From the IMG/VR virus record IMGVR_UViG_3300031994_000001, positions 119,799 through 183,798 of that record: a stretch of 64,000 nt of DNA; one strand, written 5' to 3'. The stretch comes from a virus (Duplodnaviria > Heunggongvirae > Uroviricota > Caudoviricetes). The notes under the pieces are model-generated. The model saw only the letters and a list, made by a program, of their open reading frames with translations, made no database searches and was not told the DNA's origin. Within the stretch, counting starts at the first letter, position 1. The number at the start of each line of letters is the position of its first letter. The position numbers and the translations under genes were made by a program. This document shows positions 1 through 64,000 of this stretch, piece by piece.

Positions 1-757
1 CTTTCAGTTTCTGCTTGATGACAGTCCAAAACACAGAAGCCGTATTCTCTATCGAAGACATATCAACAAGTATCTCCGCGTTCTTGTAAACCTTGGCGAA
101 GTTGTCGTATGAATCGAACACGGTCTTTGTTTCTGCGCACTTCCTTGCAACCTCTTTCAGCATTGCGACCTCATCGACCGTGTATGCAGGTTCTTCAAGA
201 ACACTGTATAAGTGGGTTATATAATAGTCGCACAATGCGCTTGCCTCAACAAATTTGTTCTCATATCCGCTGCCGCCGATATAGCCGTACTTGATGTAGT
301 TGTCGTGGATTTTGGTGAAGTCAACGCCGTAACCCTCGCCGACAAATCTGTTGATTTCGTCATATATGTCGTTCATACCGTCAATGCCCGTGAACGCCTT
401 GATGCTTTTAGCACCTATGCGGTTTTTCCTTTTCGGAAACGCTCTGTATGACATATCCTCGTCAAACGACATTATGAACTTGCACTTGTTGACCTTGCAG
501 ATGTCCATACCTTTTATTTTGATTGCTATGGTGAAACTGCAAGTTCCGTCAGTGTAGCCGTTCTCTTTGATATGCGAGAATATGTCGCCCATACGGAGTT
601 TGGCACTTGCATAAGGTAGCATTTCCGTATGAATGGAGGTCTTGCCGTATTCGGTCACTTCCTTTCCGTATGGAAATATCGCATTGGTTTCCTTGTAGAA
701 GTCCGCTTTGAATGCAAGTTCCGCACTTGACAGTATTTGGAATTTATTTTTGTTCAT
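1..757 (-). CDS. hypothetical protein; N-terminal ~252 codons visible, C-terminus lies beyond the window start
   Basis: Uninterrupted reverse-strand frame from ATG (complement of 755-757) to the window edge, translating MNKNKFQILSSAELAFKADFYKETN... Not in the ORF track because it is edge-truncated. The overlapping + ORFs 109-557 and 712-1371 are antisense to it and to the next gene. Confidence 0.5.
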   Translation of the reverse strand, partial: MNKNKFQILSSAELAFKADFYKETNAIFPYGKEVTEYGKTSIHTEMLPYASAKLRMGDIFSHIKENGYTDGTCSFTIAIKIKGMDICKVNKCKFIMSFDEDMSYRAFPKRKNRIGAKSIKAFTGIDGMNDIYDEINRFVGEGYGVDFTKIHDNYIKYGYIGGSGYENKFVEASALCDYYITHLYSVLEEPAYTVDEVAMLKEVARKCAETKTVFDSYDNFAKVYKNAEILVDMSSIENTASVFWTVIKQKLK

Positions 758-759
758 TG

Positions 760-1311
760 TTATTGTATATCTTCAAATTTGTAATCGTTAAGTCTGTTCA
801 GCCAACCTTTCAAGAAAATTCTGTTGTTGCCTTTCTGTGCGATGTTCATAAGCCACAGTTTTCTCATTTCCCACAGTTTGTCAAACACCTCCTTATGGTA
901 AAGCCAAGCGTGCTTGCCGTCACCGTTGAGGGCTGCGAGTGTTTTTGCGCCCACAATACCGTCAACCGTGAGACCCAATGTACGCTGAATCTTCTTTATG
1001 GCTGTTACCGTTCCGCTTCCCCAACACATCTGCACGCAGAGGTTCGCCACCGATTGACTTTGTATCAAGTCAGCCTGCATTTTGTCCCAATAACCCGTTT
1101 TGAGTATGTGCGTCCATTGTTGCTCGGTTATCTTTTTCAAATCGGCGCAGGTCTTTGTGCTGCCGTAATACTTGCGGAATGTTGCGATGGTTATGCCCAT
1201 CATAGTGCATCCGCCCGTATCATAGGGGTTGTTGGCATATCCGCCTTCCCATTTTTTTATCTTCGGTACAAGTTTGTTTACATTTGCCATTATCTTTATA
1301 ATGTTCCACAA
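760..1311 (-). CDS. peptidoglycan hydrolase: GH108-type lysozyme N-domain plus PG_binding_3 C-domain; putative endolysin
   Basis: EGGYANNPYDTGGCTMMGIT motif is typical of glycoside hydrolase family 108. C-terminal LTVDGIVGAKTLAALN is typical of PG_binding_3. The true start is probably the second Met (MANVNK, at 1290). Confidence 0.7.
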   Translation of the reverse strand: MWNIIKIMANVNKLVPKIKKWEGGYANNPYDTGGCTMMGITIATFRKYYGSTKTCADLKKITEQQWTHILKTGYWDKMQADLIQSQSVANLCVQMCWGSGTVTAIKKIQRTLGLTVDGIVGAKTLAALNGDGKHAWLYHKEVFDKLWEMRKLWLMNIAQKGNNRIFLKGWLNRLNDYKFEDIQ

Positions 1312-1871
1312 ATCTTGGCAATCTCGGTTGCAAGCAATATGATTGGCTCAACCAAGTCAATGCCCACATAGGATTTGATTCTTCCGTTGATTTTCAAATC
1401 CTTTTCATAGTCACCGTATGGCGGCTCGTCAAAATGGAAGAAATTTTCAAATTCACCGTGGTTCACCACATAGTATATAATGTGTTTGAAAATCTCATCG
1501 TCAAAAAGGAACAAGTCGTCAAGGCTGAAAGAGAGAATTTCAAAATCTTCAAAGCAGGTGGTGTATTCGTCATCATAGCACCAATACCCCTGCTCCGCAC
1601 GACCCATATATTCGATGGCTTCCTTCGGACTTATCATACGTCCGCTGTATTCGGAAATGAACTCCTTATGAGTGCAGAGTTTCATACTGTCGTAACAATG
1701 GTACTCGTTCCACAGTTCGATTATATCATCTTTGGAAACCTCTTTCTGTATGCGCTCGCAAAGACTGTCAATCATAGGCTTCAAACCCTTGAAATCATCA
1801 TTCAGTTCTTCACATACATCACCCTCGTCAAGTATGTATTCTCTAACTTCATTTTTCAATTCACTTATCAT
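1296..1871 (-). CDS. hypothetical acidic protein (191 aa)
   Basis: Long minus-strand ORF collinear with the neighbouring minus-strand genes; no recognisable motif. Confidence 0.45.
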   Translation of the reverse strand: MISELKNEVREYILDEGDVCEELNDDFKGLKPMIDSLCERIQKEVSKDDIIELWNEYHCYDSMKLCTHKEFISEYSGRMISPKEAIEYMGRAEQGYWCYDDEYTTCFEDFEILSFSLDDLFLFDDEIFKHIIYYVVNHGEFENFFHFDEPPYGDYEKDLKINGRIKSYVGIDLVEPIILLATEIAKICGTL

Positions 1872-2361
1872 AATTAAACCAATGTTTTTGTATTTATAAA
1901 CCTATGTTTCCAACTGCTAAAGTATGCCGTCACCATTTGGAATTTACACTAATATAATAAAAATTTCCCAAAAACACTTAATTACATAAAGAGTTAAGTA
2001 TGTATAAAAATGCAACCCGTCTAAAAGGTTTAGATTTAAAAACGCCGCCCATATTTCTATATAATTACAAATTTTCTATTTTCCTCATATATAACTGATA
2101 CATAAGTTTTTCTGAAATCGGTTTTTCTGTCGGTGTTATGTGATTCCAGACTTGATATAAATAATATGGCAAAAAATCGGTAAATGATATTCATAAAGAA
2201 AAACGACAAGGGAATTGAACTTCTGAACGAGAATATGGAGAACATCAGACAGTTCGATGATGCCGAAATGCAACAGCGTGACGGCGTTTACAATATACAC
2301 AAGAAAGGCTGTGACTTTGTTGTATTCTGCACGATACCGACCGCAGCCGCAGCAATATTGA

Positions 2362-3327
2362 ATGTTTAATATGAAATCAGATATAATCACTTCGGCTAAT
2401 TTGGTTTACAGCGGCGCACAAACTGTTGTCACGGCAAACGGTGTGCGCACAATCTATCCGAACCCGTACAATGACGGCGGGTGTTCGGGCAACAACAACT
2501 GCAAGGGGTATTACATTGGCGTTCCCTGCCTAATTGAATTGTACCAAGGAATCACAGCCTGCCAATATCTTTACCTTATGGACGGCAACGGAAACCCCGT
2601 TGACTTGAATAGGGTGGACTATATGAGCATCGGAATCTTTAACGAGTACGAGTGTGAGGTTATGCGATTCTCCACTTTGGAGGGTTCTGACGCTGACGGC
2701 ACGATTGATTTCTTCCAAGAGAGCGGGGAGAAGGTCTTGCTTGACTTGAATCCGAAGAACTTTATGGACTGCGGTTGTTTTTTCGATTTGAACAACGTGC
2801 GTGTTCTTGACGCTGACGCTGAAAAGGTATGCCCCGATGACAGAACGGCTATCATTGTTGGCGGTGCAGTTGACGATTGTGTTGTTTCTGGCAACATATT
2901 CTTCAACCCGCTTGACAAACGGGGCGATATGCACATAAGGATAGAGCCTGCCGAATCAAACAACGGCGAATGTGTCGTGCGTTACAACGGTATGCCGTAT
3001 GCCGTTGAGTTCGGTGTTGATATGCCGCTCATAGACCTTGATGAAACGGAAAGCGGTGTCATAGAGATTGTCTCCGAGACAAGCGACTATGAACCGTCAA
3101 TCGCCGAGATTTCAAGGATAGTCGTTTCGGACGAAAGCGATGTCACAGATGTCGGCAAGTTCAGAATATGCTATGACGGCGACAAGACCGCCAATATGCT
3201 GCCATCGTTCCTCACGGCGGTCGTTGAGTTCAAGTTCAAGGACAGCGACAAGGAGGAAAGGGGTGCTACACACGTAATATCTTGCGTCAAACTCGGAACA
3301 TTGAAAAGACACAGACCGATAGTTTAG
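2362..3327 (+). CDS. hypothetical protein (321 aa), first gene of the rightward structural block
   Basis: ORF with ATG start after a ~490-nt AT-rich divergent intergenic region; followed by a strong hairpin terminator. Confidence 0.5.
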   Translation: MFNMKSDIITSANLVYSGAQTVVTANGVRTIYPNPYNDGGCSGNNNCKGYYIGVPCLIELYQGITACQYLYLMDGNGNPVDLNRVDYMSIGIFNEYECEVMRFSTLEGSDADGTIDFFQESGEKVLLDLNPKNFMDCGCFFDLNNVRVLDADAEKVCPDDRTAIIVGGAVDDCVVSGNIFFNPLDKRGDMHIRIEPAESNNGECVVRYNGMPYAVEFGVDMPLIDLDETESGVIEIVSETSDYEPSIAEISRIVVSDESDVTDVGKFRICYDGDKTANMLPSFLTAVVEFKFKDSDKEERGATHVISCVKLGTLKRHRPIV

Positions 3328-3350
3328 TGTATTTCATTCTGACAACGAGT

Positions 3351-3400
3351 GCCAAACGACATTTTATAAATATAACAAATATGTCGTTTGGCATTTTTTT
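3351..3400 (+). terminator. rho-independent terminator; loop contains TATAAATA
   Basis: Perfect 12-bp inverted repeat GCCAAACGACAT (3351-3362) / ATGTCGTTTGGC (3381-3392) with an 18-nt loop TTTATAAATATAACAAAT, followed by ATTTTTTT. Confidence 0.6.
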
Positions 3401-3444
3401 GCCTTATGACGCGGTAATAATAACAGTAATCAAAAAGTCGTAAT

Positions 3445-6400
3445 ATGAACTCTAAAAACAATTTGTCTTCACTGCTTTCACAACTCCTTCTGTTGAGCAA
3501 CAATTCGATAGAGAGTTTTGCGAAAATCAACGAGGCGGTGACTTCTGACGCTGAATCAGTAACAGTAAATGTTGAGAACCCCGATGGAAGCGTTGACACG
3601 TTCACCATACCGAGTTTCGGTTGGCTCAAAAATTCTATTGAGCGTCTGAACAACAACATCAACGCTATGTCAAACATAACGGGTGCGGGAAGCACCGTGC
3701 GTTTGAGTGATGGAACATACAGAAAGATTGTGACAGCCAAACTTCCTTCGGAGGCGGCTACAATCACAAAACTCGGAACGGTAAACAACTTCAAGATAAA
3801 GAGCAATTACTTTTTCGAGAATATGATGAACCCGCTGCTCTGTGTCACCATTGACCTTACGGGGCAGGTGAAGCCCGACACCGACAAACTCGTTGTCAAG
3901 CGTTTCCTGCTTGATACAGACACAACGGCGAAGGCGGAGTTGTTCGAGCGCGAGTTCAACGGTAACGCGAAGATTGATTACAACGACTTTCTGCATACGC
4001 TTATAGACAATAAAATCTCCTATGTCTTGGACGAGGAGACTGTTTCCGTGCAGCCGAAGATGAAGAAATACAGCGGCAATTTCTCCGTAATCAAAATCAC
4101 AAACGATACGGTTACTGAACTCATTAACGGCGTTTCTGTCAGCCGCACGCGCAAACTCGTGAAACTGAACACACTCAACTACACGGATAACAGCGCGGGT
4201 TACAACAACACTATGCAACTTGCTGTTGGCGATTCTATTGAGGTGAACAGCGACCCCGTTGACACAAGGTATGTCATCAAGCAGATTGACACCTCAACGA
4301 ACACTGTCGTTCTTGAACTCGCCGAGGGTTACAGAGCGGTAAAGATGGGTGCTGACTATTTCAGAATATCGGCAAGCAGGGATGCCGCAGTCACTATGGA
4401 TGTTACTGTCGGCTACAATGAGCATTGCGTTGTGTTCGTGAAGGCTGCTGACCCCGACTCGAATATGTTGGCTGCTAATTGGAGTCCAGGCACGGGATTC
4501 TTCACCAACAATCTCGCGTTCACCGATTCAAACGGTGTTCAGATGACCTTGCAGCAATACTACCAAAGGTCGGTCATTGATTTCGGTGCGTTCTTGTTGA
4601 GTTATGCTAACGATTGGTATCCTACTTCAAGCGAGGGTATCAAGCCGAATGCCCCCGTGTTGGAAACCAAGAATTTCAAGGTTGTTCAGATAAACAAGCA
4701 GGTTACTGAATCCGAGGAAATTTCAAGAATCAAGCAACTCAACGCGGAGAAATCAAACCTCTCCGCACAGATTACCGCAAAGAGCAACGCGATAAACGAC
4801 TTGAAAACGAAAATCAACACAACCAACTATGCATCAACGGCGTTGAAGAATGCTGATGTCTTGGACTTGCAGGATAAAATCCGCGAGTATGAATCTATGA
4901 CAAGCACATACGCCTCAAAGGTGAGCGCGATTTCATCGCTCGCCAATGCAAGCAGTGTGGCGGGGGTAAGCCCGAAGTTCCGCATAAGGGGATTTTGGGA
5001 GATGCCCGTTGAGCAGTCAAGTGACGCTACGGGTGCGCAGGCAATCATAAAGTTCAAAATAAGATATAGGTATTTAAGCCCAGACGGTTCGGCGAACAAT
5101 GTTGAGCAGATAGGCGACACTGTTAGCGGAAGTTTCTCCAACTACGCTGTCGTGGAAAGCGTGCTGCGTGAACGTGTGAAAGACACAAACGGCGTGTTTT
5201 ATTGGAAGCCGATAGACTTGAACGATTCGGATGAAATCAACATCAACCAACTTGACATTCCTATCACAAAGGGCGAGCAGGTTGAAATTCAAGTCAAGTC
5301 AATTTCCGAAGCGGGCTTCCCAAGCAATCCGTTGGAGAGTGATTGGAGCGACCCGATAATCATAGAGTTCCCCGAAGAATATTCAACGGACAGTGTTGTT
5401 GACAGCATATTGCAGTCAAACACCGCTGACGAGGCACAGATGCTCATCAACCAAACCTTGCAGTCAAGGGGTGTTATGAGCCATTTGAGCGATTCGTTCA
5501 ATACAAGCGACAAATCATATATGCACTCCGCGCAGAACATCGCTTCGGGATTCGTTTCGGAAGAGCAGACCCCGATAAGCCTCTATCAGAAACTTGCCGA
5601 TATGCAGACGACAATCAACCAACTTCTTGACATAATTGGCGATTCAACGGGTACTATGGTTGTCACGCTTTCCGATGAGAATGGTAATGTGTACGAGTTG
5701 AAAAAAGACACCGTTACGAGAATTTTCGCAGGTTCTTATATCAACGAGGCGAAGAAACTCACAGTCAAGAAAGGTGCTATCATATCAAAGAACTTCAACA
5801 TCAACATACAGAACACTGCGCAGACGGGATTGCGTTTGCTCGCCCACATTGCGGGAAGCAGGACGGGTATGGTGAAACAGAGCAACCCGTACACGGACGG
5901 GGCAAACGGTACAAGGAACTACTATCCGAACAAAGACACATACGATGCGCAGGACACTATGTACAACACGCATTACAGATACGACCTCGTTCCTATCAAT
6001 GTGTATTCGGAAGACCCGAACATTGTTGACGGCGTTACCTCATCACCGAACTTGTATCAGTCCGCCCAATGCAAAAACCAATTCATAAATGTCCGTTTCT
6101 TCGATGTCAGCGGCGACATCAAACTGTATAGACACGAGAGCGGAGACGACAATGCGGTCATTGACAACGACAAGTTTTGGGGCAATGAGTGCGGCGTTAC
6201 CCTCAACCCGATAGGCAACAACTCAACAGAATCTTTCTTGTGGAATCCTATTGTCGGATTTGACGCAAACGGCAACGCTTCCACTCTGAATAGTGACCCG
6301 TCACCACTTTCCGACTTTATGGTTCATATCGAACACCCATACGTTAAGGATAGGGATGCTTGGTTGAGTTACATAAACGAGGTGCTTGGCACGGGTGCTA

Positions 6401-7161
6401 ATGAGCCTATAAGTACGGTTACGGCATTCTCCAACACGCTTAACAAGTATATCTTCAGACTGCCGAAGAACGAGGCTTACACAATATCGAACAATACAGT
6501 AAAAAGCACAGTTCTCTCAAAGAGCGCGAAGGCTGCTTTGAAAACGAAGATATACAAGCAGATACCTTACGAGTTTTTCAACTATAATGTGGCTGACGAA
6601 TCGGCATTGGTTCAGAACAACGCCAACGAGGACACCTATCTCACGCTGACACATAAGATTGGTTATGAGCCAAACGACCAATACCTTGTCGGCAAGGACA
6701 CTTGCACTTCGTTCTTGTTCTTGAATCCCGCCAACCATACGAGCATACAAGTTGAGGGCGACTCGAAGATGAGTTCAAAGGTCGTTACGGGCGGTTCTGT
6801 GATTTCGATACCGCTTACATTCCAATACCGTATGACCGACTATTGGGGAGAAGGCAATATGGGCGGCGGTCGTATTCTCGGAGACGCTAACATTTCAACC
6901 GTGAACAAAACCTCTTTGAGCAACATACAGATGGCTAACAGAATCGGTATAGACATTTGGGGCAGCAAGGACACGCCCGTCTCATTCGACATTGAGATAT
7001 ATGCGACATACGGTGATTCTTCATCCAATATCAATCCCGATTCACTTATTCAATACAACGCGGCTACAATGACAACGGCTGTGAACGGTTCGAAGGCTAC
7101 CAAAAATTTGGTAAAGGGCGTTTCAGAAATTTCACCCGTTGTGCCGCAGACACATAAATAA
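3445..7161 (+). CDS. very large protein (1238 aa) with a central coiled-coil; putative virion structural (tail/baseplate) protein
   Basis: Single long ORF. The central region ISRIKQLNAEKSNLSAQITAKSNAINDLKTKINTTNYA is coiled-coil-like. Structural role is inferred from size and context only. Confidence 0.55.
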   Translation: MNSKNNLSSLLSQLLLLSNNSIESFAKINEAVTSDAESVTVNVENPDGSVDTFTIPSFGWLKNSIERLNNNINAMSNITGAGSTVRLSDGTYRKIVTAKLPSEAATITKLGTVNNFKIKSNYFFENMMNPLLCVTIDLTGQVKPDTDKLVVKRFLLDTDTTAKAELFEREFNGNAKIDYNDFLHTLIDNKISYVLDEETVSVQPKMKKYSGNFSVIKITNDTVTELINGVSVSRTRKLVKLNTLNYTDNSAGYNNTMQLAVGDSIEVNSDPVDTRYVIKQIDTSTNTVVLELAEGYRAVKMGADYFRISASRDAAVTMDVTVGYNEHCVVFVKAADPDSNMLAANWSPGTGFFTNNLAFTDSNGVQMTLQQYYQRSVIDFGAFLLSYANDWYPTSSEGIKPNAPVLETKNFKVVQINKQVTESEEISRIKQLNAEKSNLSAQITAKSNAINDLKTKINTTNYASTALKNADVLDLQDKIREYESMTSTYASKVSAISSLANASSVAGVSPKFRIRGFWEMPVEQSSDATGAQAIIKFKIRYRYLSPDGSANNVEQIGDTVSGSFSNYAVVESVLRERVKDTNGVFYWKPIDLNDSDEININQLDIPITKGEQVEIQVKSISEAGFPSNPLESDWSDPIIIEFPEEYSTDSVVDSILQSNTADEAQMLINQTLQSRGVMSHLSDSFNTSDKSYMHSAQNIASGFVSEEQTPISLYQKLADMQTTINQLLDIIGDSTGTMVVTLSDENGNVYELKKDTVTRIFAGSYINEAKKLTVKKGAIISKNFNINIQNTAQTGLRLLAHIAGSRTGMVKQSNPYTDGANGTRNYYPNKDTYDAQDTMYNTHYRYDLVPINVYSEDPNIVDGVTSSPNLYQSAQCKNQFINVRFFDVSGDIKLYRHESGDDNAVIDNDKFWGNECGVTLNPIGNNSTESFLWNPIVGFDANGNASTLNSDPSPLSDFMVHIEHPYVKDRDAWLSYINEVLGTGANEPISTVTAFSNTLNKYIFRLPKNEAYTISNNTVKSTVLSKSAKAALKTKIYKQIPYEFFNYNVADESALVQNNANEDTYLTLTHKIGYEPNDQYLVGKDTCTSFLFLNPANHTSIQVEGDSKMSSKVVTGGSVISIPLTFQYRMTDYWGEGNMGGGRILGDANISTVNKTSLSNIQMANRIGIDIWGSKDTPVSFDIEIYATYGDSSSNINPDSLIQYNAATMTTAVNGSKATKNLVKGVSEISPVVPQTHK

Positions 7162-7179
7162 TCGTGACAAGAAAGCACA

Positions 7180-10100
7180 ATGAACATAACAACTGAATAT
7201 TGCGAAAACATCATATCAAACGGCAGCGGCTTGCTTGACAAGGCGAGCCGTATGCTTGTCCGTACAAACCCGAAACTCTCAACGAATGTCAAGATAATGA
7301 CAAACGGCGAGAAGATTTGGCTTGAAAGTTACGATGCCGACAAGAACTTGGCTGACAGCAAGTACAAGGCGTTTGTCGTGAGTTCGGACTCGAAGTACAA
7401 CAAGGATGTTGTTAAATTCTACGGAACGCTTGACACTGTTTCGGCATTCAGACCGTTGCAGCAGTATGACGATTTGTCAGTAAAGGACGTGTTTGATTCG
7501 CAGTATGAGACATTCTATCATTGCGGTTGCGAATACGTGAAGTCGCTTGACTATGACGAGCAGTTCGGATTTGTCGCCCCGTTGTGGATTGACGAAAAGA
7601 TACCCGAATACTTTGTCATATTCAAGGTGGAAGAGCCTTCTTATTTCAATCTCGTTGACAACGGGGAGGATAATTTGAGGGATATGAACTTCAAGACGGA
7701 CATACTTGACAAATGCACGATAGTAAAGACATTCTCTCTTAAAGAGGATTCCCCGATAGGCAAGTACATAAGGAACTATCGCAATCAAGACAAGTTCCCC
7801 GTGTCGCCTCTTTATGCCCGTATGGAAAAGGGCGGTTACATCTCGTTCAACGGCATATCATACAAGACGGGCGAGTTCACCGAAGCGCACGAACACGATT
7901 TTGAACGTATGTTTACCAAAGACGAGACCGTTACGGGATTCGACAATTTCATCACGGGCGGATTTGAGCGCAACGGCATAATCTGTGCTAACCTGCTCAA
8001 TTTGGAGTTTTTGTTTGACGACACAACTTCGGAGGAATACACGATAAACAGATATTTCGGATTGTACTGCAATATGGTCGCTGAAGGCACAGCCGACATT
8101 GACTATGCTGGATTGTACGGATGCGGCAATCTGTATTCAAGAAATGTAAAGAACTTCGACCAATACACGGTGTCGAAAGTCACTGCTTCAAACAATGGCG
8201 GCGTTTTGATACCCGTTGTTCAGCCGCAGGTGAACCAAGATGAAATACTTGACCTTATCTCACAGATTAACACCGAGAGAATCGCCAATCATCTAACGCC
8301 ATTGGAGGGCGAAGAGTTGGTTGAAAATGTCGGAAAAATATGCAATATTTCGGACATTTTGTTTCCTACTTGGGACAACATAAGCGCGGCAGACAATCCA
8401 AGTGCGGCGGATGTTGACGCAGGCGGTTCGCTTAACGGCTCTGTCCATTGCATTGTTGACAGACTTGGCAACATCCACAGCATAAGCAGGTCTAATTCAT
8501 ATCCAAACGGAATGATTAGACTGACCGACAAGAAAGTTGAGTTGACCGACTTCAACGGTTTTGTCAAGACGAACAGAAGCGTGACCTGCGAGTATGAGGA
8601 TAAGGCAACTCCGTCACAACTTGTGATAACCATAAACTCGGAAATTGAGGCATACACCCGTTTCACTTTGAAGCACGACAATCTCGGCGACATAGGATAT
8701 ATCGAATGCGGTGTCGTTTATGACGATGAAACGCAGGAGTTCCTTTCCGTTGCGGGTTGGTCTGACTATGATACATTCAGCGGCATAGGCGACTTGTCTG
8801 TTGTCGCGCAGGCATTGGCTGATTCGTTCAATGCTGTGTTTGAGAACGAAGGACTGCACGCATACTACTATGCAAACAATGTGGTGATTGAAGCCTGCAA
8901 TTCTTCCGACACTTATAATTTGTACCATATTGAATGTGAGAACACGACAAGCGTTCCAGTGACTTCTGTTGAAATATCAAACGGGGGTCGTTTCTGCGGG
9001 GCTAACGATTACTCACACATCAAGATTATGGAGATGTACTCGAATCTGTTGCAGGTCGGTGAATACCTGCCTACAAGGAGCAAGCGCGGTTATGGAAAGA
9101 TAATCGCCAAGACGATAGACTTCGAGAAGGCTACCATTGACGGCGACAGACTTGTTTTCAACGAAGGTCTGTACTATGACGTTCTTGTTGACGAGAACAA
9201 TGTTTTCGTGAACAGAACGAACACGGTTCGCGTGTATGACGAGTTCGACCTTATATACGGAAGACTGTCATTCTTCCCCGTACACGATTTTGACTTTCAA
9301 ACAACTACACCCGTTACACAATATGGCGACTTTGGCGAGTTGGAGTATGAACGCTGTTATCTTTCAGCGGACGGCAACGACACTTCGGAGGATGCCGAAG
9401 AGGAAGCAATGCGGGAGTATTCATTCGAGGTTGACGGCAATACGCTCACCATATATTTTGAAAATGACGATGACACCATTGTCGTTGACATTGACGGATA
9501 TGATGTGACGCAAGACCCCGATGACCCAGACACATTCATTGTGGAGATGATTATGACGCATTACAACCCGAACTATGTTCCAAGTGGCGAGGATACCAAT
9601 GTCGAACCCGACTTTGACTTCAGCACACTTACGAGCGATTTGGGTGACGGCTCTGTTTTGCGAAGCGAGTATATGAGGCTGTATGAGAACTTCAGCAACG
9701 ACTTTATGCTTCTGTCAAAGACTGTGCCTTATATCAACAAGTGGGTTTATCACGACAACGGATTCGATGTTAGGGAACGCAAATACAGACTGAACACCAA
9801 CCCCGTGTTCGGTATGAACTCGTTTGCGCCCGACCCTTACACATACAACGATGTAAGTACAAACCCCAACTGTTTCGGTTGCGAATGGTATTACATATTC
9901 GACAAATTCCCGCACAATGAGCCGTCAAACTTCGACTTTACAAATATGTGGAGTTACATAGGTGATGTATGCCCGATTGACAGCGGTTCTACTGCGGAGG
10001 AAACGCTTGAGCGTATGCTGCTTGACACAAAGACAAACTACTTCAATGTGTTCTTTGTCAGAGACCATATTGTTGACACAGCCGATGCCAACAACAAGGC

Positions 10101-12168
10101 GTTCTACGACACGCTTGACTATGTGAAAAAATATTCCCTCATAGAGAATGGTAGCGATAAGACCATCGCGGAGACATTCTTCCGTGGGGCGAAGATTGAG
10201 TTCTTGCAGAAAACCGACTATTCGGCGAAGATTGACAACAACATAAACACAATCAAAATCAAGTCCGACAATATGCTCAACGGATACAAGTTCACGTCAG
10301 TGATTGTTCCGATAGAGACGGACGGTGTTTTGGAGAATCCAAGGATTCGTGTCATAAGAAACGATGTGTTCAAATTCATCGTTATGGTGATATTCGTTGT
10401 CCGCAAGTACAAGGATGTATTGAATAGCGGTGAAAACAGCATACCGCAGTTCAATGCGGGCGACTTGACACGCTATCTGCTTTACAACCCGCAGAAAGTT
10501 CTTAATCCCGAAGCATACGGATTTGACAGCGATGACGATGCTTTGAGCGAGAATGGCATTTATGGCGGTGAGAGACGCATAACGGTTGGCGGTCGTGGAA
10601 AGGTTGTGAGCATAACGATAAACTCTCCGCACAAATTGAAAGGTGACGGAACGAACTTTATAAATGATTTTTCCGATGACAGCAGGGTTATGATTGTTGT
10701 CAAGGATTATTATGATGCAACACGTTTCAACATATTGAAACCAACGAATGTTGAGGACAACTGCAATATGGTGGTTGAGGAAATATTCGACAAGATTCAG
10801 ATGTCGAATACACAGCAGTATGCGCAGTACGCGAAGTATGTGTCGTTGGTTGATTATCTGACCCAAACCCTGCATTGGCAGCACTCGGACAATCTTTCAA
10901 TATCCTCAAACGGATTCGAGTATTGCATTGGTTACTGTGACGCTACTGTGTTTGCCGACTACTACAATTCCTGCGATTTCTTCAACATTGTGAACAATGT
11001 GAACTACACGCAGAAGGACGATGTTGTGTATATCCACGTTGACCAAAACGGGGTTGTTCGCAGAAGCGACAACAATGAGTACACATACGCATTGCGGTTC
11101 GTTATGCCCGCAGACAACGCCAAGTACGAGTACCTTGACTTCAGTTTTGACGGAGAGATTGTGTCGTATTTCGACAATCCGAAGTACGCATTCCGTATGC
11201 ACAGATACGGCGGTTGGTTCGAGCCTCTTACCAAACCCGTCATTTATTTCAAAGACCCGTTTGTCAAAGACGCTTTCAATGACCCGTACAATGAGAATCC
11301 CTGCGCGATAACCGTGACTGACACCGAGTATCTTTACAAGAAACTGTCATTGCTGACAACACGTTATCTCAACACGGCATTCGCATACAACTACAAGGGA
11401 TTCGGTATGGTGAAACAGTTGGCATACCATAGGGTGAACGACACGAACAATAACCCGTTCAAGTTGAAAGACGGAGACAAACCGCTGTACCCCGTGTCAA
11501 ACAAGTTCGCCGTAGGATATAGGGATGTCAATGTGTTCAACTCGTCTTGGGATTTGTGGTATTTTGTGAAAACAAACACCAATACGGACGAGCAGTTGGT
11601 ACACGGAACTTGCAGTATGCTTGAAAAATTCGCTATGCTCGGTTCTAAATGTATGACATTGCCCGACACGTTGAAGATAGAGGACTTCACGATAACCGAC
11701 TTGGTTGACGAGAATTACAAGTCTGACATTGAGCATACGGTGTTCCGTTCAGAAAAAAGCGGAAGCGTGAGTTATGTCATTATGGTTGAACGCAGGTTAA
11801 AGGCATATCTTCACGGAATATTGAAGGACTACTTCGCCCGCTATGTATTGGAATCCTGCTCATACGGCGACAGAGAAAGCATTGACGATGACATAGACAG
11901 ATACATTGAGCAGAACATAATACCTCTGTATATGTTCGACCATTTCGACTTGTATGTCAAGAAAACCCCAAATGGACTGAAACGCGAGATGAAATACGAC
12001 TATGTTGGTTCGAGCGATGCGGTCAAACTGATAAACGGACTTCGCCCCGACAACTCATTCGGTTTGAGTGTTGTTGATTACAGCGAGTTCGACAAGAAGA
12101 TTGTGCTTAATACAAAAGAGCAATATACCTACGAAATGGCGTTTACTCTTTATTTGAAGAAACGCTAA
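7180..12168 (+). CDS. giant protein (1662 aa); putative virion structural protein
   Basis: Uninterrupted ORF starting 19 nt after the previous gene; no recognisable catalytic motif; function inferred from size and context. Confidence 0.55.
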   Translation: MNITTEYCENIISNGSGLLDKASRMLVRTNPKLSTNVKIMTNGEKIWLESYDADKNLADSKYKAFVVSSDSKYNKDVVKFYGTLDTVSAFRPLQQYDDLSVKDVFDSQYETFYHCGCEYVKSLDYDEQFGFVAPLWIDEKIPEYFVIFKVEEPSYFNLVDNGEDNLRDMNFKTDILDKCTIVKTFSLKEDSPIGKYIRNYRNQDKFPVSPLYARMEKGGYISFNGISYKTGEFTEAHEHDFERMFTKDETVTGFDNFITGGFERNGIICANLLNLEFLFDDTTSEEYTINRYFGLYCNMVAEGTADIDYAGLYGCGNLYSRNVKNFDQYTVSKVTASNNGGVLIPVVQPQVNQDEILDLISQINTERIANHLTPLEGEELVENVGKICNISDILFPTWDNISAADNPSAADVDAGGSLNGSVHCIVDRLGNIHSISRSNSYPNGMIRLTDKKVELTDFNGFVKTNRSVTCEYEDKATPSQLVITINSEIEAYTRFTLKHDNLGDIGYIECGVVYDDETQEFLSVAGWSDYDTFSGIGDLSVVAQALADSFNAVFENEGLHAYYYANNVVIEACNSSDTYNLYHIECENTTSVPVTSVEISNGGRFCGANDYSHIKIMEMYSNLLQVGEYLPTRSKRGYGKIIAKTIDFEKATIDGDRLVFNEGLYYDVLVDENNVFVNRTNTVRVYDEFDLIYGRLSFFPVHDFDFQTTTPVTQYGDFGELEYERCYLSADGNDTSEDAEEEAMREYSFEVDGNTLTIYFENDDDTIVVDIDGYDVTQDPDDPDTFIVEMIMTHYNPNYVPSGEDTNVEPDFDFSTLTSDLGDGSVLRSEYMRLYENFSNDFMLLSKTVPYINKWVYHDNGFDVRERKYRLNTNPVFGMNSFAPDPYTYNDVSTNPNCFGCEWYYIFDKFPHNEPSNFDFTNMWSYIGDVCPIDSGSTAEETLERMLLDTKTNYFNVFFVRDHIVDTADANNKAFYDTLDYVKKYSLIENGSDKTIAETFFRGAKIEFLQKTDYSAKIDNNINTIKIKSDNMLNGYKFTSVIVPIETDGVLENPRIRVIRNDVFKFIVMVIFVVRKYKDVLNSGENSIPQFNAGDLTRYLLYNPQKVLNPEAYGFDSDDDALSENGIYGGERRITVGGRGKVVSITINSPHKLKGDGTNFINDFSDDSRVMIVVKDYYDATRFNILKPTNVEDNCNMVVEEIFDKIQMSNTQQYAQYAKYVSLVDYLTQTLHWQHSDNLSISSNGFEYCIGYCDATVFADYYNSCDFFNIVNNVNYTQKDDVVYIHVDQNGVVRRSDNNEYTYALRFVMPADNAKYEYLDFSFDGEIVSYFDNPKYAFRMHRYGGWFEPLTKPVIYFKDPFVKDAFNDPYNENPCAITVTDTEYLYKKLSLLTTRYLNTAFAYNYKGFGMVKQLAYHRVNDTNNNPFKLKDGDKPLYPVSNKFAVGYRDVNVFNSSWDLWYFVKTNTNTDEQLVHGTCSMLEKFAMLGSKCMTLPDTLKIEDFTITDLVDENYKSDIEHTVFRSEKSGSVSYVIMVERRLKAYLHGILKDYFARYVLESCSYGDRESIDDDIDRYIEQNIIPLYMFDHFDLYVKKTPNGLKREMKYDYVGSSDAVKLINGLRPDNSFGLSVVDYSEFDKKIVLNTKEQYTYEMAFTLYLKKR

Positions 12169-12513
12169 TCCTATAACATATTATGGCTATGAACGGATTT
12201 GGAATGTTTGTCGCGCTTATTGTCGCAGTGCTTTGCTTTTTCGCAAGTATGGACGATGATGACAACAGCGGGCAGGCTACTTCTTTTTAAGGTGCTTGAC
12301 TATCTTGACGACAGCAACGCAAACGCCGACAGTTATGACGCAGGCTACCATTGCAATCAGAACGGCAGTCCAACTGTAACATAGGAAATAAGTGACGACT
12401 GCTATTATGGCGATGATAATCAAGAACGCAATTATGCCGAGAGTAATCATATAAATAGTAATATTCTGCTTTATTTATCGGAACGCATTTATAACTTATA
12501 TATAACAAAAACT

Positions 12514-13101
12514 ATGAAAAATAAGAAAATGAAAATATTGAGTTGTTCCGTGTTCGGCGCACTCTATTTGTTGGTGAGCGTAATCAGTTTGATTTGCTCA
12601 ACGTATTTTTTCAAACTCGCCCACACGGGCATTATGAGTTGGGCTTTGGCAATCGGCTTCGAGTTGGGTGCTATGAGTTGCCTTCTCTCCACAATGGTAT
12701 TGCCGAGAAACAAGCAGGGTCTTGTTTGGGTTATGTTCGTCATACTTACGCTGTTTCAGTGTATGGGTAATATGTATGCTGCATACGTGAGCCTTGAAAA
12801 CTATATGGATTGGATTGATATGTTCGGTCTGAACGATATGGAGGAAATCTCGCAGAAGCGTGTTCTCGCAGCCATATCGGGTATAATCCTGCCTCTCGTT
12901 GCATTGGGCTTCATCAGAATAATGGCTGATATGCTGCAAAGCAACACGGAAGAATCCGAACAGCCGCTGCAAATTGAAGCACCCGCTGTCGGGGACACTT
13001 CAATCCAAGAGGAAATCCCCGTCAAAGAGGAAACCGAAAAGGTTGAGGAAAAAGTTGAAACAGAACCAGAACCCGCCAAAGAAGAGGAATCAAAAAAATA
13101 G
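12514..13101 (+). CDS. membrane protein (about 4 predicted TM helices) with an E/K/P/V-rich low-complexity tail; may continue into 13098-13430 by a -1 frameshift
   Basis: Hydrophobic segments LSCSVFGALYLLVSVISLI, IMSWALAIGFELGAMSCLL, VWVMFVILTLF and ISGIILPLVALGFI, then an acidic/lysine-rich tail ending EEESKK directly at an A7 run. Confidence 0.55.
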   Translation: MKNKKMKILSCSVFGALYLLVSVISLICSTYFFKLAHTGIMSWALAIGFELGAMSCLLSTMVLPRNKQGLVWVMFVILTLFQCMGNMYAAYVSLENYMDWIDMFGLNDMEEISQKRVLAAISGIILPLVALGFIRIMADMLQSNTEESEQPLQIEAPAVGDTSIQEEIPVKEETEKVEEKVETEPEPAKEEESKK

Positions 13102-13121
13102 AGCCGCTGATTGAACAACCC

Positions 13122-13430
13122 GTGGCAGTCAGCGGTGGTCGGCAAGCGGGGGATGAGGTTGCGGAGAAAACCGAAGTTGAATCGGTCTCCGAACCCGTTG
13201 TTGAGGAAGTGAAACCCATTGCTACTGAAACGCCTAAACCCGTTGAATCCCCGAAAGAGGAGGTCAAGAAAGAGGTAAAGAAAGAGGTCAAGAAAGAGGT
13301 GAAGCAAGAGGTGAAGCCTGCCCCAAAGAAAGAACTGACCAAACCCGTCAAAAAAGGTGACGATGAGTTCGTTACACCTGCGGAACGCAAGATGCTTACG
13401 GGCGGAAGCACATTTTGGAAACACGCATAA
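13122..13430 (+). CDS. E/K/P/V-rich low-complexity ORF with (EVKK)n repeats; probable frameshifted continuation of 12514-13101
   Basis: Same amino-acid composition as the tail of the upstream ORF; lies in the -1 frame relative to it; no independent ATG (the track start is GTG). Confidence 0.4.
   Translation: MAVSGGRQAGDEVAEKTEVESVSEPVVEEVKPIATETPKPVESPKEEVKKEVKKEVKKEVKQEVKPAPKKELTKPVKKGDDEFVTPAERKMLTGGSTFWKHA
13258..13318 (+). repeat. 12-nt tandem repeat (GAGGTNAAGAAA)x5 encoding EVKKEVKKEVKKEVKQEVK
   Basis: Read directly from the sequence. Confidence 0.7.
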
Positions 13431-13570
13431 TAAACCGAATATGATAACGAAATTGGTGAACGTGAAACTTAAAAAGAGCCTTGCCGAAAGAATCAAGGAT
13501 TTCATTTGCAGGGTACACGAATATTGGAGGAAGTTCGAACAGTCGCTTATTGACTACATAATGTCTTAAT

Positions 13571-13882
13571 ATGGGCGGTTTCGTGTATCTGATATGTGAC
13601 CCCGCGACCGATACATACAAGATAGGTCGCACAAAGAACAGCGTGGAAAAGCGTCTGAAGCAGATACAGACGGGCTGCTCCACGGAACTTTTCATTGTCA
13701 ATTACTATTACACGCAATACCCGAACCAACTTGAACAGATGCTTCACCGCAGGTTCAAGAACAAGCAGCAACTCAACGAATGGTTCAGACTTGAATCGGA
13801 CGACATAATTGGGTTCACGGATATTTGTGAGCATACAAACAACATTATCAAGGCTTTACATACCGAAACGGAAATTTATTAA
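13571..13882 (+). CDS. T5orf172 / GIY-YIG-like domain protein
   Basis: GGFVYLICDPATDTYKIGRTKNSVEKRLKQ ... EQMLHRRF ... NEWFRL matches the T5orf172 pattern (VY.L..P....KIG.T....RL..L ... LH..F ... EWF). Confidence 0.5.
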   Translation: MGGFVYLICDPATDTYKIGRTKNSVEKRLKQIQTGCSTELFIVNYYYTQYPNQLEQMLHRRFKNKQQLNEWFRLESDDIIGFTDICEHTNNIIKALHTETEIY

Positions 13883-13895
13883 AAAATTTTGCGCG

Positions 13896-13923
13896 TTTCG
13901 GATTTTTTTATTATATTATCACA
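13896..13923 (+). promoter_or_regulatory. conserved promoter-like motif, copy 1 (TTTCGGATTTTTTTATTATATTATCAC)
   Basis: One of five copies of GGAtTTTTTTATTATATT(A/G)nATTGTA-like elements, each 25-120 nt upstream of a + strand gene or operon (here the 14039-15364 operon). Confidence 0.45.
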
Positions 13924-14038
13924 GAAGGCTGTGTTGAAAGAAGCGGGCAGCAATTATGAACGAATTGCCAAAATTTGAAAGAACAACTTCTTGTTTGCAG
14001 TCTTTTAATAGGATTATTAACCCTTAAATTGATATAAT

Positions 14039-14302
14039 ATGGAAGATTTAGGAGCAACTGAAATGATGTCAAAGACAGAACCTATTGTCTGTGAAAAGTG
14101 TGGTTGTGACCGCTTTGTTCAAGTGACGCTTTTGAGAAAGGTGTCTCGTTTTGTAATCGGTGCGTCAGAAGACGGCGTTATTCCAATCCCCACATTCTCC
14201 TGCCAAAAGTGCGGACACGTGAACGAGGAGTTCCTGCCGAAAGGCTTGTCCAAGGTGGAAAAGAAGGAGGAAACACCGAAATCAAGTATCATAATGCCTT
14301 AA
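14039..14302 (+). CDS. small zinc-ribbon protein
   Basis: CEKCGC ... CQKCGH, i.e. two CxxC pairs. Confidence 0.5.
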   Translation: MEDLGATEMMSKTEPIVCEKCGCDRFVQVTLLRKVSRFVIGASEDGVIPIPTFSCQKCGHVNEEFLPKGLSKVEKKEETPKSSIIMP

Positions 14303-14314
14303 TCCCGTTACGCT

Positions 14315-15364
14315 ATGTTATACGGTCTTGACGACATAACGCTCATTCCCGCGAAGATAACGGACATTGATTCTCGTGCGGAGTGCGACCCGTTCTATCA
14401 CGACTATAACGACAAGGGCATATTCGGCAAGCATCTTCCGTTGCTTGCCGCCCCTATGAGTTCCGTGATTGACGAAAACAACTTCAACAAGTTCACCAAC
14501 TGTGGTATCAATGCCGTTGTTCCGAGAAGCGTTGATATTGAAAAACGCATTTCATTATGCAAGCACACATTCTGCGCATTCGGCTTGGACGAAATCAAAA
14601 CGCATTTCATTGACGATACACCGCTCGGATTCGGCAAGATGAGCGGGTTTCTCAATATGTATGTCTGCATAGACGTTGCCAACGGGCATATGCTGCGTGT
14701 GTATTCCGCTTGCAGGAAACTGAAAGACAAGTACAAAGACGGCATTTCCATAATGACGGGTAACATTGCCAATCCCGACACATACGCATATATTTGCGAC
14801 CGATATGAAGGTGCTGTTGATTATATTCGTGTTGGAATCGGTGGCGGTTCTTGCTGCACAACATCAGCCAACGCCGCAATTCACTATCCTATGGCTTCCC
14901 TCATTGAAGGCTGTTATACAGTAAGGGTTGACCGTGGAAACAATAATGTGGTATGCCCGTATATAGTTGCTGACGGCGGCTTTGATTCGTTTGACAAAAT
15001 CATCAAGGCTCTCGCCCTCGGTGCTGACTATGTTATGCTCGGATATGTCCTTGCGAAGTCGGAGGAGGCTTGCGGCAAAATTATTAGCGAGGAATATGTT
15101 GACGGTTGGCGCAGATTCCGCTATTACTACGGTATGTCAACGAAGAAAGCGCAAAAGGAAATGGGCAAGGGGGAACTGAAAACTGCGGAAGGCATTGAAC
15201 GCAAAGTCAATATCGAATACCCGATAGCGAAATGGGTTGAGAACTTCACGTCATACCTGCGTTCCGCTATGTCCTATATGGATGCCCGCAGCATTCTTGA
15301 CTTCATTGGCAGCGTGTGCTACGACAAAATATCGCCAAACGCATTCAAATCATTTTACAAATAA
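14315..15364 (+). CDS. guaC: GMP reductase (GuaC)-family IMPDH/GMPR TIM-barrel enzyme
   Basis: VCIDVANGH (E. coli GuaC has VCIDVANGY), VGIGGGSCCTTS (GuaC VGIGPGSVCTTR), IVADGG, GADYVMLG and YGMSTKKAQKE...AEG are collinear with GuaC. Length is 349 aa versus 347 aa for GuaC. Confidence 0.75.
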   Translation: MLYGLDDITLIPAKITDIDSRAECDPFYHDYNDKGIFGKHLPLLAAPMSSVIDENNFNKFTNCGINAVVPRSVDIEKRISLCKHTFCAFGLDEIKTHFIDDTPLGFGKMSGFLNMYVCIDVANGHMLRVYSACRKLKDKYKDGISIMTGNIANPDTYAYICDRYEGAVDYIRVGIGGGSCCTTSANAAIHYPMASLIEGCYTVRVDRGNNNVVCPYIVADGGFDSFDKIIKALALGADYVMLGYVLAKSEEACGKIISEEYVDGWRRFRYYYGMSTKKAQKEMGKGELKTAEGIERKVNIEYPIAKWVENFTSYLRSAMSYMDARSILDFIGSVCYDKISPNAFKSFYK

Positions 15365-15386
15365 CAATCATTAAAAATTTTAAGCA

Positions 15387-15800
15387 ATGTTTACATTATT
15401 AGTTATTGGAATCATTTTCATTGTGGCGGTTGCAGCAAGCATTCTCATTTCAAATTATTGCGACACGCACGAACACCGCTCTTGGCTTGAAGGTGTGATT
15501 GTGATGACCTTTATGGTGACGGTTATTTCGTTTGTTTGTCTTGTGTTCGCCGTAATATCCCTTGCAGGTGTCAAGAACGATTTTGAATTGTGCAAGGAGA
15601 AATACGCAAATGCCGAGAGAATTGTCGAACAGACTTCACAAGGCAACGATACAATCCCGTTCTATGAGGTTGACGACATTGTGTTGGAGACGAACAATAT
15701 GATTTCCGAACATAAGGTTATGTGCAACGACAAGTGGCGCGACCTTTGGCACTCCGAGGAAGTAGGCAGTCTCACACCCCTTACATTGGACGGCAAATAG
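15387..15800 (+). CDS. small membrane protein, paralog A (2 TM helices plus a conserved C-domain)
   Basis: Shares DFELCKEKY...N.MI.EH.V....KW..LW.SEEVGSL.P with the next gene. Confidence 0.55.
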   Translation: MFTLLVIGIIFIVAVAASILISNYCDTHEHRSWLEGVIVMTFMVTVISFVCLVFAVISLAGVKNDFELCKEKYANAERIVEQTSQGNDTIPFYEVDDIVLETNNMISEHKVMCNDKWRDLWHSEEVGSLTPLTLDGK

Positions 15801-15801
15801 T

Positions 15802-15880
15802 GTTGATAACTTTGTTGATAACTTTTTCTGAAAAAAGTGTTGAGCGTATAAAAAATTTTGTATTTTTGCAGCGTCAATCA
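15802..15880 (+). promoter_or_regulatory. about 80-nt promoter/operator element, copy 1: direct repeat GTTGATAACTTT x2 followed by a Bacteroidetes-type promoter (TGTTG ... TATTTTTG)
   Basis: Near-identical to 29360-29438. TATTTTTG at 15861-15868 matches the TAnnTTTG -7 consensus, with a TTG element about 20 nt upstream. Confidence 0.5.
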
Positions 15881-15907
15881 ATCAGTAATAATCAAAAATA
15901 AAAAGTT

Positions 15908-16336
15908 ATGTACACGGTTATTTTAATTTCGGTTTTAACAGTAGTATTGTTTATCGCAGGTGTTGTTTTTAGTCAAAAGGACAAATTTTACAGTGCGAAT
16001 TGGCCAGATGCGATGGCGGGTGTGTCATTAGCCCTTGCGGTTTTCGGGGCTTGTATGTTGATTATCATAGGAATCTCTTTAATCGGCAAGAAGTCGGATT
16101 TCGAGTTGTGCAAGGAAAAATACAATATCACAGTCGAACTTGTCGAATCGTACTATGAGGGTGAGACTGAAACCGACAAAGGCGTGTTCGAGTATGACCT
16201 GCGCAAAATGATTGTCGCCACCAACACTATGATTGCGGAGCATAGGGTTTATTCAAAGAACAAGTGGCTGAACCTTTGGTACTCCGAGGAAGTCGGCAGT
16301 TTGAAGCCGATTTCGTATGAAACTCTGAAAAAATAA
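15908..16336 (+). CDS. small membrane protein, paralog B
   Basis: Tandem paralog of 15387-15800 with its own strong promoter element. Confidence 0.55.
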   Translation: MYTVILISVLTVVLFIAGVVFSQKDKFYSANWPDAMAGVSLALAVFGACMLIIIGISLIGKKSDFELCKEKYNITVELVESYYEGETETDKGVFEYDLRKMIVATNTMIAEHRVYSKNKWLNLWYSEEVGSLKPISYETLKK

Positions 16337-16341
16337 CAACT

Positions 16342-16797
16342 ATGAAGAAATATGACGATACTGAAATAAGGAAAGTCAACGCCGAGTTGGAGGAGAAGTT
16401 TTCCAAGGAGCGCGACCAATGGCAGGAGTGGATTACAGAACTGCTTGATATGATTAAGCACGACAGCCAACTCACCGACTGTATGGTCAAGGGTCTTTCC
16501 TACCGTCAGAAAATCATTGAGAAGGTAGCCTATTACCGTCAGTCGCTCTACAAGCAGAAGTCGAAGTATGACGTGGTTCGAGCCGACAGATACAAACAGT
16601 ACACGGTTGAGGGCGACATAAAGTTCAATGCAACCGAAAAGAACGATGCCGTTACAGCGGACTTGACAGCCTCTCTGTACCGACTGAACTTGATTCAGAA
16701 CCAAATTGACTACCTCAACGAAACAAACCAAACTCTCACGAGTTTGCAGTATGCGATTAAGAACAAGATTGTAATTCTCACTGAACAAATTATGTAG
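16342..16797 (+). CDS. hypothetical protein (151 aa)
   Basis: ORF tightly packed in the operon; no recognisable motif. Confidence 0.45.
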   Translation: MKKYDDTEIRKVNAELEEKFSKERDQWQEWITELLDMIKHDSQLTDCMVKGLSYRQKIIEKVAYYRQSLYKQKSKYDVVRADRYKQYTVEGDIKFNATEKNDAVTADLTASLYRLNLIQNQIDYLNETNQTLTSLQYAIKNKIVILTEQIM

Positions 16798-16798
16798 T

Positions 16799-17122
16799 AT
16801 GAGAACTGAAGAAAAAAACGGAATCACCCATTACTATTTCTACCGAGAGGATTTGGAGAAAAAGACGACCCTCGAACTCATTTCGATTTTGAGAAGTCTT
16901 CGCCGAACCATTTGGAACACCGAGTGGGATGACATTGAGGAAGATTCCTTGAAGAATATGGAAGGCACTATGGTGGAGTTCAAGCGCGGGGACAATTTCC
17001 GCAACTACGCGGTGCTTTGGATTGTCAAGGACATTCTCGCCAACAGACCCCACATCAACAAATCAAAGCAGGAACGCAAGGCTATCCGCCAACAGAGTGC
17101 GAAACTGCATAAGAGAATTTAG
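16799..17122 (+). CDS. hypothetical basic protein (107 aa)
   Basis: ATG overlaps the previous stop (ATGTAGTATG); no motif. Confidence 0.45.
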   Translation: MRTEEKNGITHYYFYREDLEKKTTLELISILRSLRRTIWNTEWDDIEEDSLKNMEGTMVEFKRGDNFRNYAVLWIVKDILANRPHINKSKQERKAIRQQSAKLHKRI

Positions 17123-17131
17123 TTTGCGTGG

Positions 17132-17158
17132 TTTCGGAAATTTTTATTATATTATAAC
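17132..17158 (+). promoter_or_regulatory. conserved promoter-like motif, copy 2 (TTTCGGAAATTTTTATTATATTATAAC)
   Basis: Preceded by TTTGCGTGG, like copy 1 (TTTGCGCG); upstream of the 17221-21293 operon. Confidence 0.45.
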
Positions 17159-17220
17159 GAAAATGGTCGGCATTGCCGCCAAGTAATAAACCCAATTTAA
17201 TAATCAAAAATAACAAAGTT

Positions 17221-17895
17221 ATGTTTGAAAATTTGCAAAACACATTCAACGGAATGTTTGGTAAGGTAGCACCAGGTATGTGCCGCATTACTATGAACGG
17301 TAACATCGCTGTCAAAACGAGCGATGGTTACAAGTCCTACAACGTGGAACAGAAGCGTCTGACCAATGTCAACAGTTTCTGCTTCAACATCGGTGACGAG
17401 ATGTTCTTCGTCATTCCCACCAACAAGGTGCAGGTCGGCGACATTATTCTCGTCAAGGGCAAACCCAAATGCGTTGTGAGCGCAACGAAGGAATGCATCA
17501 ATGTCATTGACTACGAGAGTTCCGAAATGCGCCAAGTCATTCCCGAAAGACACGTCTTTATGGGCAGCACCTACTTCTATGGCAAGATTGTCTCTATGTT
17601 CGGCAACTCCTTCAAGAAAGGCAAAGGTCTCGGAAATGTTATGAAAATGATGATGATGAGCCAGTTGATGGGCGGCGGCAACAGCAACAACGCCAACCCC
17701 TTCGGACAAATGATGGCAATGTCTATGTTTATGGGCGGCAAGAACGATAACCCGTTTGAGGGTATGTTCGACTTCAACCTTGACGTGGACGATGACGATG
17801 ACGATGACGACAATGACGGTGACGAGACCGAGACCGTTCCCGCTGCCGCCCCTGCGAAAAAGTCAAGAAAAACCAAAAAAGTTGAGGAGGAGTAG
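17221..17895 (+). CDS. hypothetical protein with Met/Gly-rich and poly-Asp low-complexity C-terminus
   Basis: ORF from the first ATG (the track ORF begins at a TTG at 17173). C-terminus reads MMMSQLMGGGNSNN...DVDDDDDDDDNDGDETE. Confidence 0.5.
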   Translation: MFENLQNTFNGMFGKVAPGMCRITMNGNIAVKTSDGYKSYNVEQKRLTNVNSFCFNIGDEMFFVIPTNKVQVGDIILVKGKPKCVVSATKECINVIDYESSEMRQVIPERHVFMGSTYFYGKIVSMFGNSFKKGKGLGNVMKMMMMSQLMGGGNSNNANPFGQMMAMSMFMGGKNDNPFEGMFDFNLDVDDDDDDDDNDGDETETVPAAAPAKKSRKTKKVEEE

Positions 17896-17897
17896 TT

Positions 17898-18773
17898 ATG
17901 GGAAGCGGCAGTTGGACACCCTCATCTTATGCGTCATACTCTGTTGCCAACAAAAAGAGTTATGATGCCTCAACGCACCGCGTTAGCGGTCAAGTTTTCC
18001 ACAAGTCCTCTTTGGACGATTCTCTCAATCCGAGACTGTTCAGCATCCGTGAGTGCGTGAACTCCGAGGAACACCCCAACACTATCCCGATTATCCTCGC
18101 TCTTGACGTGACGGGTTCTATGGGTCGTTCCTGCAAGGAAACCGCCGAGGCACTTGGTGTCATTATGACGGACTTGTATAAAAAGTACAAGGACATTGAG
18201 TTCTGCATTATGGGTATCGGCGATTTGGCTTATGACGAAGCACCAATTCAAATGAGCCAATTCGAGAGCGATGTCCGAATCGCGGAGGCGTTGGACAAAA
18301 TCTTTATGGAACACGGCGGGGGCGGCAACGCCTACGAAAGTTACACCGCCGCGTGGTATATGGGTCTGCGCCGCACCTCCCTTGACCGTATCACGAAGAA
18401 CGGCAAGAAAGGTATCATCATCACTATGGGTGACGAACCTCTAAACCCCTATCTTCCCAAGGACGAGTTGAACTACGCCATCAAGGGCAGCGAGCAGGGC
18501 GACATTGACACGAAGCAACTCTACAAGGAGGCTTCCGAGAAATTCGACATCTACCACATCGCCGTCAAGGATGACCACAACTGTTACGGTCGTTATGCCG
18601 ACAGAATCAAAGAATCCTTTGGCGAATACCTCGGACAGAGATTGAAAATCTCTACTGTGAACGAACTCTCAAACACCATTACGGAGTGCATTGACGACTC
18701 CCTCGCCGCTGAAGGCGTTATGCCCGAACAGCCCGCCAATATGGTGAACGAGAACGGTGACATCCAATGGTAA
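17898..18773 (+). CDS. von Willebrand factor A (vWA) domain protein
   Basis: MIDAS-type LALDVTGSMG motif; preceded by GAGGAGGAG. Confidence 0.6.
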   Translation: MGSGSWTPSSYASYSVANKKSYDASTHRVSGQVFHKSSLDDSLNPRLFSIRECVNSEEHPNTIPIILALDVTGSMGRSCKETAEALGVIMTDLYKKYKDIEFCIMGIGDLAYDEAPIQMSQFESDVRIAEALDKIFMEHGGGGNAYESYTAAWYMGLRRTSLDRITKNGKKGIIITMGDEPLNPYLPKDELNYAIKGSEQGDIDTKQLYKEASEKFDIYHIAVKDDHNCYGRYADRIKESFGEYLGQRLKISTVNELSNTITECIDDSLAAEGVMPEQPANMVNENGDIQW

Positions 18774-18785
18774 AAATCTGAAAGT

Positions 18786-19901
18786 ATGAATACAGCGAGA
18801 ATAATAGTCGGTGCGAACTACGGTGACGAAGGCAAAGGCACAGTTACCGCGCATTACGCGAAACATTCAGCCAACGCTCTGAACATTCTGACAAACGGAG
18901 GCGCACAGCGAGGACACTCCATTGTCAGCGAACACGGAAGCCATACATTCCAACATTTCGGTTCGGGGACTTATTACGGCGCGGCGAACTATTATTCTCG
19001 CTTTTTCATTCTCAACCCTATGCAGTTTGCAAAGGAGTACGAAGCACTTGTTGTCAAGCCTTCAGTAATCTATCGGCACGAGGACTGCCGTTGGACTACG
19101 CCATACGATATGATGGCTAACGCCATTACGGAGGAATTGCAGAAGAGACACGCCTCCTGCGGTATGGGTATTTGGAACACGATAAAACGTTATCGTGAGA
19201 CGGGTACAAGGTCTTTTGACAGTTTTTGTGACCTGCCCGTCCGTATGCAAATCGAAGAAATGTATATGGTCAAGGTGTATTATGAGAGAAAGATTACGAT
19301 ACCCGAACTGTGGAAGCACGTTTGGGATTCGCAAACCCTCATAGCGAACTTCCTTTATGACTGCAAGTTTATGCGCGAGCATACCACCCCGAACAAAGAC
19401 AAAGACGTGGGTATGCTTGCGGGAATCTACAAAGACCTTATCTTCGAGAACGGGCAGGGCCTCCTGCTTTGCGACACGGGTAAGGACACTGCTGACACCA
19501 CGCCGTCAGATACGGGTTTGAAAAACGCAATCTCAATACTCAAAGATATGGGGGTTATGGACGAGAATGGCAAAGCCGTTGGCGATTCAATTATCACGGC
19601 GCATTACGTTACCCGCCCGTATCTGACACGGCACGGTGACGGCGGTATGGAAAACGAATCAAAAAGAGCCATTATTTCAGATGGCGTTGCGGAAGACCGC
19701 ACTAACCATTACAACCAATACCAAGGAATTTTCCGTTACGGAAAACTTGACATTGGCAGTCTCAAAGAAAGGATTGAGGCTAACGCGGGAATTATCCCAT
19801 ACGAAATCGAACTGACCCATTGTGACGAAATGGATAGGGTGGGTGAGTTCAAGCAAATGTTCGATACGATAAACGTATATGACAAACCCGAAATTGAGTA
19901 A
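18786..19901 (+). CDS. adenylosuccinate synthetase family protein, short form (371 aa); PurA or PurZ-like
   Basis: GANYGDEGKGT (PurA GTQWGDEGKGK), NGGAQRGHS (PurA QGGHNAGHT), HFGSG (PurA IPSG), GMGIWNTIKRY (PurA GRGIGPAYEDK), FENGQGLLLCD (PurA FEGAQGTLLD), YVTR (PurA YSTR). It lacks about 60 C-terminal residues of bacterial PurA. Confidence 0.75.
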   Translation: MNTARIIVGANYGDEGKGTVTAHYAKHSANALNILTNGGAQRGHSIVSEHGSHTFQHFGSGTYYGAANYYSRFFILNPMQFAKEYEALVVKPSVIYRHEDCRWTTPYDMMANAITEELQKRHASCGMGIWNTIKRYRETGTRSFDSFCDLPVRMQIEEMYMVKVYYERKITIPELWKHVWDSQTLIANFLYDCKFMREHTTPNKDKDVGMLAGIYKDLIFENGQGLLLCDTGKDTADTTPSDTGLKNAISILKDMGVMDENGKAVGDSIITAHYVTRPYLTRHGDGGMENESKRAIISDGVAEDRTNHYNQYQGIFRYGKLDIGSLKERIEANAGIIPYEIELTHCDEMDRVGEFKQMFDTINVYDKPEIE

Positions 19902-19902
19902 A

Positions 19903-20421
19903 ATGTACAAGAGAAAAATAACGGGCGGTGTTGCGAGAATAGCGATTGAACGCGCCCGACAAATGGAAAGCGAGCATTGGACTGCCGAACACGATGACGA
20001 ACACATACGCGGCGAACTCGCTATGGCTGCTGTGTGTTATGCCAACCCATCGCACACCAAAGAACTGCCCGCATTGTTCCCGTTTGACGAATGTTGGTGG
20101 AAGCCTACGCCAAATGACAGAATCAAGGAACTCACAAAAGCGGGTGCTTTGATTGCTGCGGAGATTGACAGACTTCTGCGTGCCGAGTGTGAGGAAAAAG
20201 GCATATTCAGCGTCATTGATGTTTTGCCGAATGACGGCGAGCGTGTGCTTGTTTGGAACAATATGTGTTCGAGATGGCACATTCTGACATACAACAAGCC
20301 AGGTCAGTGTTGGAATACGGAGGACGATTCCAATTGGGCTTACGGCTTGGACGAATTGGTTGAGGGAACGGATGTTCTCGCCATTGAGTATTGGAAACCG
20401 CTTCCGCAAAAAATACGATAA
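19903..20421 (+). CDS. MazG-like/DUF550-like all-alpha NTP pyrophosphohydrolase domain fused to a DUF551-like domain
   Basis: N-terminal region has ESEHWTAEHDDEH...RGELAMAAV (a glutamate cluster and a GELA motif, as in MazG/DUF550). C-terminal region LPNDGERVLVWNN...W...EYWKPLP matches the DUF551 pattern. The ATG lies 1 nt after the purA-like stop. Confidence 0.5.
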   Translation: MYKRKITGGVARIAIERARQMESEHWTAEHDDEHIRGELAMAAVCYANPSHTKELPALFPFDECWWKPTPNDRIKELTKAGALIAAEIDRLLRAECEEKGIFSVIDVLPNDGERVLVWNNMCSRWHILTYNKPGQCWNTEDDSNWAYGLDELVEGTDVLAIEYWKPLPQKIR

Positions 20422-20422
20422 T

Positions 20423-20650
20423 ATGGATTGGATTAGCGTAAAAGAAAGAATGCCGAATGACGGCGAGCGTGTTCTTGTTTGGAACAACAAGCAAGGTGAA
20501 CCCACATTGCAGGTTTACAACAAGGATTACGAATGTTGGGACACCGAGGATGGTGACGATTTTGATTTTCAAGTCGGTGCTGTTTGCGGCAACGGTGAGA
20601 AAATTGTGGAATATTGGATGCCCCTTCCCGAAAAGCCAAACAAACAGTAA
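20423..20650 (+). CDS. stand-alone DUF551-like domain protein
   Basis: MPNDGERVLVWNNKQGEPTLQVYNKDYECWDTEDGDDFDF...EYWMPLPEKP, paralogous to the C-domain of the previous gene. Confidence 0.5.
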   Translation: MDWISVKERMPNDGERVLVWNNKQGEPTLQVYNKDYECWDTEDGDDFDFQVGAVCGNGEKIVEYWMPLPEKPNKQ

Positions 20651-20909
20651 TATGAAACACGAGATTGAAGTTCAGTTTGAGGTGGGCGACACCGTATGGC
20701 ACAAGAACCTTGTTACCAACGAGGCAATTCAGACCAAGATACGGTTCTACCAAGCAATGATAATGTCTGACGGCAGCAAGTGCGTGTTGTATCACACGGA
20801 GGACGAAGCCCCGATAGTGAATATCATAGGAAAGCCCCGCAACACAAACGTGTTTGCCACCAAGGAAGAATGTGATTCATACCCGCCTTATGACCAATCA
20901 CAAGATTAG
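20651..20909 (+). CDS. hypothetical protein (85 aa)
   Basis: ATG directly after the previous stop. The longer track ORF starting at 20457 overlaps the DUF551 gene and is not accepted as the start. Confidence 0.4.
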
Positions 20910-20912
20910 ACT

Positions 20913-21293
20913 ATGTTCACGAAAGAAGAGCGTTCAACATTCCCTTATTGGTTCGCGCATTGGTGCGCGTTCAATATGACTGCACTCAACCTGCGGTGTT
21001 GGAAATTCAGATTCCTTTTCCACGATATGCTGAAGCCGTGGATGAAATTGATTTTCCCGTACAAGACCGTGCAGTCGTTTCATAGAAAGCATTCCCGCCA
21101 TCACGCGGAATACGAGGGTCGCCGACCCGATTATCTCGGTATGGTGATTGATTGGGAGTGTTCGAGATTCACAAAAGTTGCGGCAGGTCTGACCGCCCGT
21201 GAGAAAATGGAGACCTACAAGGAGAAAGACCCCGTGCTATACAAAAGGCTCAAAGAGAATTTCGAGCCGATACTTATACAGTTGGGACTATAA
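20913..21293 (+). CDS. small HD-motif protein; possible metal-dependent phosphohydrolase
   Basis: FAHW ... LFHDMLKPW ... FHRKHSRHH ... VIDWE resembles the H..HD..H..H..D signature of HD-domain proteins; at 126 aa it is short for a full HD domain. Confidence 0.35.
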   Translation: MFTKEERSTFPYWFAHWCAFNMTALNLRCWKFRFLFHDMLKPWMKLIFPYKTVQSFHRKHSRHHAEYEGRRPDYLGMVIDWECSRFTKVAAGLTAREKMETYKEKDPVLYKRLKENFEPILIQLGL

Positions 21294-21295
21294 AA

Positions 21296-21316
21296 AAACC
21301 GCAAAATTTGCGGTTC
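21296..21316. terminator. hairpin CCGCAAAATTTGCGG; has a T-run on the minus-strand side
   Basis: Perfect 7-bp stem; the reverse strand reads AACCGCAAATTTTGCGGTTTTTTTA. Confidence 0.35.
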
Positions 21317-21377
21317 GAGATACAAAAACGGTGTGACCGTTGATTGTGGCTTGTTGTTAATATTGGTTTGAAAAGGA

Positions 21378-21404
21378 GGCGTTCAGCCTCCTTTCGTTTT
21401 ATCA
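21378..21404. terminator. bidirectional terminator hairpin GGAGGC-GTTCA-GCCTCC between convergent genes
   Basis: 6-bp GC-rich stem flanked by AAAA on one side and TTTTCGTTTT on the other; sits between the end of the + operon (21293) and the end of the minus gene (21407). Confidence 0.5.
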
Positions 21405-21406
21405 AA

Positions 21407-21778
21407 TTAGATTTTTATTCCCAAGTAGGTGCAGATTGCGGTTGTCACAATCTTGCTGTTGAGCAGTTGGTAGAGCGGACCAGTAGTAATGCCGAGAGCC
21501 TTGCAAATCGCGTTGCCGATTTTGTCGCCGACCGCGATTCCCGTGATACCGCCGAGGATACCACCGATAAGACCTTCGTTTTGAACCTCACCCATTTTTG
21601 CTTCGATTCCTGCCACATCGGAAATGTTCTCACCGTTGTTAAGGCTTTCAGCGAGGAACTTGATTTCTTTGTCAGACAATGACATTCTCTTTTCGTAAAG
21701 AGCGGTGAAAAGTTCGATTGCTTTCTTTTCGTTTGCAGCATCGTTCTGCAAGTCGTAGTATGTTTTTACGTTTTCCAT
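21407..21778 (-). CDS. small protein with a glycine-zipper segment
   Basis: GLIGGILGGITGIAVGDKIG. Confidence 0.45.
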   Translation of the reverse strand: MENVKTYYDLQNDAANEKKAIELFTALYEKRMSLSDKEIKFLAESLNNGENISDVAGIEAKMGEVQNEGLIGGILGGITGIAVGDKIGNAICKALGITTGPLYQLLNSKIVTTAICTYLGIKI

Positions 21779-21815
21779 ATTGCTTATTATTTTCTTTATT
21801 TATGAGTTATATATG

Positions 21816-22613
21816 TTACTTATAATATTCTATAACCACACCGTTATCCATAAGGCAATAGTCGTCATTGACTTCTTTCGGGTCAATCTTGCTGAAATCA
21901 TATCCGAGTGAAACGAGTGTGTCGTATGAAAGGTCTCCGCAATCTTCAGCATCTTCAAGGTATTCGGTGATTTCATCGTCTTCGCCGTCATAGTTGTCTT
22001 TCAGAAAGTTCACGAGCCAAGATTGTGCGCCGAAGTTCATTATGAGGTCTTGCACAAATACATCAACATTATCATACGAATGGCATATACCGTGGTCGAA
22101 ATACTCGTTGTTTGATGGATAATCGTCAACAATGTCCTTTGCTGTTTTTTCCGAAACCCCGCATTCTCTTGCTATGATTTTGATTTCGTCTCTTTTTACT
22201 TTCTCAATCAGTTTTTCGTTTCTTTTTGACAAAAGGGTTTTCACTATGGAATAATTCATTTCGTCAGAGACCTTGCCTTTGAATGCGTTGAACTGTTCTT
22301 CAGACAGCACGGTTTCATAATCCGAATATTTTGCATCCTCGTCATCATCGTCAAGCGACATAAGGAAATTCGCGCCCTCTATTTTTATTTCACCTTCACG
22401 GTTTGTGTCGCATCTTCCGTTTTCTATTCTCACATATTTTACAGCGTCTCTGTCGGGTTTTGCGATGTTTTTGAACGCAAACACATATCCTATGTATGAA
22501 TCATAATAGGATTTTGGTTTGTCGCAGTCACCGATATTCTTCAACTTTTCCTTTGATATGGGTTGAATGTTCAGTTTCTCGTTTATGTATTCGGAGGAAT
22601 TTAATATTTTCAT
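21816..22613 (-). CDS. leader-family protein 1 (MKILNSSEYINEKLNIQPISKEKL...), acidic C-domain of unknown function
   Basis: N-terminal conserved leader shared with at least 13 other genes. The ATG is at complement 22611-22613; the track ORF begins at an upstream TTG. Confidence 0.6.
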   Translation of the reverse strand: MKILNSSEYINEKLNIQPISKEKLKNIGDCDKPKSYYDSYIGYVFAFKNIAKPDRDAVKYVRIENGRCDTNREGEIKIEGANFLMSLDDDDEDAKYSDYETVLSEEQFNAFKGKVSDEMNYSIVKTLLSKRNEKLIEKVKRDEIKIIARECGVSEKTAKDIVDDYPSNNEYFDHGICHSYDNVDVFVQDLIMNFGAQSWLVNFLKDNYDGEDDEITEYLEDAEDCGDLSYDTLVSLGYDFSKIDPKEVNDDYCLMDNGVVIEYYK

Positions 22614-22619
22614 TGCCAA

Positions 22620-24130
22620 AAATCTTGTACTGTATATTTATAACGGGCTGTTTGCCTTATGTTCTGTTGTATATTTGTACCGTATAGAAAAATCTAATAA
22701 AAATTGTAATTATTAGTCCTTCTTTCTTGCTTCAACCTGCCACTACTTTTTAGGTTCATTTCTGAACGGTCATCCATAGTCGGGCAGTCCGCAAGCGTGA
22801 ATTCGGTGCTACGGACACCTATTGTTTTCAAGCCTTCACTCAAGATGTTCATTGCTGCGTTTATATCTCTGTCGTGGTGTTCACCACACATCGGGCAAGT
22901 CCATTCACGGTTGCTCAAAGTCAAGTCTTTATTGATGTAACCACACTTGTGACAAGTCTTACTGCTCGGATAGAAGCGGTCAACGAATACAACTTGTTTG
23001 CCATTCAACAACGCCTTGTCCGTCAGAACTTGTCTGAACCTATACAAGCCGATTTCTTGGATTGCTTTTGCAAGTTTGTGGTTCTTCAACATTCCCTGCA
23101 CGTTTAAGTCTTCCATACAAACCAAGTCGTAATCTTTAAGCAGACAATTCACGACATAGTAAATATATGCTTCCTTTCGGTTAGTCAATCGTTCAAACGC
23201 CTTCGCGAGTCTGATGCGCTGTTTGTTTCGGTTGTTCGAGCCTTTAACTTTCCTTGACAGTTGCTTTTGCAGTCTATTAACCTTTTGTTCCTGCTTCTTA
23301 AAGAAATGCTTGTTCTCAAAGACTTCACCATCGGATGTTATTACGAAGTCCTTTACACCGAGGTCTATGCCAACGCATTGATTGGTGTGTTTGAACTTTT
23401 GAAGTTCTTCCTGCGGGATATCAACAAGGATAGATAAGAAGTAGTTGCCGCTCTTGGTTCTCGAAACGGTGGCACTCCTTATCTTGTCCTTATAATCTTG
23501 AAGTCGTTTGAAATACAAGTCCGAACATCTGAAACGGATGTCCTTCAAATCTTGTGTGAGTGTTATCTTTCTTTCATTGAACGTGTTACGTTTGGAAATC
23601 GCTTCTGACGGGAACAACGCTGACTGCTTGTCTTTCTTTGACTTGAACTTCGGGAATCCGTTGTGCTGCTTGAAAAACTTTGAATAAGCGTCAAGCATCT
23701 GACGGATTGATTGCTTCATCACCTTTGTGTTCTGTTCCTGCAACCAAGCATAGTTCTCGTCTTTTAACAATGTTCCGTGAAACCACTTGGACAGTTCGGT
23801 CAATCCAAGATTGTTACCGTTTTCGTTGTATTCCTTTTGTTTTCGGTCAAGGCATTGGTTATAGACGAAGCGGTAGCAGCCAAGCACTTGTTTTAGTCTT
23901 GATTGCTGTTCCTTGTTCGGATATAACCTCACCTTGATTCCTCGCAACATATTCAATAATAGAATGTTCAATTAAAAAAGAGGCATTAAACTTGCGGCAG
24001 TGATGTGGAGAGTACCGACAAGGATAAAACCTCTGTATATATCTTATTCTATTTTGAAACGACTCTCCACTTTCGTTTCATTTTATTTATAAATAGTCTT
24101 AAACTACAATATATTTATACGAGTTTGTTT
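22620..24130 (-). mobile_element. IS200/IS605-family (IS1341-like) element carrying only tnpB; boundaries approximate
   Basis: tnpB with no adjacent Y1 tnpA. An inverted repeat GTGGAGAGT (24006-24014) / ACTCTCCAC (24067-24075) lies upstream of the tnpB start. The element sits between two leader-family paralogs. Confidence 0.4.
22694..23971 (-). CDS. tnpB: TnpB (IS605 OrfB-type RNA-guided nuclease family)
   Basis: N-terminal IKVRLYPNKEQQSRLKQVLGCYRFVYNQCL (OrfB HTH); C-terminal CHKCGYINKDLTLSNREWTCPMCGEHHDRDINAAMNI (zinc ribbon plus RuvC-III). Confidence 0.85.
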   Translation of the reverse strand: MNILLLNMLRGIKVRLYPNKEQQSRLKQVLGCYRFVYNQCLDRKQKEYNENGNNLGLTELSKWFHGTLLKDENYAWLQEQNTKVMKQSIRQMLDAYSKFFKQHNGFPKFKSKKDKQSALFPSEAISKRNTFNERKITLTQDLKDIRFRCSDLYFKRLQDYKDKIRSATVSRTKSGNYFLSILVDIPQEELQKFKHTNQCVGIDLGVKDFVITSDGEVFENKHFFKKQEQKVNRLQKQLSRKVKGSNNRNKQRIRLAKAFERLTNRKEAYIYYVVNCLLKDYDLVCMEDLNVQGMLKNHKLAKAIQEIGLYRFRQVLTDKALLNGKQVVFVDRFYPSSKTCHKCGYINKDLTLSNREWTCPMCGEHHDRDINAAMNILSEGLKTIGVRSTEFTLADCPTMDDRSEMNLKSSGRLKQERRTNNYNFY

Positions 24131-24161
24131 TTATAAGTTTTTTGTAGATTTTATTAGATTT

Positions 24162-24446
24162 TTAAGGAACTGTTATGTACCCAAAATCCGTAGAACCGCT
24201 TCTCATAAATGGGTCGTTGACATATATGGTGTTGAAATCCGACATTGATATATAATAGTATTCTCGGTATATGGTTTCACCTTTATTTTCTCGTTTGCAT
24301 ACAACAACGTCACCCGTTTTGAGTTTATCTTTCCAACCCAATCCTTCTTGTATTCGGACAAGGGAAGTTCTTTTCAGTCTATCTTTGGTTATAGGCTGAA
24401 TGTTCAGTTTCTCGTTTATATATTCCGATGAGGTCGCTATTTTCAT
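24162..24446 (-). CDS. leader-family protein 2 (95 aa; MKIATSSEYINEKLNIQPITKDRL...)
   Basis: Start at the internal Met carrying the leader; the upstream part of the track ORF overlaps the preceding gene. Confidence 0.5.
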   Translation of the reverse strand: MKIATSSEYINEKLNIQPITKDRLKRTSLVRIQEGLGWKDKLKTGDVVVCKRENKGETIYREYYYISMSDFNTIYVNDPFMRSGSTDFGYITVP

Positions 24447-24447
24447 A

Positions 24448-25245
24448 TTAGTATAATTTGAATTTTCCACCGATTCTCTTCGGTTTGCTTTTTGTTGATT
24501 TAAGCGATAGGTTGTTCGTGCAGTCGAAGTCCTTGCCCACTTTTTGCGGTGCGCCCACAAGGGATTTGAGTTCGTTGAACGAGCAGATGAATGAACCGCC
24601 CACTGCTCTCGGAGAGCCTTTCAAGTCTGATAAGTTGTTTCCCGAACAGTCGAATGTTCCGCCGACATATTGCGGTGCGCCTTCAAGGGTTACGAGGTTG
24701 TTGTCGCAGCAACTGAACACGTGTTTCACTTTTTGGGGTGCGCCTTTCAAATCAGTCAGACTGCATCCCTTGCAATAGAAGTTGCCGTTGATTTCACTTG
24801 GTGCGCCGACAAGCGAGGTTAGTGCCTTGCAGTTTGAACAGTTGAAGTTGCTTCCGACTTTCTTTGGCACACCTTCGAGTGATTCAAGCATAGGGTTGTT
24901 TTCGCAGCGAAACTCATATCCTACTTTTTTCGGTGCGCCTTTCAGCGATTTGAGATTTTTGTTGTCTGCGAAGAAGTTGCCCTTGACATAGCCGAAGTTT
25001 ATCTTGAACCCGTCACCGTCTTTTGCTATGATTTTATTGTCTATGAAAACGGAATGTTCCGAATCGTAGCATTTTGTAATCGGGTTGTATGTTAGTTTCT
25101 GTTTGGCGATGAACTCTTTTGCTTGCTCATCGGTCAGTCCCGCGTCCTCGTATTCCTTGTGTATGTATTTGCCGAGCCGTTCCTTTGAGACGGGTTCTAT
25201 CTCCAATTTCTCGCCTATGTATTCGTCTGCTTTGAGAATCTTCAT
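24448..25245 (-). CDS. leader-family protein 3 with about 8 x 22-aa LRR-type repeats (L.GAPQKVGG.F.CS.N.L.S)
   Basis: MKILKADEYIGEKLEIEPVSKERL..., then repeats such as GAPKKVGSNFNCSNCKALTSLVGAPSEINGNFYCKGCSLTDLKGAPQKV. Confidence 0.6.
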   Translation of the reverse strand: MKILKADEYIGEKLEIEPVSKERLGKYIHKEYEDAGLTDEQAKEFIAKQKLTYNPITKCYDSEHSVFIDNKIIAKDGDGFKINFGYVKGNFFADNKNLKSLKGAPKKVGYEFRCENNPMLESLEGVPKKVGSNFNCSNCKALTSLVGAPSEINGNFYCKGCSLTDLKGAPQKVKHVFSCCDNNLVTLEGAPQYVGGTFDCSGNNLSDLKGSPRAVGGSFICSFNELKSLVGAPQKVGKDFDCTNNLSLKSTKSKPKRIGGKFKLY

Positions 25246-25259
25246 AATGGTGCATTATT

Positions 25260-26273
25260 TTAATTCTTGTCGTCTATTATTGCGATTTTGACCCAAGACG
25301 GTTTCTCTTTTGGTAAAATGAGATTCGGGTTTCCGCTGCACAAAAATATTCTGTCAACTTTCTGTGGTGCGCCTTCAAGCGTTATGAGTTTGTTATATCT
25401 GCAATCAAAATCGCCTTTTATTTTCTGTGGTGCGCCATTGAGTGATGTCAGCAAGTTGTTGTTGCAGTGGAAAGAACCAGTTTTCTTCGGTGCGCCTTCG
25501 AGTGACGATATGTAATTGTTGTCGCAACGAAAACTTGCACCCACTTTATGCGGTGCGCCTTTTAGACTTGTAAGTTTGTTGTTTGAACAATCAAAGTGTC
25601 TGTTCACTATATATGGTGCGCCTTCAAGGGATGTGAGTTCGTTATTTTTACATACATAGTTCTGTTCCACCGTATATGGGGAATGCTTCAGTGATGTTAA
25701 TTTGTTATTGCTACAAATAAAATATTCGCCAATTTCGTTTGGCGCATATTCAAGTGTGGTGAGTTTATTGTTACTGCAATCGAAGCCACCACCGACTTTT
25801 ATGGGTGCGCCTTTTAATGATGTTAGTTTGTTGTTATTGCAATTAAAATATCCGCTAACAATTTTCGGTGCGCCCTCAAGTGTGGTGAGTTCATTTTTGG
25901 CACAATCAAAATCCCCGTTGATTATTCCAAATTTTATTTTAAGTTTTCCGTCTTTTACAATTCGTTTGTCAACGGATACGGCACAATTTGCGTCATAGCA
26001 AATGGTGGCATTGTTGAAAACGAGTTTGTATTCTTTTATGTATGATGCTGTATCGAAGTCTATTATTTTTGATTCGGCGTGTTTTTTAAGTGTTTCTTTT
26101 GATATAGGTTTGATGTTTAGTTTTTCATCTACCCGTTTTTTGCGTTTGGCTTTATTTGTTTGGCTTGTACACGTGTTCTCTTTTTTTGTTTGTTCTATTC
26201 TGTCTTTGACATAACTGTCGAAGTCCATTACGCTGCCCTCGAATCTTCTTATTTTTTCTAATCTGCCATCCAT
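25260..26273 (-). CDS. leader-family protein 4 with about 10 LRR-type repeats; leader preceded by a ~45-aa basic extension
   Basis: ...KRVDEKLNIKPISKETLKKH..., then NNKLTSLKGAPIKVGGGFDCSNNKLTTLEYAPNEIGEYFICSNNKLTSL... Confidence 0.6.
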   Translation of the reverse strand: MDGRLEKIRRFEGSVMDFDSYVKDRIEQTKKENTCTSQTNKAKRKKRVDEKLNIKPISKETLKKHAESKIIDFDTASYIKEYKLVFNNATICYDANCAVSVDKRIVKDGKLKIKFGIINGDFDCAKNELTTLEGAPKIVSGYFNCNNNKLTSLKGAPIKVGGGFDCSNNKLTTLEYAPNEIGEYFICSNNKLTSLKHSPYTVEQNYVCKNNELTSLEGAPYIVNRHFDCSNNKLTSLKGAPHKVGASFRCDNNYISSLEGAPKKTGSFHCNNNLLTSLNGAPQKIKGDFDCRYNKLITLEGAPQKVDRIFLCSGNPNLILPKEKPSWVKIAIIDDKN

Positions 26274-26385
26274 TTTTTCGTACTTTTTATTATTTATATG
26301 TATGGCTTATATATAAGCACTTTGGCGGATTTGAAAAAAGTCTGATTTTGACTTTTATAAATATATAAATGTAAAAACGAAAACT

Positions 26386-26658
26386 ATGGCAATCAGAGTA
26401 ACCGAGGTACTTGGTACGGACAGTATGAACAATTCCCGTATCACGATAAATAACAACTTCAAGACGTTGGCTGATGCAATCAACAAGATTGACAAAGCCC
26501 TGCACAGCAGTATTGATATGGGTACTGTTTCGGCGGAATCGTTGAGTGCGCAGACTTTGCATTTGGGCGATGTCTCGCTTAATGCAGAGCAGTTACAGCA
26601 ACTGCTTGCGCTCATACCTTCAGCGCAAACTCCTGCAACCGAAGAAGTTACACCGTAG
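26386..26658 (+). CDS. hypothetical protein (90 aa)
   Basis: ORF preceded by two TATAAATA boxes (26356-26373). Confidence 0.4.
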   Translation: MAIRVTEVLGTDSMNNSRITINNNFKTLADAINKIDKALHSSIDMGTVSAESLSAQTLHLGDVSLNAEQLQQLLALIPSAQTPATEEVTP

Positions 26659-26694
26659 TTGAAAATTTTTTCATTTTTTTTCAAACAAAAATCG

Positions 26695-26720
26695 TTTGGA
26701 TTTATTATATGATATTGTAG
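26695..26720 (+). promoter_or_regulatory. conserved promoter-like motif, copy 3 (TTTGGATTTATTATATGATATTGTAG)
   Basis: 70 nt upstream of the gp32-like gene. Confidence 0.4.
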
Positions 26721-26789
26721 TTAGAAATTATAACAAGCGCGTTAGTTATTATATTTAGTTATTTTTAATCTTAAAAAATTTTAGAAGTT

Positions 26790-27731
26790 ATGAATTTTGA
26801 CGAATTATTGAGTATGGACGACAATGTGTCCGTAGAAGACGTTTCAACAGAACCCGTTAGAAACAAGGTCATTGACCCGAACCTTTACACAATCAACCTT
26901 GCCGATGCCAAGGACGGCGTTTACAAAGCAAGGGTAAGATTCCTTCCCAACCCCGTTGATGTAAAGAAATCCATTCTCGCAAAGTACACCTATTGGCTTA
27001 CCGATGCAAACGGTGAGAACGGTATCTATGTTGACGACCCAAGCACCATCGGAGAGAAATCCCCAATCGGCGACTTGTATTGGAAACTGAAAAAGTCCAC
27101 CAATGTCGTTGACCAAAACCTTGCTGAAGAATATCTCAACAGAAATCGCCAATACTTCTCTCTCGTTCAAATTATCAAGGACGAACAACACCCCGACCTT
27201 GTTGGTCAAGTCAAGGTGTTCAGATACGGTATCAAAGTCAAGGAAAAAATTGATGCCGAGTTCACAGACGAGGACGGCGGAAATCCGTTCAACATTATGT
27301 CGGGTCGCGAGTTCAAGATTGAGGTCAAGAAATCGGGCGGCTATCAGAACTATGACGCTTGCAAATTTGCAGGCAGCAAAGAGCCTATCACCATTGACGG
27401 CAAGAAACTCGGCAAGACCTCCGCTGATATGAAGCGTCTTGAAGCGTTGTACGAGGATGCACCAAGTCTTGACGACTACAACTTCAAGCCTTGGAGTGCC
27501 GAACTCACCGAACAAGTCTATGAACGTCTGCGTACATTCGGCAAGACGGGCGGCGCAATCGGCGGCACAAAGCACAACGCCCCGAAGTCTGCTGTTGAGG
27601 CTGCAATGGCACAAGAGAAAGAACCCGAAGTTGATGTTGACGAAGACGATGGCGGCGGCAGAGACGAGGATGAAATCCCTTACAGCGACAGCGGCGATGA
27701 CGATGACTTGCTTGCAGGAATTGACATTTAA
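26790..27731 (+). CDS. T4 gp32-like single-stranded DNA-binding protein
   Basis: YKARVRFLPNPVD (gp32 has AVIRFLPSKND), KVFRYGIKVKEKIDAEF (gp32 KVFKYRFGKKIWDKINAM), REFKIEVKKSGGYQNYDACKF (gp32 [21 protein letters not shown]), and an acidic C-terminal tail DEDEIPYSDSGDDDDLLAGIDI. Confidence 0.75.
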   Translation: MNFDELLSMDDNVSVEDVSTEPVRNKVIDPNLYTINLADAKDGVYKARVRFLPNPVDVKKSILAKYTYWLTDANGENGIYVDDPSTIGEKSPIGDLYWKLKKSTNVVDQNLAEEYLNRNRQYFSLVQIIKDEQHPDLVGQVKVFRYGIKVKEKIDAEFTDEDGGNPFNIMSGREFKIEVKKSGGYQNYDACKFAGSKEPITIDGKKLGKTSADMKRLEALYEDAPSLDDYNFKPWSAELTEQVYERLRTFGKTGGAIGGTKHNAPKSAVEAAMAQEKEPEVDVDEDDGGGRDEDEIPYSDSGDDDDLLAGIDI

Positions 27732-27789
27732 TAAATAGTCCAAAGCACCCGACTTGTTCGGGTGCTTTTAACCCCTTAAAAAATTTAAT

Positions 27790-28569
27790 ATGAGCGAAAA
27801 CACTGAATTGAAAGAAAAACAAGAGGTTATGGTTGCCGAAAACGAAGTGACCGAACAAGAAAACAAGTCTGTTGAAAACAACGAGGAAGTGACCGCCCCA
27901 AGAGAAGGCGAGGGTGAAGAACTCTCGCAAACCAATGAGGGTGTCAACGAACACGAGGAATCTCCCGCCGAGAACGGTAAGGAATTACTTCCACTTCCGA
28001 AGAAAAGTGAACTGCTCAACGAACAAATCGCGTTGGAGAAACAGTACGATTCCGAATCAGCCGCTATGCTTGAAGAGACCTATAACGTCAAATTCGGCAC
28101 AAAGGGCGCATTCGACAAAATGATGAAATACCTCGAACACGATGTGGAGTTCGACCACGGCACAGCAACGGGTCTTATCCTGCTCTATGCCAATATGAGG
28201 CAGCAAAAGCAATTCACCCGTGAAAAAGATTGGAACGGCGAGGTTCAGTTGAAAACTTCAAGTTGCCTTATGCTGTGGAAGTTCTTGATGGGTCACAAGG
28301 GTCACGGATTCTTCGAGGCAAAGGCTTTCTTGGAGACAATCCAAGTTGTCGGTCAAGACATTTCAAAGGCTATCAACACCATCAATGAGAAGCAGACTGC
28401 TTTGCGTGGAATCCACAACAGACTGAACGAGATTTACAACCAACTTGACTCCAACCGTTTTGAAAACGACCTCACTCCCGAACAAGAAAAGGAGTTGCTT
28501 GAAAAGAGCAAGGAAGTTGTTAAAAACGAGGAAGAAATCAACAACGAGGTGAACCCCGATGTTGAATAA
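27790..28569 (+). CDS. hypothetical acidic protein (259 aa)
   Basis: ORF with an E-rich N-terminus; no motif. Confidence 0.45.
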   Translation: MSENTELKEKQEVMVAENEVTEQENKSVENNEEVTAPREGEGEELSQTNEGVNEHEESPAENGKELLPLPKKSELLNEQIALEKQYDSESAAMLEETYNVKFGTKGAFDKMMKYLEHDVEFDHGTATGLILLYANMRQQKQFTREKDWNGEVQLKTSSCLMLWKFLMGHKGHGFFEAKAFLETIQVVGQDISKAINTINEKQTALRGIHNRLNEIYNQLDSNRFENDLTPEQEKELLEKSKEVVKNEEEINNEVNPDVE

Positions 28570-28592
28570 ACTGAAAAAATAAAAATTCAACT

Positions 28593-28757
28593 ATGAAAAA
28601 AGTATTATTTGCTGCATTGTTTACAATGTGCCTGCTCTTCGCTTCTTGCGGAGTGAAGACCGCAGAAACCGAAACCGTTGTCGGCGATACTTTGACAACC
28701 GTCATCGAACCCGACACTACTCTGTGCGATACTGTTCTTACTGACACTGTTAGATAA
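28593..28757 (+). CDS. small lipoprotein (54 aa)
   Basis: MKKVLFAALFTMCLLFASCG: signal peptide plus lipobox. Below the 60-aa cut-off of the ORF track; followed by a terminator. Confidence 0.45.
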   Translation: MKKVLFAALFTMCLLFASCGVKTAETETVVGDTLTTVIEPDTTLCDTVLTDTVR

Positions 28758-28774
28758 CTGATTTTGGTTTTTGG

Positions 28775-28806
28775 AAGCCCGTCATCATTGGCGGGCTTTT
28801 TTTTTT
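28775..28806 (+). terminator. rho-independent terminator
   Basis: AAGCCCG-tcatcattgg-CGGGCTT followed by T10. Confidence 0.65.
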
Positions 28807-28816
28807 GTTTATAAAT

Positions 28817-29278
28817 ATGAAAATTACAATCGGTATGAATATATTGGATTACGACAATTTTGTGAGTGAAAAACTTGACATAAAACCCGTTTCAAAAAGC
28901 ACGCTTGTTTCTTTTTCCGATGGTTATAACTTATTCAAGTCATACCTTAAGCGGCTTATGGAAGATTTGAAAAACGACAGTGATTTGAAAGGTGAAATTG
29001 ACCGTCTTGATATGAGGGCATCATTTGGCGATGGCGATATAAGTGGACTGACATATTCAATTCCCAAAACAGAAAAGGAGTTTAAGGAGATGTGGGACGA
29101 CCTTAACGAGAGATTTGACCAAGGTGATTTTTATGATGACGGCGAAGATGGCGAGGTCTATATGTTTTATGACGTGTATTATAATGACACCGAAAGCAAT
29201 TCGGCGGATTATGTTGACCATTATTTGTATGTGTATTGCAACAGAGCAGAAAAAAGATACCGTTTTGATGAAGGCTAA
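28817..29278 (+). CDS. leader-family protein 5 (MKITIGMNILDYDNFVSEKLDIKPVSKSTL...); only member on the + strand in this region
   Basis: Leader motif followed by an acidic C-domain. Confidence 0.55.
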   Translation: MKITIGMNILDYDNFVSEKLDIKPVSKSTLVSFSDGYNLFKSYLKRLMEDLKNDSDLKGEIDRLDMRASFGDGDISGLTYSIPKTEKEFKEMWDDLNERFDQGDFYDDGEDGEVYMFYDVYYNDTESNSADYVDHYLYVYCNRAEKRYRFDEG

Positions 29279-29330
29279 TGCTATTGAAGTGGGTATGGCA
29301 GGTTCAATTTGATTACAAGCATTGACACAA

Positions 29331-29357
29331 GCCCGTCAGTTTGACGGGCTTTTTTTA
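29331..29357 (+). terminator. rho-independent terminator
   Basis: GCCCGTCA-gtt-TGACGGGC followed by T7. Confidence 0.7.
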
Positions 29358-29359
29358 TT

Positions 29360-29438
29360 GTTGATAACTTTGTTGATAACTTTTTTCAGAAAAAATGTTG
29401 AGTGTATAAAAAATTTTGTATTTTTGCAGCGTAATCAA
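29360..29438 (+). promoter_or_regulatory. about 80-nt promoter/operator element, copy 2 (GTTGATAACTTT x2 ... TATTTTTG)
   Basis: Near-identical to 15802-15880; TATTTTTG at 29419-29426; drives the HTH/alpha-CTD gene. Confidence 0.5.
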
Positions 29439-29451
29439 AAACGATACCGAT

Positions 29452-30261
29452 ATGGAAAAAGAAGCAACAAGAAGAATGTTATCACGGCAGGATGCCGCCG
29501 AGTTTTTACGCTGCAATCAACAGACAATATCCAATTGGATTGAGAGCGGCATTTTGAGAGGTCACAAAATCAACGGTCGCGTTTTCGTTGACGCTGACAC
29601 GCTTCACGCAATTGCCGACAGTGTTGATGACATTGAACGTGCGAAAAGAAGAATCGAAGAACTCCGTGACGAGTACGCCAAGAAGTGCAAGGAACTCGAA
29701 GATGCTGTGAACAGCAAGCGTGAGGAACTTGAACTCTACAACAATTCCTCCGTGAACAGAATCACGAAGCACGCCATTACATCAATGCTTTCTTCATTCG
29801 GCGAGGTCATTCCCCAATATGCACGAGAGATTGTTGTTGACCTCGTGAACAACGGCAACCTTGACTATACGGCGCAGAAGATGGAAATGTCAACGAAGAA
29901 TGTCATCAGAATCGCCGACAGCGTTTGCAACAGTATTAGATTTGCGAGATACGACAAGAAGGTTGCCGAGAACGAGTATCTGATGAGACGCATCGCTGAA
30001 TTGGAACACGAGAACGATTGTCTCAAAAAGGGAATCCACTGCGAGACAAACACGGCGAACAATCCCATTCTGAAATCCAAGATTATTGACTGCGACTTCA
30101 GCGTGAGGGCAATCAACTGTATGCGTGCCATCGGCATTGAGACTGTTGAGGATATGCTGAAGGTCGGCTTGCGTGAGATTGCAAAGTACCGTAATGTCGG
30201 TCGCAAGACCCTTTCCGAGATTGAGGAGTTCGCACAAACCAACGGTTTGAATATTCGTTAA
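29452..30261 (+). CDS. DNA-binding regulator: N-terminal excisionase-type HTH (HTH_17-like), central coiled-coil, C-terminal RNA polymerase alpha-subunit CTD-like domain
   Basis: LSRQDAAEFLRCNQQTISNWIESGILRGHKINGRVFVDADTL is the Xis/HTH_17 pattern. DFSVRAINCMRAIGIETVEDMLKVGLREIAKYRNVGRKTLSEIEEF compares with RpoA alpha-CTD [46 protein letters not shown]. Confidence 0.6.
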   Translation: MEKEATRRMLSRQDAAEFLRCNQQTISNWIESGILRGHKINGRVFVDADTLHAIADSVDDIERAKRRIEELRDEYAKKCKELEDAVNSKREELELYNNSSVNRITKHAITSMLSSFGEVIPQYAREIVVDLVNNGNLDYTAQKMEMSTKNVIRIADSVCNSIRFARYDKKVAENEYLMRRIAELEHENDCLKKGIHCETNTANNPILKSKIIDCDFSVRAINCMRAIGIETVEDMLKVGLREIAKYRNVGRKTLSEIEEFAQTNGLNIR

Positions 30262-30281
30262 TTGTTTCACATTAAAAATAA

Positions 30282-30776
30282 ATGGTTATGAATACAGTTA
30301 TGTATGATATTGAGCAATACGGAAGCGAAGACGCTAATTGGCAGGCTATCGGCGTGTATGCCGTTATCCTCGGTAATTGGAGACGAATCAAGTCTCCGAG
30401 AATCGCCCGTTGTATCGGCAAGCGGATTGACACCACACTGCTTCCGAAAGAGTACAATGCCAAGATAAAGATTGGTCGTTTTAACAACTGCCGTGAGCAG
30501 GGCTATGTGTTCACTTTGTGGGAGGGCGGCAAGCAACTGAAGCACTATGCCGTCTATGAACACCGAAACAGTGACGAACTTATCGTTATGACCAATGCGA
30601 TTTACTCGGAGCATACCCCGTCAGCAGACTTTATTTTCGGCGGTCGCGGCAAGTATGACTACGACAAAAAGTTCCATTGCGGCGAAATTGTCGAATGCGC
30701 AAATTGGATTATGGACGATATGTGCGATATGATTGAAGCCAAATATGCTGACCTTCAATTAGTTCCACAAAAATAA
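30282..30776 (+). CDS. hypothetical protein (164 aa)
   Basis: ORF; no motif. Confidence 0.45.
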   Translation: MVMNTVMYDIEQYGSEDANWQAIGVYAVILGNWRRIKSPRIARCIGKRIDTTLLPKEYNAKIKIGRFNNCREQGYVFTLWEGGKQLKHYAVYEHRNSDELIVMTNAIYSEHTPSADFIFGGRGKYDYDKKFHCGEIVECANWIMDDMCDMIEAKYADLQLVPQK

Positions 30777-30805
30777 TTTTTTTCGAGAAATTTTGTGTTG
30801 ATATT

Positions 30806-30830
30806 GATTTTTTTATTATATTGGATTGTA
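30806..30830 (+). promoter_or_regulatory. conserved promoter-like motif, copy 4 (GATTTTTTTATTATATTGGATTGTA)
   Basis: 22 nt upstream of the ATG at 30852. Confidence 0.4.
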
Positions 30831-30851
30831 AGCAATTAAAACATAAAAGAA

Positions 30852-31193
30852 ATGAGACAGCCAAGTGAAATTTACGAATCGGGTACAATGGTTCGGAAGA
30901 TATCGGAAAAACCGTTCAAATCGGGATTCAGAATCAACACCGTCAAGTCGGTTGTTGAACATCAGCAGAAGATTGACCCGCAAACCAACAAGGGAGTTCC
31001 CGCTTACACGTTCTTTGAGGATAGCAGCATTGTTGAGGCTGCTGCCGTTATAAAGGTGTTCGATAATTCGGACACGCCAATCACGGATGAAAACCAACTG
31101 CGGTTGGACAGCCTTATGGAAGGTACAAAGGGCGAAAGAATCAACGGGCAGGGTTTCCTGCTTTGCTTGGCTATCGGTAAAACAGTCAATTAA
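30852..31193 (+). CDS. hypothetical protein (113 aa)
   Basis: ORF; no motif. Confidence 0.45.
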   Translation: MRQPSEIYESGTMVRKISEKPFKSGFRINTVKSVVEHQQKIDPQTNKGVPAYTFFEDSSIVEAAAVIKVFDNSDTPITDENQLRLDSLMEGTKGERINGQGFLLCLAIGKTVN

Positions 31194-31240
31194 CAAACAT
31201 TTTCAATAAACCTTATTTATTAACTTAAAACCAAAAAATT

Positions 31241-32776
31241 ATGCAGTTATTTATTTTAATCGCAGCAGCAGTAATCGTGTTAGTAATCTTTATCGCCGTG
31301 TGCTACGTGAAAGCACCCCCGAAAGATGCCTACATCATCAGCGGTCTTTCCAAACAGCCGCGAATCCTCATCGGCAAGGGCGGATTCAGAATCCCAGGAT
31401 TGGAACGAGTGGACAAGGTGTTCCTCGGTCAGACTTCCGTGGATATTAAGACCTCCGTTCCCGTGCCGACCAACGACTTCATCTCCGTTATGGTGGATGC
31501 CGTGGCGAAGATTAGGGTAATCAACACGCCCGAAGGTATCAGACTTGCGGCAAAGAACTTCCTCAATATGTCTGAAAAGGACATTGCCAACCAAGTCAAG
31601 GATTCCCTCGAAGGTAATATGCGTGAGATTATCGGTACTCTTGACCTCAAGTCGCTGAACATTGACCGAGACGGTTTCTCCGACCAAATCGCCAAGAAAG
31701 CGGCAAACGATATGGCGAAACTCGGTATCGAAGTGATTTCCTGCAACATTCAGAACATCACCGACAACGAAGGTCTTATCAAAAACTTGGGTGCTGACAA
31801 CACGTTCAAAATCCGCAAAGAAGCCGCCATTACCAAGGCACAAGCCGAGCGAGACATTTCCATCGCCGAATCGGTAGCCGCCAAGGAAGCCAACGATGCC
31901 CGCGTTGAGAACGAGACTATTATCGCCGAGAAGAACAACGCTCTCGCCATCAAGAAAGCCAATCTGAAGGTCTCCGAGGACACCCAAAAGGCAAAGGCTG
32001 ACGCTGCCTACGAAATCCAAAAGCAGGAGCAGCAGAAAACAGTCAACGAGAAAACGGTTGAAGCAGAGGCTGCGAAGATGATTCTCACGCAAGAGCGTCA
32101 GAAGGAAATCAACGCCAAGGCTGTTGAAGCGGAGACCGAGAAAGCCCGCCGCGAGCAGGAACTGACCGAGGAGCAGGTCAAGATTCAGAAGAACAAACTC
32201 GAAGCGGAGATTCAGAAGAAAGCCGATGCCGACAAGTACCAAAAGGAAATCGCCGCCGCCGCCGAACTCGAACAGAGAAAGCGTAACGCCGAGGCAGAGG
32301 CTTACGAGGCAGAGCAACGCGCCCGCGCTATCAAGGCACAAGCCGAGGCTGAACAGTTCCGTATGGAGCAGGAAGCCCTCGGTAAGAAGAAACTCGCCGA
32401 TGCCGCCGCCTACGAAATCGAACAGAAAGGTATGGCAGAAGCCGCCGCAATCGAAAAGAAAGGTGTCGCCGAGGCAGAGGCTATGCGCAAGAAAGCAGAC
32501 GCTTTCAAGGAGTACGGTGACGCTGCAAAGGCACAGATGGTCATTGAAAAACTGCCCGAAATCGCCAAGGCTGTCGCCGAACCTATCTCGGCTATTGACA
32601 GCGTGAACATCTACGGCACTAACGGCAATGGTGTCGGCGAAATGAGCGGCAACGTCCCAGTTCTCATCAAGCAAACGATGGATGTCGTGTCTGACACCAC
32701 GGGTGTCAATATGACGGAGATTATGGAAAAGACAACCCTCGAAAACGCCGTGAAGCGTGTGGGTGGGAAAGAGTAG
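31241..32776 (+). CDS. flotillin / SPFH (band-7) family membrane protein
   Basis: N-terminal TM helix LFILIAAAVIVLVIFIAVCYV, an SPFH core (IISGLSKQPRILIGKGGFRIPGLERVDKVFLGQTSVDIKT...), then a long E/A/K-rich coiled-coil (AEAEAYEAEQRARAIKAQAEAEQFRMEQEALGKKKLADAAAYE) and a C-terminal IEKLPEIAKAVAEPISAIDSVNIYG typical of flotillin/YqiK. Confidence 0.8.
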   Translation: MQLFILIAAAVIVLVIFIAVCYVKAPPKDAYIISGLSKQPRILIGKGGFRIPGLERVDKVFLGQTSVDIKTSVPVPTNDFISVMVDAVAKIRVINTPEGIRLAAKNFLNMSEKDIANQVKDSLEGNMREIIGTLDLKSLNIDRDGFSDQIAKKAANDMAKLGIEVISCNIQNITDNEGLIKNLGADNTFKIRKEAAITKAQAERDISIAESVAAKEANDARVENETIIAEKNNALAIKKANLKVSEDTQKAKADAAYEIQKQEQQKTVNEKTVEAEAAKMILTQERQKEINAKAVEAETEKARREQELTEEQVKIQKNKLEAEIQKKADADKYQKEIAAAAELEQRKRNAEAEAYEAEQRARAIKAQAEAEQFRMEQEALGKKKLADAAAYEIEQKGMAEAAAIEKKGVAEAEAMRKKADAFKEYGDAAKAQMVIEKLPEIAKAVAEPISAIDSVNIYGTNGNGVGEMSGNVPVLIKQTMDVVSDTTGVNMTEIMEKTTLENAVKRVGGKE

Positions 32777-32802
32777 TCTCCCCGTCCGTCCGTAAACGAA
32801 AA

Positions 32803-32829
32803 GGACTCACAGTTTGTGAGTCCTTTTTT
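32803..32829. terminator. rho-independent terminator between convergent genes
   Basis: GGACTCACA-gtt-TGTGAGTCC followed by T6. Confidence 0.7.
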
Positions 32830-32851
32830 GTTTGCTGTTCTTGTGTTATAT

Positions 32852-33706
32852 CTATTCTGTAAATTTCGGTTGATTTTCTGTATGCTGTTCAATTGGACTG
32901 CCTTTGAAAATATGATAATGCCTTTTTACCATTTCAACATTCCATTTTGAAATATTCCCATCAAACTTTGAGCGGCAAAACATTTCTTCCATATCATACA
33001 CATTTGATACGTTCCAATCGGATATATTGCCGTTGAATTTTGATTTGTAAAACATTGCACGCATATCTTTAACATTTTTCACATTCCAGTTGGATAAATC
33101 ACCATTAAAAATTGAATCTGTGAACATATAGGACATATCACCAACACGTTTAACATCCCATTCGGATATATCGCCGTTGAATTTACTCATATTAAACATA
33201 CCAGACATATTATAAACATTAGATACATCCCATTTTGATATGTCGTTATTGAAAATGGATTGGGTGAACATATTTTTCATATAATTCACTTTGCTGACAT
33301 TCCAATTAGATATATCGCCGTTAAATCTTGAAAAATGAAACATATGACTCATATTAGTTACATTTGACACATCCCATTTTGATATATCTCCATTGAAATC
33401 GCTACTTCCGAACATATAAGACATATCTTTCACGTTAGAAACATCCCATTCGGATATATTCCCCGTAAATTTGGTATGGTCGAATAGGTCACTCATATCG
33501 GTTATTTTTGAAGTGTCAATAATGTTCAAGTCACATTCATAGCCTTCATCTTTAATGATTTTCGATATGATTTTTTTCAATTCTTCCTTTGTCTGTGGAT
33601 GATATTTTCCGTCAGACATCAAGTTTTCTGTGTTGTAATCAGTTTGTGTTGTTGTGTACTTTTGAGCATTAACTGATAAATATTCGTTAATTTTGTAAAT
33701 TTTCAT
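32852..33706 (-). CDS. DUF285-type repeat protein (about 9 x 26-aa F.GDIS.WDVSNV..M..MF repeats) with a leader-like N-terminus MKIYKINEYL
   Basis: Repeats such as FNGDISKWDVSNVTNMSHMFHFSRFNGDISNWNVSKVNYMKNMF, the pattern seen in Mycoplasma/Listeria DUF285 surface proteins. Confidence 0.6.
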   Translation of the reverse strand: MKIYKINEYLSVNAQKYTTTQTDYNTENLMSDGKYHPQTKEELKKIISKIIKDEGYECDLNIIDTSKITDMSDLFDHTKFTGNISEWDVSNVKDMSYMFGSSDFNGDISKWDVSNVTNMSHMFHFSRFNGDISNWNVSKVNYMKNMFTQSIFNNDISKWDVSNVYNMSGMFNMSKFNGDISEWDVKRVGDMSYMFTDSIFNGDLSNWNVKNVKDMRAMFYKSKFNGNISDWNVSNVYDMEEMFCRSKFDGNISKWNVEMVKRHYHIFKGSPIEQHTENQPKFTE

Positions 33707-33739
33707 TTTTCTTTATTTTTTTGGAATTATCTCTTTTAT

Positions 33740-34792
33740 TTATATGTTACTCATCGCGGCGGCATCTGCTATTGATATGTCCAACACACCCTTCAGTTCC
33801 GTTCCGTGCAAAACATCGCCTCCGCAGTACAGATTCATAAGAGGCAGGCATTCTTTTACAAATTTCAACGTCTTGTTGATTATGTCTTGCGGGGTCTTGT
33901 ATGCGACTTTTCTCCAAGGTTTGCCCCCGCATTCTTTCAGCAAGTCTTCCGCGCTGCGCATAGCCATATATTTAAGGTTTGGCTTGTATGTGTTGTTTCC
34001 GCTTCTGTCAAACGGGGAAAGATACATAAGCGGTTTCGCAACACCGTCTATCTTACCGCTATACAAATCGAATCGGAATGCGTTGGTGCTGTGGGTTTCT
34101 ATTTTTTTGCCATTTATGCCTATAAAAAGGCTCACTGGTGATATTTTATTCCCGTTTCTTGTCATCTTCAATATCACATTGGCATCATTTATTTCGTTTT
34201 TAATGCCATTGATGATTTCGTCTTTGTAGTAGGTTTTCCAAGTGCTGTTCTGATTGTATGTTTTGTCAAGTTCGCTTTTTATTCTGTCGTTGAACATTCC
34301 CTTTTCGTCACATACGAGTTCGTTTATGGGTTTCAAGTTTTTCTCGTTAAACACTTTTTTTATTATGCCGAACATATTGTCGCCCATAAACAATTTGTGG
34401 TTTTCGCCAATATGTATTGACGGAATTGTCTCTGAAGGAGAGTACAATCCCATATATACAACGTAAAACTCTGTGGAGTATTCCATTTTTTTATAGAACC
34501 CGATTGTTCCATATATCCGAACAATTAAAGATGTGCTGCTTCCTGCTGTGACGGTTTTTATTTCAATGCCATATTGGTTTCTCTCTATGTTTTTTTGTAT
34601 CTTCGCATAGGCATCTGTGATGAAATCCGCATATTCCGCTGTATTGTGGTTAAACTCACTTTTTTTAAACCATTTATCCTCATCTTCTTTTGCGGACAAC
34701 GATACACTGTTAAGCCTGCCTTTTGAAACGGGTTGGATGTTTAGTTTCTCTGATACAGAGTTAAACTCATTAAAATTGAGTATCTTTGTCAT
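33740..34792 (-). CDS. leader-family protein 7 (MTKILNFNEFNSVSEKLNIQPVSKGRL...), 350 aa, C-domain unknown
   Basis: Leader motif; no other domain recognised. Confidence 0.55.
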   Translation of the reverse strand: MTKILNFNEFNSVSEKLNIQPVSKGRLNSVSLSAKEDEDKWFKKSEFNHNTAEYADFITDAYAKIQKNIERNQYGIEIKTVTAGSSTSLIVRIYGTIGFYKKMEYSTEFYVVYMGLYSPSETIPSIHIGENHKLFMGDNMFGIIKKVFNEKNLKPINELVCDEKGMFNDRIKSELDKTYNQNSTWKTYYKDEIINGIKNEINDANVILKMTRNGNKISPVSLFIGINGKKIETHSTNAFRFDLYSGKIDGVAKPLMYLSPFDRSGNNTYKPNLKYMAMRSAEDLLKECGGKPWRKVAYKTPQDIINKTLKFVKECLPLMNLYCGGDVLHGTELKGVLDISIADAAAMSNI

Positions 34793-34865
34793 TTGTGTAT
34801 TTGTTTTATGTAAATTTTTCGTTTTTCCTAAACGGAATCAAATTATTTGGAGTTCAGTATCTTTG

Positions 34866-35321
34866 TCATTTCTTATTGGTACTGTATTTGTTGAAACTTC
34901 TTACACTTTTTATTTGGATTATTTTGCCGCTGTCGTTTATTGCGAAAAGATAGTGTCGTTTATTGAATATATCTGAAATATTCGGTTCTTTGAAAAATCG
35001 CAACGCATCATATTTCAGATTTATTGAAAACACCACATCTTCTTGGGATGATTTATCTGCCAATCTTTTCTTTAATTCCTCAAGCGAATGATACAATCCA
35101 ATAAAACTGTTGTTATCATTATCATATTGTGGTAGTGGCTTTTCGCTAACGACATAATCACCGCTCCAAATTTCACTATTTTCCGCATTTGGAGACCCGT
35201 GGTCTTGATATAGATATAATTTCACCATTTCATCAACGGCTTGTTTCAACCTATCCTTTGAAACGGGTTGTATATCAAGTTTCTCGGAAATAAATTCCTT
35301 TGCGTTTAATATTTTTGTCAT
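34866..35321 (-). CDS. leader-family protein 8 (MTKILNAKEFISEKLDIQPVSKDRL...), 151 aa
   Basis: Leader motif. Confidence 0.55.
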   Translation of the reverse strand: MTKILNAKEFISEKLDIQPVSKDRLKQAVDEMVKLYLYQDHGSPNAENSEIWSGDYVVSEKPLPQYDNDNNSFIGLYHSLEELKKRLADKSSQEDVVFSINLKYDALRFFKEPNISDIFNKRHYLFAINDSGKIIQIKSVRSFNKYSTNKK

Positions 35322-35326
35322 ATTGT

Positions 35327-37534
35327 TTATTGTTTTTCAAATCCGTTGCTTTTGAGGAATTTTTTGATTGTAGGCAGTTCATACAACTGCTCTGGACCGA
35401 TGTTGTACTTAATCAATTCCTCCCTTGCGCCGTCATCCATTTTGCGTATTTCCTCATATCCCGTGAGGTATGAACTGTCAAGCGAAGTCGCGTAGTTCTC
35501 GTTCCAAAACACGATACGCATAGCCCTAATGATTCCAATGAGGGCATCGTCCATTTTGGATTCGGTCATCTTCATAATCTTTTTCACGAGTTCGTCAGTT
35601 GACATAGTGAACAAGTGCTTCAGTATGATGATTTTCTTCGAGATGTAGAACATAATGTTCGGCTTCGGCTTCGGCGATTTGTCAAGGGAATTGTAGATTG
35701 CCATACCCTCGTCATACTTGCCCGCGCCGTGGAGACCGTATAGAAACAGATTCAACCCCGTCTTTATTCCGCTGTCCTTTCTCGCAACGTGGGTGTTCAC
35801 TTCGTGGCGTTTGAGTGAGTCAATGTCAACCTTGCTGAAGTTGCTGTGGGCGTTTATGAGGAATTTCTTGTATGTCTTGACGCTCATTCTCGGAACGAGG
35901 TTGTCATCAAGTTCGACTTCCCAATTATACCCTTTTTTCTTTATTTCTTCCTCCATCTCCTTTTTAGCCTCTTTCGGGGTTATGGTGCGCTTGTAGTCTT
36001 TGTCTTTTTTCTCCAGGTCGTGTATGTCGTCCACGGGGTTTTCCTTGATGTATTTCAATGCCTTGTGATAAAGGTAGTTTGACGGACGGTAGAAGTTCTT
36101 TGGAAGTTTGCGCTTGCCGTTCACGTAGTCGTGTATGTATTCTATGTTCTTTTTCACGATTTCGAGTTTGTCAAGGTAGAATTTTGTGAGGTAGCAGGCT
36201 TGGAACTCGCGGAAATCGTCAATGAGTGATTCCACGTCATCCATAAACGTCTTGTATTGTTTTTCGTCACTCCAAGCGGATTTTTCGTATTCGATTTTAT
36301 CGAATGTCAAGTCGTAGTCATCGTCCTCGCGCAAGTGCTTTTTATACCTGCTTATGAGTTCGCTCATATTGGTTATGTTTTGGAAGTGGGATTTTTCCTT
36401 GTGGTATTTGTCCATTATCTTCCCGTAACGCTTGTCGTATTCGATAAGTTTCTCCTTGTTCTTGTCGGATAATTTTATTTTCTCGTCTATGTAGTCGTTC
36501 ACTGATTCAAGCACGAACACGTTACCGTATTCACTGCGAACCAAGTCACGCTGCTGAAGTTCGTTGTCTGTGAGGTCGTCAAACGGAACAACCCTAACGT
36601 TTCTGTTGTTGTCGTCATAGCAGATATAGTTGAGGTCGGTCTTTATGTCGGTTATGCCGATAACACCGCTCGGACTTTTCACTACATTGAACGAAAGCAT
36701 ACCTCCGACACGCTTTGCGGTCTCGTTACCTTTTTGGCGGGCGACACAGTTTCCAAGTGAATATGCGCAGAGAGTCCTGCCTCTGTCGCCAACCCATCTG
36801 ACGGGTTGCACAACGTGCGGGTGTGTTCCGATGATTATGTTCACTCCGAGTTGGGAGAGATATTCGGATATGTGACGCTGCTCCTTGTTGATGTCGCCGA
36901 GCATATATTCAGTACCCCAATGCAGGGAGACTATCACGACATCGGCGTTCTTGCGGGCGTACATAATATCCCTTACACCGAACTGCTCGTCCCAAATGTT
37001 GATGCCGCTTACCCGTTTCTTGCGCATAGTGTTCACCCGTGTGGTGTATGAAACGAAAGCGAACACGATTCCGTTCTTTGTAAAAAACGATACCCTTGAT
37101 TCGGGGCTGTTTTCATCAAGACCCGAACACACAGCCCCGCTTGAATACCAAAACTTTCTGTTCTGTTCCAAGCCGTCCAATCCGTTGTCGATGACGTGGT
37201 TGTTGGCAAGTGAGATGAGGTTGAACCCTGCGTCAAGTATGGCATCGCCGAAATTGGTGTCCGCAGCGAACAGAGCAGTACCCATTTCACCCAATTCTCC
37301 GCCGTGCTTGCTGTCGCATATAGGGGTTTCGGCGTTGCAGTATCTTATGTCGTATTGCTGTATCTTCGGTTTTAGTGCGCTGAACACATCGCTGTAATCA
37401 TACCCGTTTTCCGCAGCGTCATTCTGTATGTCCGTATGGGCGAGCATATCGCCGACAGCCACGAAACTGACTATGGCGTTTTCGGAGTTTGCTGATTCAT
37501 TTACGAATTTGTCGTATGTCTTAATGTAGTTCAT
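35327..37534 (-). CDS. CapA/PGA_cap-like metallophosphoesterase domain (N-terminal ~380 aa) fused to a ~350-aa C-terminal domain of unknown function; N-terminus MNYIKTYDKFVNES weakly resembles the leader
   Basis: AVGDMLAHTDI...ADTNFGDAILDAGFNLISLANNHVIDNG...VSLHWGTEYMLGDINKEQR...IIGTHPHVVQP matches CapA-family motifs (SLHWGTEY, GHHPHV). Confidence 0.6.
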   Translation of the reverse strand: MNYIKTYDKFVNESANSENAIVSFVAVGDMLAHTDIQNDAAENGYDYSDVFSALKPKIQQYDIRYCNAETPICDSKHGGELGEMGTALFAADTNFGDAILDAGFNLISLANNHVIDNGLDGLEQNRKFWYSSGAVCSGLDENSPESRVSFFTKNGIVFAFVSYTTRVNTMRKKRVSGINIWDEQFGVRDIMYARKNADVVIVSLHWGTEYMLGDINKEQRHISEYLSQLGVNIIIGTHPHVVQPVRWVGDRGRTLCAYSLGNCVARQKGNETAKRVGGMLSFNVVKSPSGVIGITDIKTDLNYICYDDNNRNVRVVPFDDLTDNELQQRDLVRSEYGNVFVLESVNDYIDEKIKLSDKNKEKLIEYDKRYGKIMDKYHKEKSHFQNITNMSELISRYKKHLREDDDYDLTFDKIEYEKSAWSDEKQYKTFMDDVESLIDDFREFQACYLTKFYLDKLEIVKKNIEYIHDYVNGKRKLPKNFYRPSNYLYHKALKYIKENPVDDIHDLEKKDKDYKRTITPKEAKKEMEEEIKKKGYNWEVELDDNLVPRMSVKTYKKFLINAHSNFSKVDIDSLKRHEVNTHVARKDSGIKTGLNLFLYGLHGAGKYDEGMAIYNSLDKSPKPKPNIMFYISKKIIILKHLFTMSTDELVKKIMKMTESKMDDALIGIIRAMRIVFWNENYATSLDSSYLTGYEEIRKMDDGAREELIKYNIGPEQLYELPTIKKFLKSNGFEKQ

Positions 37535-37681
37535 TGCTTGTATATATGTTATGTATATGATTTATATGATTTAAGAGTTGTGTTTTGGTTTTACGAGTGA
37601 TTTTCTTCCAAGTATTTCAAACATATCTTGGGATTTTATATTATTTATAAATATATCGTACTTTACAATAAGAATGAAACT

Positions 37682-39199
37682 ATGGAAAAATATGTTTTAC
37701 TGTCGGAAGACTATCTGAATTTGAGAGAGGAAGAAATTGAGGAAGCCAAGATGTTGGCGGAGGGTTGGAATCCATTAAAGATATTCGGAAGAAAAACGGG
37801 TGCGCTCACGAGCCAAATGCTCGGAGGTACAAAGAGAATGGGTACGGAAACATTCAACAATATTAACGAGAATGTCCGTATCATAGAGGAACTGATTGAC
37901 AAATGGAACAAGGAACACGAGGACAGCAAGCAGTACAGCGGCCCGCTCGCCCTCAAGATAGACAAGGCTAAACTTGACTTGACCCATCTTATTTCGCTTA
38001 CCTATGTCAGTACGGCTACCTTTATGGCTGACATATTCATCGGCAACCTTTTGAACTACCGTATGCTTATCAGACCTATAAGAAACGCCAAGATTATCAC
38101 ACTCGGTTACAAATACTATCTCGCAATCATACGCTCCGCTTTGCAGCAGGCACTTATCACTCTTGAATTTTCATCCGATATGTTCTTCTCGCAGTTGTCT
38201 ATGTGCATAACAAGCAGCCGCAAGAAAATGAGGGAACTGCACGGTCGTATCTTTGACGAGGCTTACCGTTCTATGATGAACCTCATCCAAGGTTCTCGTT
38301 ACCAAGACGAGGATAACAAATTCAAGAATCTGACAAAGAAAGAGATTGAGGAAATCGGTAAACTGTACCGCTCACTCTTGCAGAACGACAAGCAGTATTT
38401 TACCCAAATGTACGGCAGCAACAGCGGTATGAACCAAAACATATTCATTGAAAGCGGTCGTAATGTTGAGGCTCTTATCCGTGCCAACCAAGACAAGGAG
38501 ATTCAGTCTCTTGCCGAACAGTTCAATACAATGGCTAACACGGCAAAGCAGGAAGCGAAGGAAATGGCTACAAACTATGTCAATTTGGTCAAATCTTCTG
38601 CGGAGGCAAGGGCGCAACGTGTTGCGGCGCAGATAAATATGAATATGATTGACGTTCTCAAAATGTTCAGTCTGCGTAACTTGGAGAATTACAGTTCCAT
38701 TTTCGAGAATATGGACGATGTTGTTGAAAACAACTCAAAACTCCAAGCGGAATTGGACGACAGCAAGAAAGCGTACCAAGACTTGCTCAACAAGAAAGCG
38801 AAAGACGAGAGCGAGGGTATCAAGTTCACGGAGGAAGAGCAGGCGGAAATTCGTGGTAAATGGGACAGAAAGGGTATTGACGAACTGTTCGGAGACCCGA
38901 AAGAATATGATAACCTCATCAACGGAAAACTTGACATTCGTGAATATATGCAGAAGAAACTATTTACTGAAACGCAGGTGTCTAACATTGTTGACGGAGA
39001 TGACAAAGTTGACGACTATGCACATATCACAATGTCCGAACTGAAAGAATACAACAAAGAACACGAGGACGAACCGCTCAATCTTGTCGGTGCTAAAAAT
39101 GTAAAGGATTACAAAATTGAAGATGGCGATAGCGACAAATATGTCGGATGGCTCAAAAAATCTTCAAAGGCGTATAAAAATATGACATCTAACAAATAA
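37682..39199 (+). CDS. hypothetical coiled-coil protein (506 aa)
   Basis: ORF from ATG 37682 (the track ORF starts at an upstream ATG, 37628); TATAAATA at 37645-37652. Confidence 0.5.
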   Translation: MEKYVLLSEDYLNLREEEIEEAKMLAEGWNPLKIFGRKTGALTSQMLGGTKRMGTETFNNINENVRIIEELIDKWNKEHEDSKQYSGPLALKIDKAKLDLTHLISLTYVSTATFMADIFIGNLLNYRMLIRPIRNAKIITLGYKYYLAIIRSALQQALITLEFSSDMFFSQLSMCITSSRKKMRELHGRIFDEAYRSMMNLIQGSRYQDEDNKFKNLTKKEIEEIGKLYRSLLQNDKQYFTQMYGSNSGMNQNIFIESGRNVEALIRANQDKEIQSLAEQFNTMANTAKQEAKEMATNYVNLVKSSAEARAQRVAAQINMNMIDVLKMFSLRNLENYSSIFENMDDVVENNSKLQAELDDSKKAYQDLLNKKAKDESEGIKFTEEEQAEIRGKWDRKGIDELFGDPKEYDNLINGKLDIREYMQKKLFTETQVSNIVDGDDKVDDYAHITMSELKEYNKEHEDEPLNLVGAKNVKDYKIEDGDSDKYVGWLKKSSKAYKNMTSNK

Positions 39200-39206
39200 C
39201 GAAATT

Positions 39207-40778
39207 ATGTCTTTTCACACTTCATCTTTGCAAGAACTTATAAAATTTAGGGTTGAGGTCGGTCGTGAACTCACACATACGGAGGTTGACACCAACTTCA
39301 AAAAAGTGGCTAACCCTTGGAACAGCCTGCGTGATTATTTTTCGCAGGACATTGTTTATTACGGCGGTGAGAACGACTTGACGTTGTATATGTATTGCGA
39401 TACGGGAAGTACACTTGTTCCCGCAGAAAGTAATCTTGCACCACCTAATAATTTATTTAATAGTGGAACGGGAAAAGGTTGGATTCCGTTTAACGGCGGA
39501 GGCGGCGGTGGAGGCGGTGCGCAGGGCGCACAAGGCGTTCAAGGCACACAAGGTGTCCAAGGCATTCAAGGTGTCCAAGGTGTTCAAGGTGTGCAGGGTG
39601 TTCAAGGTGTTCAAGGTACACAAGGTACACAAGGCATACAAGGCACAGAGGGTATTCAAGGTGCTGACGGAAAGCAGGGCGCACAAGGTACACAAGGCAC
39701 AACGGGTCAAAAGGGTGAGGACGGAGAGCCTGGAACCCCAGGCATCCAAGGTGCAACGGGTTCACAAGGTGTCGCGGGTGAAGCGACTGTCTATATAGAA
39801 GATACCGAAGAATATATCCGTATATACCAAGGTGCGCAAGGTGCAAATGGTGCTGACGGCGCACAAGGCGCACAAGGTTTGCAGGGCATACAAGGTACGC
39901 AGGGCGCACAAGGTTTGCAGGGTATGCAAGGTTCGCAAGGTCTGCAAGGTGAAAAGGGCGAGGCTTTTGTTTACCAAGGCGACCAATATATTCAAATCGT
40001 GCAGGGTGTTCAAGGCGTTGAAGGCATACAAGGCATCCAAGGCGTTGAAGGCTTGCAGGGCATAGCAGGCGAGTTCGCCGCACAAGGTGTGCAGGGTGTT
40101 CAAGGTACTGAAGGATTCCAAGGCGAGCAAGGTGTTGAAGGTCTGCAAGGCGAGCAAGGCTTGCAAGGTGAGCAGGGTTATGACGGCGAGCAGGGAATCC
40201 AAGGTCTGCAAGGTGAACAAGGATTGCAGGGTAATACGGGTTACGGCGAAGCGGGGCCGATGGGCGCACAAGGTCTCCAAGGTCTCCAAGGTGTTCAAGG
40301 CGTTCAAGGTCTGCAAGGTGTCCAAGGTATAATCGGTATAGGAAAATCCGTTTATGAGATTTGGGTTGAGACTATGCAGCCTACCGACCCGTCATTCGAG
40401 AATTTCCTTCACACAATACAAGGTGTGCAAGGCGCAAGCGGAAAAAGCGGAGGAAGTGGCGGCGGTGGCGGCTGCGGCTGCGGTTGCGGCTGCGGCGGTG
40501 ACGACTGCGAAGTAAATGAGACTTTGGTGCAACTCGTTCCGCCTGGCGAGACAATGACATTTGACTTTTCCGATTTGATTTACGAGTATTGGAACGACAA
40601 TATCCAAATGTATATGAACTTGGCTACTCCGAGCGGATTGTTCATTATGACCGACACTTCGTTGGAGTTCACCAACCCGTCATCTTCTGACATTGCGGTT
40701 GTGTCTGTCGCTTATTCATACTTCAAGTCGGGCAACTACATATTGCTGTCACCAACGGTGTTCGCACCTATTAAATAA
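39207..40778 (+). CDS. collagen-like (Gly-X-Gln) repeat protein, putative tail fibre
   Basis: GGGGGGGG, then about 90 Gly-X-Y triplets with Y nearly always Gln ([15 protein letters not shown]...), two short interruptions ([30 protein letters not shown]), then [22 protein letters not shown] and a non-repetitive C-domain. Confidence 0.65.
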
Positions 40779-40795
40779 TTTGAAATATTGTTGAT

Positions 40796-41734
40796 ATGGC
40801 AAACGCAGCAAAAGGAAACGGTTTGAGCAGGAATACTGTTCAATGGAAAAGCAGTTTTGTTAAGGTATCCGAAACACAGTACAAGATGATTTTGGAAGGC
40901 ACGTTCTATCCGTTGGACTTTCGGAAGTACAATATGGATATAATAAGCAGACCAGAGGGGGAGGGTGCTACATCGCCAGCTATGCACGAATTTTTGGATA
41001 ACCAACTCGGAAACTTTGTTTTTGCAACGCTATACAATTATGCGCCGTTTGTGTTTCTGAAATCTGTCAATGAGGGTCTTTACACAAATGTCAAAGATTA
41101 CGCATACGATGAACTTGGACATTTTGACGAAATTTCAATGTCGCCGACAATAGACAAAACAAAGTTCTACTATAACAATTTCAACGCGGCGGCTAAAAGG
41201 TTCATAACGGGTAACGAGGAATGGTACAACACTTATGTAGGTAGCGGATTCGGGTTCAACAATGCAATCAACACTTGTATGTTTTTTGGTGCTGATGTTG
41301 TGGTTGAATCTATGGGCGGCAGAAGTTTCGCATTTGACAACTTCAATAAGATTCTCGTTGATTTGAAGGCAAACGGTGAACAGAGCGAATATTATGATAG
41401 TTATTTGGTTTACCCGAAACAGCAGGTATATACGGTTAGGATAGTAAAGACGATAACAGTAGCCGATGAGGACAGAACCTATGCTATATGTTATGTGAAC
41501 CCGTATTCGGAATATCCAACGGTTGACTTGTATTATACTAAAAAAACAACGTCACCGACACACACAAAGAACTATATCATTGATACGAACTCTCTCACAT
41601 ATACAAGCAGTTATGTGAATCTGAACTTCAAGGGCGGCATATCGCCCGCCACTATGGAGGTGAATACAAAAAACAAGAAATACAAAAGAAAAAAGGCGAA
41701 GATAGTCTTCAAGGTTAAAAGAATTGTTGAGTAA
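40796..41734 (+). CDS. hypothetical protein (312 aa), probably structural
   Basis: ORF between fibre-like genes; no motif. Confidence 0.45.
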   Translation: MANAAKGNGLSRNTVQWKSSFVKVSETQYKMILEGTFYPLDFRKYNMDIISRPEGEGATSPAMHEFLDNQLGNFVFATLYNYAPFVFLKSVNEGLYTNVKDYAYDELGHFDEISMSPTIDKTKFYYNNFNAAAKRFITGNEEWYNTYVGSGFGFNNAINTCMFFGADVVVESMGGRSFAFDNFNKILVDLKANGEQSEYYDSYLVYPKQQVYTVRIVKTITVADEDRTYAICYVNPYSEYPTVDLYYTKKTTSPTHTKNYIIDTNSLTYTSSYVNLNFKGGISPATMEVNTKNKKYKRKKAKIVFKVKRIVE

Positions 41735-44700
41735 TGGAAGCAAGGGATTTAATGTTTTTTGACAAGAACGGCAGTAACTACGGATTCGTGTTCAACGAGG
41801 AAACGGGTCTGTGGGGCGGCAGCATATTCATTGATAAGGTGTCAAGGGGGTTGTTCGAGACACAGAAGATTGTCATATTGCAAAAATATCCAAAAAAAGC
41901 CGAATCGTTTGACAACAGCGGAGTGCCGACAACAGACAACCCAAGCGGATTGGTTCGCCCCGTTTACACTTACCAATACGGAAAGCCAAATGGCGATTCT
42001 GACGAATGCTATCTGTTCGAGTGGGATGACAGCACAAAGGAAGTTGACGAAATCCGTCTGTATGGCATAGATTTGGAGAATGAGTGCGACCAAACACCCG
42101 ACACATCTTCGCTTGACTACAATGAGTACACCTGCCCGACTGTTGATTTTATTGATTCTTTTGTGGTCGGGTGTACAACGCAGACATTGAACGTGTCGCC
42201 AAGCAGTTACACTATGGATGATGAGACTGTGTATGTGAACGATTATAGCGATATAACGGACACTGACGCGGCATTCCTTGACATCTGCTTCTGCAACACG
42301 GACGACCAATACAACACATTCAGACGCGACCTTATGCTTTACACGGGCAGGATTGTAGGATACGATGCCGATAACAAGCCAATCATTGACAATAAGGTTC
42401 TTGTTGGCGTGTTCAGTGTATATGCTGAATCGGTTGAGGAAGACGAGCGTCTTTCCGTGTTGTGCGCCAATCTCGGTTACAACATAAACAACGCTGATTT
42501 CAGCATATTCAAGGAAACTGACATAAAGGAACAACTCATTGACTACGACTTCATAAATCTCAAACGCAAGGAGATTCTTATGGAGGGTCACAATATATAC
42601 CCGTATGTAGGCTCATACAAATCTGTTTTGAATGCCATACGGTATTTCGGATATGATAATGTATCCATCAAGGAATGGTGGAAGAATGTGAACATCAACT
42701 CGCAGGATTACGGCAAGTATTTCCTTGCAACGAGTTATTCACTTGAAAACAGAGAAATCATAAAGGGTAAGAACAATCTGTCTCTGCCAAACAAGAATTT
42801 CAGAAAAACCCCGAAGATAACGCTTGCATACAAGATAAACTCCGTTGATTCATTGCAGCAGGCACAGTCATCTTATTACGGTCACGGCTATCCGCAGACA
42901 AATGAGAATTTCGACTACACGATAGAGGAGGCTGTAATCAAGTTGTACGGTTTGAAACGCAAACTTGACAAAGAGTTCCTGCCGATGTCAACGCGGATAG
43001 TTGACATTGTTGGCGAGGCTGACGCTTTCTATGTGAACACGGTTCGGCACGTTATGACTGCCAATATGACAGAGAACACATACGCGGGTAACAAGTACGA
43101 CTTTGATGTCGAAAACGGTGACGAGGAAAACACATTCTATTTGGAAGACCTGCGTCCGTTTGGACTTCACGCATTGGACGACTCGAATTGGTCGGGCGAC
43201 AATATGGTCGGCGAATCTTCAGACACCCCGCACTATATAGGTGGAAACCCTCCGACAAAATCGTTGGTGTCGGCAGACCCGAACCCGTCATTGCAAGAAC
43301 TCGGTATGCAGAACTTGTCTGACTTCAACACGAACTTCGACACAACCACACATCCTATGTCATCCTCATTGATTCCCGTTGCGGGAGACAAAGAGGACGT
43401 AGCGGGATTGCAGGCAGTCTTTCCTGCCGTAGTTCCGCCAAACGATGCTTATCCGAAAATCCTCGGAGCGGGTTACAATGAGAACGCGCCGTGGAACTAT
43501 TACGAATATTACCTTGACCAATTAAACGAGCAGGGTTTGACGCACACGAACTATTACCTTGCTCATTTCAGCGACTACTATCCGAATTTGAAGCACAATT
43601 CAGTTCCCGCCAACACATTCGACTATGACAGCGCGGAATACTTGCCCGACACCGAATATGCTGTATCGGGTGCGCTTGTGCGCCTTGTGCTGAAGAATGC
43701 GGGTGAGACTTGTTCAAGGATAAAGTGGGATATTTACAAGGGCGAGACCGACACCCCCGAATTTCACGCGCAGATTTTCGGTATGTATTCTGACGGGTAT
43801 GGGGATATCGGAGTGGTGCTTCCATACGTGGGAACATACGATGTCGTTATGACTGTGTTCGGCTTTGACAATTCAATATCAGTCAAGACCAAGCAGAATT
43901 GTATAATCGTAGAGCCGAAAGAGGTTGAGATGACGGGTTGGTGTGTTATGGCTCGTGAATACTGCACTTGGAACACAGACATTTGTTGGGATGACGCTAC
44001 CTTTGAATGGAGACTTCCCATAATCAACGATTCTGCGACTTCCGAAAACAAGAGTGCGTCATACGAAAGTATGGATAGGGCTACTTTCATCGGCGACTAT
44101 CTTGAAGAGGAAGACCCCGACAGTTCAATGTACGCATACGAATTTGAGGATTCCTATGTAGGTTTGCAGGGCATACAAGAACCGATTGGCTATGGCGCGA
44201 AGTTGGTTTCACCTGGCCCCTATTTTTGGAACAACATCAAAGATTGCACTTGGGACGACCTCAACCACTTGTGGTGGGACGCTATGTGCATAAGTGGCGA
44301 CCTACCTGCTTATATGGACTTCGGTTATTTTGATATGAATGGCAACTGTACGAGTTCGCCCGACAATTCAGACACGCTTCTCGGAAATTGGTTGGAGATT
44401 GTCACGGCGGATTACAAATACGGTTCAATAAGAATACCGTCAAGTCTGTCGGGCGGTCTTACGCAAATGTCGGAGATTGTCCGTTTGCTGAACGCCTCAA
44501 CAGACCCCGTTATAAGCAGATACCATTATTCTTGGGTCTATGACTACACGGGCGGAATCGGTGATGCTGATATAGCACAGAATGAGCCGCTTGGATTCAA
44601 GATAACGGCTGTTGCAAAGACAACAAACAGAAGCGCGGACATACTTTATGCGGGAATCGTTGACGCTGCACACCACGCCACTGCGGACAACGGTATGCTT

Positions 44701-45045
44701 GTTGTCAAGAACAATGACACGAATCCGCAGAGAAATCAGTTCAGATACGCATCCAACACACTATCATACAACCCTAATTGGTTCAATTGTGTGTATATAA
44801 ATAATGTGACGAGAGTTCCGAGGTTTACCGATGTGAACTTTAACTATTCAAACTGCAAGATTGTCGGAAAGAAAAATCCGCATTGGGTCATTACAAACCT
44901 CAACACGGGTACTGTATTTGAATCCGACAAAAAGAACTTCCACAGATTGTTCAGAGAGCGTGGCTGCTACGAGGTTGCACTTACGCTCAATGACAACAAC
45001 GGTAACACATATACGGCAAAACGGAATATGCTTATAATAGAATAA
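41734..45045 (+). CDS. large protein (1103 aa), putative virion structural protein
   Basis: ATG overlaps the previous stop (TAATG); no motif. Confidence 0.5.
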   Translation: MEARDLMFFDKNGSNYGFVFNEETGLWGGSIFIDKVSRGLFETQKIVILQKYPKKAESFDNSGVPTTDNPSGLVRPVYTYQYGKPNGDSDECYLFEWDDSTKEVDEIRLYGIDLENECDQTPDTSSLDYNEYTCPTVDFIDSFVVGCTTQTLNVSPSSYTMDDETVYVNDYSDITDTDAAFLDICFCNTDDQYNTFRRDLMLYTGRIVGYDADNKPIIDNKVLVGVFSVYAESVEEDERLSVLCANLGYNINNADFSIFKETDIKEQLIDYDFINLKRKEILMEGHNIYPYVGSYKSVLNAIRYFGYDNVSIKEWWKNVNINSQDYGKYFLATSYSLENREIIKGKNNLSLPNKNFRKTPKITLAYKINSVDSLQQAQSSYYGHGYPQTNENFDYTIEEAVIKLYGLKRKLDKEFLPMSTRIVDIVGEADAFYVNTVRHVMTANMTENTYAGNKYDFDVENGDEENTFYLEDLRPFGLHALDDSNWSGDNMVGESSDTPHYIGGNPPTKSLVSADPNPSLQELGMQNLSDFNTNFDTTTHPMSSSLIPVAGDKEDVAGLQAVFPAVVPPNDAYPKILGAGYNENAPWNYYEYYLDQLNEQGLTHTNYYLAHFSDYYPNLKHNSVPANTFDYDSAEYLPDTEYAVSGALVRLVLKNAGETCSRIKWDIYKGETDTPEFHAQIFGMYSDGYGDIGVVLPYVGTYDVVMTVFGFDNSISVKTKQNCIIVEPKEVEMTGWCVMAREYCTWNTDICWDDATFEWRLPIINDSATSENKSASYESMDRATFIGDYLEEEDPDSSMYAYEFEDSYVGLQGIQEPIGYGAKLVSPGPYFWNNIKDCTWDDLNHLWWDAMCISGDLPAYMDFGYFDMNGNCTSSPDNSDTLLGNWLEIVTADYKYGSIRIPSSLSGGLTQMSEIVRLLNASTDPVISRYHYSWVYDYTGGIGDADIAQNEPLGFKITAVAKTTNRSADILYAGIVDAAHHATADNGMLVVKNNDTNPQRNQFRYASNTLSYNPNWFNCVYINNVTRVPRFTDVNFNYSNCKIVGKKNPHWVITNLNTGTVFESDKKNFHRLFRERGCYEVALTLNDNNGNTYTAKRNMLIIE

Positions 45046-45053
45046 TTTAAACT

Positions 45054-45242
45054 ATGTGCGAAACAATGAATCCGAATGTCCCCGCAGGAAGTATGGGGGA
45101 GATAAAGTTCCCGCAAGACGGGGAGTATGGCAGCGGTGATGTGATAGCGACACCCGCTCCGAAAAAGAAGAAACGTGTTCATAAGCAGAAACCTGCGAAA
45201 ACCGTTATGAACTTTGACGAATTTATAAAATCAAACAAGTAA
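45054..45242 (+). CDS. small basic protein (62 aa)
   Basis: ORF with a KKKKRVHKQKPAK segment. Confidence 0.35.
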   Translation: MCETMNPNVPAGSMGEIKFPQDGEYGSGDVIATPAPKKKKRVHKQKPAKTVMNFDEFIKSNK

Positions 45243-45352
45243 TGTAAACCACAATTTATATAAACGGCGATGTATTTGATATGTCGCCGTTGTTTGTTTG
45301 TGCGCACTGGATAAATATATATACTTTATAAATATAAGAAAGAATATTGATT

Positions 45353-47836
45353 ATGAGACAAGACTACTATCATAACGGCCCGTTTGACATAAGTGAGTCG
45401 GGATTTACCGATGGCGGTAAAGAAGTAATTGAAATTGTTGACTACGGTTTGCCCGATGACGGAGAGGGTTATGTGGAAGGTGTGCAGGGCGCACAAGGAA
45501 TCCAAGGTGTGCAGGGTACTAATGGGGGCGGCGGCGGAGGCGGCGGCTCACAAGGCGCACAAGGTATTCAAGGAATCCAAGGAAAGCAGGGTATGCAAGG
45601 TGTTCAAGGTATTAAAGGTTCTGACGGCATACAAGGTACGGCAGGTTCTAACGGCGAACAAGGCGTTCAAGGTGTAGCAGGTGCTGATGGCGAACAAGGT
45701 ATTAAAGGTGCTGACGGCATACAAGGTACGGCAGGTTCTAACGGCGAACAAGGCGTTCAAGGTGTAGCAGGTGCTGATGGAATCCAAGGCGCACAAGGTA
45801 CAGCAGGTTCTGAAGGTATCCAAGGTGCAACGGGTACTGACGGTATCCAAGGTACAGCAGGTGCTGATGGTTTGCAAGGTGCAACGGGTGCTGATGGTTT
45901 GCAAGGTGCTGACGGTATTCAAGGTGCAACGGGTGCTGATGGTTTGCAAGGTGCTGACGGTATTCAAGGTACAGCAGGTGCTGATGGTTTGCAAGGTGCT
46001 GACGGTATTCAAGGTGCGGACGGCGCACAAGGTGTTCAAGGTATAATGGGTGCTGACGGAATCCAAGGTGCTGACGGTATTCAAGGAACTGACGGTTTCC
46101 AAGGTGCGGACGGCGCACAAGGTGTTCAAGGTATAATGGGTGCTGACGGAATCCAAGGTGCTGACGGCGTGCAGGGTGTACAAGGTGTGCAGGGTGCGCA
46201 GGCTGTGTATCAAGACTTTCAACTTGTCACCGCATTGAACTCTGATGTCAGTATGAGTGATTTGTTCGACAATGAATCATACAACAATGCAAGCATAATG
46301 TTTGATATTGACGCTTCAATAGACATAACGGTTGATGTTATGGCAAGCAATGATAACTACTTCATTCTTTCAAACACATCAAACAATCCCATAAATGTCA
46401 CATTCGACTATTCCAATTTAAGCAACATTCGCTTTATTGGAGATGAAGGATATTCGTCAGATGACAGTATCATTATACCTATGCAATCACAGTCTTTTAT
46501 ACAGTTTACATTCAGAAAAATGGGAAGCAATATTATAGTGTACTCTGTGAAACCGATTGCTTCACACGTGACACTTGTTGACGAATCCGATTTGAGCAGA
46601 ACGGCAGTTGCACTTGTTTACAAGAATGCGTCAAGCAACGAACTCAAATACCTTGACATTGACACTATCGGAGGAAACTCGGTTGACATTCAAGGATGGG
46701 TTATGCAGGACTATGTTAGGTTCACGAGAGGAAAGAACGGCATACCCGTTGTTATTCACAAGAATGCTCTCAACAAGTATATGTACGCTGAATACAACAG
46801 ATACAAACTCTACTGCGATACAACGGCAGCGGGCGGATTCCATTGGAAAGTCACAATCAACAATGCAGCCAAGCAGGGCGATGTCACTTGGGCTGTTGGC
46901 GATACATTAGATAGTATTGTCGCGCAAATGACGGGTGTTAATACATATTTGGTATTCTCACACGACAGCGGTGATGATTTTATCAAAGTTAGAAAAGGCG
47001 GAACTTCAAATTCTGTGTTCACACTTACCAATAACACGGGTGCTACCCTCGTTGACTTGTCGCTCTATACAAGAGTGAACGGTGTTCAGCAAGCGGAAAC
47101 CCATAGGGATTGGCAGGCACAAAGTATCGCAACATTGTTCCCGAACTCTAACTTTCCTGCCCCTACAAGCAAGTATTACTGTGAAAACACTTACGATATG
47201 TCACAGCGTACTGGTGCCAATTATCCAAAGTACACTTCATATTGGGAGAACAACAGTTCGGGCAACGCTTGGTATCCCGAAGATTCAACATCAAAGAGAA
47301 TGAACAGAACCAAGTTTGCGTCACTTGACGGTGACGGAAACGCAGAGCATCAAGCGTTATTCGACAAATATAATGGTTCTTGGGACAGATATATGGCTGC
47401 TGCTATGAACAAAAAGGATGACGTAAATACTGACGGTATAGACTATACGTCATACGACAACGGTGATGTATTTACTGCATTTGCCGTGTCTGTTGAGACT
47501 ATGGACTTTGACGGAAGTTACTTGCACGCATATCCCGCAGCATACAATACTTCATTGCGCACAGACTCCGTTTTGGGCGCATACCAAATGCCTACAGTAC
47601 ACGAGGTCGCTGTGTTTATGGACGATGAGACTATGCGCAAGATTAACACGGCATTCGGCTATTTGAGCGATGTAGCCCTTCTTATTGATACAACATCATA
47701 TTGGGCTGCTGGCGAATACAGCGAACAATACGCTTGGTTCTACAACGGTCAGCGTGGCGAAATGGGTTACAACGAAAGATACCAAAACGCCAACGCAGGC
47801 AGGTTTGTGGCATACATAAGACCGCAGAACCCGTAA
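45353..47836 (+). CDS. collagen-like (Gly-X-Gln/Asp) repeat protein with a large C-terminal domain, putative tail fibre / receptor-binding protein
   Basis: N-terminus MRQDYYHNGPFDISESGFTDGG resembles the N-terminus of the 62794-63603 protein. GGGGGGGG, then about 80 Gly-X-Y triplets with internal ~90-nt tandem duplications, then a ~540-aa non-repetitive domain. Confidence 0.65.
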   Translation: MRQDYYHNGPFDISESGFTDGGKEVIEIVDYGLPDDGEGYVEGVQGAQGIQGVQGTNGGGGGGGGSQGAQGIQGIQGKQGMQGVQGIKGSDGIQGTAGSNGEQGVQGVAGADGEQGIKGADGIQGTAGSNGEQGVQGVAGADGIQGAQGTAGSEGIQGATGTDGIQGTAGADGLQGATGADGLQGADGIQGATGADGLQGADGIQGTAGADGLQGADGIQGADGAQGVQGIMGADGIQGADGIQGTDGFQGADGAQGVQGIMGADGIQGADGVQGVQGVQGAQAVYQDFQLVTALNSDVSMSDLFDNESYNNASIMFDIDASIDITVDVMASNDNYFILSNTSNNPINVTFDYSNLSNIRFIGDEGYSSDDSIIIPMQSQSFIQFTFRKMGSNIIVYSVKPIASHVTLVDESDLSRTAVALVYKNASSNELKYLDIDTIGGNSVDIQGWVMQDYVRFTRGKNGIPVVIHKNALNKYMYAEYNRYKLYCDTTAAGGFHWKVTINNAAKQGDVTWAVGDTLDSIVAQMTGVNTYLVFSHDSGDDFIKVRKGGTSNSVFTLTNNTGATLVDLSLYTRVNGVQQAETHRDWQAQSIATLFPNSNFPAPTSKYYCENTYDMSQRTGANYPKYTSYWENNSSGNAWYPEDSTSKRMNRTKFASLDGDGNAEHQALFDKYNGSWDRYMAAAMNKKDDVNTDGIDYTSYDNGDVFTAFAVSVETMDFDGSYLHAYPAAYNTSLRTDSVLGAYQMPTVHEVAVFMDDETMRKINTAFGYLSDVALLIDTTSYWAAGEYSEQYAWFYNGQRGEMGYNERYQNANAGRFVAYIRPQNP

Positions 47837-47857
47837 CATACTATTCTACGATAACGA

Positions 47858-47886
47858 AAGCCCGATAAAATGTCGGGCTTTTTTAT
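47858..47886 (+). terminator. rho-independent terminator
   Basis: AAGCCCGA-taaaatg-TCGGGCTT followed by T6. Confidence 0.7.
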
Positions 47887-47948
47887 TTTGCGGGCGTTTA
47901 TTTTTTCCGAAATTTTATTATATATTATAGTGAATAAGTATTTGTAAT

Positions 47949-48689
47949 ATGGAACTGTATAACGGCGATTGCATAGATATAATGAAAGACATACCAAGCG
48001 GCAGCGTGGATATGGTGCTGTGCGATTTGCCATACGGAACTACACAGAACAAATGGGATGCCGTCATTCCGTTTGACTTGCTGTGGGAGCAGTACAACCG
48101 TGTGGCAAAGGTATCAGCAGCCATTGTTCTGTTCGCGCAGGGTGTGTTCTATGCAGACCTTGTTCACTCCAACAGAAATAATTTTCGATACGACCTTGTG
48201 TGGGATAAAATGCTTAAAGGCGGGTTCTTGAACGCAAAGGTTATGCCGATGCGCATACACGAGCAGATTGCTGTGTTTTATAGAAAGAAACCCGTTTACA
48301 ACCCGCAGAAGACAAAAGGCAAACCGAACCACACGAAAGGGACGGCTATATTCACGAAAGGCGAGACCAACAACAACTATGGTAAATACAACCCCGTTGA
48401 AACTGACGTGAATGACGATATGAAATATCCGAGTACCATACTGTCGTTCCAAAAACCTCATCCGAGTGTTTCGGTTCATCCCACACAGAAGCCCGTTGAG
48501 TTGCTTGAATATCTCATAAGGACATTCACAAACGAGGGTGACACGGTGTTGGACAATACAATGGGTAGCGGCAGCACGGGTGTAGCCTGCGTGAATACGA
48601 ACCGAAATTTTATAGGCATAGAGAAAGATACTAATTATTTTGAAATAGCGAAAAAGAGAATTGAGGAATCAAATAAAAAATTGTTCTGA
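47949..48689 (+). CDS. DNA methyltransferase 1 (N6-adenine/N4-cytosine, beta-class, PF01555-like)
   Basis: Motif IV variant CDLPYGTT near the N-terminus (D-L-P-Y in place of D-P-P-Y); HPTQKPVELLEYLIRTFTNEGDTVLDNTMGSGSTGVAC (motif I) near the C-terminus. Confidence 0.8.
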   Translation: MELYNGDCIDIMKDIPSGSVDMVLCDLPYGTTQNKWDAVIPFDLLWEQYNRVAKVSAAIVLFAQGVFYADLVHSNRNNFRYDLVWDKMLKGGFLNAKVMPMRIHEQIAVFYRKKPVYNPQKTKGKPNHTKGTAIFTKGETNNNYGKYNPVETDVNDDMKYPSTILSFQKPHPSVSVHPTQKPVELLEYLIRTFTNEGDTVLDNTMGSGSTGVACVNTNRNFIGIEKDTNYFEIAKKRIEESNKKLF

Positions 48690-49433
48690 ATGAACGACAT
48701 CAGACTATATAACGGGGATTGTCTTGAAGTTATGGCGGGTTTGGAAGAGCATAGCGTTGACTGCGTTATATGCGACCTTCCATACGGCATAACGAGTAAC
48801 AAGTGGGATATTGTCATACCCTTTGACAAATTGTGGGAATCGTATGACAGAGTGTGCAAGGAAAACGCTATGATATGTTTGTTCGGCGGGCAACCGTTTT
48901 CGTCAATGCTTGTTATGTCGAACTTGAAGATGTTTCGTCACGAGTGGATTTGGATTAAGAACAGAGGAAGCAACTTTGCGAATACGGTGAGAGAGCCTAT
49001 GAAAGAACACGAAAGCATATTGTGTTTCTCGAAAGGCAAATGGACTTACAACAAGCAGATGCAGGAGCGCACTGGCGGGGGTGCTGACCGTGTTAAGTAC
49101 AGCATATCGTTTGACACTTCATCATCGAACTACCGTGATTTTGACAAAAAGGAAAACCTTGTGCTTACGGAGGAACGTGTGCTGTCATCATACCAAAAGT
49201 TCAACACGGAAGTTGGGTTGCACCCCACACAGAAACCAGTAGCCTTGCTTGAATATCTGATACGGACATACACTAATGAGGGCGACACTGTAATGGACAA
49301 TACGATGGGCAGCGGCTCTACGGGTGTAGCCTGCGCCAACACGGACAGAAATTTTATAGGAATAGAACTTGATAAAAAATATTTTGACATTGCTGAAAGT
49401 AGGATAAAATATGCAAATAAAAAACTTTTCTGA
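48690..49433 (+). CDS. DNA methyltransferase 2 (paralog)
   Basis: CDLPYGITSNKWD ... HPTQKPVALLEYLIRTYTNEGDTVMDNTMGSGSTGVAC; the start abuts the previous stop. Confidence 0.8.
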   Translation: MNDIRLYNGDCLEVMAGLEEHSVDCVICDLPYGITSNKWDIVIPFDKLWESYDRVCKENAMICLFGGQPFSSMLVMSNLKMFRHEWIWIKNRGSNFANTVREPMKEHESILCFSKGKWTYNKQMQERTGGGADRVKYSISFDTSSSNYRDFDKKENLVLTEERVLSSYQKFNTEVGLHPTQKPVALLEYLIRTYTNEGDTVMDNTMGSGSTGVACANTDRNFIGIELDKKYFDIAESRIKYANKKLF

Positions 49434-49434
49434 A

Positions 49435-50385
49435 ATGGACGGGGTGAAACTATACAACGGGGACTGCCTCGAAGTTATGAACGATATACCCGATAACAGC
49501 GTTAATTTAATACTTTGTGACCTTCCATACGGCACAATGGGTATAAAATGGGACGTTACGATACCGTTTGACAAACTGTGGGAACACTACAATCGTGTAC
49601 TGAAACCAAACGGTACGGTTCTGCTTTTCGGAAGCGAGCCGTTTGCTTCTATGGTTCGTTACAGCAATCCGTCTATGTACAAATACGATTGGGTTTGGGA
49701 GAAAAACAACTGCGGCAATTTCCAATTGGTGAACAAGCAGCCTATGAAGATACACGAGACAATATCCGTGTTTTATGAGATTCCGAGACATTACGCCTTT
49801 TCGGAAATAATCGTTTCCAATATGAAGCGTCTTGGCTTGGGTTACAACGAGGTCAGTATGCTGTTCCCGTCACGAAACGGTTTACAGACGGGTTGGCTGT
49901 CCAACAAGATAAGCGGAAAGCAGTTGCCTACAAGAGAGCAATGGAAGCGTTTGTGTAATTTGTTCGGTATTGAAGATGAATATGACAAACTCGCAGTCAA
50001 GAACACTATAACCTATAATATGGTTCTGAAAGACGTTGAGAGAACATTGTCAAACAAAGGCAAAGGCGGCAGGCTCGGACATCTCGGCTCGCAGAACAAG
50101 CGCAGCGAGTATAAGCAGACAAAGAGCGGTTATCCAAAAAGCATATTGAAGTTCAACCGAGAGACGGGATTTCACCCTACGCAGAAGCCCGTTTCGCTGC
50201 TTGAATTTTTGGTTAAAACCCACAGCAACGAGGGTGACGTTGTTCTTGACAACTGTATGGGCAGCGGTTCTACGGGTGTAGCCTGCGTGAATACGGGCAG
50301 GAACTTTGTCGGCATTGAAATTGAGAAAAAGTATTTCGAGATTGCCGAAGAACGCATTTTGGATTCCGAAAAGAAACTGTTTTAG
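49435..50385 (+). CDS. DNA methyltransferase 3 (paralog with an ~80-aa insertion)
   Basis: CDLPYGTMGIKWD ... HPTQKPVSLLEFLVKTHSNEGDVVLDNCMGSGSTGVAC; ATG 1 nt after the previous stop. Confidence 0.8.
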   Translation: MDGVKLYNGDCLEVMNDIPDNSVNLILCDLPYGTMGIKWDVTIPFDKLWEHYNRVLKPNGTVLLFGSEPFASMVRYSNPSMYKYDWVWEKNNCGNFQLVNKQPMKIHETISVFYEIPRHYAFSEIIVSNMKRLGLGYNEVSMLFPSRNGLQTGWLSNKISGKQLPTREQWKRLCNLFGIEDEYDKLAVKNTITYNMVLKDVERTLSNKGKGGRLGHLGSQNKRSEYKQTKSGYPKSILKFNRETGFHPTQKPVSLLEFLVKTHSNEGDVVLDNCMGSGSTGVACVNTGRNFVGIEIEKKYFEIAEERILDSEKKLF

Positions 50386-50413
50386 TTGTGTTAAAAAACA
50401 AAAAATTATTCTG

Positions 50414-51349
50414 ATGGTAAGAAACATTATAATTGATGGCGAATTGCCAATAATATGTTCCGTCCCCGCCATTGAGGGTGTCGCTTATATGCTCAAGGAG
50501 CATTTTAACGACAAACCGAACAGACAGTTCACGGTGAACACAAGCATAGAGGATTACGATGAGTTGGAGAAAAACAGCGAACTCACGGACTGTATGGTCT
50601 ATTACAATATGGAGCATAAGTGCAAGATTATGTGGAACGGGCAGTTGCCGTTCTGCGGTTCGTATTGGACGGAGAAAAACAACGAAATGTTCGCCAAGTA
50701 TGATGAGATATGGGATTTCCAAATTGAGAACTACGAGTATTTCAAGTACCACGGTCTCGGAGACAAATTCAGATTCAGACCGCTACGGTACACAAGTTTC
50801 TATGAATGGTACAGAACAAGCGAGAAACCGCAGTTCGACATTCAGTTGGAGTGTGTTATTGATTCCGATATTAGGGCGGTTGCATTGCGTAATCTGACCG
50901 ATATTCCTATGGCTGTTGACGATAACGGAAATTATGTGATTACGGGTGAGCGTATGCGAATCAACCTAACAAACACAATGGAAAGCGGCGTGAAACTGTT
51001 GGCAAAGAACAACTGCCGCTATGGTATTGACATTCCGAGATATGACGTGCTTTGCACGATAAACACGTTCCGAATCTATGAGTATGTCTGTATGAACAAG
51101 CCCGTTATTGTATGGGATAAATACGGCATCACATCAAAGCGTTATTTCAACGACTTGTGCATTTACACAAAAGACATTACCGCGTACAACATAAACAACA
51201 TAATTCAGAACGAGCCGAAGTCCGATGTTGCCGACACATTCAAGCAGATGACATTCAATGATTCCGACTATAACGAATACATACTTGACATAGTGCGCGA
51301 CCATAAAGATAGGACGGGTGAGACTATTCCCGATTCAGTATTGCAATGA
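50414..51349 (+). CDS. hypothetical protein (311 aa) embedded in the methyltransferase array
   Basis: ORF from the ATG 28 nt after the MTase-3 stop; its stop overlaps the MTase-4 ATG (ATGA). No confident motif. Confidence 0.5.
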   Translation: MVRNIIIDGELPIICSVPAIEGVAYMLKEHFNDKPNRQFTVNTSIEDYDELEKNSELTDCMVYYNMEHKCKIMWNGQLPFCGSYWTEKNNEMFAKYDEIWDFQIENYEYFKYHGLGDKFRFRPLRYTSFYEWYRTSEKPQFDIQLECVIDSDIRAVALRNLTDIPMAVDDNGNYVITGERMRINLTNTMESGVKLLAKNNCRYGIDIPRYDVLCTINTFRIYEYVCMNKPVIVWDKYGITSKRYFNDLCIYTKDITAYNINNIIQNEPKSDVADTFKQMTFNDSDYNEYILDIVRDHKDRTGETIPDSVLQ

Positions 51350-52161
51350 TAGACGATACAAACATAGAACTTTTGCACGGTGATTGCCTTGAACTTATGA
51401 AAGGCATACCCGACAACAGCATAGACCTCGTGCTGTGCGATTTGCCATACGGCACGACCGCCTGCGCTTGGGATGCCGTCATACCATTCGAGCCGCTTTG
51501 GGAACAGTACAAAAGGGTTACAAAAGACAATTCACCGATTGTGCTGTTCAGCACACAGCCGTTTACAACAATGCTCATCTACTCAAACATAAAATGGTTC
51601 AGAGAGGAAATCATTTGGCTTAAAAACCGTGGCGGCAGCGGTCTCCATTCCGACAGACGGCATATCAAGACTCACGAGAATATCGTTGTTTTTTCCAAAG
51701 GTTCGTACACGTTCAACCCGCAGAAGTGGGCAGTGTGTGACAAAAAGTTCCTCGTACACAGAAAGGTGTTTGACTACGGCTATGCGAAAAACAACATATA
51801 CGGAAATATTCGCGATGTGAAGAAACCCGATGACGGAACTCGGAATCCGATAAGCGTTGTGTCATACGAAGTGCCTCATACCCCGTCAAAAGGCAGGCAT
51901 TATGACAGCAATGTTGACTTGCGATACCATCCGACACAGAAACCGATAGAACTGCTCGAATACCTTATAAAGACATATAGCAATGAGGGAGGCGTTGTTC
52001 TTGACAACACTATGGGTTGCGGCAGCACGGGTGCAGCCTGCGTGAACACAAACCGCAAATTCATAGGCATTGAGATTGAGAAAGAGTATTTTGACATTGC
52101 GGAGAAACGCATAAAAGAAGCCAAGCAAAAACAGCAAACTGAAGCAAAGACATTGTTCTGA
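51346..52161 (+). CDS. DNA methyltransferase 4 (paralog)
   Basis: CDLPYGTTACAWD ... HPTQKPIELLEYLIKTYSNEGGVVLDNTMGCGSTGAAC. Confidence 0.8.
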   Translation: MIDDTNIELLHGDCLELMKGIPDNSIDLVLCDLPYGTTACAWDAVIPFEPLWEQYKRVTKDNSPIVLFSTQPFTTMLIYSNIKWFREEIIWLKNRGGSGLHSDRRHIKTHENIVVFSKGSYTFNPQKWAVCDKKFLVHRKVFDYGYAKNNIYGNIRDVKKPDDGTRNPISVVSYEVPHTPSKGRHYDSNVDLRYHPTQKPIELLEYLIKTYSNEGGVVLDNTMGCGSTGAACVNTNRKFIGIEIEKEYFDIAEKRIKEAKQKQQTEAKTLF

Positions 52162-52949
52162 TGGAAGTGAACAAGATATACAACCAAGACTGCATTGATG
52201 GTATGCGGTTTATTGGCGACAAGTCAATAGACTGCATAATTTGTGATTTGCCATACGGAACGACTGCCTGCAAATGGGATTCCGTCATTCCGATAGAATC
52301 GCTATGGGAACAGTATGAGAGGATTATAACCGATGTCGGTGCTATTGTGCTGTTCGGTCAAGAGCCGTTTTCCTCCTTTTTGAGAATGAGCAACACTAAA
52401 CTCTACCGTTACGATTGGATATGGGAAAAGCAGAGACCATCCAACTTCCAACTTATGAATTACCAATGCGGCAGGATTCACGAAACGATAAGTGTTTTCA
52501 GCAAAAGCAACGCCTGCTATTCAAACGGCAAGCCTACTATGACATACTATCCGCAGACGACTTCAAGGGAAAAGGCGAGGGTTAGTACAAAGAACACAGT
52601 TTACAGCAACAACATTCTGCACAACTACAATAAGACTGCAACTGACTGTGACGAGAAAAAGACCTATAACGTGAAGCAGCCGACTTCCATCATCAAGTAC
52701 AATACGGTTGAGGGTGGCAAGATACACCCGACACAGAAGCCCGTTGAACTTGTGCAGTACCTTGTGCGGACTTACACGAAAGAGGGCGACCTTGTGTTGG
52801 ACAACTGTATGGGCAGCGGCACGACCGCAGTAGCCTGCATTCGGGAAAACCGCAGGTATATAGGGTTCGAAACGGATTCGGAATACTATGAAAAGTCGTT
52901 GGAACGTATAAAAGGCGAGATTGAGGAAAAGAGAAAACAACTTTTTTGA
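52161..52949 (+). CDS. DNA methyltransferase 5 (paralog)
   Basis: CDLPYGTTACKWD ... HPTQKPVELVQYLVRTYTKEGDLVLDNCMGSGTTAVAC; its ATG overlaps the previous stop (TGATG). Confidence 0.8.
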   Translation: MEVNKIYNQDCIDGMRFIGDKSIDCIICDLPYGTTACKWDSVIPIESLWEQYERIITDVGAIVLFGQEPFSSFLRMSNTKLYRYDWIWEKQRPSNFQLMNYQCGRIHETISVFSKSNACYSNGKPTMTYYPQTTSREKARVSTKNTVYSNNILHNYNKTATDCDEKKTYNVKQPTSIIKYNTVEGGKIHPTQKPVELVQYLVRTYTKEGDLVLDNCMGSGTTAVACIRENRRYIGFETDSEYYEKSLERIKGEIEEKRKQLF

Positions 52950-52985
52950 TACTGGAGTATAAATATACATATATAAAAGTTATAT

Positions 52986-53243
52986 ATGAAGATACTTGAC
53001 ACAAAACAATTAGACGAAAAACTCAAAATAGAACCCGTTTCAAAGACAAAACTCAATGGGTTGAAAACAAAAATTGAGGAAGACAAGGATTTGATGGGTT
53101 TGCTTGAAAAAACAATATCCAAAATCGGTGACTATGTTGATATTGACGGTGAAAGATGGGATGAAGAATGCGTCAAAGGATTGAAAAAAGGTTTTGATAT
53201 GCTTTTGGACTTTTATGTCAAAGTGAAACGAGACGAAGAATAA
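52986..53243 (+). CDS. leader-family protein 10 (MKILDTKQLDEKLKIEPVSKTKL...), 85 aa
   Basis: Leader motif; preceded by GTATAAATATACATATATAAAAG. Confidence 0.5.
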   Translation: MKILDTKQLDEKLKIEPVSKTKLNGLKTKIEEDKDLMGLLEKTISKIGDYVDIDGERWDEECVKGLKKGFDMLLDFYVKVKRDEE

Positions 53244-53253
53244 TACAACGTAT

Positions 53254-53661
53254 ATGGCAAAAATCAGAAAAATTGACGAACTTGATGCAGTTTCTGAAAA
53301 GATTAGCATACAACCCGTTACGAGAGGTGAGTTGGCTAATTTGACTTACGGCAAGGGCAGATACATAATCACCGACATTTGGGTCTTGGAAAAGGATAAA
53401 GACGATGACGGTTCGTATCTTGAGTTTAAAATGTCAATCGGTGATGATTTGAAGAAATTGGTTGCCGAAACCTTGCTGAAATTTTGCGATGTCGTTGTTG
53501 ACACAAGCAAACTCTCTTATGTCGAATATCCCGACAATGAGGTTTGGGCGAATTATACCGACAAGGATGTCGCAGTTTATCAATGCAAGGTTGATATTTT
53601 ACGGAATATGACAACAAGGGATTACGAAAGACTTGGAATCCAAGACGATTTGACAAGATGA
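53254..53661 (+). CDS. leader-family protein 11 (MAKIRKIDELDAVSEKISIQPVTRGEL...), 135 aa
   Basis: Diverged leader motif. Confidence 0.5.
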   Translation: MAKIRKIDELDAVSEKISIQPVTRGELANLTYGKGRYIITDIWVLEKDKDDDGSYLEFKMSIGDDLKKLVAETLLKFCDVVVDTSKLSYVEYPDNEVWANYTDKDVAVYQCKVDILRNMTTRDYERLGIQDDLTR

Positions 53662-53933
53662 AATATTTATTGAAACGAACACCGAACTTCGGTGACAGCA
53701 AGGTGCATTTCCTGCTGTTCTGCATTGACTATCCTTGGAATCCGCCGTTTGTACGGTATGACATTGAAGTAATTAGGGAGATTGCAAAAGGTATGAAAGT
53801 CGGTGAGCAGAAGATATTGAATATTGAACCATTGATGTTCTCAAAGGAAAAATACGGCGAAATAACAATAGTTGAAGATAACTGCAAAACATTATTTCAA
53901 ATCCCCGAAGACGGCTCTGCCCGTGAATATTAG
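53658..53933 (+). CDS. hypothetical protein (91 aa)
   Basis: ATG overlaps the previous stop (ATGA). Confidence 0.4.
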   Translation: MKYLLKRTPNFGDSKVHFLLFCIDYPWNPPFVRYDIEVIREIAKGMKVGEQKILNIEPLMFSKEKYGEITIVEDNCKTLFQIPEDGSAREY

Positions 53934-53936
53934 ACT

Positions 53937-54458
53937 ATGGCTGATACCAATTTACATTTGTACGATATAGAGTTGAGAATCGCCCGCTCACGGGATTTCG
54001 ACTATACGAAGAAACTTGTTGTGTTCAACGTGATAGGGCAGGGCGGCGTGTTACCGCTATGGCACGAGTGTGATGTTCTTGTTTGTACAAAGGTAGGCTA
54101 CCTAACTGAAATTGAGATAAAACGCTCATACGCTGATTTTCTCAATGACTTCAAGAAAGAACACAACCATAAGTCGGATTACATAAAATATTTTTATTAT
54201 TGCGTTCCCGCAAAAATTAAGGACAAAGTTCTGTCGTTTCTATCGTCATACGAGAACCAAAACGATTGGCGTGCTATGGCGGGTGTAATAACCTATTGGG
54301 ACGATAGCAAGTGGATAGACATTGTGAAAGCACCTACACAAAACAAGGACGTACTGAAACTGTCGCTTGAACAGATGCTATATCTCGCACGGCTTGGAAG
54401 TATGCGGGTGCTTACGCTCAAAAAGAAAATACTTGATTTGAAAAAACAACGGATATGA
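53937..54458 (+). CDS. hypothetical protein; possible PD-(D/E)xK / VRR-NUC-like nuclease motif
   Basis: WHECDVLVCTKVGYLTEIEIKRS gives a D...(12 residues)...E-I-E-I-K arrangement resembling D-x(n)-E-x-K. Confidence 0.3.
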   Translation: MADTNLHLYDIELRIARSRDFDYTKKLVVFNVIGQGGVLPLWHECDVLVCTKVGYLTEIEIKRSYADFLNDFKKEHNHKSDYIKYFYYCVPAKIKDKVLSFLSSYENQNDWRAMAGVITYWDDSKWIDIVKAPTQNKDVLKLSLEQMLYLARLGSMRVLTLKKKILDLKKQRI

Positions 54459-54676
54459 ATGACAAAGAACTTGACATTGATTGGAACAATGTTCTCATTG
54501 AGGCGAGCATAGCGGCTATGCAAGGAATACAAGAAAGCGGAAAATTCGGATTGGCTGCGGATGTTATGCCCGAAAAACTTGCGGAGATTTCTGTCAAGAT
54601 AGCAAAATGTCTCGTAACCGAACTGAAAGCGGAAATTGAATCAAAAAGCGAGCGGCAATTACCGCTCGCTTTTTGA
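54455..54676 (+). CDS. hypothetical protein (73 aa)
   Basis: ORF overlapping the previous stop; a terminator hairpin overlaps its 3' end. Confidence 0.4.
   Translation: MNDKELDIDWNNVLIEASIAAMQGIQESGKFGLAADVMPEKLAEISVKIAKCLVTELKAEIESKSERQLPLAF
54646..54675 (+). terminator. rho-independent terminator
   Basis: GCGAGCGG-caatta-CCGCTCGC followed by T5. Confidence 0.65.
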
Positions 54677-54746
54677 TTATGTGCTTGTTTGTTATGTGGC
54701 AGAAAATCTGACTGAATGTCGTTTTTTTTTTTGTTTGACAAATATG

Positions 54747-56072
54747 CTATTTCTTTACAACACCTCGGCAGTGCATACCATAATATCTCTTCATATTTGC
54801 TACATTCCAACCATTATCATTGATTATGGCATAATATGCCATACCTTCTTCGCTTCTGCTATGTTCTTTTGTCCAAAAGCAAATAGAAGATTTCTCATAC
54901 GTTTCGCCTTCAATGGTATAGCCGAATCCAGTGAATTGAATCGTTTGACCATTTCTTATTGACTCAAGAATAAGTGTTTCAGTTTCTTCGTCATATAAAT
55001 TAATTATTGTGTTCTCAAAAAGTTCTTGAACATCTTCGGTTGTCGGCATTTCCCAATCGCCACCCATAAACGTATGCGCGACATCATCTTCTTTATCAAG
55101 AATATAGCGTTCTAAATCGTAATTATTATAAGGAAAATAGCCGTATTTATCAGCGTAGAAATCTTCATTGCAATATTCGGTATTATATGTAAATCCCCAC
55201 ATATAATCGAATCCCTTCGCTGAAGGGTCATCACATTCTTCAATATTGCCAATTGACCAAATAGTTCCGCTTGGAAGTCCGAGGTCAACATATTGATGAC
55301 CATTGTAATCCACACCACTATTATAATTGGCATACCACTCGGACATACCAGCGTCAAATGCATCCACCAATGCCAATATGCCATTCTTAATATTTTTATA
55401 CATATCGTCTATACACACCCGTTCGTCAGTATATTCACAATCTATGTGATAACCTTTTATTCCGCATATTGGGATTAACACCAAGTCTCCGTTGCATAAA
55501 ACATATTTTTTATGATATAATGTATCATCGGGAAAAATTGGAGCATTAGGATGACCGAAAATACGCGAAATCAGTAATTCTTCTTGCGTTGACGGATTCA
55601 ATACACGTTTACTGATATTAACCAATACATCATATGCTGCGGTTTCAAGTGTTTTTGTATCTATCAACTTATCATATTGGGAGATTTTTATGCCAGGTTG
55701 TTTGTCATCGTCATAAAAATTTATTTTATATGTGAGTGGTATATATCCAAAAAATGTAAATGATTTTCCCATTTCACCCGTATAACGACCAACATCAGCG
55801 TATCCAATAAGGCTTGGCGGGTTGACATCAGTATATATTGGGCTAAAATTAGGATAACAACCCACATTATTATCCATTATGCACCAATTTTCATTTGTAC
55901 TTCCATAATACGCTTCGCGCAAGTTAGGGGCAAATCCGTCTGGCGATAATTCATCCAAATACAATAATCTAAAAATATCAGAATGGATGTTAAAATCATA
56001 TGATATATGATGTAATACATCATTGTACGTAGAATGCAGTGTATTTATATCTAATTCGTTTATTATTATCAT
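54747..56072 (-). CDS. protein with a C-terminal FISUMP (Fibrobacter succinogenes major paralogous) domain
   Basis: The C-terminal half (HQYVDLGLPSGTIWSIGNIE...GFDYMWG...WEMPTTEDVQELFEN...FTGFGY...SSICFWTKEHS...MHCRGVVKK) follows the FISUMP pattern (..NW.., W.lPt..ew..L, G.R, YWSS, SVRCV). Confidence 0.55.
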   Translation of the reverse strand: MIIINELDINTLHSTYNDVLHHISYDFNIHSDIFRLLYLDELSPDGFAPNLREAYYGSTNENWCIMDNNVGCYPNFSPIYTDVNPPSLIGYADVGRYTGEMGKSFTFFGYIPLTYKINFYDDDKQPGIKISQYDKLIDTKTLETAAYDVLVNISKRVLNPSTQEELLISRIFGHPNAPIFPDDTLYHKKYVLCNGDLVLIPICGIKGYHIDCEYTDERVCIDDMYKNIKNGILALVDAFDAGMSEWYANYNSGVDYNGHQYVDLGLPSGTIWSIGNIEECDDPSAKGFDYMWGFTYNTEYCNEDFYADKYGYFPYNNYDLERYILDKEDDVAHTFMGGDWEMPTTEDVQELFENTIINLYDEETETLILESIRNGQTIQFTGFGYTIEGETYEKSSICFWTKEHSRSEEGMAYYAIINDNGWNVANMKRYYGMHCRGVVKK

Positions 56073-56184
56073 AATTTCTTGTGTTTTTACTTATTTATAC
56101 GAGTGTTTACGCTCAAAAAAGATATTATAGAAATAAAAACGGACGGCAAATACCGTCCGTTTTCTTTATGCGAGTTTGTCTTGT

Positions 56185-56535
56185 TTATTTTCCTACAATG
56201 TTCTTTTTTGTAGTTTGGGAAGTCCACAATATTGCATTTTTCAATTTTTTCGCTTTCACGTAATCGCCATCTTTGTCCTCGCCCGTTTTTTCGCACTCGA
56301 AATATGTGTCAAGTTGTGGGTATTTAATGTCAGAACCGCTCTCGGAAAATGAGAAACGCATCATTTTGTCAGTATAACTGTATCCTTCACCTGCGGGTTT
56401 CCATTTCAGTTTGGTACACACGGCGAATAACAGTTCGGATGTTGTCATATCCTTTTTCAAGTTTTTCTTGAAAAAATCTTCCACATTTTTTGCTGGCATT
56501 TGCAGCATCTCGTCAATTTTCATTATGTGTGTCAT
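56185..56535 (-). CDS. hypothetical protein (116 aa)
   Basis: ORF; no motif. Confidence 0.4.
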   Translation of the reverse strand: MTHIMKIDEMLQMPAKNVEDFFKKNLKKDMTTSELLFAVCTKLKWKPAGEGYSYTDKMMRFSFSESGSDIKYPQLDTYFECEKTGEDKDGDYVKAKKLKNAILWTSQTTKKNIVGK

Positions 56536-56553
56536 AGTCGTTTGTATTTTATA

Positions 56554-56826
56554 TTATGCAAGTTTTTTAATTTTCATTGAAAAGTCTTTCCACCAAGTGT
56601 GGAACGGAATCGCATCCCCGATACCTTTCACGGTTTCGTTGTACTTTTTCTCAACGTCTTTTTCTATGTCGTTGATAGTGTCTGAAACCTTTTTGTATTT
56701 CTTCGGGTCTTTCTCCATAAGTTCGGCTGCTTTGTCGAACACGAATGCGTTTAACTTCGTCATTCTGTAATTGAGTTTGACAGCACTAATAAAACCCTCT
56801 CCGATAAAATCGCTGTATGTTTTCAT
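56554..56826 (-). CDS. small protein starting MKTYSDFIGE (T4 capsid-targeting-sequence-like N-terminus)
   Basis: N-terminal decapeptide matches 7 of 10 positions of MKTYQEFIAE, which is the T4 internal protein III capsid-targeting sequence as I recall it. Confidence 0.5.
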   Translation of the reverse strand: MKTYSDFIGEGFISAVKLNYRMTKLNAFVFDKAAELMEKDPKKYKKVSDTINDIEKDVEKKYNETVKGIGDAIPFHTWWKDFSMKIKKLA

Positions 56827-56831
56827 AGTCT

Positions 56832-57185
56832 TTATTTGTTATAAAAGTACACTGCCTCGTACCAATCGCCGCCGTCATCGGAACTTGTTTGCGTGACGTG
56901 GTGCAGTTTGTAGCCCAATTCGGTTATGAGTTTTTTAGAGAATCCGTGTTCGTGCTTCCAATTACCCTCTATCTGTACGCAGACATACCGTGGGTCTTGC
57001 GGCGTTTCTATCCAAACTTCCGCGCTGACACCATTGTTCTCAAGGGTCTTTTGAATCCTATCAACGTCTTTGTCGCTAATCATTCTGCGTTCAATTTCGT
57101 TTTGGATATTGTCCAACCGTTCTTTCGACACGGGTTGGATGTCAAGTTTTTCCTTGATGAATTTGTCTGCTTTGAGAATTTCCAT
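56832..57185 (-). CDS. leader-family protein 12 (MEILKADKFIKEKLDIQPVSKERL...), 117 aa
   Basis: Leader motif. Confidence 0.55.
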   Translation of the reverse strand: MEILKADKFIKEKLDIQPVSKERLDNIQNEIERRMISDKDVDRIQKTLENNGVSAEVWIETPQDPRYVCVQIEGNWKHEHGFSKKLITELGYKLHHVTQTSSDDGGDWYEAVYFYNK

Positions 57186-57200
57186 AGTCGGTTGTTTTCG

Positions 57201-58067
57201 TTATGTTGTGAAGAAATAGGCAACCGAATGTCTTGCGTTGTTTATTTCCTCTTTGATTTCTTGTATTTCGCTGTCGCCCCATTGGGTGTACATATCGTAG
57301 TTTATCGTCACATTACCTGGGAGGTTGTATTGGAACATTCCCAAAATCCTGCTCATATTCTTCATACACATAGCCACGCAGTATCTGAAGAACAAGTCGT
57401 CTTCGAACAACGCGCAGTCGGATATGGTTGAAAGAACGTGGAACACGCAGGGTCTTGTCGGGAGTTCGCCCGTGAACCTCAACTTCTTTGTAAGTCTGTT
57501 GTAACTGAATCCGTGCATTTCCTGCAACATCTGACGGGCTTGGTCGAAGAAACTCCAATTGCAAGTCCAATACACGAGGTTGTCAGCAGCCTGCGGGAGA
57601 CGGTCGTTGTACATACTCGAAGCAAACATTCTCTGAACGCCGAAGTCAAGGTTTCCGCCGTCAAGACGTGTCGAACTGCCCCAACCCGCTTCACCGCTGA
57701 ATCTGCCGACTTGATAGACGCGCAGCACGGAGAATATGTTGTCGGGCATAACAAGCACACCACGGTCTTTTTTCGTTTCGGATTTCAATATCTTGTTTCC
57801 CTGCACGCCGCTTCTGTTGGTAAGACCGAGACGGAAACTGTCGGTCATAAAGACCTCATAGGGGCAGGATATGTAAATTTCCTCAACTGAATCATCGTAT
57901 GCGTTGTAGAAATACCTTTTAGCCTCGCCCACAATCTGCGCTATCGCAGCCTTCGGGAGCGAGAAAGGTATCTGACAGTTCAGCGTCATTTGCTTGTTTA
58001 TTCTGTCAGTGAAAGCGGCAAGACATTCTTGGCTTTCAGTATCTTCGCAATCTACATAGTAACCCAC
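57201..58067 (-). CDS. hypothetical protein (288 aa); GTG start
   Basis: The track ORF begins at GTG (complement 58065-58067); no ATG near the 5' end. Confidence 0.4.
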   Translation of the reverse strand: MGYYVDCEDTESQECLAAFTDRINKQMTLNCQIPFSLPKAAIAQIVGEAKRYFYNAYDDSVEEIYISCPYEVFMTDSFRLGLTNRSGVQGNKILKSETKKDRGVLVMPDNIFSVLRVYQVGRFSGEAGWGSSTRLDGGNLDFGVQRMFASSMYNDRLPQAADNLVYWTCNWSFFDQARQMLQEMHGFSYNRLTKKLRFTGELPTRPCVFHVLSTISDCALFEDDLFFRYCVAMCMKNMSRILGMFQYNLPGNVTINYDMYTQWGDSEIQEIKEEINNARHSVAYFFTT

Positions 58068-58092
58068 TGTTATACCAATATTCTTCTATTAT

Positions 58093-58521
58093 TTATAATT
58101 CGATAATCAAACGGGTGTTCTTGTTACGCAAAACCCTTGCGTTTTCAGTAAGTTTGTAAACATCACACAGAACATCCAACGTTGTCAGATTAAGGAAATT
58201 GTCGCCTTTTTCAAAAGGAATGGCGGATTGCAGATAGACCTGCTTTTCTATCGGTATGCCAAGTTTTTGAAACCTGCTTCTTGTGTACGCGATGTTTTTC
58301 AGAGTGTTGTTCACCCTGCGTAACTCGCTTTCGGTCATTTTGACCTTTATTGTCTGTGTGTACACAGTGCCTTGTTTATCCCATACTTTGTTGTAGTTGA
58401 CAGACAAAATATTCAGTCTCGGCTCGTTGATTTCGTTTTTCAGTTTGCCAAGTCTGTCCTTTGTTACGGGCTTTATGTCCAATTTTTCGGAGACAAACTC
58501 CTCTATGTTCAATACTTTCAT
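58093..58521 (-). CDS. leader-family protein 13 (MKVLNIEEFVSEKLDIKPVTKDRL...), 142 aa
   Basis: Leader motif. Confidence 0.55.
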   Translation of the reverse strand: MKVLNIEEFVSEKLDIKPVTKDRLGKLKNEINEPRLNILSVNYNKVWDKQGTVYTQTIKVKMTESELRRVNNTLKNIAYTRSRFQKLGIPIEKQVYLQSAIPFEKGDNFLNLTTLDVLCDVYKLTENARVLRNKNTRLIIEL

Positions 58522-58525
58522 AGCC

Positions 58526-58960
58526 TTATTCTATATATTTTACTGTGTCAAAATGGCAGGTGTCTTTCGCCACTTCGCATCTTTGTTGCAATTCAATGGA
58601 ATCCTTTTTGTCATAGCAGTAAATGTAAAGTTTCTTGCCGACAATCTTGTTTCCGAATTTTTTCATATTTTTGTCTATGGCTTTGTAATCGTTTTTCTCG
58701 TGCATAATGCTGTCATAGTCATATATCGCTTTCCAAAAATCGTTGCTGTATGTTGTGTCCTCAAATTCTTTCACATTTTTCATATTCGTGAAAGTGAACT
58801 CGTATTTTGGACACATCATAAAATCGGTGTCATCGTCTTTGAAAGTCGGAAGTGAAGCAAGGATTCTGCCTTGACTGTCCAACACGCTTTCAAACGGTGT
58901 TTTTGTCGCAACAGTCTTTGCGCTTTCTGCTATGAATTGTTCAAATTTGTATATTTCCAT
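58526..58960 (-). CDS. leader-variant protein (MEIYKFEQFIAESAK...), 144 aa
   Basis: N-terminus resembles both the family leader (MKILKFEQYINEKL) and the T4 capsid-targeting sequence (MKTYQEFIAE) but lacks the NIKPVSKDRL part. Confidence 0.5.
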   Translation of the reverse strand: MEIYKFEQFIAESAKTVATKTPFESVLDSQGRILASLPTFKDDDTDFMMCPKYEFTFTNMKNVKEFEDTTYSNDFWKAIYDYDSIMHEKNDYKAIDKNMKKFGNKIVGKKLYIYCYDKKDSIELQQRCEVAKDTCHFDTVKYIE

Positions 58961-58967
58961 AATTTTG

Positions 58968-59609
58968 TTATTTTTTAATTTTTCCTTCAATCCAATTCTG
59001 TTTATTTATCGGTAGAACAAGGTTTGGATTATTACCGCAATATAAATTATCGCCGATTTTCTGCGGTGCGCCTTCAATGGTTGTAAGTTTGTTATTACGG
59101 CAATAAAAACCACCTCCGACTTCTTGCGGTGCGCCTTTAAGGGTTGTCAAATAGTTGTATCTGCAAATAAAATCATCACCGACTTCCTTTGGTGCGCCTT
59201 CAAGGGTTGTCAGTTTATTATTACTGCAATTAAAATCACCACCTACTTTCTGCGGTGCGCCTTTAAGGGTTTTCAGTTTATTACCACTGCAATCAAAATC
59301 CCCGCCGACTTTCTGCGGTGCGCCTTCAAGGGTTATCAGTTTGTTATTAAAGCAGCCAAAATACCCTTTAACGTGTCCGAATCTTATTTTAAGTTTACCG
59401 TCAAGCACTATGTCGTTTGAAATCCTAACGTCCCCGTCACAATCATAACTTCTTGTTGATGGATTCCATACGAGATTGTTGACTTCTATGAATAATTTCG
59501 TTTTATCATCAACTTCGGGTTCTTTACACAATTCAGCAAGTCTATCTTTTGAAACGGGCTTAATGTTAAGTTTCTCGTTTATATATTGTTCGAACTTGAG
59601 TATTTTCAT
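58968..59609 (-). CDS. leader-family protein 15 with about 7 LRR-type repeats
   Basis: MKILKFEQYINEKLNIKPVSKDRL..., then GAPQKVGGDFDCSGNKLKTLKGAPQKVGGDFNCSNNKLTTLEGAPKEVGDDFICRYNYLTTLKGAPQEVGGGFYC. Confidence 0.6.
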   Translation of the reverse strand: MKILKFEQYINEKLNIKPVSKDRLAELCKEPEVDDKTKLFIEVNNLVWNPSTRSYDCDGDVRISNDIVLDGKLKIRFGHVKGYFGCFNNKLITLEGAPQKVGGDFDCSGNKLKTLKGAPQKVGGDFNCSNNKLTTLEGAPKEVGDDFICRYNYLTTLKGAPQEVGGGFYCRNNKLTTIEGAPQKIGDNLYCGNNPNLVLPINKQNWIEGKIKK

Positions 59610-59616
59610 AACATAT

Positions 59617-60321
59617 TTATTGTTTATCACAAGTAAGAATGCCTTGTATCCAATTTGGTTTTTCTTTTGGCATTGTTAAATTTGGATTGTTTTTGCATAC
59701 AAAATGAAAAACGCCTTTTATTACACAATCTATCGAATGCAACATATTATCACTGCAATCAAAATTGCCTCCTACATATTTCGGTGCGCCTTCAAGCGTT
59801 GCAAGATTGTTATGGCTGCAATTAAAATTCCCGCCCACTTCTTTCGGTGCGCCCTTTAGCGTTTTTAATTTGTTTTGGCTGCAATCAAACACATACGGTA
59901 TTTCTTTGGGCGCACCTTCAAGGGTTTTCAACATATTCTTACTACAAATAAAAGAGTCATCAATTTCTTGTGGGGCAAAGCAAAGGGATGTCAGTTCGTT
60001 GTCCGAACAATCAAAGAAACCCATTACTTTTAACGGTGCGCCTTCAAGGGATTTCAGATTGTTATTGGAACAGTTGAAGTTTCCATTTATAACTCCGAAT
60101 TTTATCGGGAATGAATCCAACCCTATGTCGTTTATATAAACATTTCCGTGGCAATCATAGCGCATTGTTTGCTTATTGAACACAAGTTCGTGACGTTTGA
60201 TGAAATTTTTTCTGTATTCATTTAAGTATAGTTCACCGAAACGATTATCAAGTCTGTCTTTTCTGACGGGCTTAATGTTAAGTTTCTCGTTTATGTATTG
60301 TTCTGTTTTAAGTATTTCCAT
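59617..60321 (-). CDS. leader-family protein 16 with LRR-type repeats
   Basis: MEILKTEQYINEKLNIKPVRKDRL..., then repeats. Confidence 0.6.
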   Translation of the reverse strand: MEILKTEQYINEKLNIKPVRKDRLDNRFGELYLNEYRKNFIKRHELVFNKQTMRYDCHGNVYINDIGLDSFPIKFGVINGNFNCSNNNLKSLEGAPLKVMGFFDCSDNELTSLCFAPQEIDDSFICSKNMLKTLEGAPKEIPYVFDCSQNKLKTLKGAPKEVGGNFNCSHNNLATLEGAPKYVGGNFDCSDNMLHSIDCVIKGVFHFVCKNNPNLTMPKEKPNWIQGILTCDKQ

Positions 60322-60323
60322 AG

Positions 60324-61136
60324 TTAAAATATTATATATTTGTCTTTTACCCAATTTGGTTTTTCTCTTGGAGGATTCAGTTTCGGGTTGTTATTGCAAT
60401 AAAAATCACCAACTCTTTGTGGTGCGCCGTAAAATGATTCAAGTTCATTGTTTGAACAATCAAGTTTGTATTTTACAACTTTTGGCGAACCCACCAATGA
60501 TTTCAGTTTGTTGTGCGATATGTCTATTTTGTCGCAATTCGGAATCCCGACAAATGACTCTATGTTATTGTCTTTGCAATTTATAAAACTGGTGCTGATA
60601 CCCGTTCCGATTTTTTGCGGTGCGCCTTCAAATGTTTTTAGTTTGTTGTGTTCACAATGCAAATCCCCACCGATTTCTTTCGGCGCGCCTTTAAGGGTTT
60701 CAAGTTCATTGTTATTACACCAAAGACCCCATTTGATTTCCTGCGGTGCGCCTTTTAGTGTTTTTAGTTTGTTGTAACCACAATAAAAAGAATCTCCTAC
60801 TTTTTGTGGTGCGCCCTCAAGTGATGTAAGTTCGTTATATCTGCAATCAAAATAGCCACCGACTTCCTGCGGTGCGCCTTTTAGTGATGTCAGTTTGTTG
60901 CCCGCACAGATAAAATTACCATTGACCACACCAAATCTAACGGGAAATTCAGTAAGCCCCTTTTCTATCAAATTAACATTTCCTTTACAATCATACAACA
61001 TAGTTTCTTTGTTATAAACAAGGTTATACTCTTTTATGAATGTTTTCATTTTTGTGGTTTGAATTAACCTGCTTTTTGAAACGGGCTTAATGTTAAGTTT
61101 CTCGTTTATATATTGTTTCGAGTTCAGTATTTCCAT
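60324..61136 (-). CDS. leader-family protein 17 with about 9 LRR-type repeats
   Basis: MEILNSKQYINEKLNIKPVSKSRL..., then repeats. Confidence 0.6.
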   Translation of the reverse strand: MEILNSKQYINEKLNIKPVSKSRLIQTTKMKTFIKEYNLVYNKETMLYDCKGNVNLIEKGLTEFPVRFGVVNGNFICAGNKLTSLKGAPQEVGGYFDCRYNELTSLEGAPQKVGDSFYCGYNKLKTLKGAPQEIKWGLWCNNNELETLKGAPKEIGGDLHCEHNKLKTFEGAPQKIGTGISTSFINCKDNNIESFVGIPNCDKIDISHNKLKSLVGSPKVVKYKLDCSNNELESFYGAPQRVGDFYCNNNPKLNPPREKPNWVKDKYIIF

Positions 61137-61140
61137 AACA

Positions 61141-62688
61141 CTATTCTATGTTTTCAACTGTAACGGGGGAAACCCTAACACGGATATTCCTGCGGTCAAT
61201 AAACGATGAGGTCACATACTTGTTCACTTGGATTATCGGGGTGTCGCTGTTTGTCACAGCACCGATAGGTCTGTTTATGGTGCTGACGTTTATCTTCGCG
61301 CCGACCTCAACTCTGTTGTATATGTGGTTTTCAGTCATACCCTCGCTCAAGTCAATGGCGACCATATTAGCACCGAACCTCTGCGGGTTTATTATGTCCA
61401 CGCTTGCGGTCTTTATGATTGTCGTGTTGTCTCTGTTGTTAGTTATCCTCACAGTGTAGTCTATCGTAGCCTTTACTAACCCTTCCGTGTGTTCGAGTAT
61501 CGGTCTGAATTTGATGAGTGGAGATTCGTGGTTATCCCTTGCGTTGACAAGCATTTCCCAAGTCTGTATGTATGTAATCGGTATCTGCGAATCAACAAGC
61601 GTGACATTCGGTTCGTTGCCCTCATTCGGTACGTTGTATTTCTCCGTTACCGTAAGTGTGTGGGCGAGCGTGAATGTTGTGTCGAACCTGCACAAATAGT
61701 CGTACAGTGAATTTGGGTCATACAACGGGTGCTGTATGTCGTTCTCGTAGTATGTGTATAATGTGTAAAAGTCTCCACCATTTACATCGGGCAATATACA
61801 AGCCTTGAGGTTATCGTATGAATCCTTGTTGGGAAACAGCGTTGAGGTCAACGCTCTTGTCTTGATAACCTCGAATCCCTTTTTCTCCTCATAACCGACA
61901 ATGGCGTGCAGGTCAATTCCGATTGACGGGTTCTGATAGTATCCGTGTTCGGAAAGATGGTATGCGAGGGAGTTTTCAAACGGGTATCTTCTTTGGTATT
62001 GTGTGCCGTTGTAGTTATGTTCCATACTATCCGTGTTATTCTTGTCTGTTGACAAGTATGCGGTTGAAGGTACTCTGAACTCAATGTAGTTCACATAAAC
62101 CTTGTCGGCAAACCAAAGAGGCTCTGCAAGCATCTTATAGTCGTCATAGTTCGTGTGTATCGCACAGAGCAGGTTTATGTACTCGCCCGAATGGTTTTTT
62201 GTGTATAGGTTGAATATGAATCCGTCATATTCGGAATGGTAGTTGGAACGGAAATAGATACGGAGTATGTCGTATGGTATGTACTCGTGTTCGATGTCGG
62301 GCTGCTTCATTATGTCACCCTCGCCCGATTCAATGTCAGACCACTTGCTGTCAACGCTTGTGTAGAACTGACCGTTCACCTGCTGTGTGCGAACCCACAT
62401 AGTGCTGTCCTTTTTTGCAGGAAGCACGGTGTTCAGAAGTGTGTTGTTCGTCAGCGGAACGGAAGCCGCATTGTTGACAAAGTATTTTTCGTTGGTGTAT
62501 CTGTTGCCCGTTATGTAGTAGTTACATATCGCGCTGTCACCGTATGTACCTTCGCCGTTTGAAGTAAGTATGTCCTCACTCAACTGTGATTCGCCCGCAA
62601 CAAAGCGGTCTGCTACATAGACATATTCCATAAGGATATTGTCGGTAAGCGGTATGTACCTTTTGCCCGATTCAGTAGGTTTGCTCAT
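61141..62688 (-). CDS. hypothetical protein (515 aa from first ATG), probably structural
   Basis: ATG at complement 62686-62688 (MSKPTESGKRY...); the track ORF starts at an upstream TTG. Confidence 0.45.
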   Translation of the reverse strand: MSKPTESGKRYIPLTDNILMEYVYVADRFVAGESQLSEDILTSNGEGTYGDSAICNYYITGNRYTNEKYFVNNAASVPLTNNTLLNTVLPAKKDSTMWVRTQQVNGQFYTSVDSKWSDIESGEGDIMKQPDIEHEYIPYDILRIYFRSNYHSEYDGFIFNLYTKNHSGEYINLLCAIHTNYDDYKMLAEPLWFADKVYVNYIEFRVPSTAYLSTDKNNTDSMEHNYNGTQYQRRYPFENSLAYHLSEHGYYQNPSIGIDLHAIVGYEEKKGFEVIKTRALTSTLFPNKDSYDNLKACILPDVNGGDFYTLYTYYENDIQHPLYDPNSLYDYLCRFDTTFTLAHTLTVTEKYNVPNEGNEPNVTLVDSQIPITYIQTWEMLVNARDNHESPLIKFRPILEHTEGLVKATIDYTVRITNNRDNTTIIKTASVDIINPQRFGANMVAIDLSEGMTENHIYNRVEVGAKINVSTINRPIGAVTNSDTPIIQVNKYVTSSFIDRRNIRVRVSPVTVENIE

Positions 62689-62740
62689 ATTCGTTATATT
62701 TAATAGTGAATCAATTTGTATATTTATAAACAAACAGAAA

Positions 62741-62772
62741 AACCCGACAAGTGTCGGGCTTTCCGTTTGGGT
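62741..62772 (-). terminator. rho-independent terminator (minus strand)
   Basis: The reverse strand reads GCCCGACA-ct-TGTCGGGT followed by TTTTCTGTTTG. Confidence 0.55.
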
Positions 62773-62793
62773 GATATGAATGGGTAATCCAAA

Positions 62794-63603
62794 CTATTGG
62801 TTAATCTCAATATCGTTGTTACTGCGGGGCCAAATCTGATAACCGTAATTAGTTGAAAAATAAGCAAATCCCGTTATGTTTGCGTGCGTTCCATTTGGAA
62901 TTTCCATTGATATTGAATTAAATCTATTGTATAATTTAATTGTGTTTTCATTCTGACTTATAGTCATAGTATCTCCGTCAATAATAACATCATTTAATGT
63001 CACTAATTGTGATTCGTAATGTGCATAATTATTTTCAATATCGTTTATCGTAACGGGGATAGGTTCAATTTTAACTGGAACATACGTTGCTTCTGGTGTA
63101 TTTTTTGACGGTATAAATTCCCACGTTCCTTGATAAAGTGTAAGCCTTCCTTGTATTCCATCAAAGATATCGCCTTCATTGTATTGAGTAGTAATTTTTG
63201 GTGTATTATAATCATATATACATAATCCACCGCTATCATCTTTAACATACATATAACGACCATATCTAAACACAAAAGTAATAGGATTTTCTATTATAAT
63301 TTCCGATTGTACATTGGCATAATTTTTGAGTTCTAAAATTGATGCAACTCTTATTACATTATCTTCTTGGGCTTCTTGGATACCTTGGATTCCTTGAACG
63401 CCTTGAATTTCATCTGTTTCTTGAACGTCTTGTACGCCTTGAACACATTGGATTCCTTGTTCGCTTTGGTTGTTTTGACTGTTTGGCTTTGCACTTTTAT
63501 TGGGATATGAAAAATCCCCTTGAACCAAAAGTTCGCCATTGTCTGAAAACCCTGCCGTAGTTATGTCAAACGGGTTTTTGTATCTGTATGAATCAATAGC
63601 CAT
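62794..63603 (-). CDS. short collagen-like (Gly-X-Gln) protein with a C-terminal globular domain; putative fibre or decoration protein
   Basis: MAIDSYRYKNPFDITTAGFSDNGELLVQGDF... (N-terminus similar to the 45353 protein), then [30 protein letters not shown]. Confidence 0.55.
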   Translation of the reverse strand: MAIDSYRYKNPFDITTAGFSDNGELLVQGDFSYPNKSAKPNSQNNQSEQGIQCVQGVQDVQETDEIQGVQGIQGIQEAQEDNVIRVASILELKNYANVQSEIIIENPITFVFRYGRYMYVKDDSGGLCIYDYNTPKITTQYNEGDIFDGIQGRLTLYQGTWEFIPSKNTPEATYVPVKIEPIPVTINDIENNYAHYESQLVTLNDVIIDGDTMTISQNENTIKLYNRFNSISMEIPNGTHANITGFAYFSTNYGYQIWPRSNNDIEINQ

Positions 63604-63697
63604 ATTTGTATAATGTTCTAAAATGAAAGATTGTTTTCATCTAATTAGTATTTATATTTTTGTCGGCGAAATTTTTTCATCTATAAAACAACATAAT

Positions 63698-63727
63698 TCC
63701 GATTTTTTTATTATATTAGATTGTATC
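63698..63727 (+). promoter_or_regulatory. conserved promoter-like motif, copy 5 (TCCGATTTTTTTATTATATTAGATTGTATC)
   Basis: 16 nt upstream of the ATG at 63743. Confidence 0.4.
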
Positions 63728-63742
63728 GAAAAAACGAGAACT

Positions 63743-63943
63743 ATGAGTTGCTATGATTGCATACACGGGCCAGTACCCTGCGAGCGTTGGGAAGTTGAAG
63801 GACACACTATGCTGTGCCAAGAGTCAATAGACTACACTGCCAACTCAACGCCTGCGCCGCCTGCACCCGTTGACACAAAGGAAATAATCGAACTTGCCGA
63901 GAAGCAAGTTTCCGAAATGCTTGGAGAATCACATAATCAATAA
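63743..63943 (+). CDS. small Cys-rich protein (66 aa)
   Basis: MSCYDCIHGPVPCERWEVEGHTMLCQ... Confidence 0.35.
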   Translation: MSCYDCIHGPVPCERWEVEGHTMLCQESIDYTANSTPAPPAPVDTKEIIELAEKQVSEMLGESHNQ

Positions 63944-63959
63944 ACCAAAACACGTATAA

Positions 63960-64000
63960 ATGGAACAATTACTGACAGAAAAGTACAGACCGCAAAGCAT
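63960..64000 (+). CDS. start of a clamp-loader (gp44/RFC/DnaX-like AAA+) gene, truncated by the window end
   Basis: MEQLLTEKYRPQS shows the EKYRP motif that opens clamp-loader ATPases (T4 gp44 EQKYRPSTIDE; RFC WVEKYRP). Only 13 codons are visible. Confidence 0.35.
   Translation, partial: MEQLLTEKYRPQS

What the first reader, a model, noticed from the sequence alone, without database searches (positions are those of the whole stretch)
13896..13923. Five copies of a conserved ~27-nt promoter-like element upstream of replication and nucleotide-metabolism operons
GGA(T/A)TTTTTTATTATATT(A/G).ATTGTA-like elements occur at 13896-13923, 17132-17158, 26695-26720, 30806-30830 and 63698-63727. Copies 1 and 2 also share an upstream TTTGCG(C/T)G. 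All are intergenic, on the + strand, 16-120 nt upstream of genes: the zinc-ribbon/guaC operon, the vWA/purA-like operon, the gp32-like SSB gene, a hypothetical gene, and the small gene preceding the clamp loader. The motif does not fit the host TTG/TAnnTTTG consensus. It may be recognised by a phage-encoded factor, giving an early/middle class regulon.
Basis: seen in the sequence. Interest (0 to 1): 0.55.

Follow-up and report, generated by a model that had tools for sequence, protein, structure and literature searches.

The report
Pre-late promoter class of jumbo phage
A roughly 20-base AT-rich sequence that recurs in front of replication, nucleotide-metabolism, DNA-methylase and lysis genes of an uncultivated 248-kb T4-like phage of Bacteroidota is very probably one of the phage's three promoter types, which is useful for annotation but an ordinary kind of feature.

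Summary
All five elements are at the stated coordinates. I found two more in the window (47906-47926 +; 1949-1969 -) and one about 1.2 kb beyond its left edge. The consensus is nGGAwwTTTTTATTATATTa, often followed 1-3 nt later by ATTGTA. The 13-mer core gives 6 hits against 0.29 expected by chance. Seven of the eight sites are intergenic, and all eight point at the gene downstream.

Unsupervised k-mer counting of upstream regions finds three motif classes that share only one intergenic region:
- Class I is a host-type Bacteroidota promoter (TTG-N18-TATTTTTG) behind a GTTGATAAC double repeat.
- Class II is this element.
- Class III is TATAAATA, the T4 late consensus, in front of structural genes.

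A class II-like element (core TT(A/G)TTAT(A/T)TT) also lies about 80-100 nt upstream of the gp32 gene in 12 of 13 relative loci (gp32 29-78% identical), while the flanks diverge.

My reading is a pre-late (early or middle) promoter class. Promoter function is about 0.85 likely. Which polymerase or factor reads it is unresolved. No site has the host TAnnTTTG box, yet no sigma, MotA, AsiA or RNA polymerase gene was found in the 83 kb available. The phage-factor idea therefore remains untested. This is a new member of a known kind, of modest interest.

The parts
13899..13919 (+). Class II promoter-like element c1: CGGATTTTTTTATTATATTAT. It has TTTG (13887-13890) 20 nt upstream of TATATT. A CCGAAACG...CGTTTCGG stem ends at the GGA. 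It lies 121 nt before the ATG at 14039 (zinc-ribbon-like gene, then the GuaC-like gene 14315-15364).
17135..17155 (+). Class II element c2: CGGAAATTTTTATTATATTAT. It has TTTG 21 nt upstream of TATATT. It lies 67 nt before the ATG at 17221, which opens an operon that includes the PurA-like gene 18786-19901. It sits inside a co-directional gene cluster that begins at a class I promoter (15802).
26697..26719 (+). Class II element c3, with a shorter T-run: TGGATTTATTATATGATATTGTA. It lies 78 nt before the gp32-like SSB gene (26790-27731). It is conserved at the same place in relatives.
30804..30830 (+). Class II element c4: TTGATTTTTTTATTATATTGG followed by ATTGTA. It has TTTG 21 nt upstream of TATATT. 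It lies 29 nt before the ATG at 30852 (113-aa unknown protein, then a 511-aa Band_7/flotillin-like protein).
47906..47926 (+). It follows a strong terminator hairpin. It lies 24 nt before the ATG at 47949, the first gene of a block of five identified DNA-methyltransferase genes (47949-52949).
63699..63725 (+). Class II element c5: CCGATTTTTTTATTATATTAG followed by ATTGTA. It lies 25 nt before the ATG at 63743 (66-aa protein, then a gp44-like clamp loader). It sits in a divergent intergenic region opposite a TATAAATA site.
1949..1969 (-). It lies 79 nt before the ATG of gene 1296-1871(-), which is followed by the GH108 endolysin gene 760-1311(-). The same leader also carries a TATAAATA site 27 nt before the ATG.

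Best explanation
The elements are the core of one of three promoter classes of a 248-kb T4-like jumbo phage that infects a member of the Bacteroidota. I call this one class II.

**Proposed anatomy (inferred).**
- TATATT serves as the -10/-7-type element.
- Directly upstream lies a conserved T-tract and GGA. Together these give nGGAwwTTTTTATTATATT.
- The start site lies about 6-8 nt downstream, in or next to the conserved ATTGTA block.
- A subset of sites also has a host-like TTTG about 20 nt upstream.

**Proposed role (inferred).** Class II drives the pre-late genes:
- gp32 and the clamp-loader operon;
- the purine-nucleotide enzymes;
- a DNA-methylase block;
- an unknown-gene/endolysin pair.

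Some sites start transcription units after terminators or in divergent intergenic regions. At least one (c2) lies inside a unit that begins at a class I promoter, the way T4 middle promoters lie inside early units.

**Mechanism I commit to.** Host RNA polymerase reads class II only after a phage-encoded specificity factor has been made. That factor could be a sigma-like protein or a sigma appropriator, and it lies outside the 83 kb I could see. Class II would then be a 'middle' class between class I (host sigma-A consensus, early) and class III (TATAAATA, late).

**Shown versus inferred.**
- Shown: the motif, its excess over chance, its position and orientation, its separation from classes I and III, and its conservation in relatives.
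- Inferred: promoter activity (about 0.85), the start-site position, the timing, and dependence on a phage factor. The confidence score below applies to this specific mechanism.
For: - **Excess over chance.** Six 13-mer hits against 0.29 expected.
- **Tight family.** Eight sites are set apart from everything else by a weight matrix, and all carry GA at constrained spacing.
- **Position and direction.** Seven of 8 are intergenic (P about 1e-6). All 8 are co-oriented. The motif ends 24-121 nt before the ATG.
- **Three classes.** Unsupervised 8-mer enrichment of upstream regions returns TATAAATA, TTTATTATAT and TTGATAAC. These occupy different upstream regions, except for gene 1871(-), which has classes II and III together.
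- **Class III as a control.** It sits about 25-30 nt before the ATG of structural-type genes, for example the gp13-like gene. It equals the T4 late consensus, TATAAATA at -13 to -6 (PMC1524935).
- **Class I as a control.** It carries a perfect host-type TTG-N18-TATTTTTG, whereas no class II site has TAnnTTTG.
- **Conservation in relatives.** Upstream of gp32 the element is kept at about -80 to -100 in loci with 78, 67, 58, 56, 55, 50, 49, 34, 33, 31 and 29% gp32 identity, while the flanks diverge.
- **Start-site constraint.** In two clades the element is followed within about 10-15 nt by a conserved TGTCC-N4-GGACA hairpin or palindrome and an AU-rich leader. This places the start site between the motif and the hairpin.
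- **Genome-wide behaviour in relatives.** TTT[AG]TTATAT gives 33 hits there. Of these, 26-28 are intergenic, co-oriented and within 250 nt of an ATG. The same orthologue (peptidase M16) is preceded by it in the L131 phage and in the L136/L142 phage.
- **Transcription-unit starts.** Terminator hairpins lie immediately upstream of c7 and of sites in relatives.
- **Host.** The evidence points to Bacteroidota:
  - the phage alpha-CTD domain is closest to the P. gingivalis RNAP alpha subunit, 8DKC (PMC11685472);
  - a Por_Secre_tail domain occurs in a relative;
  - leaders are A-rich and lack a Shine-Dalgarno sequence.
- **T4-like core genes.** gp32, a gp44-like clamp loader, UvsW and gp13 are present.
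Against: - No transcription start site has been mapped. Everything is inferred from sequence.
- No sigma, gp55, MotA, AsiA or RNA polymerase subunit was detected in any of about 95 genes in 83 kb. This covers Pfam and PHROGs, the precomputed Pfam hits, and a T4 gp55 tblastn. The postulated factor therefore has no candidate gene.
- The fixed octamer resembles the host -7 box (5 of 6 specified positions in 3 sites), and 3 of 8 sites have TTTG at host-like -33 spacing. In more distant relatives the core reads TGTTATATT, an extended -10-like sequence. Unmodified host holoenzyme is therefore not excluded.
- One perfect copy lies inside a coding sequence, at codons S-E-F-F-I-I-L-L of a guanylate-kinase-like gene.
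- The order of classes I and II in time is a guess by analogy with T4.
Confidence: 0.45

Rival explanations
1. These are early promoters read by the unmodified host sigma-A holoenzyme. The element is a strong promoter of the extended '-10/-7' type. TATATTag acts as a near-consensus -7 box. The T-tract acts as a spacer or UP-like enhancer. An optional TTTG serves as the -33 element. No phage factor is needed.
For: - TATATTAG/TATATTGG matches 5 of the 6 specified positions of TAnnTTTG in 3 of 8 sites.
- TTTG lies 20-21 nt upstream in c1, c2 and c4 (post hoc P about 0.002).
- Relatives carry TGTTATATT, which is like TGnTATAAT.
- No phage sigma or appropriator gene was found in 83 kb.
- There is a precedent. 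The extended tripartite middle promoters of the crAss-like phage phi14:2, which also infects a Bacteroidota host, are read by host-type RNA polymerase (bioRxiv 10.1101/2020.03.07.982082).
- The core is conserved across phages with only 29% gp32 identity. This fits a conserved reader such as host sigma-A.
Against: - No site has the TTTG half of the -7 box. Position -6 is A in 6 of 8 sites, so the deviation is systematic.
- The same genome uses a perfect TATTTTTG in class I, so the phage does have canonical host promoters and keeps class II distinct from them.
- Five of 8 sites lack any -33-like TTTG.
- The sigma-70-type scan calls only 1 of the 4 sites in the scanned region, and weakly (9 of 12).
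- Six copies are nearly identical over about 21 nt (24-31 bits). This is more than a housekeeping sigma normally requires.
Confidence: 0.3
2. These are promoters for a phage-encoded RNA polymerase. That could be a virion-packaged or early-made multisubunit or single-subunit enzyme, as in phiKZ/AR9-type jumbo phages or crAss-like phages.
For: - The genome is jumbo-sized (248 kb).
- RNAP-encoding jumbo phages have early promoters that are about 10-nt, highly conserved, AT-rich motifs centred near -10 and detectable by bioinformatics (PMC7598289). This matches the form of class II.
- The motif is contiguous and about 20 nt long, with no fixed -35 partner.
- Two giant ORFs (1238 and 1662 aa) have no Pfam match.
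Against: - No RNAP beta/beta'-like or single-subunit RNAP family was found in 83 kb.
- The 1238-aa giant ORF has no DxDxD string. The 1662-aa ORF has only two incidental ones, in acidic stretches with no RNAP-like context.
- The 1238-aa ORF matches a PHROG of unknown function and, weakly, a tail-needle family.
- The core genes are T4-like (gp32, gp44, UvsW, gp13; cyanophage T4-likes are the nearest cultured relatives). T4-like phages use host RNA polymerase.
- The genome also carries host-type promoters and TATAAATA late-type promoters.
Confidence: 0.08
3. The element is not itself a promoter. It is the binding site (operator or activator site) of a phage DNA-binding protein that coordinates a regulon whose promoters lie elsewhere in the same intergenic regions.
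For: - The sequence is highly conserved over about 20 nt, and GGA is kept at fixed spacing.
- The window encodes an HTH protein.
- The 5'-leaders behind c1, c3 and c6 are long (about 80-120 nt) and could hold a separate promoter.
Against: - The element is neither palindromic nor a direct repeat.
- It is strictly co-oriented with the downstream gene (8 of 8).
- At c4, c5 and c7 only 24-29 nt remain before the ATG, which leaves no room for a separate downstream core promoter.
- It contains a -10-like TATATT.
- The HTH-alphaCTD gene is linked to the GTTGATAAC repeats of class I, also in a 47%-identical relative.
Confidence: 0.08
4. The element is a transcription terminator tail, an RNA-level element, or a mobile or recombination cassette (PeSL-like). 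In that case it is only incidentally upstream of genes.
For: - c1 has a significant stem that ends at the GGA and is followed by the T-run (z = -2.5).
- c2 has the same arms (CGAAAC/GTTTCG), though its fold is no better than shuffled sequence (z = -0.01).
- c7 sits just after a terminator.
- From my own recollection of Arbiol et al. 2010, not checked here: T4-type phages carry repeated promoter-plus-stem-loop cassettes.
Against: - Six of the 8 upstream regions fold no better than shuffled sequence.
- Among the six in-window sites with co-directional upstream genes, the conserved part is the AT-rich core, not a stem.
- c5 and c6 lie in divergent intergenic regions with no upstream gene to terminate.
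- There is no Rfam match.
- No longer repeat surrounds the core.
Confidence: 0.04

Closest known systems
Phage T4 middle promoters (MotA/AsiA sigma appropriation)
   Same: - It is a phage-specific promoter class, distinct from both the host-consensus (early) and TATAAATA (late) classes of the same genome.
- It sits upstream of replication and nucleotide-metabolism genes (gene 32, clamp loader).
- It is partly embedded in early transcription units.
- It has a good -10-like element without a canonical upstream hexamer.
   Different: - The sequence differs. T4 has (a/t)(a/t)(a/t)TGCTTtA-N11-13-TAtaAT (PMC1524935). Here there is a contiguous GGAwwTTTTTATTATATT and no MotA box.
- No MotA or AsiA homologue was found in 83 kb.
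- The host sigma is the Bacteroidota type.
- The timing is unknown.
Phage T4 early promoters, and T4-type promoter/stem-loop (PeSL) cassettes
   Same: - These are highly conserved, extended promoters, far more alike than host promoters.
- They are repeated through the early region.
- Some are preceded by a stem-loop or terminator (c1, c2, c7).
   Different: - T4 early promoters keep the full host -35 and -10 consensus. Class II lacks the host TTTG of the -7 box and mostly lacks a -33 element.
- The stem-loop is not a general feature here.
T4 late promoters (TATAAATA; gp55/gp33/gp45)
   Same: It is a short AT-rich element that acts from the -10 region only. The genuine TATAAATA class is present in this same genome.
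   Different: - Class II is TTATTATATT, not TATAAATA.
- It shares only one upstream region with TATAAATA sites (gene 1871(-)).
- It precedes replication and metabolism genes rather than structural genes.
Bacteroidota primary-sigma promoters (-33 TTTG / -7 TAnnTTTG)
   Same: - TA falls at the equivalent of -12/-11 and TT at -8/-7.
- Three of 8 sites have TTTG 20-21 nt upstream.
- The host phylum fits.
   Different: - No site has TAnnTTTG.
- Five of 8 sites have no -33 element.
- Class I in the same genome shows what a canonical host-type promoter looks like here.
Early promoters of RNAP-encoding jumbo phages (phiKZ, AR9) and middle promoters of crAss-like phi14:2
   Same: - They are conserved AT-rich motifs near -10, found by bioinformatics upstream of early operons (PMC7598289).
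- phi14:2 shows that Bacteroidota phages carry extended, phage-specific promoter motifs (10.1101/2020.03.07.982082).
   Different: - No phage RNA polymerase genes were seen here.
- The core gene set is T4-like, not phiKZ-like or crAss-like.
- The sequences are unrelated as far as the text of those papers allows comparison.

Membership tests
Bacteroidota sigma-A (host) promoter | -7 box TAnnTTTG | tested here: not met
   None of the 8 sites has TAnnTTTG from 45 nt upstream to 45 nt downstream of ATTATAT. The best fixed-register match is TATATTAG or TATATTGG, with 5 of 6 specified positions, in 3 sites. The class I elements in the same genome have TATTTTTG.
Bacteroidota sigma-A (host) promoter | -33 TTTG/TTG about 19-21 nt upstream of the -7 box | tested here: inconclusive
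   It is present at 20-21 nt in c1, c2 and c4 only (3 of 8). The binomial P is about 0.002, but the register was chosen post hoc.
T4 middle promoter (MotA/AsiA) | MotA box (a/t)(a/t)(a/t)TGCTTtA 11-13 nt upstream of the -10 element | tested here: not met
   The aligned upstream sequences show no TGCTT at that position. The consensus is taken from PMC1524935.
T4 middle promoter (MotA/AsiA) | MotA and AsiA homologues encoded by the phage | tested here: inconclusive
   No MotA or AsiA family hit appeared in my Pfam and PHROGs scans or in the precomputed Pfam hits, which together cover most of the ~95 called genes in 83 kb.
T4 late promoter (gp55) | TATAAATA about 6-13 nt upstream of the start site | tested here: not met
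   The class II core is TTATTATATT. TATAAATA forms a separate class with 26 sites in 83 kb, in other upstream regions.
Sigma-70-type promoter (TTGACA-N17-TATAAT, or extended -10 TGnTATAAT) | Both hexamers at 16-18 nt spacing, or TG one base upstream of the -10 element | tested here: not met
   The consensus scan of 12001-32000 calls only c3, at 9 of 12. In this genome the base triplet before TATATT is TAT, not TGT. Relatives do have TGTTATATT.
Jumbo-phage virion-RNAP early promoter | A conserved AT-rich ~10-nt motif near -10, upstream of early operons | tested here: met
   The form matches the description in PMC7598289. The position relative to the start site is inferred, not measured.
Jumbo-phage virion-RNAP early promoter | Phage-encoded multisubunit RNA polymerase genes | tested here: inconclusive
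   None was found in 83 kb (the family scans above; DxDxD check). The rest of the genome was not available. The core genes are T4-like.
Any promoter | Transcripts start a few bases downstream of the element | not testable with these tools
   No RNA data are available. Indirect evidence: the motif ends 24-121 nt before the ATG. In relatives, a conserved 5' hairpin or palindrome begins about 10 nt after the element upstream of gp32.

The most novel reading that the evidence does not exclude
Class II marks a middle-transcription system that does not use MotA or AsiA. It would be shared by a large, uncultivated family of T4-like (jumbo) phages of Bacteroidota. In this reading, host RNA polymerase, whose sigma-A normally needs TAnnTTTG, is re-targeted to TT(A/G)TTATATT-N3-TTGTA promoters by a so far unknown phage factor. 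That would be a new case of sigma appropriation or replacement in a phylum where none is known. The lineage-specific HTH + RNAP-alpha-CTD protein in the window could belong to the same takeover circuit.
Probability: 0.2. Interest if true: 0.65.

Novelty: new member of a known kind. Interest (0 to 1): 0.3.

Why it matters
If the reading is right, the motif gives a ready operon and timing map for an uncultivated family of T4-like jumbo phages from rumen- or gut-type metagenomes. Class I, II and III sites together partition the genome into putative early, pre-late and late units.

It also flags an open question. Bacteroidota RNA polymerase has unusual promoter requirements, and how phages redirect it is almost unstudied. 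A conserved class of non-host-type promoters in front of replication genes is the natural handle for finding the responsible factor.

As a practical matter, class II elements could be tried as phage-inducible or strong promoters for Bacteroides or Prevotella genetics.

In itself, though, a phage-specific promoter motif is an expected feature.

Tried and rejected
- **Exact 16-mer scan of IMG/VR.** It returned 119+ unrelated single hits, including giant-virus bins. These are chance matches in AT-rich DNA, and only L030 was a true relative. It told me nothing and cost a scan.
- **nhmmer with a site alignment.** It is too insensitive for a 20-nt motif. I replaced it with a weight matrix.
- **Protein-guided scans.** The metagenome-contig scan gave one relative. 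The genome-contig scan gave none.
- **The 462-kb uncultured phage LR756500** (43% gp32 identity). Its GC content is 25%, so the motif regex hits coding DNA at random. I rejected it as a comparator.
- **Terminator or hairpin hypothesis.** Only c1, and weakly c2, have a stem that ends at the GGA. Six of 8 upstream regions fold like shuffled sequence.
- **Sigma-70 scan.** It does not call the sites.
- **Rfam and tRNA scans of the window.** They found nothing, so there is no riboswitch in the long leader of the GuaC operon.
- **T4 gp55 tblastn against all DNA held in the session.** No hit.
- **Is the HTH-alphaCTD protein the class II factor?** Its gene is preceded by the class I GTTGATAAC repeats, both here and in a 47%-identical relative. 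That links it to class I instead.
- **Is the PurA-like protein a PurZ (2-aminoadenine genome)?** The PDB search hits only chains named adenylosuccinate synthetase, and weakly. Unresolved.
- **The 1-mismatch core hit at 22691-22703(-).** It is an inverted-repeat end of a TnpB element, not a family member.
- **AACC[CT]-TTAAA motif before some start codons.** It is not enriched overall: 11 of 96 genes against about 8 expected.
Full report
**1. The observation**

The five elements are present exactly where stated. The core TTTTTATTATATT, allowing up to one mismatch, occurs 6 times in the window. Dinucleotide shuffles give a mean of 0.29, and 0 of 100 shuffles reach 6.

Four of the five listed copies carry the exact 13-mer. 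Copy 3 (26697-26719) has a shorter T-run.

- 1949-1969 on the minus strand (exact 13-mer), upstream of the minus-strand gene 1296-1871.
- 47906-47926 on the plus strand, upstream of a DNA-methylase gene block.

I extended the sequence by about 9 kb on each side. The right-hand flank comes from the source contig itself. The left-hand flank comes from a contig of another assembly that is identical to the window over their 11.3-kb overlap. This gave 82.8 kb and an eighth, perfect copy 1.2 kb left of the window.

The regex T{3,}ATTATAT finds exactly these eight sites and nothing else. GA was not part of the regex, yet all eight are preceded by GA. The G lies 8 nt before ATTATAT in six of them. The consensus is nGGAwwTTTTTATTATATTa. 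In c3, c4 and c5 it is followed after 3 nt by ATTGTA. In c6 and c8 it is followed after 1 nt by AGTGTA or ATTGTG.

A weight matrix gives these eight sites 16-31 bits, and the next best hit in 82.8 kb scores 13.6 bits. First-order Markov simulations give about 0.8 hits at 14 bits or more per 83 kb. The matrix was trained on the sites, so the independent test is.

The sixth hit (22691-22703, minus strand) is one arm of a perfect 15-nt inverted repeat that flanks a TnpB gene. It is not a member of the family.

**2. What the genome is**

The window is part of JGI contig Ga0247608_10000043 (248,464 bp). Near-identical contigs occur in several other metagenome assemblies. There is no close relative among deposited phage genomes.

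By gp32, the nearest records are an uncultured 462-kb phage (43%) and T4-like cyanophages (29%).

Genes identified in or next to the window:
- gp32, a gp44-like clamp loader, UvsW and a T4 gp13-like neck protein;
- GuaC-like and PurA-like enzymes, and a guanylate-kinase-like gene;
- five N6/N4-type or related DNA methylases in a row;
- a GH108 endolysin and collagen-like fibre proteins;
- a TnpB element.

Three lines point to a Bacteroidota host:
- The phage's RNAP alpha-CTD-like domain is closest, among solved structures, to chains 9n9p and 8DKC. 8DKC is the P. gingivalis RNAP alpha subunit (PMC11685472 identifies 8DKC).
- A relative encodes a Por_Secre_tail domain.
- Leaders are A-rich and lack a Shine-Dalgarno sequence.

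**3. Three motif classes**

I called genes with a codon-usage score and collected 38 upstream regions oriented with their genes. Counting 8-mers in them, with no prior, returns three families:
- TATAAATA, in 14 regions;
- TTTATTATAT/TTATTATA, in 7-8 regions;
- TTGATAAC, in 4 regions.

*Class III (TATAAATA)* has 26 sites. Most lie 25-30 nt before the ATG of structural-type genes and are co-oriented with them. The sequence is identical to the T4 late consensus, which sits at -13 to -6 (PMC1524935).

*Class I* is a roughly 73-nt element present four times in the 82.8-kb extended sequence, two of them in the window (window coordinates 15802, 29360, 65231 and 72878). Its sequence is GTTGATAACTTTGTTGATAAC, then T/A tracts, then TTG-N18-TATTTTTG-CAGCG. 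This is a perfect host-type -33/-7 promoter behind a double repeat.

The classes occupy different upstream regions. The only overlap is gene 1296-1871(-), which has class II 90 nt upstream and class III 27 nt upstream.

**4. Position and direction**

Seven of the eight class II sites are intergenic. Intergenic DNA is 10.4% of the sequence, giving a binomial P of about 1e-6. All eight point at the downstream gene.

The motif ends 24-29 nt before the ATG at c4, c5 and c7, and 67-121 nt before it at c1, c2, c3 and c6.

The contexts differ:
- c7 follows a strong terminator.
- c5 and c6 lie in divergent intergenic regions, opposite or next to class III sites.
- c2 lies inside a co-directional cluster that begins at a class I element.
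- c8 lies inside a guanylate-kinase-like gene. It is spelled by the codons S-E-F-F-I-I-L-L of a conserved kinase segment. It may be an internal promoter for the downstream phosphoesterase/nuclease genes, or a coding coincidence. I cannot tell which.

**5. Relatives**

gp32 has 76 homologues in the large protein collection. I obtained DNA around 13 of them.

Upstream of gp32, about 80-100 nt before the ATG, a class II-like element is present in every locus except one (L137, 38% identity). The flanking intergenic sequence diverges:

| gp32 identity | Loci | Sequence upstream of gp32 |
|---|---|---|
| 100% (window), 78%, 67% | window, L139, L131 | GGATTTATTATAT-gat-ATTGTA; GGATATTTATTATAT-acc-ATTGTA; GATTTTTTTATTATAT-gat-ATTGTC |
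| 55-58% | L135, L140, L141, L138 | GAATTTATTATTTT, followed by GATATTGCA in L135/L140; the second block is degenerate in L141 and L138 |
| 49-50% | L136, L142 | TTTTTGTTATATTAA |
| 29-34% | L143-L147 | TTTGTTATATTTAGTTTGT(A/G) |

In the 55-58% and 29-34% groups, the element is followed within about 10-15 nt by a conserved TGTCC-N4-GGACA hairpin or palindrome and then an AU-rich leader. This recalls the arrangement of the T4 gene 32 translational operator, which I state from my own knowledge of T4. It places the start of the gp32 mRNA between the element and the hairpin.

Genome-wide in these loci, TTT[AG]TTATAT gives 33 hits. Of these, 26-28 are intergenic, co-oriented and within 250 nt of an ATG. 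About 1-2 would be expected from the intergenic fraction and a random strand. L135/L140 and L136/L142 are near-duplicates, so the hits are not all independent.

The same orthologue, an M16 peptidase, is preceded by the element in the L131 phage and in the L136/L142 phage. Other downstream genes include NUDIX and glucosaminidase genes.

That condition is not met. Only c1 and c2 share a longer context (TTTGCGYG(G)TTTCGG plus an upstream CGAAAC arm). c3 and c5 share an upstream AAATTTTTTCAT. Nothing extends further.

**6. Which polymerase reads it?**

This is not settled.

Against plain host sigma-A:
- No site has TAnnTTTG.
- The equivalent of position -6 is A in six of eight sites.
- Five of eight sites lack any -33-like TTTG.
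- The same genome uses textbook host promoters in class I.
- The sigma-70-type scan calls only c3, and weakly.

For host sigma-A:
- The fixed octamer TATATTAG/TATATTGG matches 5 of 6 specified positions in three sites.
- c1, c2 and c4 have TTTG 20-21 nt upstream (post hoc P about 0.002).
- The more distant relatives read TGTTATATT, an extended -10-like sequence.
- The crAss-like phage phi14:2, which also infects a Bacteroidota host, has extended phage-specific middle promoters read by host-type polymerase (10.1101/2020.03.07.982082).

For a phage factor:
- The class is distinct from class I.
- The sites are nearly identical within this genome.
- The T4 analogy fits. Replication genes sit behind a non-host-type, non-late promoter, partly inside early units.

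Against a phage factor:
- No candidate gene was found. No sigma, gp55, MotA, AsiA or RNAP subunit appears in the family scans and precomputed hits, which cover most of the ~95 called genes.
- About 165 kb of the genome could not be read with the tools, so this absence is weak evidence.

A phage RNA polymerase is unlikely but not excluded. The form of the motif resembles the early promoters of RNAP-encoding jumbo phages (PMC7598289). However, the gene core is T4-like, and both host-type and T4-late-type promoters are present.

**7. The one transcription protein in the window**

Gene 29452-30261 encodes an HTH_17 domain fused to an RNAP alpha-CTD domain. The family is tiny, with 10 homologues among 5.8 billion proteins. 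Nine of them keep both domains, and the most distant (33% identity) shows only the alpha-CTD.

Its gene is preceded by the class I element. The same is true in a 47%-identical relative on another 192-kb contig. I therefore link this protein to the GTTGATAAC repeats of class I, which are centred roughly 70 nt upstream of the inferred start. It could act there as an autoregulator or as a surrogate alpha-CTD activator. I do not link it to class II. This is an inference from co-conservation only.

**8. Verdict**

- The promoter reading is well supported indirectly (about 0.85).
- Assignment to a pre-late class is reasonable.
- 'Middle, dependent on a phage factor' is my preferred mechanism (0.45). 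'Early, host sigma-A alone' comes next (0.30).
- This is a new member of a known kind, phage-specific promoter classes of the T4 type, found in an uncultivated Bacteroidota phage family.
- Interest is modest at 0.3. The main value is as an annotation key and as a handle on how phages redirect Bacteroidota RNA polymerase.

Noticed in passing
window sites starting at 2156(+), 3365(+), 12450(+), 26356(+), 28810(+), 45327(+), 52958(+), 1898(-), 22642(-), 26298(-), 56049/56099(-), 58097(-), 62728(-), 63656(-): TATAAATA, identical to the T4 late-promoter consensus, occurs 26 times in 83 kb. Most sites lie 25-30 nt upstream of, and co-oriented with, structural-type genes: a giant ORF, a collagen-like fibre protein and a gp13-like neck protein. 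This implies a gp55-type late system, but no gp55 gene was found in the accessible DNA.
   Followed up: partly
window 15802-15873 and 29360-29432 (further copies at window-equivalent 65231 and 72878; L131 1340 and 10916; L148 9887): A roughly 73-nt conserved element: GTTGATAACTTTGTTGATAAC, then T/A tracts, then TTG-N18-TATTTTTG-CAGCG. It is a perfect Bacteroidota-type promoter behind a double repeat that looks like an operator or activator site. It precedes the HTH-alphaCTD gene, both here and in a 47%-identical relative.
   Followed up: partly
window 29452-30261 (+): This protein fuses an excisionase/MerR-like HTH_17 domain to an RNA polymerase alpha C-terminal domain. The latter is closest to Bacteroidota RNAP alpha (P. 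gingivalis 8DKC, E = 3e-11). Only 10 homologues exist among 5.8 billion proteins, and nine keep both domains. It may be a surrogate alpha-CTD transcription factor. As far as I know, nothing like it has been described.
   Followed up: partly
window 26720-26789; L140, L141, L138 and L143-L147 upstream of gp32: The gp32 leader is strongly conserved. Its last ~30 nt are identical between phages with 67% gp32 identity. In two clades it starts with a TGTCC-N4-GGACA hairpin or palindrome followed by an AU-rich stretch. This is reminiscent of the T4 gene 32 autoregulatory translational operator.
   Followed up: partly
window 22688-24163: A TnpB (IS605 OrfB/Cas12f-like) gene, 22694-23950(-), is flanked by perfect 15-nt inverted repeats (AAAAATCTAATAAAA / TTTTATTAGATTTTT). 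The element is absent from otherwise near-identical strain contigs (L002, L003), so it is a recent insertion.
   Followed up: partly
L148 16137-17744 (contig Ga0310690_10000099, a relative): A CRISPR-like array of about 25 copies of a 33-nt repeat (GTTGAATGGCTATGTTTGTATGCTATTTACAAC, period 64-66 nt). It lies directly downstream of a 776-aa ORF (L148 13689-16019) that has no NCBIfam match. The GTTG...CAAC repeat ends recall type VI-B repeats. This may be a phage-borne compact CRISPR effector.
   Followed up: partly
L132 12504-12527 (window-equivalent about -1193 to -1213, minus strand): A perfect class II copy (CGGAATTTTTTATTATATTAT) lies inside a guanylate-kinase-like gene. It is encoded by the codons S-E-F-F-I-I-L-L, 140 nt before the next gene. 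It is either an internal promoter or a coding coincidence.
   Followed up: partly
window 47949-52949: Five tandem DNA methyltransferase genes (one hitting PHROG methyltransferase families, four N6_N4_Mtase) lie behind a single class II element and a terminator. A 311-aa gene with no family hit (50414-51349) is interspersed among them. This is an unusually large anti-restriction block.
   Followed up: no
window 14315-15364 and 18786-19901; L132 12198-12668: The phage encodes a GMP-reductase/IMPDH-like enzyme, a divergent adenylosuccinate-synthetase-like enzyme and a guanylate-kinase-like enzyme. The PurA-like protein matches PDB chains named adenylosuccinate synthetase only weakly (E = 4e-6). 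Whether it is a PurZ-type enzyme, which would imply a 2-aminoadenine genome, was not resolved.
   Followed up: partly
window 3445-7161 and 7180-12168: Two adjacent giant ORFs (1238 and 1662 aa) have no Pfam match. They hit only PHROGs of unknown function and, weakly, a tail-needle family. They sit behind a TATAAATA site, so they are presumably virion proteins.
   Followed up: no

Follow-up and report, generated by a model that had tools for sequence, protein, structure and literature searches.

A leader peptide with a T4-like first half recurs on many proteins of a rumen jumbo phage

In phage T4, the internal proteins IPI, IPII and IPIII as well as Alt carry a capsid-targeting sequence (Mullaney & Black 1996; reviewed in PMC3012670 and PMC9026906), of which residues 4 and 7 serve targeting and residues 8 and 10 processing, an Asp at position 10 stopping cleavage (PMC9026906). 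The cleavage motif of the protease gp21 is L/I-x-E. At the variable internal-protein loci of T-even phages, related phages have different proteins that start with sequences like the capsid-targeting one, which is interpreted as an arms race against host restriction systems (Repoila et al. 1994, as cited in PMC9026906). In phiKZ, 201phi2-1 and SPN3US, many head proteins are processed after Glu by a gp21-related protease, the paralogues gp53 and gp54 (34% identical overall) have the same first 15 residues, which end in cleavage motifs, and the propeptides were inferred to work like the T4 targeting sequence (PMC5694885). Here we describe a leader from a rumen phage that we read, at a probability of about one half, as a greatly expanded signal for head loading and cleavage of the T4 type.

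Leader genes and their cargoes

The window, meaning the whole 64-kb stretch of DNA analysed, comes from a rumen contig of 248 kb that belongs to a jumbo phage related to T4, with LR756500, Lak, PAU and PTm1 as its nearest relatives in GenBank. An earlier, sequence-only reading had listed 14 genes starting with a common leader, and all 14 ORFs are present with the leader in each. An HMM trained on 13 leaders and run against the six-frame translation of the window recovered those 13 (E = 1e-13 to 1e-19) and the leader of 25260..26273 (E = 1e-7, HMM positions 10-28), with no other window match at E < 0.3. The core Φ-x-E-K-L-x-I-x-P-Φ-(S/T)-K is invariant in the 14 genes, and the four genes previously called weaker variants have only the T4-like first half (MKTYSDFIGE, MEIYKFEQFIAES, MNYIKTYDKFVNES, MKIYKINEYLSVN). 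With about 12.2 kb in all, the 18 genes make up 19% of the window. The proposed start consensus holds in part, as two genes begin MTKIL and one MAKIRK, and in the LRR gene 25260..26273 (minus strand, 337 aa) the core VDEKLNIKPISKETL is found at residues 49-64, preceded by a 48-aa basic N-terminal extension. The start placed at 28817 is likelier at 28835 (MNILDYDNF...), as in the JGI call.

The cargoes had been described as unrelated, which is not so for five of them, paralogous 22-aa LRR proteins. Besides 25260..26273, the minus strand encodes a leader followed by a 22-aa LRR array at 24448..25245 (265 aa) and the LRR genes 58968..59609 (213 aa), 59617..60321 (234 aa) and 60324..61136 (270 aa), all three with leader HMM matches. 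Other minus-strand leader genes are 21816..22613 (265 aa; MKILNSSEYINEKLNIQPISKEKL, then an acidic cargo of pI 4.3 with no family match), 33740..34792 (350 aa; MTKILNFNEFNSVSEKLNIQPVSKGRL, then an unknown cargo), 34866..35321 (151 aa; leader HMM match), 56832..57185 (117 aa) and 58093..58521 (142 aa; basic cargo, pI 9.7). On the plus strand are 28835..29278 (147 aa; MNILDYDNFVSEKLDIKPVSKSTL, then an acidic cargo of pI 4.2), 52986..53243 (85 aa; acidic cargo) and 53254..53661 (135 aa), whose leader is divergent (MAKIRKIDELDAVSEKISIQPVTRGEL). The 94-aa gene 24162..24446 (minus strand) is the cut-short first module of a two-module protein, ending where a TnpB element begins; its orthologue P0018 has 331 aa, and L002 and L003 carry the 331-aa gene without TnpB. 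The cargo module of 34866..35321 reappears as module two of the fused ORF P0014 and as module one of P0027.

The four genes with a first half only are all on the minus strand: 56554..56826 (90 aa; MKTYSDFIGE followed by G, second half absent), 58526..58960 (144 aa; MEIYKFEQFIAE followed by S), 35327..37534 (735 aa; MNYIKTYDKFVNE followed by S) and 32852..33706 (284 aa; degenerate MKIYKINEYLSVN). The earlier domain calls for the last two were sound: 35327..37534 is a CapA-like protein (PGA_cap, E = 3e-52) that also has a MATCAP/DUF1704 metallopeptidase-like domain, and 32852..33706 is a DUF285-repeat protein (E = 3e-75), a cargo that stands behind a full leader in relatives.

Recognisable cargo families are LRR, DUF285 and Fib_succ_major, which in bacteria typify surface and adhesion proteins, not known internal proteins, and this does not favour head loading; that such cargoes would also suit the virion surface had gone unnoticed. 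It is possible, if doubtful, that the leader is an anchor docking diverse binding modules on the virion exterior at a common capsid, neck or tail site, for instance by a strand added to an existing sheet. The result would be a mixed adhesin coat targeting host surfaces or rumen particles. The cargo families named above are of the expected type, but numerous cargoes are small (60-120 residues), acidic or basic, and lack repeat or fibre character, and in the AlphaFold models the leader is not followed by a coiled-coil or trimerisation element.

A conserved peptide with a T4-like first half

The leader is not hydrophobic and consists of a first half, M-K-I-L-x4-Y/F-I/V-x-E, and a second half, K-L-x-I-x-P-Φ-S/T-K-x-x-L. 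P1 is Glu in 150/150 copies and Asp in 0, P3 is I/V/L/F/M in 142/150 (95%), and Asn is the most frequent residue at P2. The position is N-terminal in 112 of 149 copies, with the Glu mostly at residue 11-13, and the 37 internal copies keep Φ-x-E-K-L...P and have lost the MKIL part. Two features had been missed, namely that the conserved part reaches 12 residues past the putative cleavage site and that the core also recurs within multi-module ORFs. The best-conserved residues follow the putative cut, which is not expected of a simple removable propeptide.

In pairwise comparisons, identical leader residues had differing codons in 52% of cases (Leu used five or six codons, Arg three), and the longest nucleotide tract shared by any pair had a median of 8 nt in the leader versus 9 nt elsewhere in the genes; the leader is therefore conserved as a peptide, not as DNA. 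These values count against the suggestion, made previously as an alternative, that the leader is chiefly a handle for cassette swapping or amplification by recombination or duplication, its peptide having little function. Such a DNA handle needs no peptide conservation, and we regard it as very improbable as a general cause, even though the leader genes stand in tandem arrays with spacers of 1-14 nt, gene content at leader loci varies among close relatives, modules of differing types are joined exactly at the core, and the neighbouring LRR genes 58968, 59617 and 60324 have identical leader tracts of 29-44 nt.

The N-terminal leader and an internal linker copy are predicted to be disordered or flexible, as both have pLDDT values of 39-68 beside confident domains in AlphaFold models. 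In 58968..59609, the LRR solenoid exceeds a pLDDT of 94, and the leader (62-68) is modelled as a short helix at residues 6-13, then coil.

The T4 IPIII start given in the sequence-only reading, MKTYQEFIAE, is correct and is that of both IPII and IPIII (followed by A). MKTYSDFIGE of 56554..56826 matches it at 7/10 positions, an identity of at least 7/10 being reached by 3/3758 N-termini versus 0/13398 internal-Met decoys. Counterparts of the mapped T4 positions in the leader are L4, Y/F9, I/V10 and E12, and in related contigs similar N-termini are found on scaffold-like coiled-coil proteins beside gp21-type proteases. The resemblance to T4 spans only about 10 residues. The second leader half is new, and recurs as a predicted disordered linker joining modules of fused ORFs.

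These properties fit head loading, in which the first half would be the counterpart of the T4 capsid-targeting sequence; by attaching to the scaffolding core, it would bring the tagged protein inside as the prohead shell is built. Cleavage behind the invariant Glu of Φ-x-E by a prohead protease of the gp21 family would follow and leave the second half as the new N-terminus of each mature protein; alternatively, the second half may extend the recognition site of the protease on the primed side. In fusions of neighbouring genes, the same protease might cut at the internal core in the disordered linker and free the modules in the head, polyprotein-like. A surface anchor could account for the best-conserved KLxIxPΦS/TK staying on the protein, but does not explain why P1 is always Glu and never Asp, why P3 is hydrophobic, why the first half resembles T4 and why Φ-x-E is kept at internal junctions.

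LR756500, Lak, PAU and PTm1, the closest relatives in GenBank, encode proteases of the gp21 family (PF03420). A search of the window and its 28 kb of flanks found no prohead protease gene, and neither did one reaching 10 kb around the portal and capsid genes in leader-bearing relatives, which counts against head loading. The earlier proposal of capsid targeting and processing is partly supported and is the best-supported explanation, with a prohead protease located in the GenBank relatives and not in the regions searched of this phage and of leader-bearing relatives.

The unlocated protease would suit another reading, in which the leader marks its proteins for some shared partner in the infected cell (a chaperone, a modifying enzyme, a degradation or timing system, or a phage compartment) and its T4 likeness is convergent or coincidental. 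A conserved core well past the protease site, internal positions and an exposed, flexible peptide as predicted here, like short linear recognition motifs, are also compatible with such a tag. We consider it unlikely, more so than the surface anchor, since no candidate partner was found, the strict N-terminal position (112/149) and the match to mapped T4 residues point to a head-loading system, and the late structural gene neighbourhood suits virion proteins better.

Promoter-like motifs, gene neighbourhood and distribution

The motif TATAAATA, the T4 late-promoter consensus, has 22 matches versus 2.5 expected, and is 17-32 nt upstream of the ATG for most genes it precedes. A copy at 62721..62728 (minus strand) heads a run starting with 61141-62688 (515 aa), continuing with five leader or half-leader genes and then the T4 gp13-like neck gene (PF26809; 57201..58067, same strand), immediately downstream of which is 56832..57185. 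In T4, the position of the five genes is that of the whisker gene wac. Equivalent motifs are found at 22635 (21 nt upstream of 21816..22613), 26291, 28810, 33737, 37642, 52958 and 58090, and 25260..26273 and 52986..53243 are each first behind one. The motif heads leader-gene runs, tail-fibre and neck genes, and in relatives also portal and capsid genes. Leader-bearing relatives have a small sigma-70-region-2-like protein and T4-type portal (PF07230), gp23-like capsid and gp18-like sheath genes, each of the three with leader genes directly downstream. Two Φ-N-E sites are conserved in the N-terminal region of their capsid protein, Asn being the most frequent P2 residue of the leader as well. As for replication, the claimed gp32-like SSB is encoded at 26790-27731 (PF08804); the claimed gp44-like clamp loader was not confirmed, its sole candidate gene starting at about 63960 and running past the window end.

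A location among structural genes behind the same promoter motif, including the five genes immediately upstream of the gp13-like gene, would also be expected of a surface anchor. The cultured relatives have notable head fibres (PTm1, PTm5) or mop-like tail fibres (PAU) (PMC7824862), elaborate structures that favour an anchor over head loading. However, PAU, PTm1 and PTm5 gave no leader match among the 50,697 GenBank phages searched, so their fibres are not anchored by this leader.

Among 185,579 genomes of bacteria and archaea and the 50,697 GenBank phages, the leader is nearly missing. About 200 protein clusters bear it, and a 192-kb relative has at least 65 copies, far exceeding any known set of internal head proteins, an excess that does not favour head loading.

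We favour head loading because of the T4-signal resemblance, the invariant Φ-x-Glu, the T4-type head, neck and sheath genes, the shared late-type promoter motifs, the predicted leader disorder, the gp21-family proteases in relatives, the peptide-level selection, and the internal copies that keep Φ-x-E-K-L...P and lose MKIL. Since the same peptide, which resembles the T4 head-loading signal, is found on dozens of unrelated proteins, the virion of this T4-related giant phage of the rumen probably has an unusually large set of proteins inside. If so, the family would be a very large and fast-changing internal repertoire able to be ejected into the cell with the DNA, where some members might act against host defences.

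Comparison with described systems

The earlier statement that no equivalent has been described was wrong, as the T4 internal proteins are one. Both systems have a short N-terminal peptide common to proteins that are otherwise unrelated, with an L/I-x-E prohead protease site at the end of the pattern M-K-x-(Y/L)-...-F/Y-I-x-E, diverse cargo with rapid turnover among relatives, and portal, capsid, neck and sheath genes of T4 type. The leader described here is longer (about 25 aa versus 10-19), its most conserved part follows the putative cut, and it is more numerous, with 18 genes in this 64-kb window and a minimum of 65 copies in a relative, versus about 4-8 in T4. Unlike in T4, copies also lie within fused multi-module ORFs, cargoes have LRR, DUF285 and Fib_succ_major repeats, and packaging and cleavage are predicted. 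The T-even variable loci similarly have different proteins with capsid-targeting-like starts at the same loci among relatives; the scale here is an order of magnitude larger and the conservation at peptide level only.

The ejection and inner-body paralogues of phiKZ, 201phi2-1 and SPN3US also belong to jumbo phages and include a pair, gp53 and gp54, with a common N-terminus that ends in cleavage motifs. Most of their propeptides exceed 100 residues, the motif is S/A/G-x-E, paralogues are few per family, and no one leader is universal across dozens of unrelated cargoes. Encapsulin cargo-loading peptides are likewise short and portable and bring diverse cargo into an HK97-fold shell, but they are usually C-terminal, uncleaved, non-phage and unrelated in sequence, making the analogy a functional one only. 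Finally, as a comparison for the surface-anchor reading, N-terminal anchors of phage receptor-binding proteins and the adenovirus fibre tail combine conserved N-terminal attachment with exchangeable C-terminal binding domains. Known phage anchors are folded domains of at least 100 residues on trimeric fibres, whereas the leader has about 25 residues, is predicted to be flexible and is borne by small, monomer-like domains.

Leader genes, their phage and their spread

The leader genes reported from the sequence alone were borne out by ORF lists and translations. The leader is a ~25-aa N-terminal peptide with a T4-like first half (M-K-I-L...Φ-x-E, where Φ is hydrophobic) and a second half reading K-L-x-I-x-P-Φ-(S/T)-K; we call the stretch from Φ-x-E to the last Lys the core. 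An HMM built from 13 leaders and run against all stop-to-stop segments of the window recovered those 13 at E = 1e-13 to 1e-19 and matched the 14th gene (25260-26273) at E = 1e-7, through the second half of the leader only, at residues 49-64. No other window segment fell below E = 0.3. With residue numbers taken from the first aligned sequence, E12, K13, I16, P18 and L24 were invariant. Four half-leader genes (32852-33706, 35327-37534, 56554-56826 and 58526-58960) carry no more of the pattern than its first 10-13 residues. The 18 genes cover ~12.2 kb in total and are arranged in runs with spacers of 1-14 nt.

A 1238-aa window protein shares 37% identity with the uncultured huge phage LR756500.1 and 25-32% with other uncultured huge phages and with phages PAU (Sphingomonas), PTm1, PTm5 and pT24 (Tenacibaculum), MA9V (Chryseobacterium) and MaF61 (Flavobacterium); Lak phages were among the 31 matching records. 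Identifiable window genes include the gp32-like gene (PF08804) already named in the sequence-only reading, a T4 gp13-like neck protein gene (PF26809), collagen-like tail-fibre genes, a run of DNA methyltransferase genes and a flotillin-like gene. From these relatives and genes, we conclude that the window belongs to a T4-related jumbo phage, probably of Bacteroidota, which falls in the PAU/Lak/LR756500 group and not in the phiKZ group. The gp32-like protein lies on a 248,464-bp JGI contig (3300028805|Ga0247608_10000043) and recurs in further metagenome assemblies, including ENA records STEW18 and PRJEB21624, which we take to be cattle-rumen data.

At the nucleotide level the window matched GenBank phages only over 147 bp of a TnpB gene, where it shares 82% identity with Lak phages of Prevotella. 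This IS200/IS605-type gene (22694-24161; PF12323, PF01385, PF07282) occupies the place of the remainder of a 331-aa two-module leader gene found in two relatives (L002, L003), of which window gene 24162-24446 is a 94-aa stump. More TnpB copies were seen close to the portal gene of another relative (L148). The two collagen-like (Gly-X-Y) genes at 39207-40778 and 45347-47836 gave strong PHROG tail-fibre matches and adjoin a gene for a 1103-aa protein of unknown function. At least five tandem DNA methyltransferase genes span 47949-52949: N6_N4_Mtase genes start at 47949, 48690, 49411 and 52161 (Pfam or JGI gene call), the gene at 51346 is read as the same family, and an ORF at 50306-51349 sits amid them. 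Lying between replication and leader genes, 31241-32776 encodes a Band_7/flotillin-like protein of 511 aa whose N-terminus has a membrane segment; the protein is kept in relatives L004-L006. The gene at 29416-30261 encodes a protein with HTH_17 and RNA polymerase alpha C-terminal domains, and its homologue in L148 (9018-9824) adjoins the portal gene.

Searching 50,697 GenBank phage records by tblastn, PAU, PTm1 and PTm5 included, returned zero matches to the consensus leader at E <= 10, and in IMG/VR the pattern EKLxI[QKE]P[VI][ST] was confirmed in four contigs only, with many copies apiece. An earlier profile search of a 5.8-billion-protein set gave only 10 short fragments, and an exhaustive leader search of 1.84 billion representatives was used instead; it yielded 200 clusters at E <= 0.001, with the match beginning at residue 1-4 in nearly all of them. 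One 192-kb relative carries 65 distinct leader cores in 80 kb of its sequence, and two or more further copies flank the window. Among 185,579 bacterial and archaeal genomes, one per species, the leader was confirmed only on two contigs (1.3 and 2.0 kb) of one Rikenellaceae MAG (JAZOQL010000020.1 and JAZOQL010000130.1, loci L341 and L342), which offer either a weak hint of the host or a binning artefact.

Conservation of the peptide and the proteins behind it

Across the 14 window copies, codons for identical residues differ in 52%, with Leu written by 5 or 6 codons and Arg by 3. For pairs of leaders, the longest stretch of identical nucleotides has a median of 8 nt versus 9 nt in the rest of the genes, and only the neighbouring LRR genes 58968, 59617 and 60324 have common leader tracts as long as 29-44 nt. 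Since codons differ and shared tracts are no longer than in the rest of the genes, leader conservation is due to selection on the peptide. These data rule out a DNA-level repeat or RNA element as its cause, and the codon data contradict, in its pure form, the alternative that the leader is a recombination handle. Pooling N-terminal and internal copies from the window and from loci L002-L040, L048, L049 and L148, we observed a codon skew in the core: AAA makes up 116 of the 124 Lys codons at the first Lys position, TCA or ACA encodes the Ser/Thr in 92 of 120 copies with either residue there, and the Pro shuns CCG (11% vs 36% background). This skew may be ordinary 5'-end codon bias.

The sequence-only reading had set against its own proposal the case of a secretion or lipid-anchor signal of host-type proteins. 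Maximum 15-residue N-terminal hydropathy is <=0.65 in the 14 core-bearing genes and in three of the four half-leader genes (1.49 in the fourth, 35327-37534), and with such low values the leader is not a secretion signal. Cys is absent from the leader, and a host-type Sec or lipoprotein signal peptide is ruled out by these two features together with the near-absence of the leader from the species genomes.

Counting 150 copies from 126 representative proteins, internal copies included, we found Glu before K-L (P1 of the putative cut) in all 150 and Asp in none; P3 is I, V, L, F or M in 142 and Ala in 2, and P2 is Asn in 78 and Ser in 41. Most N-terminal copies (n = 112) have the Glu at residue 11-13. 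A further 37 core copies lie inside ORFs, two of them <=35 residues from annotated starts that may be mis-called. These internal copies are junctions between modules of the same or different types (GDVV + GDVV, GDVV + Fib_succ_major, LRR + LRR, 34866-like module + LRR); they keep Φ-x-E-K-L-x-I-x-P-Φ-S/T-K without the M-K-I-L part, and no conservation is seen further upstream. The AlphaFold model of P0018, the two-module orthologue of 24162-24446, has two beta-rich domains (block-mean pLDDT ~67-93; model pTM 0.45), with pLDDT below 50 in both the N-terminal leader and the internal core at residues 171-188. In the model of LRR protein 58968-59609 the solenoid exceeds pLDDT 94 and the leader reaches 62-68, which rules out that the leader is part of the LRR fold. 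The contrast between low-confidence leader or core and confident domains predicts that the leader is a portable, exposed and flexible element outside any cargo fold.

Cargoes, the protein parts after the leader, are varied. Pfam assigned 14 of the 126 representatives to DUF285, 11 to Fib_succ_major and a few to LRR, most being without a family match; window cargoes range in pI from 4.2 to 9.7. The commonest module is a beta-rich 'GWK..LKTGDVV' domain of ~150 residues, which had no structural match; Foldseek searches of PDB and BFVD with the two-module model returned only spurious double-beta-barrel matches (TM-scores < 0.2). The cargoes of 21816, 33740, 34866, 56832, 58093 and others had zero matches in Pfam, PHROGs and PDB sequence searches. 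A MafB19/APOBEC-like deaminase in one family member was a weak match that could not be traced by motif search and was set aside. Half-leader gene 35327-37534 encodes an unusual fusion, with a CapA-like PGA_cap phosphoesterase and a MATCAP/DUF1704 metallopeptidase-like part behind a T4-like N-terminus. Leader and cargo do not depend on each other, as Vibrio phages have the LRR domain without the leader.

A leader that docks its cargo on the virion exterior, as a fibre or decoration anchor, would suit cargo families that resemble adhesins and the fibre-rich particles of cultured relatives; it would then be a new kind of short peptide anchor for the decoration of large capsids. However, the fibre-bearing relatives PAU, PTm1 and PTm5 lack the leader by tblastn, and in the models globular or solenoid domains follow it directly, with no oligomerising or fibrous region between; both points lower the standing of surface anchoring, which moreover leaves the Glu and P3 rules unexplained.

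Resemblance to T4 capsid-targeting sequences and the virion-gene setting

The sequence-only reading had given MKTYQEFIAE as the T4 capsid-targeting sequence of IPIII, and the T4 record bears this out: IPII and IPIII both begin MKTYQEFIAE/A (slash, cut), and IPI begins MKTFKEFTSTTTPVSTITE/A. Mature IPI* has 76 residues (PMC3012670), in agreement with cleavage after residue 19 of IPI. In IPIII, residues 4 and 7 serve targeting and residues 8 and 10 processing, which is blocked by Asp at 10 (PMC9026906); the prohead protease gp21 cleaves after L/I-x-E. Allowing a two-residue insertion relative to T4, the leader counterparts of these mapped positions are L4 and Y/F9, then I/V10 and E12. Judged from sequence, the leader thus follows the propeptide pattern of the T4 capsid-targeting sequence, in both targeting and processing residues, as well as the prohead-protease motif (L/I)-x-E with a strict Glu.

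The two T4-like variants noticed earlier were confirmed, 56554 beginning MKTYSDFIGE (7/10 identical to T4) and 58526 beginning MEIYKFEQFIAE, and both are nearer T4 than the rest of the leader family. Identity to the T4 sequence of at least 7/10 was found in 3 of 3758 N-termini vs 0 of 13398 internal-Met decoys in all DNA analysed. A looser T4-like pattern occurs at the N-termini of 4.3% of ORFs in the window, 8.6% in leader-bearing loci and 0.25% in other related T4-like contigs, where 0/9886 internal-Met decoys carry it; in these other contigs such N-termini start coiled-coil, scaffold-like proteins as well as small proteins near a portal-protease-capsid module. By comparison, phiKZ-type inner-body and ejection proteins have propeptides longer than 100 residues, which a gp175-type protease cleaves at S/A/G-x-E; the ~25-aa leader differs from these in length and in its hydrophobic P3, where Ala is rare.

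Leader-gene arrays in the leader-bearing relatives directly follow portal, capsid and sheath genes. The portal is T4-type (E = 9e-21 to T4 gp20; PF07230), and the other two genes are gp23-like and gp18-like. Two Φ-N-E or Φ-x-E sites (~residues 6-8 and 49-51) are conserved within the first 52 residues of the gp23-like capsid protein; both persist across the wider clade with P3 and P2 varying, as expected for gp21-type maturation. Leader-bearing relatives therefore carry the genes from which a T4-type prohead would be predicted, with a gp20 portal and a gp23 capsid protein having a putatively cleavable N-terminal segment; on the window contig itself, the gp13-like neck protein is the only such virion gene seen.

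LR756500.1 and more distant relatives have, between portal and capsid genes, a gene for a gp21-family (PF03420) protease; its product carries GELDHP and ISSRAAG motifs and is joined to a scaffold-like part. Homologues occur in Lak, PAU (gp151) and PTm1. Neither a phmmer search with T4 gp21 nor an HMM made from 11 related proteases matched anything in the window or in the leader-clade loci searched, L148 not among them. No prohead protease was found in the window, in 28 kb of its flanks (L044, L046; with the window, all but ~156 kb of the contig) or <=10 kb from the portal or capsid genes of leader-bearing relatives; for L148, Pfam listings revealed none <=10 kb from the portal. Two IMG/VR scans with protease queries returned none from leader-bearing contigs among the best 80 of ~400-480 matches. 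Portal, protease and capsid genes no longer adjoin in the leader clade. In a leader-bearing relative (locus L048, 7413-9392) and in LR756500.1 (locus L150, 1427-3040 and 9667-11466), the capsid gene is flanked by large ORFs in which 'ERYGVE..SQ' motifs recur and which we read as homing-endonuclease-like. Near the portal gene of the leader-bearing relative L148, a GmrSD_N-domain protein and an EcoRI-type methylase are encoded at 7435-8970; GmrSD is the enzyme family inhibited by T4 IPI*.

The octamer TATAAATA, which is the T4 late-promoter consensus, occurs 22 times in the window vs 2.5 expected, a ~9-fold excess (for example at 3365, 26356, 45327, 56092 and 63649); on both strands it usually stands 17-32 nt upstream of an ATG. 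It stands ahead of each leader-gene run, as well as tail-fibre gene 45347, the neck gene and the genes for the 1238-aa and 515-aa proteins. In relatives it lies 28 nt before the portal gene, ~90-140 nt before the capsid gene and also before leader arrays. T4 late promoters consist of an 8-bp TATA box (PMC2988020). Leader-bearing relatives encode homologues (E ~1e-13) of a small sigma-70-region-2-like protein that is annotated in phage MA9V-2. Given the promoter motif and this sigma-like homologue, leader genes appear to be co-regulated with virion genes.

A putative head-loading signal compared with known systems

We put the probability that the leader is a T4-type head-loading and cleavage signal at about one half. 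Such a signal would account for the N-terminal position, first-half sequence, invariant Glu and hydrophobic P3 of the leader, and for the sites kept where modules join. Predicted disorder, the late-type promoter and the presence of T4-type virion genes would likewise be explained. What it does not account for is that conservation is highest in the 12 residues following the putative cut. This invariant 12-residue segment and its use at junctions are not accounted for by T4 biology and point to an extra loading, processing or ejection step. In a bolder version, which we consider unlikely, the leader would be a two-step delivery tag: its T4-like half would load the prohead and be cut off, fused ORFs would be polyproteins cut in the head at the same motif, and one phage would pack and inject at least 60 different proteins. 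That would amount to programmable protein delivery far bigger than any phage system described.

If the leader is a head-loading signal, the T4 signal would be ancient, widespread in T4-related phages far beyond those of enterobacteria, and scalable to dozens of cargoes per genome. The ~200 clusters would then form a catalogue of candidate injected counter-defence or host-takeover proteins of rumen and gut Bacteroidota phages, a group for which, to our knowledge, almost no such functions are known. The leader could also serve to load foreign proteins into such phages.

The claim that no equivalent had been described did not hold, as T-even phages have varied proteins whose only common feature is the capsid-targeting sequence (PMC3012670, PMC9026906), and phage SPN3US has processed paralogues with conserved N-termini (PMC5694885). 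Relative to these systems, four points are new. One is scale, with 18 genes in 64 kb, 65 or more copies per genome and ~200 clusters. Another is the division of the leader into two parts, the core after the putative cleavage point being invariant. The others are that this core also joins modules within multi-module ORFs, and the types of cargo and the host group.

Follow-up and report, generated by a model that had tools for sequence, protein, structure and literature searches.

The gene at positions 29452..30261 (+ strand) of the 64,000-nt window, by which we mean the whole stretch of phage DNA analysed here, encodes a protein of three modules: an excisionase (Xis)-type helix-turn-helix (HTH), a sigma region 4-like HTH that lies between two heptad helices, and an RNA polymerase alpha C-terminal domain (alpha-CTD). 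Both C-terminal modules descend from the parts with which the holoenzyme recognises the upstream half of promoters. An initial annotation had described the protein as an excisionase-type HTH attached to an alpha-CTD-like domain and had proposed a role in host-transcription takeover or phage-promoter activation. Both domain assignments held and the most economical interpretation is a role in transcription, but the two-domain layout did not, and the protein is more unusual than first described because it carries both of the promoter-upstream readers of the polymerase. We favour, with moderate confidence, an early, dimeric DNA-binding transcription regulator that combines these polymerase-derived readers with an Xis-type HTH and helps to redirect the host enzyme between promoter classes.

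The coding sequence comprises 269 amino acids plus the stop codon, with an ATG at 29452 and a stop that ends at 30261, exactly as first called. In a Pfam scan of the protein read up to an E-value of 1, RNA_pol_A_CTD matched aa 202-259 (E 5.2e-15; 55.4 bits against a cut-off of 23.8), HTH_17 matched aa 9-54 (E 4.4e-9; 36.9 bits against a cut-off of 27), and no models other than HTH-type and alpha-CTD ones scored. An AlphaFold2 model with 11 homologues as input (mean pLDDT 82) showed five parts, namely a winged HTH, a long helix, a four-helix domain predicted with good confidence (aa 100-163), a second long helix (aa 172-192) and the alpha-CTD (aa 205-263). The winged HTH (aa 9-47; 29476..29592, on the + strand, as are all parts of the gene, its upstream elements and their second copy below) is of the HTH_17/excisionase type (Xis, MerR-like) by Pfam and by fold, and in Foldseek it superposed on Xis of mycobacteriophage Pukovnik (4j2n) with 1.0 Å rmsd over 46 residues, in line with the excisionase-type assignment made at the outset. 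The protein also matched the excisionase-type PHROGs 66, 2907 and 7735 and, at 24.9 bits and thus under the cut-off of 28.8, the NCBIfam model TIGR01764.

A profile search over 1.84 billion cluster representatives, in which whole-length matches at E below 1e-30 were counted, showed that at least 130 clusters (50% identity) form a family matching the full length of the protein. In 101 full-length relatives, Pfam detected RNA_pol_A_CTD in every member and HTH_17 in 100, and sigma region 4 is repeatedly found paired with alpha-CTD within the family. The close subfamily consists of 10 clusters (33-97% identity) located on phage contigs, within which the winged HTH is the best-conserved part.

The C-terminal module (aa 205-265; 30064..30246) is a helix-hairpin-helix of the alpha-CTD type, as judged by Pfam, PDB sequences and fold. 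When the protein was searched against PDB sequences with phmmer, almost exclusively RpoA chains were returned; the top matches, 9n9p_A (E 7e-12) and 8dkc_A (E 2.5e-11), belong to the RNA polymerases of two Bacteroidota, Flagellimonas taeanensis and Porphyromonas gingivalis. In the AlphaFold2 model the domain superposed on 1z3e_B at 1.1 Å over 64 residues with a TM-score of 0.88 (Foldseek), and further on the alpha-CTD structures 1coo, 1lb2 and 9zum, the last of which is bound to AT-rich DNA. The resemblance to alpha-CTD first noticed in residues 215-266 is thus borne out, and the predicted structure shows the alpha-CTD fold rather than one that would contradict it.

Not only the fold but also the DNA-contact residues are common to this module and the alpha-CTD of RpoA (PF03118; 1COO, 1LB2, 1Z3E, 9ZUM). 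With residue n of the protein corresponding to residue n+46 of E. coli alpha, the DNA-contact equivalents R219 (R265), N222 (N268), C223 (C269), G250 (G296), K252 (K298) and T253 (S299) are kept. Across the 101 relatives, the equivalents of R265 and G296 are each conserved in 100, E302 in 97, S/T299 in 92, N294 in 90, K298 in 87, N268 in 83 and C269 in 68. Conservation of the R265, N268, G296, K298 and S299 equivalents suggests that DNA binding by the alpha-CTD is probably retained. Unlike in RpoA, the module comes without an alpha N-terminal domain and hangs instead from a leucine-zipper-like helix: PF01000 and PF01193 were not found in the protein by Pfam, and NCBIfam rpoA models scored 27-53 bits against cut-offs of 228-523. 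With no alpha N-terminal domain to tether it, the module is not part of the polymerase. Its identity to RpoA of Bacteroides finegoldii is 37%, and in the relative P0059 the alpha-CTD shares 71% identity with RpoA of Bacteroides/Phocaeicola; this closeness to Bacteroidota RpoA points to capture of the alpha-CTD from Bacteroidota hosts.

The two long helices flank the middle domain. The first (aa 48-97; 29593..29742) is a 50-residue single helix in the model with a 3-4 spacing of hydrophobic residues on heptad inspection, and it forms a probable coiled coil. The second (aa 170-195; 29959..30036) resembles a leucine zipper by its heptads and by a weak Pfam match to bZIP_2, with L177, L184 and L191 at d positions and N188 at an a position. 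The a positions that bear Asn are 174, 181 and 188, of which N188 is invariant in the close subfamily; members of the wider family often have Asn at 174 or 181. Such an Asn-containing heptad pattern suggests a parallel dimeric leucine zipper, and we infer that the protein is likely to be a parallel dimer.

The domain between these helices (aa 100-165; 29749..29946) was overlooked in the two-domain description. It is a four-helix HTH and, on the evidence of relatives, profiles and the model, a diverged sigma-70 region 4. Although Pfam did not match Sigma70_r4 (PF04545) directly to the protein at E up to 1, it did so for 65 of the 101 full-length relatives (best E 4.8e-13), with further matches to GerE in 29 and to Sigma70_r4_2 in 26. 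A middle-domain profile of 40 members retrieved region 4 of SigA/RpoD from the PDB with an E-value of 1.4e-13, and a profile of the 13 closest sequences had SigA region 4.2 as its top match at a marginal E of 0.026. Residues 98-168, modelled separately with a pLDDT of 90, matched mainly sigma region 4 and LuxR/FixJ domains (TM-score 0.6-0.7; rmsd 1.6-3 Å), with Foldseek E-values of 0.3-3 that are non-significant, as expected for 70 residues. Relatives were also named 'sigma-70 family' and 'CsgD family' independently in two sources. The modelled four-helix HTH would correspond to region 4 of primary sigma factors (PF04545; 1KU3, 3N97, 7CKQ chain F). Sigma70_r2, on the other hand, was not matched by the protein and is absent from the top 25 Pfam families found in the 101 relatives, and since sigma regions 1-3 are absent, the protein is not a sigma factor.

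In a holoenzyme, sigma region 4 recognises the -35/-33 element through the major groove, and alpha-CTD recognises A/T-rich UP DNA through the minor groove. Most relatives keep the region-4.2 motif TRERIRQI..KA.RK nearly as in SigA/RpoD, with a recognition helix (LTRERIRQI..KAIRK) near that of primary sigma factors, and the consensus of distant members, L..RE..IL.....G.....IA...GL..ERI.QI..KA.RK, likewise preserves that helix almost unchanged. In the protein studied here the recognition helix has diverged (MSTKNVIRIADSVCNSIR versus LTRERIRQIEAKALRKLR), and Pfam gives no score for it. The diverged helix, together with the missing direct Sigma70_r4 match, makes reading of a -33/-35-type element doubtful in the close subfamily; the fold would be kept, but probably not the specificity. 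In PDB 3N97, sigma region 4 and alpha-CTD lie side by side on UP/-35 DNA, which provides a physical precedent for the two acting together. The family joins these two modules in one chain.

The descent of both modules from polymerase parts that make protein contacts also raises the reading that the protein acts by protein-protein mimicry instead of DNA binding, as an RNA-polymerase-binding decoy or sigma-appropriation factor. Its sigma region 4-like domain would then dock to the beta-flap tip or to partners of host sigma region 4, and its alpha-CTD-like domain would capture proteins that normally contact host alpha-CTD, which comes nearest to the original suggestion that the domain sequesters activator contacts. 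T4-type phages redirect the host polymerase through these same two modules, via sigma region 4 (AsiA/MotA) and via alpha-CTD (Alt/ModA). In further agreement with a decoy, 87 of 101 members have an acidic residue at the position of D259, and at that of E261 Asp occurs in 41 of 101 and is invariant in the close subfamily. E. coli sigma contacts alpha-CTD through R603. A corresponding contact between the R603 and E261 equivalents was considered and rejected, as no R603 equivalent was seen conserved after the KA.RK motif in the sequences viewed; this also weakens the decoy. In E. coli, the 287 determinant of alpha-CTD contacts CAP, and its C-terminal part consists of G315, R317 and L318. That part is missing here, because the chain stops at the residue equivalent to 315, so that, compared with RpoA, the module lacks the tail of the determinant. 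The best-conserved alpha-CTD residues are those of the DNA-contact set, and their conservation combined with the loss of the 287 tail favours a DNA-binding module over an activator-contact decoy. We therefore regard mimicry of protein contacts as unlikely and prefer a regulator that binds DNA.

The settings in which the family occurs are phages of Bacteroidota, one plasmid and island-like contigs. Close relatives share the phage setting: P0008 (47% identical) is encoded on a 192-kb contig divergently from a Portal_T4 gene with T4_Y16D nearby, and P0189 is found near a gene for a type II topoisomerase subunit. Distant members reside on island-like Bacteroidota contigs with HU-HIG, DUF4248 and BT4734-like primase domains, which also carry restriction-modification genes and UmuDC. 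WP_124785686.1, from the mobilizable Chryseobacterium plasmid NZ_CP034172, combines sigma region 4 and alpha-CTD without HTH_17 and aligned over residues 70-268 with 28% identity. No conserved operon partner was seen at the family loci examined. Databases contain many proteins of this architecture with generic names only, and modular HTH transcription regulators are as such a known kind of protein. UniProt and NCBI names for family members are generic, no NCBIfam model describes the family, and literature searches yielded no published description of it. WP_124785686.1 is one of the entries called 'DNA-directed RNA polymerase subunit alpha C-terminal domain-containing protein', which are non-RpoA proteins of mobile elements that bear an alpha-CTD. 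The corresponding phage entries in UniProt (e.g. A0A2P1JY10 of Rhodococcus phage Finch) have about 130 aa and lack the other modules; we found no functional study of entries so named, and the names are automatic.

The excisionase-like N-terminus invites the view that the protein is a directionality factor or DNA organiser, in other words an architectural or recombination protein whose modules merely bind DNA and have no link to transcription. The Pfam, TIGR01764 and PHROG matches given above are in keeping with this, as is the presence of distant members on island-like contigs and a plasmid. Moreover, alpha-CTD occurs elsewhere as a plain repeated DNA-binding module, with 10 copies in tandem in P0020 and four copies joined to a ResIII helicase in P0105, while P0026 carries HTH_17, sigma region 4 and then two alpha-CTD copies. 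Polymerase mimicry is thus not the sole reading of such a domain, and descent from polymerase parts need not imply action on the polymerase. Compared with Xis-type excisionases (Pukovnik Xis, 4J2N), however, which have a winged HTH alike in sequence and fold, the 269-aa protein is three to four times longer, with two heptad helices and two additional modules for reading DNA. No integrase or recombinase domain that could point to an integrase partner was detected among the window proteins scanned, which covered part of the window ORFs. The close subfamily occurs in T4-like, presumably lytic phages, and the recurrent pairing of sigma region 4 with alpha-CTD also speaks against a purely architectural function. 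Xis-type proteins can serve as transcription factors, as Xis2c and Xis2d of the Bacteroides element CTnDOT also activate transcription. Taken together, a recombination or architectural function seems distinctly improbable to us, and the transcription regulator remains the reading we pursue.

The genomic neighbourhood is that of a T4-like phage of Bacteroidota. The gene lies beside a gp32-type SSB gene (26790-27731) and not among packaging genes; collagen-like tail fibres and further phage genes are also encoded in the window. As a separate observation, the window contains a PurZ-family match (PHROG 1211) and an IMPDH/GMP-reductase-like gene; candidates for DatZ and MazZ of the Z-base (2-aminoadenine) pathway were not found among the neighbours.

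Upstream of the gene, an intrinsic-terminator-like hairpin with a 10-bp stem and a T-run (29329..29351) closes the preceding unit, so that the gene begins its own transcription unit. The hairpin is followed by a tandem direct repeat of TTGTTGATAACT (29358..29381), which spans roughly -72 to -49 relative to the predicted transcription start and is kept upstream of homologues, and by a T-tract/A-tract, TTTTTCAGAAAAAA (29382..29395), which resembles an UP element, separates the repeats from the -33 element and recurs in related promoter cassettes. Bacteroidota depart from the E. coli model in their primary sigma factor and promoters (-33 TTTG, -7 TAnnTTTG). A core promoter of this type was read at 29397..29426 from the sequence and its homologues: a -33-like GTTG (29397-29400), an 18-nt spacer and the -7 box TATTTTTG (29419-29426). 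Five of nine close homologue loci examined have a -7 box some 33 nt ahead of the ATG. The whole 74-bp cassette of 12-mer pair, T/A tract and -33/-7 elements is repeated almost exactly at 15800..15873, before ORF 15908-16336.

Two other promoter classes were recognised in the window. One, cGGAwwTTTTTATTATATT, is promoter-like, has seven copies, for instance before the gp32 gene (TTTTTATTATATT at 26700) and the methylase array, and is conserved in related phage contigs. The other is the T4 late consensus TATAAATA with 22 copies, of which 17 are intergenic and many lie 25-40 nt before start codons. The host-type -33/-7 promoter, seen next to these two classes, suggests that the gene is transcribed by the host polymerase as an early-class gene in a staged, T4-like programme. 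The gp32 gene here and Portal_T4 and T4_Y16D close to the gene for P0008, along with the promoter classes, count in favour of a T4-like staged regulator. A direct link of the protein to the cGGAww class was set aside as suggestive only, since no supporting evidence was found.

The promoter and gene context also bear on an assignment as small terminase subunit, according to which the protein would have an N-terminal HTH, a central oligomerisation helix and a C-terminal contact with the large terminase. It was brought up by matches to PHROG 57 (terminase small subunit; E 1e-6) and to PDB 6hn7_B (E 0.1). These are limited to the generic HTH and the first helix, however (aa 3-77 in the case of PHROG 57), and a terminase-like C-terminal region is absent. 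The promoter of the gene is early and host-type, in contrast to the TATAAATA of structural genes; the gene sits beside the gp32 SSB gene and not beside packaging genes, and relatives are found on a plasmid and on island-like contigs. We rejected this identity and give it almost no credence.

The tandem 12-mers were at first taken for an autoregulatory operator, since rejected, as the TTGTTGATAACT pair precedes the homologous gene in five of nine close lineages examined, whose proteins are 41-66% identical. The P0004/P0007 lineage, in which the pair is absent, has the change Q23L in its HTH_17 recognition helix. In a metagenome scan, the exact 24-mer was present in 45 stretches, only one of which lies before a family member, on the same contig as locus L001. 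About 12 of the 45 stretches are copies of that phage promoter cassette, with a single 146-kb contig carrying four, and about eight precede a gene for a protein of about 840 aa, putatively a ribonucleotide reductase, which we take it to be from its N-terminal sequence. Several of the stretches are arrays of three or more units. At locus L032, the array is prolonged in the same 12-bp register by perfect DnaA boxes (TGTGGATAA), and at L042 and L067 further perfect DnaA boxes occur within about 120 nt of the 24-mer, which gives seven perfect boxes at these three loci against 0.18 expected by chance. The core of the repeat, TGTTGATAA (TTATCAACA), is itself a DnaA box with one mismatch; TTATCAACA has been called a DnaA box in a Cyanothece origin, and CTGTTGATAAC occurs in the origin of T. 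tengcongensis. Because the 24-mer is mostly located away from family genes and has perfect DnaA boxes nearby, we discarded it as a specific operator; the tandem 12-mers are best read as putative DnaA-box-like elements that belong to the promoter class.

Based on these findings, we propose the following working model, for which dimerisation, DNA binding, target sites and sign of regulation are what we infer. A dimer would sit on promoter-upstream DNA through its sigma region 4 and alpha-CTD readers, with the winged HTH contributing specificity. It might either occupy sites that the host polymerase needs or form a bridge to the polymerase, and either way it would assist in moving the host enzyme from one phage promoter class to another. 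We hypothesise a functional analogy to the AsiA/MotA and Alt/ModA systems of phage T4. A T4-like phage and staged promoter classes are common to this case and to sigma appropriation by AsiA/MotA at middle promoters; Alt and ModA ADP-ribosylate R265 of alpha-CTD, and the early product described here concerns the same two polymerase modules. T4, however, modifies or remodels the modules of its host, whereas this phage encodes copies of its own. Neither the MotA nor the AsiA family appeared in the Pfam scan of the protein at E up to 1.

A more far-reaching idea, which we put forward tentatively and consider possible though on balance doubtful, is that these proteins form a distinct class of mobile-element factors in Bacteroidota. 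In such a class, dimers whose Xis-type targeting domain presents host-captured copies of sigma region 4 and alpha-CTD would compete with or replace the polymerase's own modules at chosen promoters. This would be a sigma appropriation unlike that of AsiA/MotA, and it might be the early-to-middle switch that is missing from T4-like phages of Bacteroidota.

Little is understood of how Bacteroidota and their phages control transcription, and structures of Bacteroidota RNA polymerase now exist. If true, the fusion of both upstream promoter readers in one protein would be a new route for redirecting the host polymerase, and the family could yield portable parts for gene-expression engineering in gut Bacteroides. 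Even on the plainest reading, that of a three-headed DNA-binding regulator, the protein still shows how mobile elements capture polymerase domains and put them to new use.

The window holds two copies of a promoter cassette, at 15800-15873 and 29358-29431, the latter preceding the gene that encodes the HTH/alpha-CTD protein. Each cassette reads, in order, as two DnaA-box-like 12-mers (TTGTTGATAACT) placed head-to-tail, a T/A tract and a Bacteroidota -33/-7 core. The arrangement is conserved within this phage group, being also present in the stretches L020, L021, L025, L046, L049, L065, L069 and L072, and suggests that host DnaA is linked to a set of early promoters. In unrelated metagenome contigs, the same 24-mer, i.e. 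the tandem 12-mer pair, is found both in clusters of DnaA boxes and in front of genes that probably encode ribonucleotide reductase.

The lineage of the relatives P0007 and P0004 lacks the 12-mer pair and carries another conserved upstream sequence instead, TGATTTTTGC.A.TAGCAGAA (L002 8780-8890 and L028 1160-1275). In the HTH_17 helix of this lineage, Leu replaces the Gln23 found in the others, and it is possible that this substitution co-varies with the changed upstream sequence. Four further matches of the profile search, P0020, P0105, P0117 and P0128, are large proteins with tandem alpha-CTD domains: 10 in P0020 (1031 aa), 4 together with a ResIII helicase in P0105, and otherwise 5-6 together with other HhH domains. 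Outside RNA polymerase, the alpha-CTD is a DNA-binding repeat that is re-used widely.

A second promoter-like motif, cGGAwwTTTTTATTATATT, was found at 1962 (-), 13906, 17142, 26700, 30811, 47913 and 63706, ahead of genes that include gp32 and the methylase array, and it is kept in the related phage contigs L002, L003, L025, L027 and L028. The motif lacks the host -7 box, and therefore a phage factor may be needed at these promoters. Intergenic DNA is also strongly enriched for the T4 late-promoter consensus TATAAATA (22 window sites, e.g. 3365, 26298(-), 37646, 45327, 52958, 56099(-) and 62728(-)), with many copies located 25-40 nt upstream of start codons, which implies that a Bacteroidota phage has a gp55-type late sigma factor.

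The methylase array (47949-52949) comprises five N6/N4 DNA methyltransferase paralogues that have repeated 5' and 3' segments in common, interspersed with an ORF to which no family was assigned (50306-51349). Internal repeats of 63 nt mark a multigene family (24448-26273 (-) and 58968-61136 (-); also the gene 5' ends at 22537, 25169, 35242, 57109, 58445, 59533 and 60245) that looks like a diversified repeat-protein set; its conserved N-terminal stretch of about 25 codons is common to many minus-strand genes. The phage genome also contains a TnpB/IS605 OrfB-type gene (22694-23971 (-); HTH_OrfB_IS605, OrfB_IS605 and Cas12f1-like TNB) and, as unusual cargo, genes for a flotillin/SPFH protein (31241-32776), a DUF285 repeat protein (32852-33706 (-)) and a PGA_cap plus MATCAP-like protein (35327-37534 (-)).

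An adenylosuccinate-synthetase-like gene (18786-19901), which matches the PurZ PHROG (phrog_1211, E 2e-39), and an IMPDH/GMP-reductase-like gene (14315-15364) could together make up a purine-remodelling pathway, of the 2-aminoadenine (Z-base) type or another. The neighbourhood of the two genes yielded no DatZ or MazZ candidates. Z-DNA, if present, would change the A/T minor groove, the feature that alpha-CTDs read.
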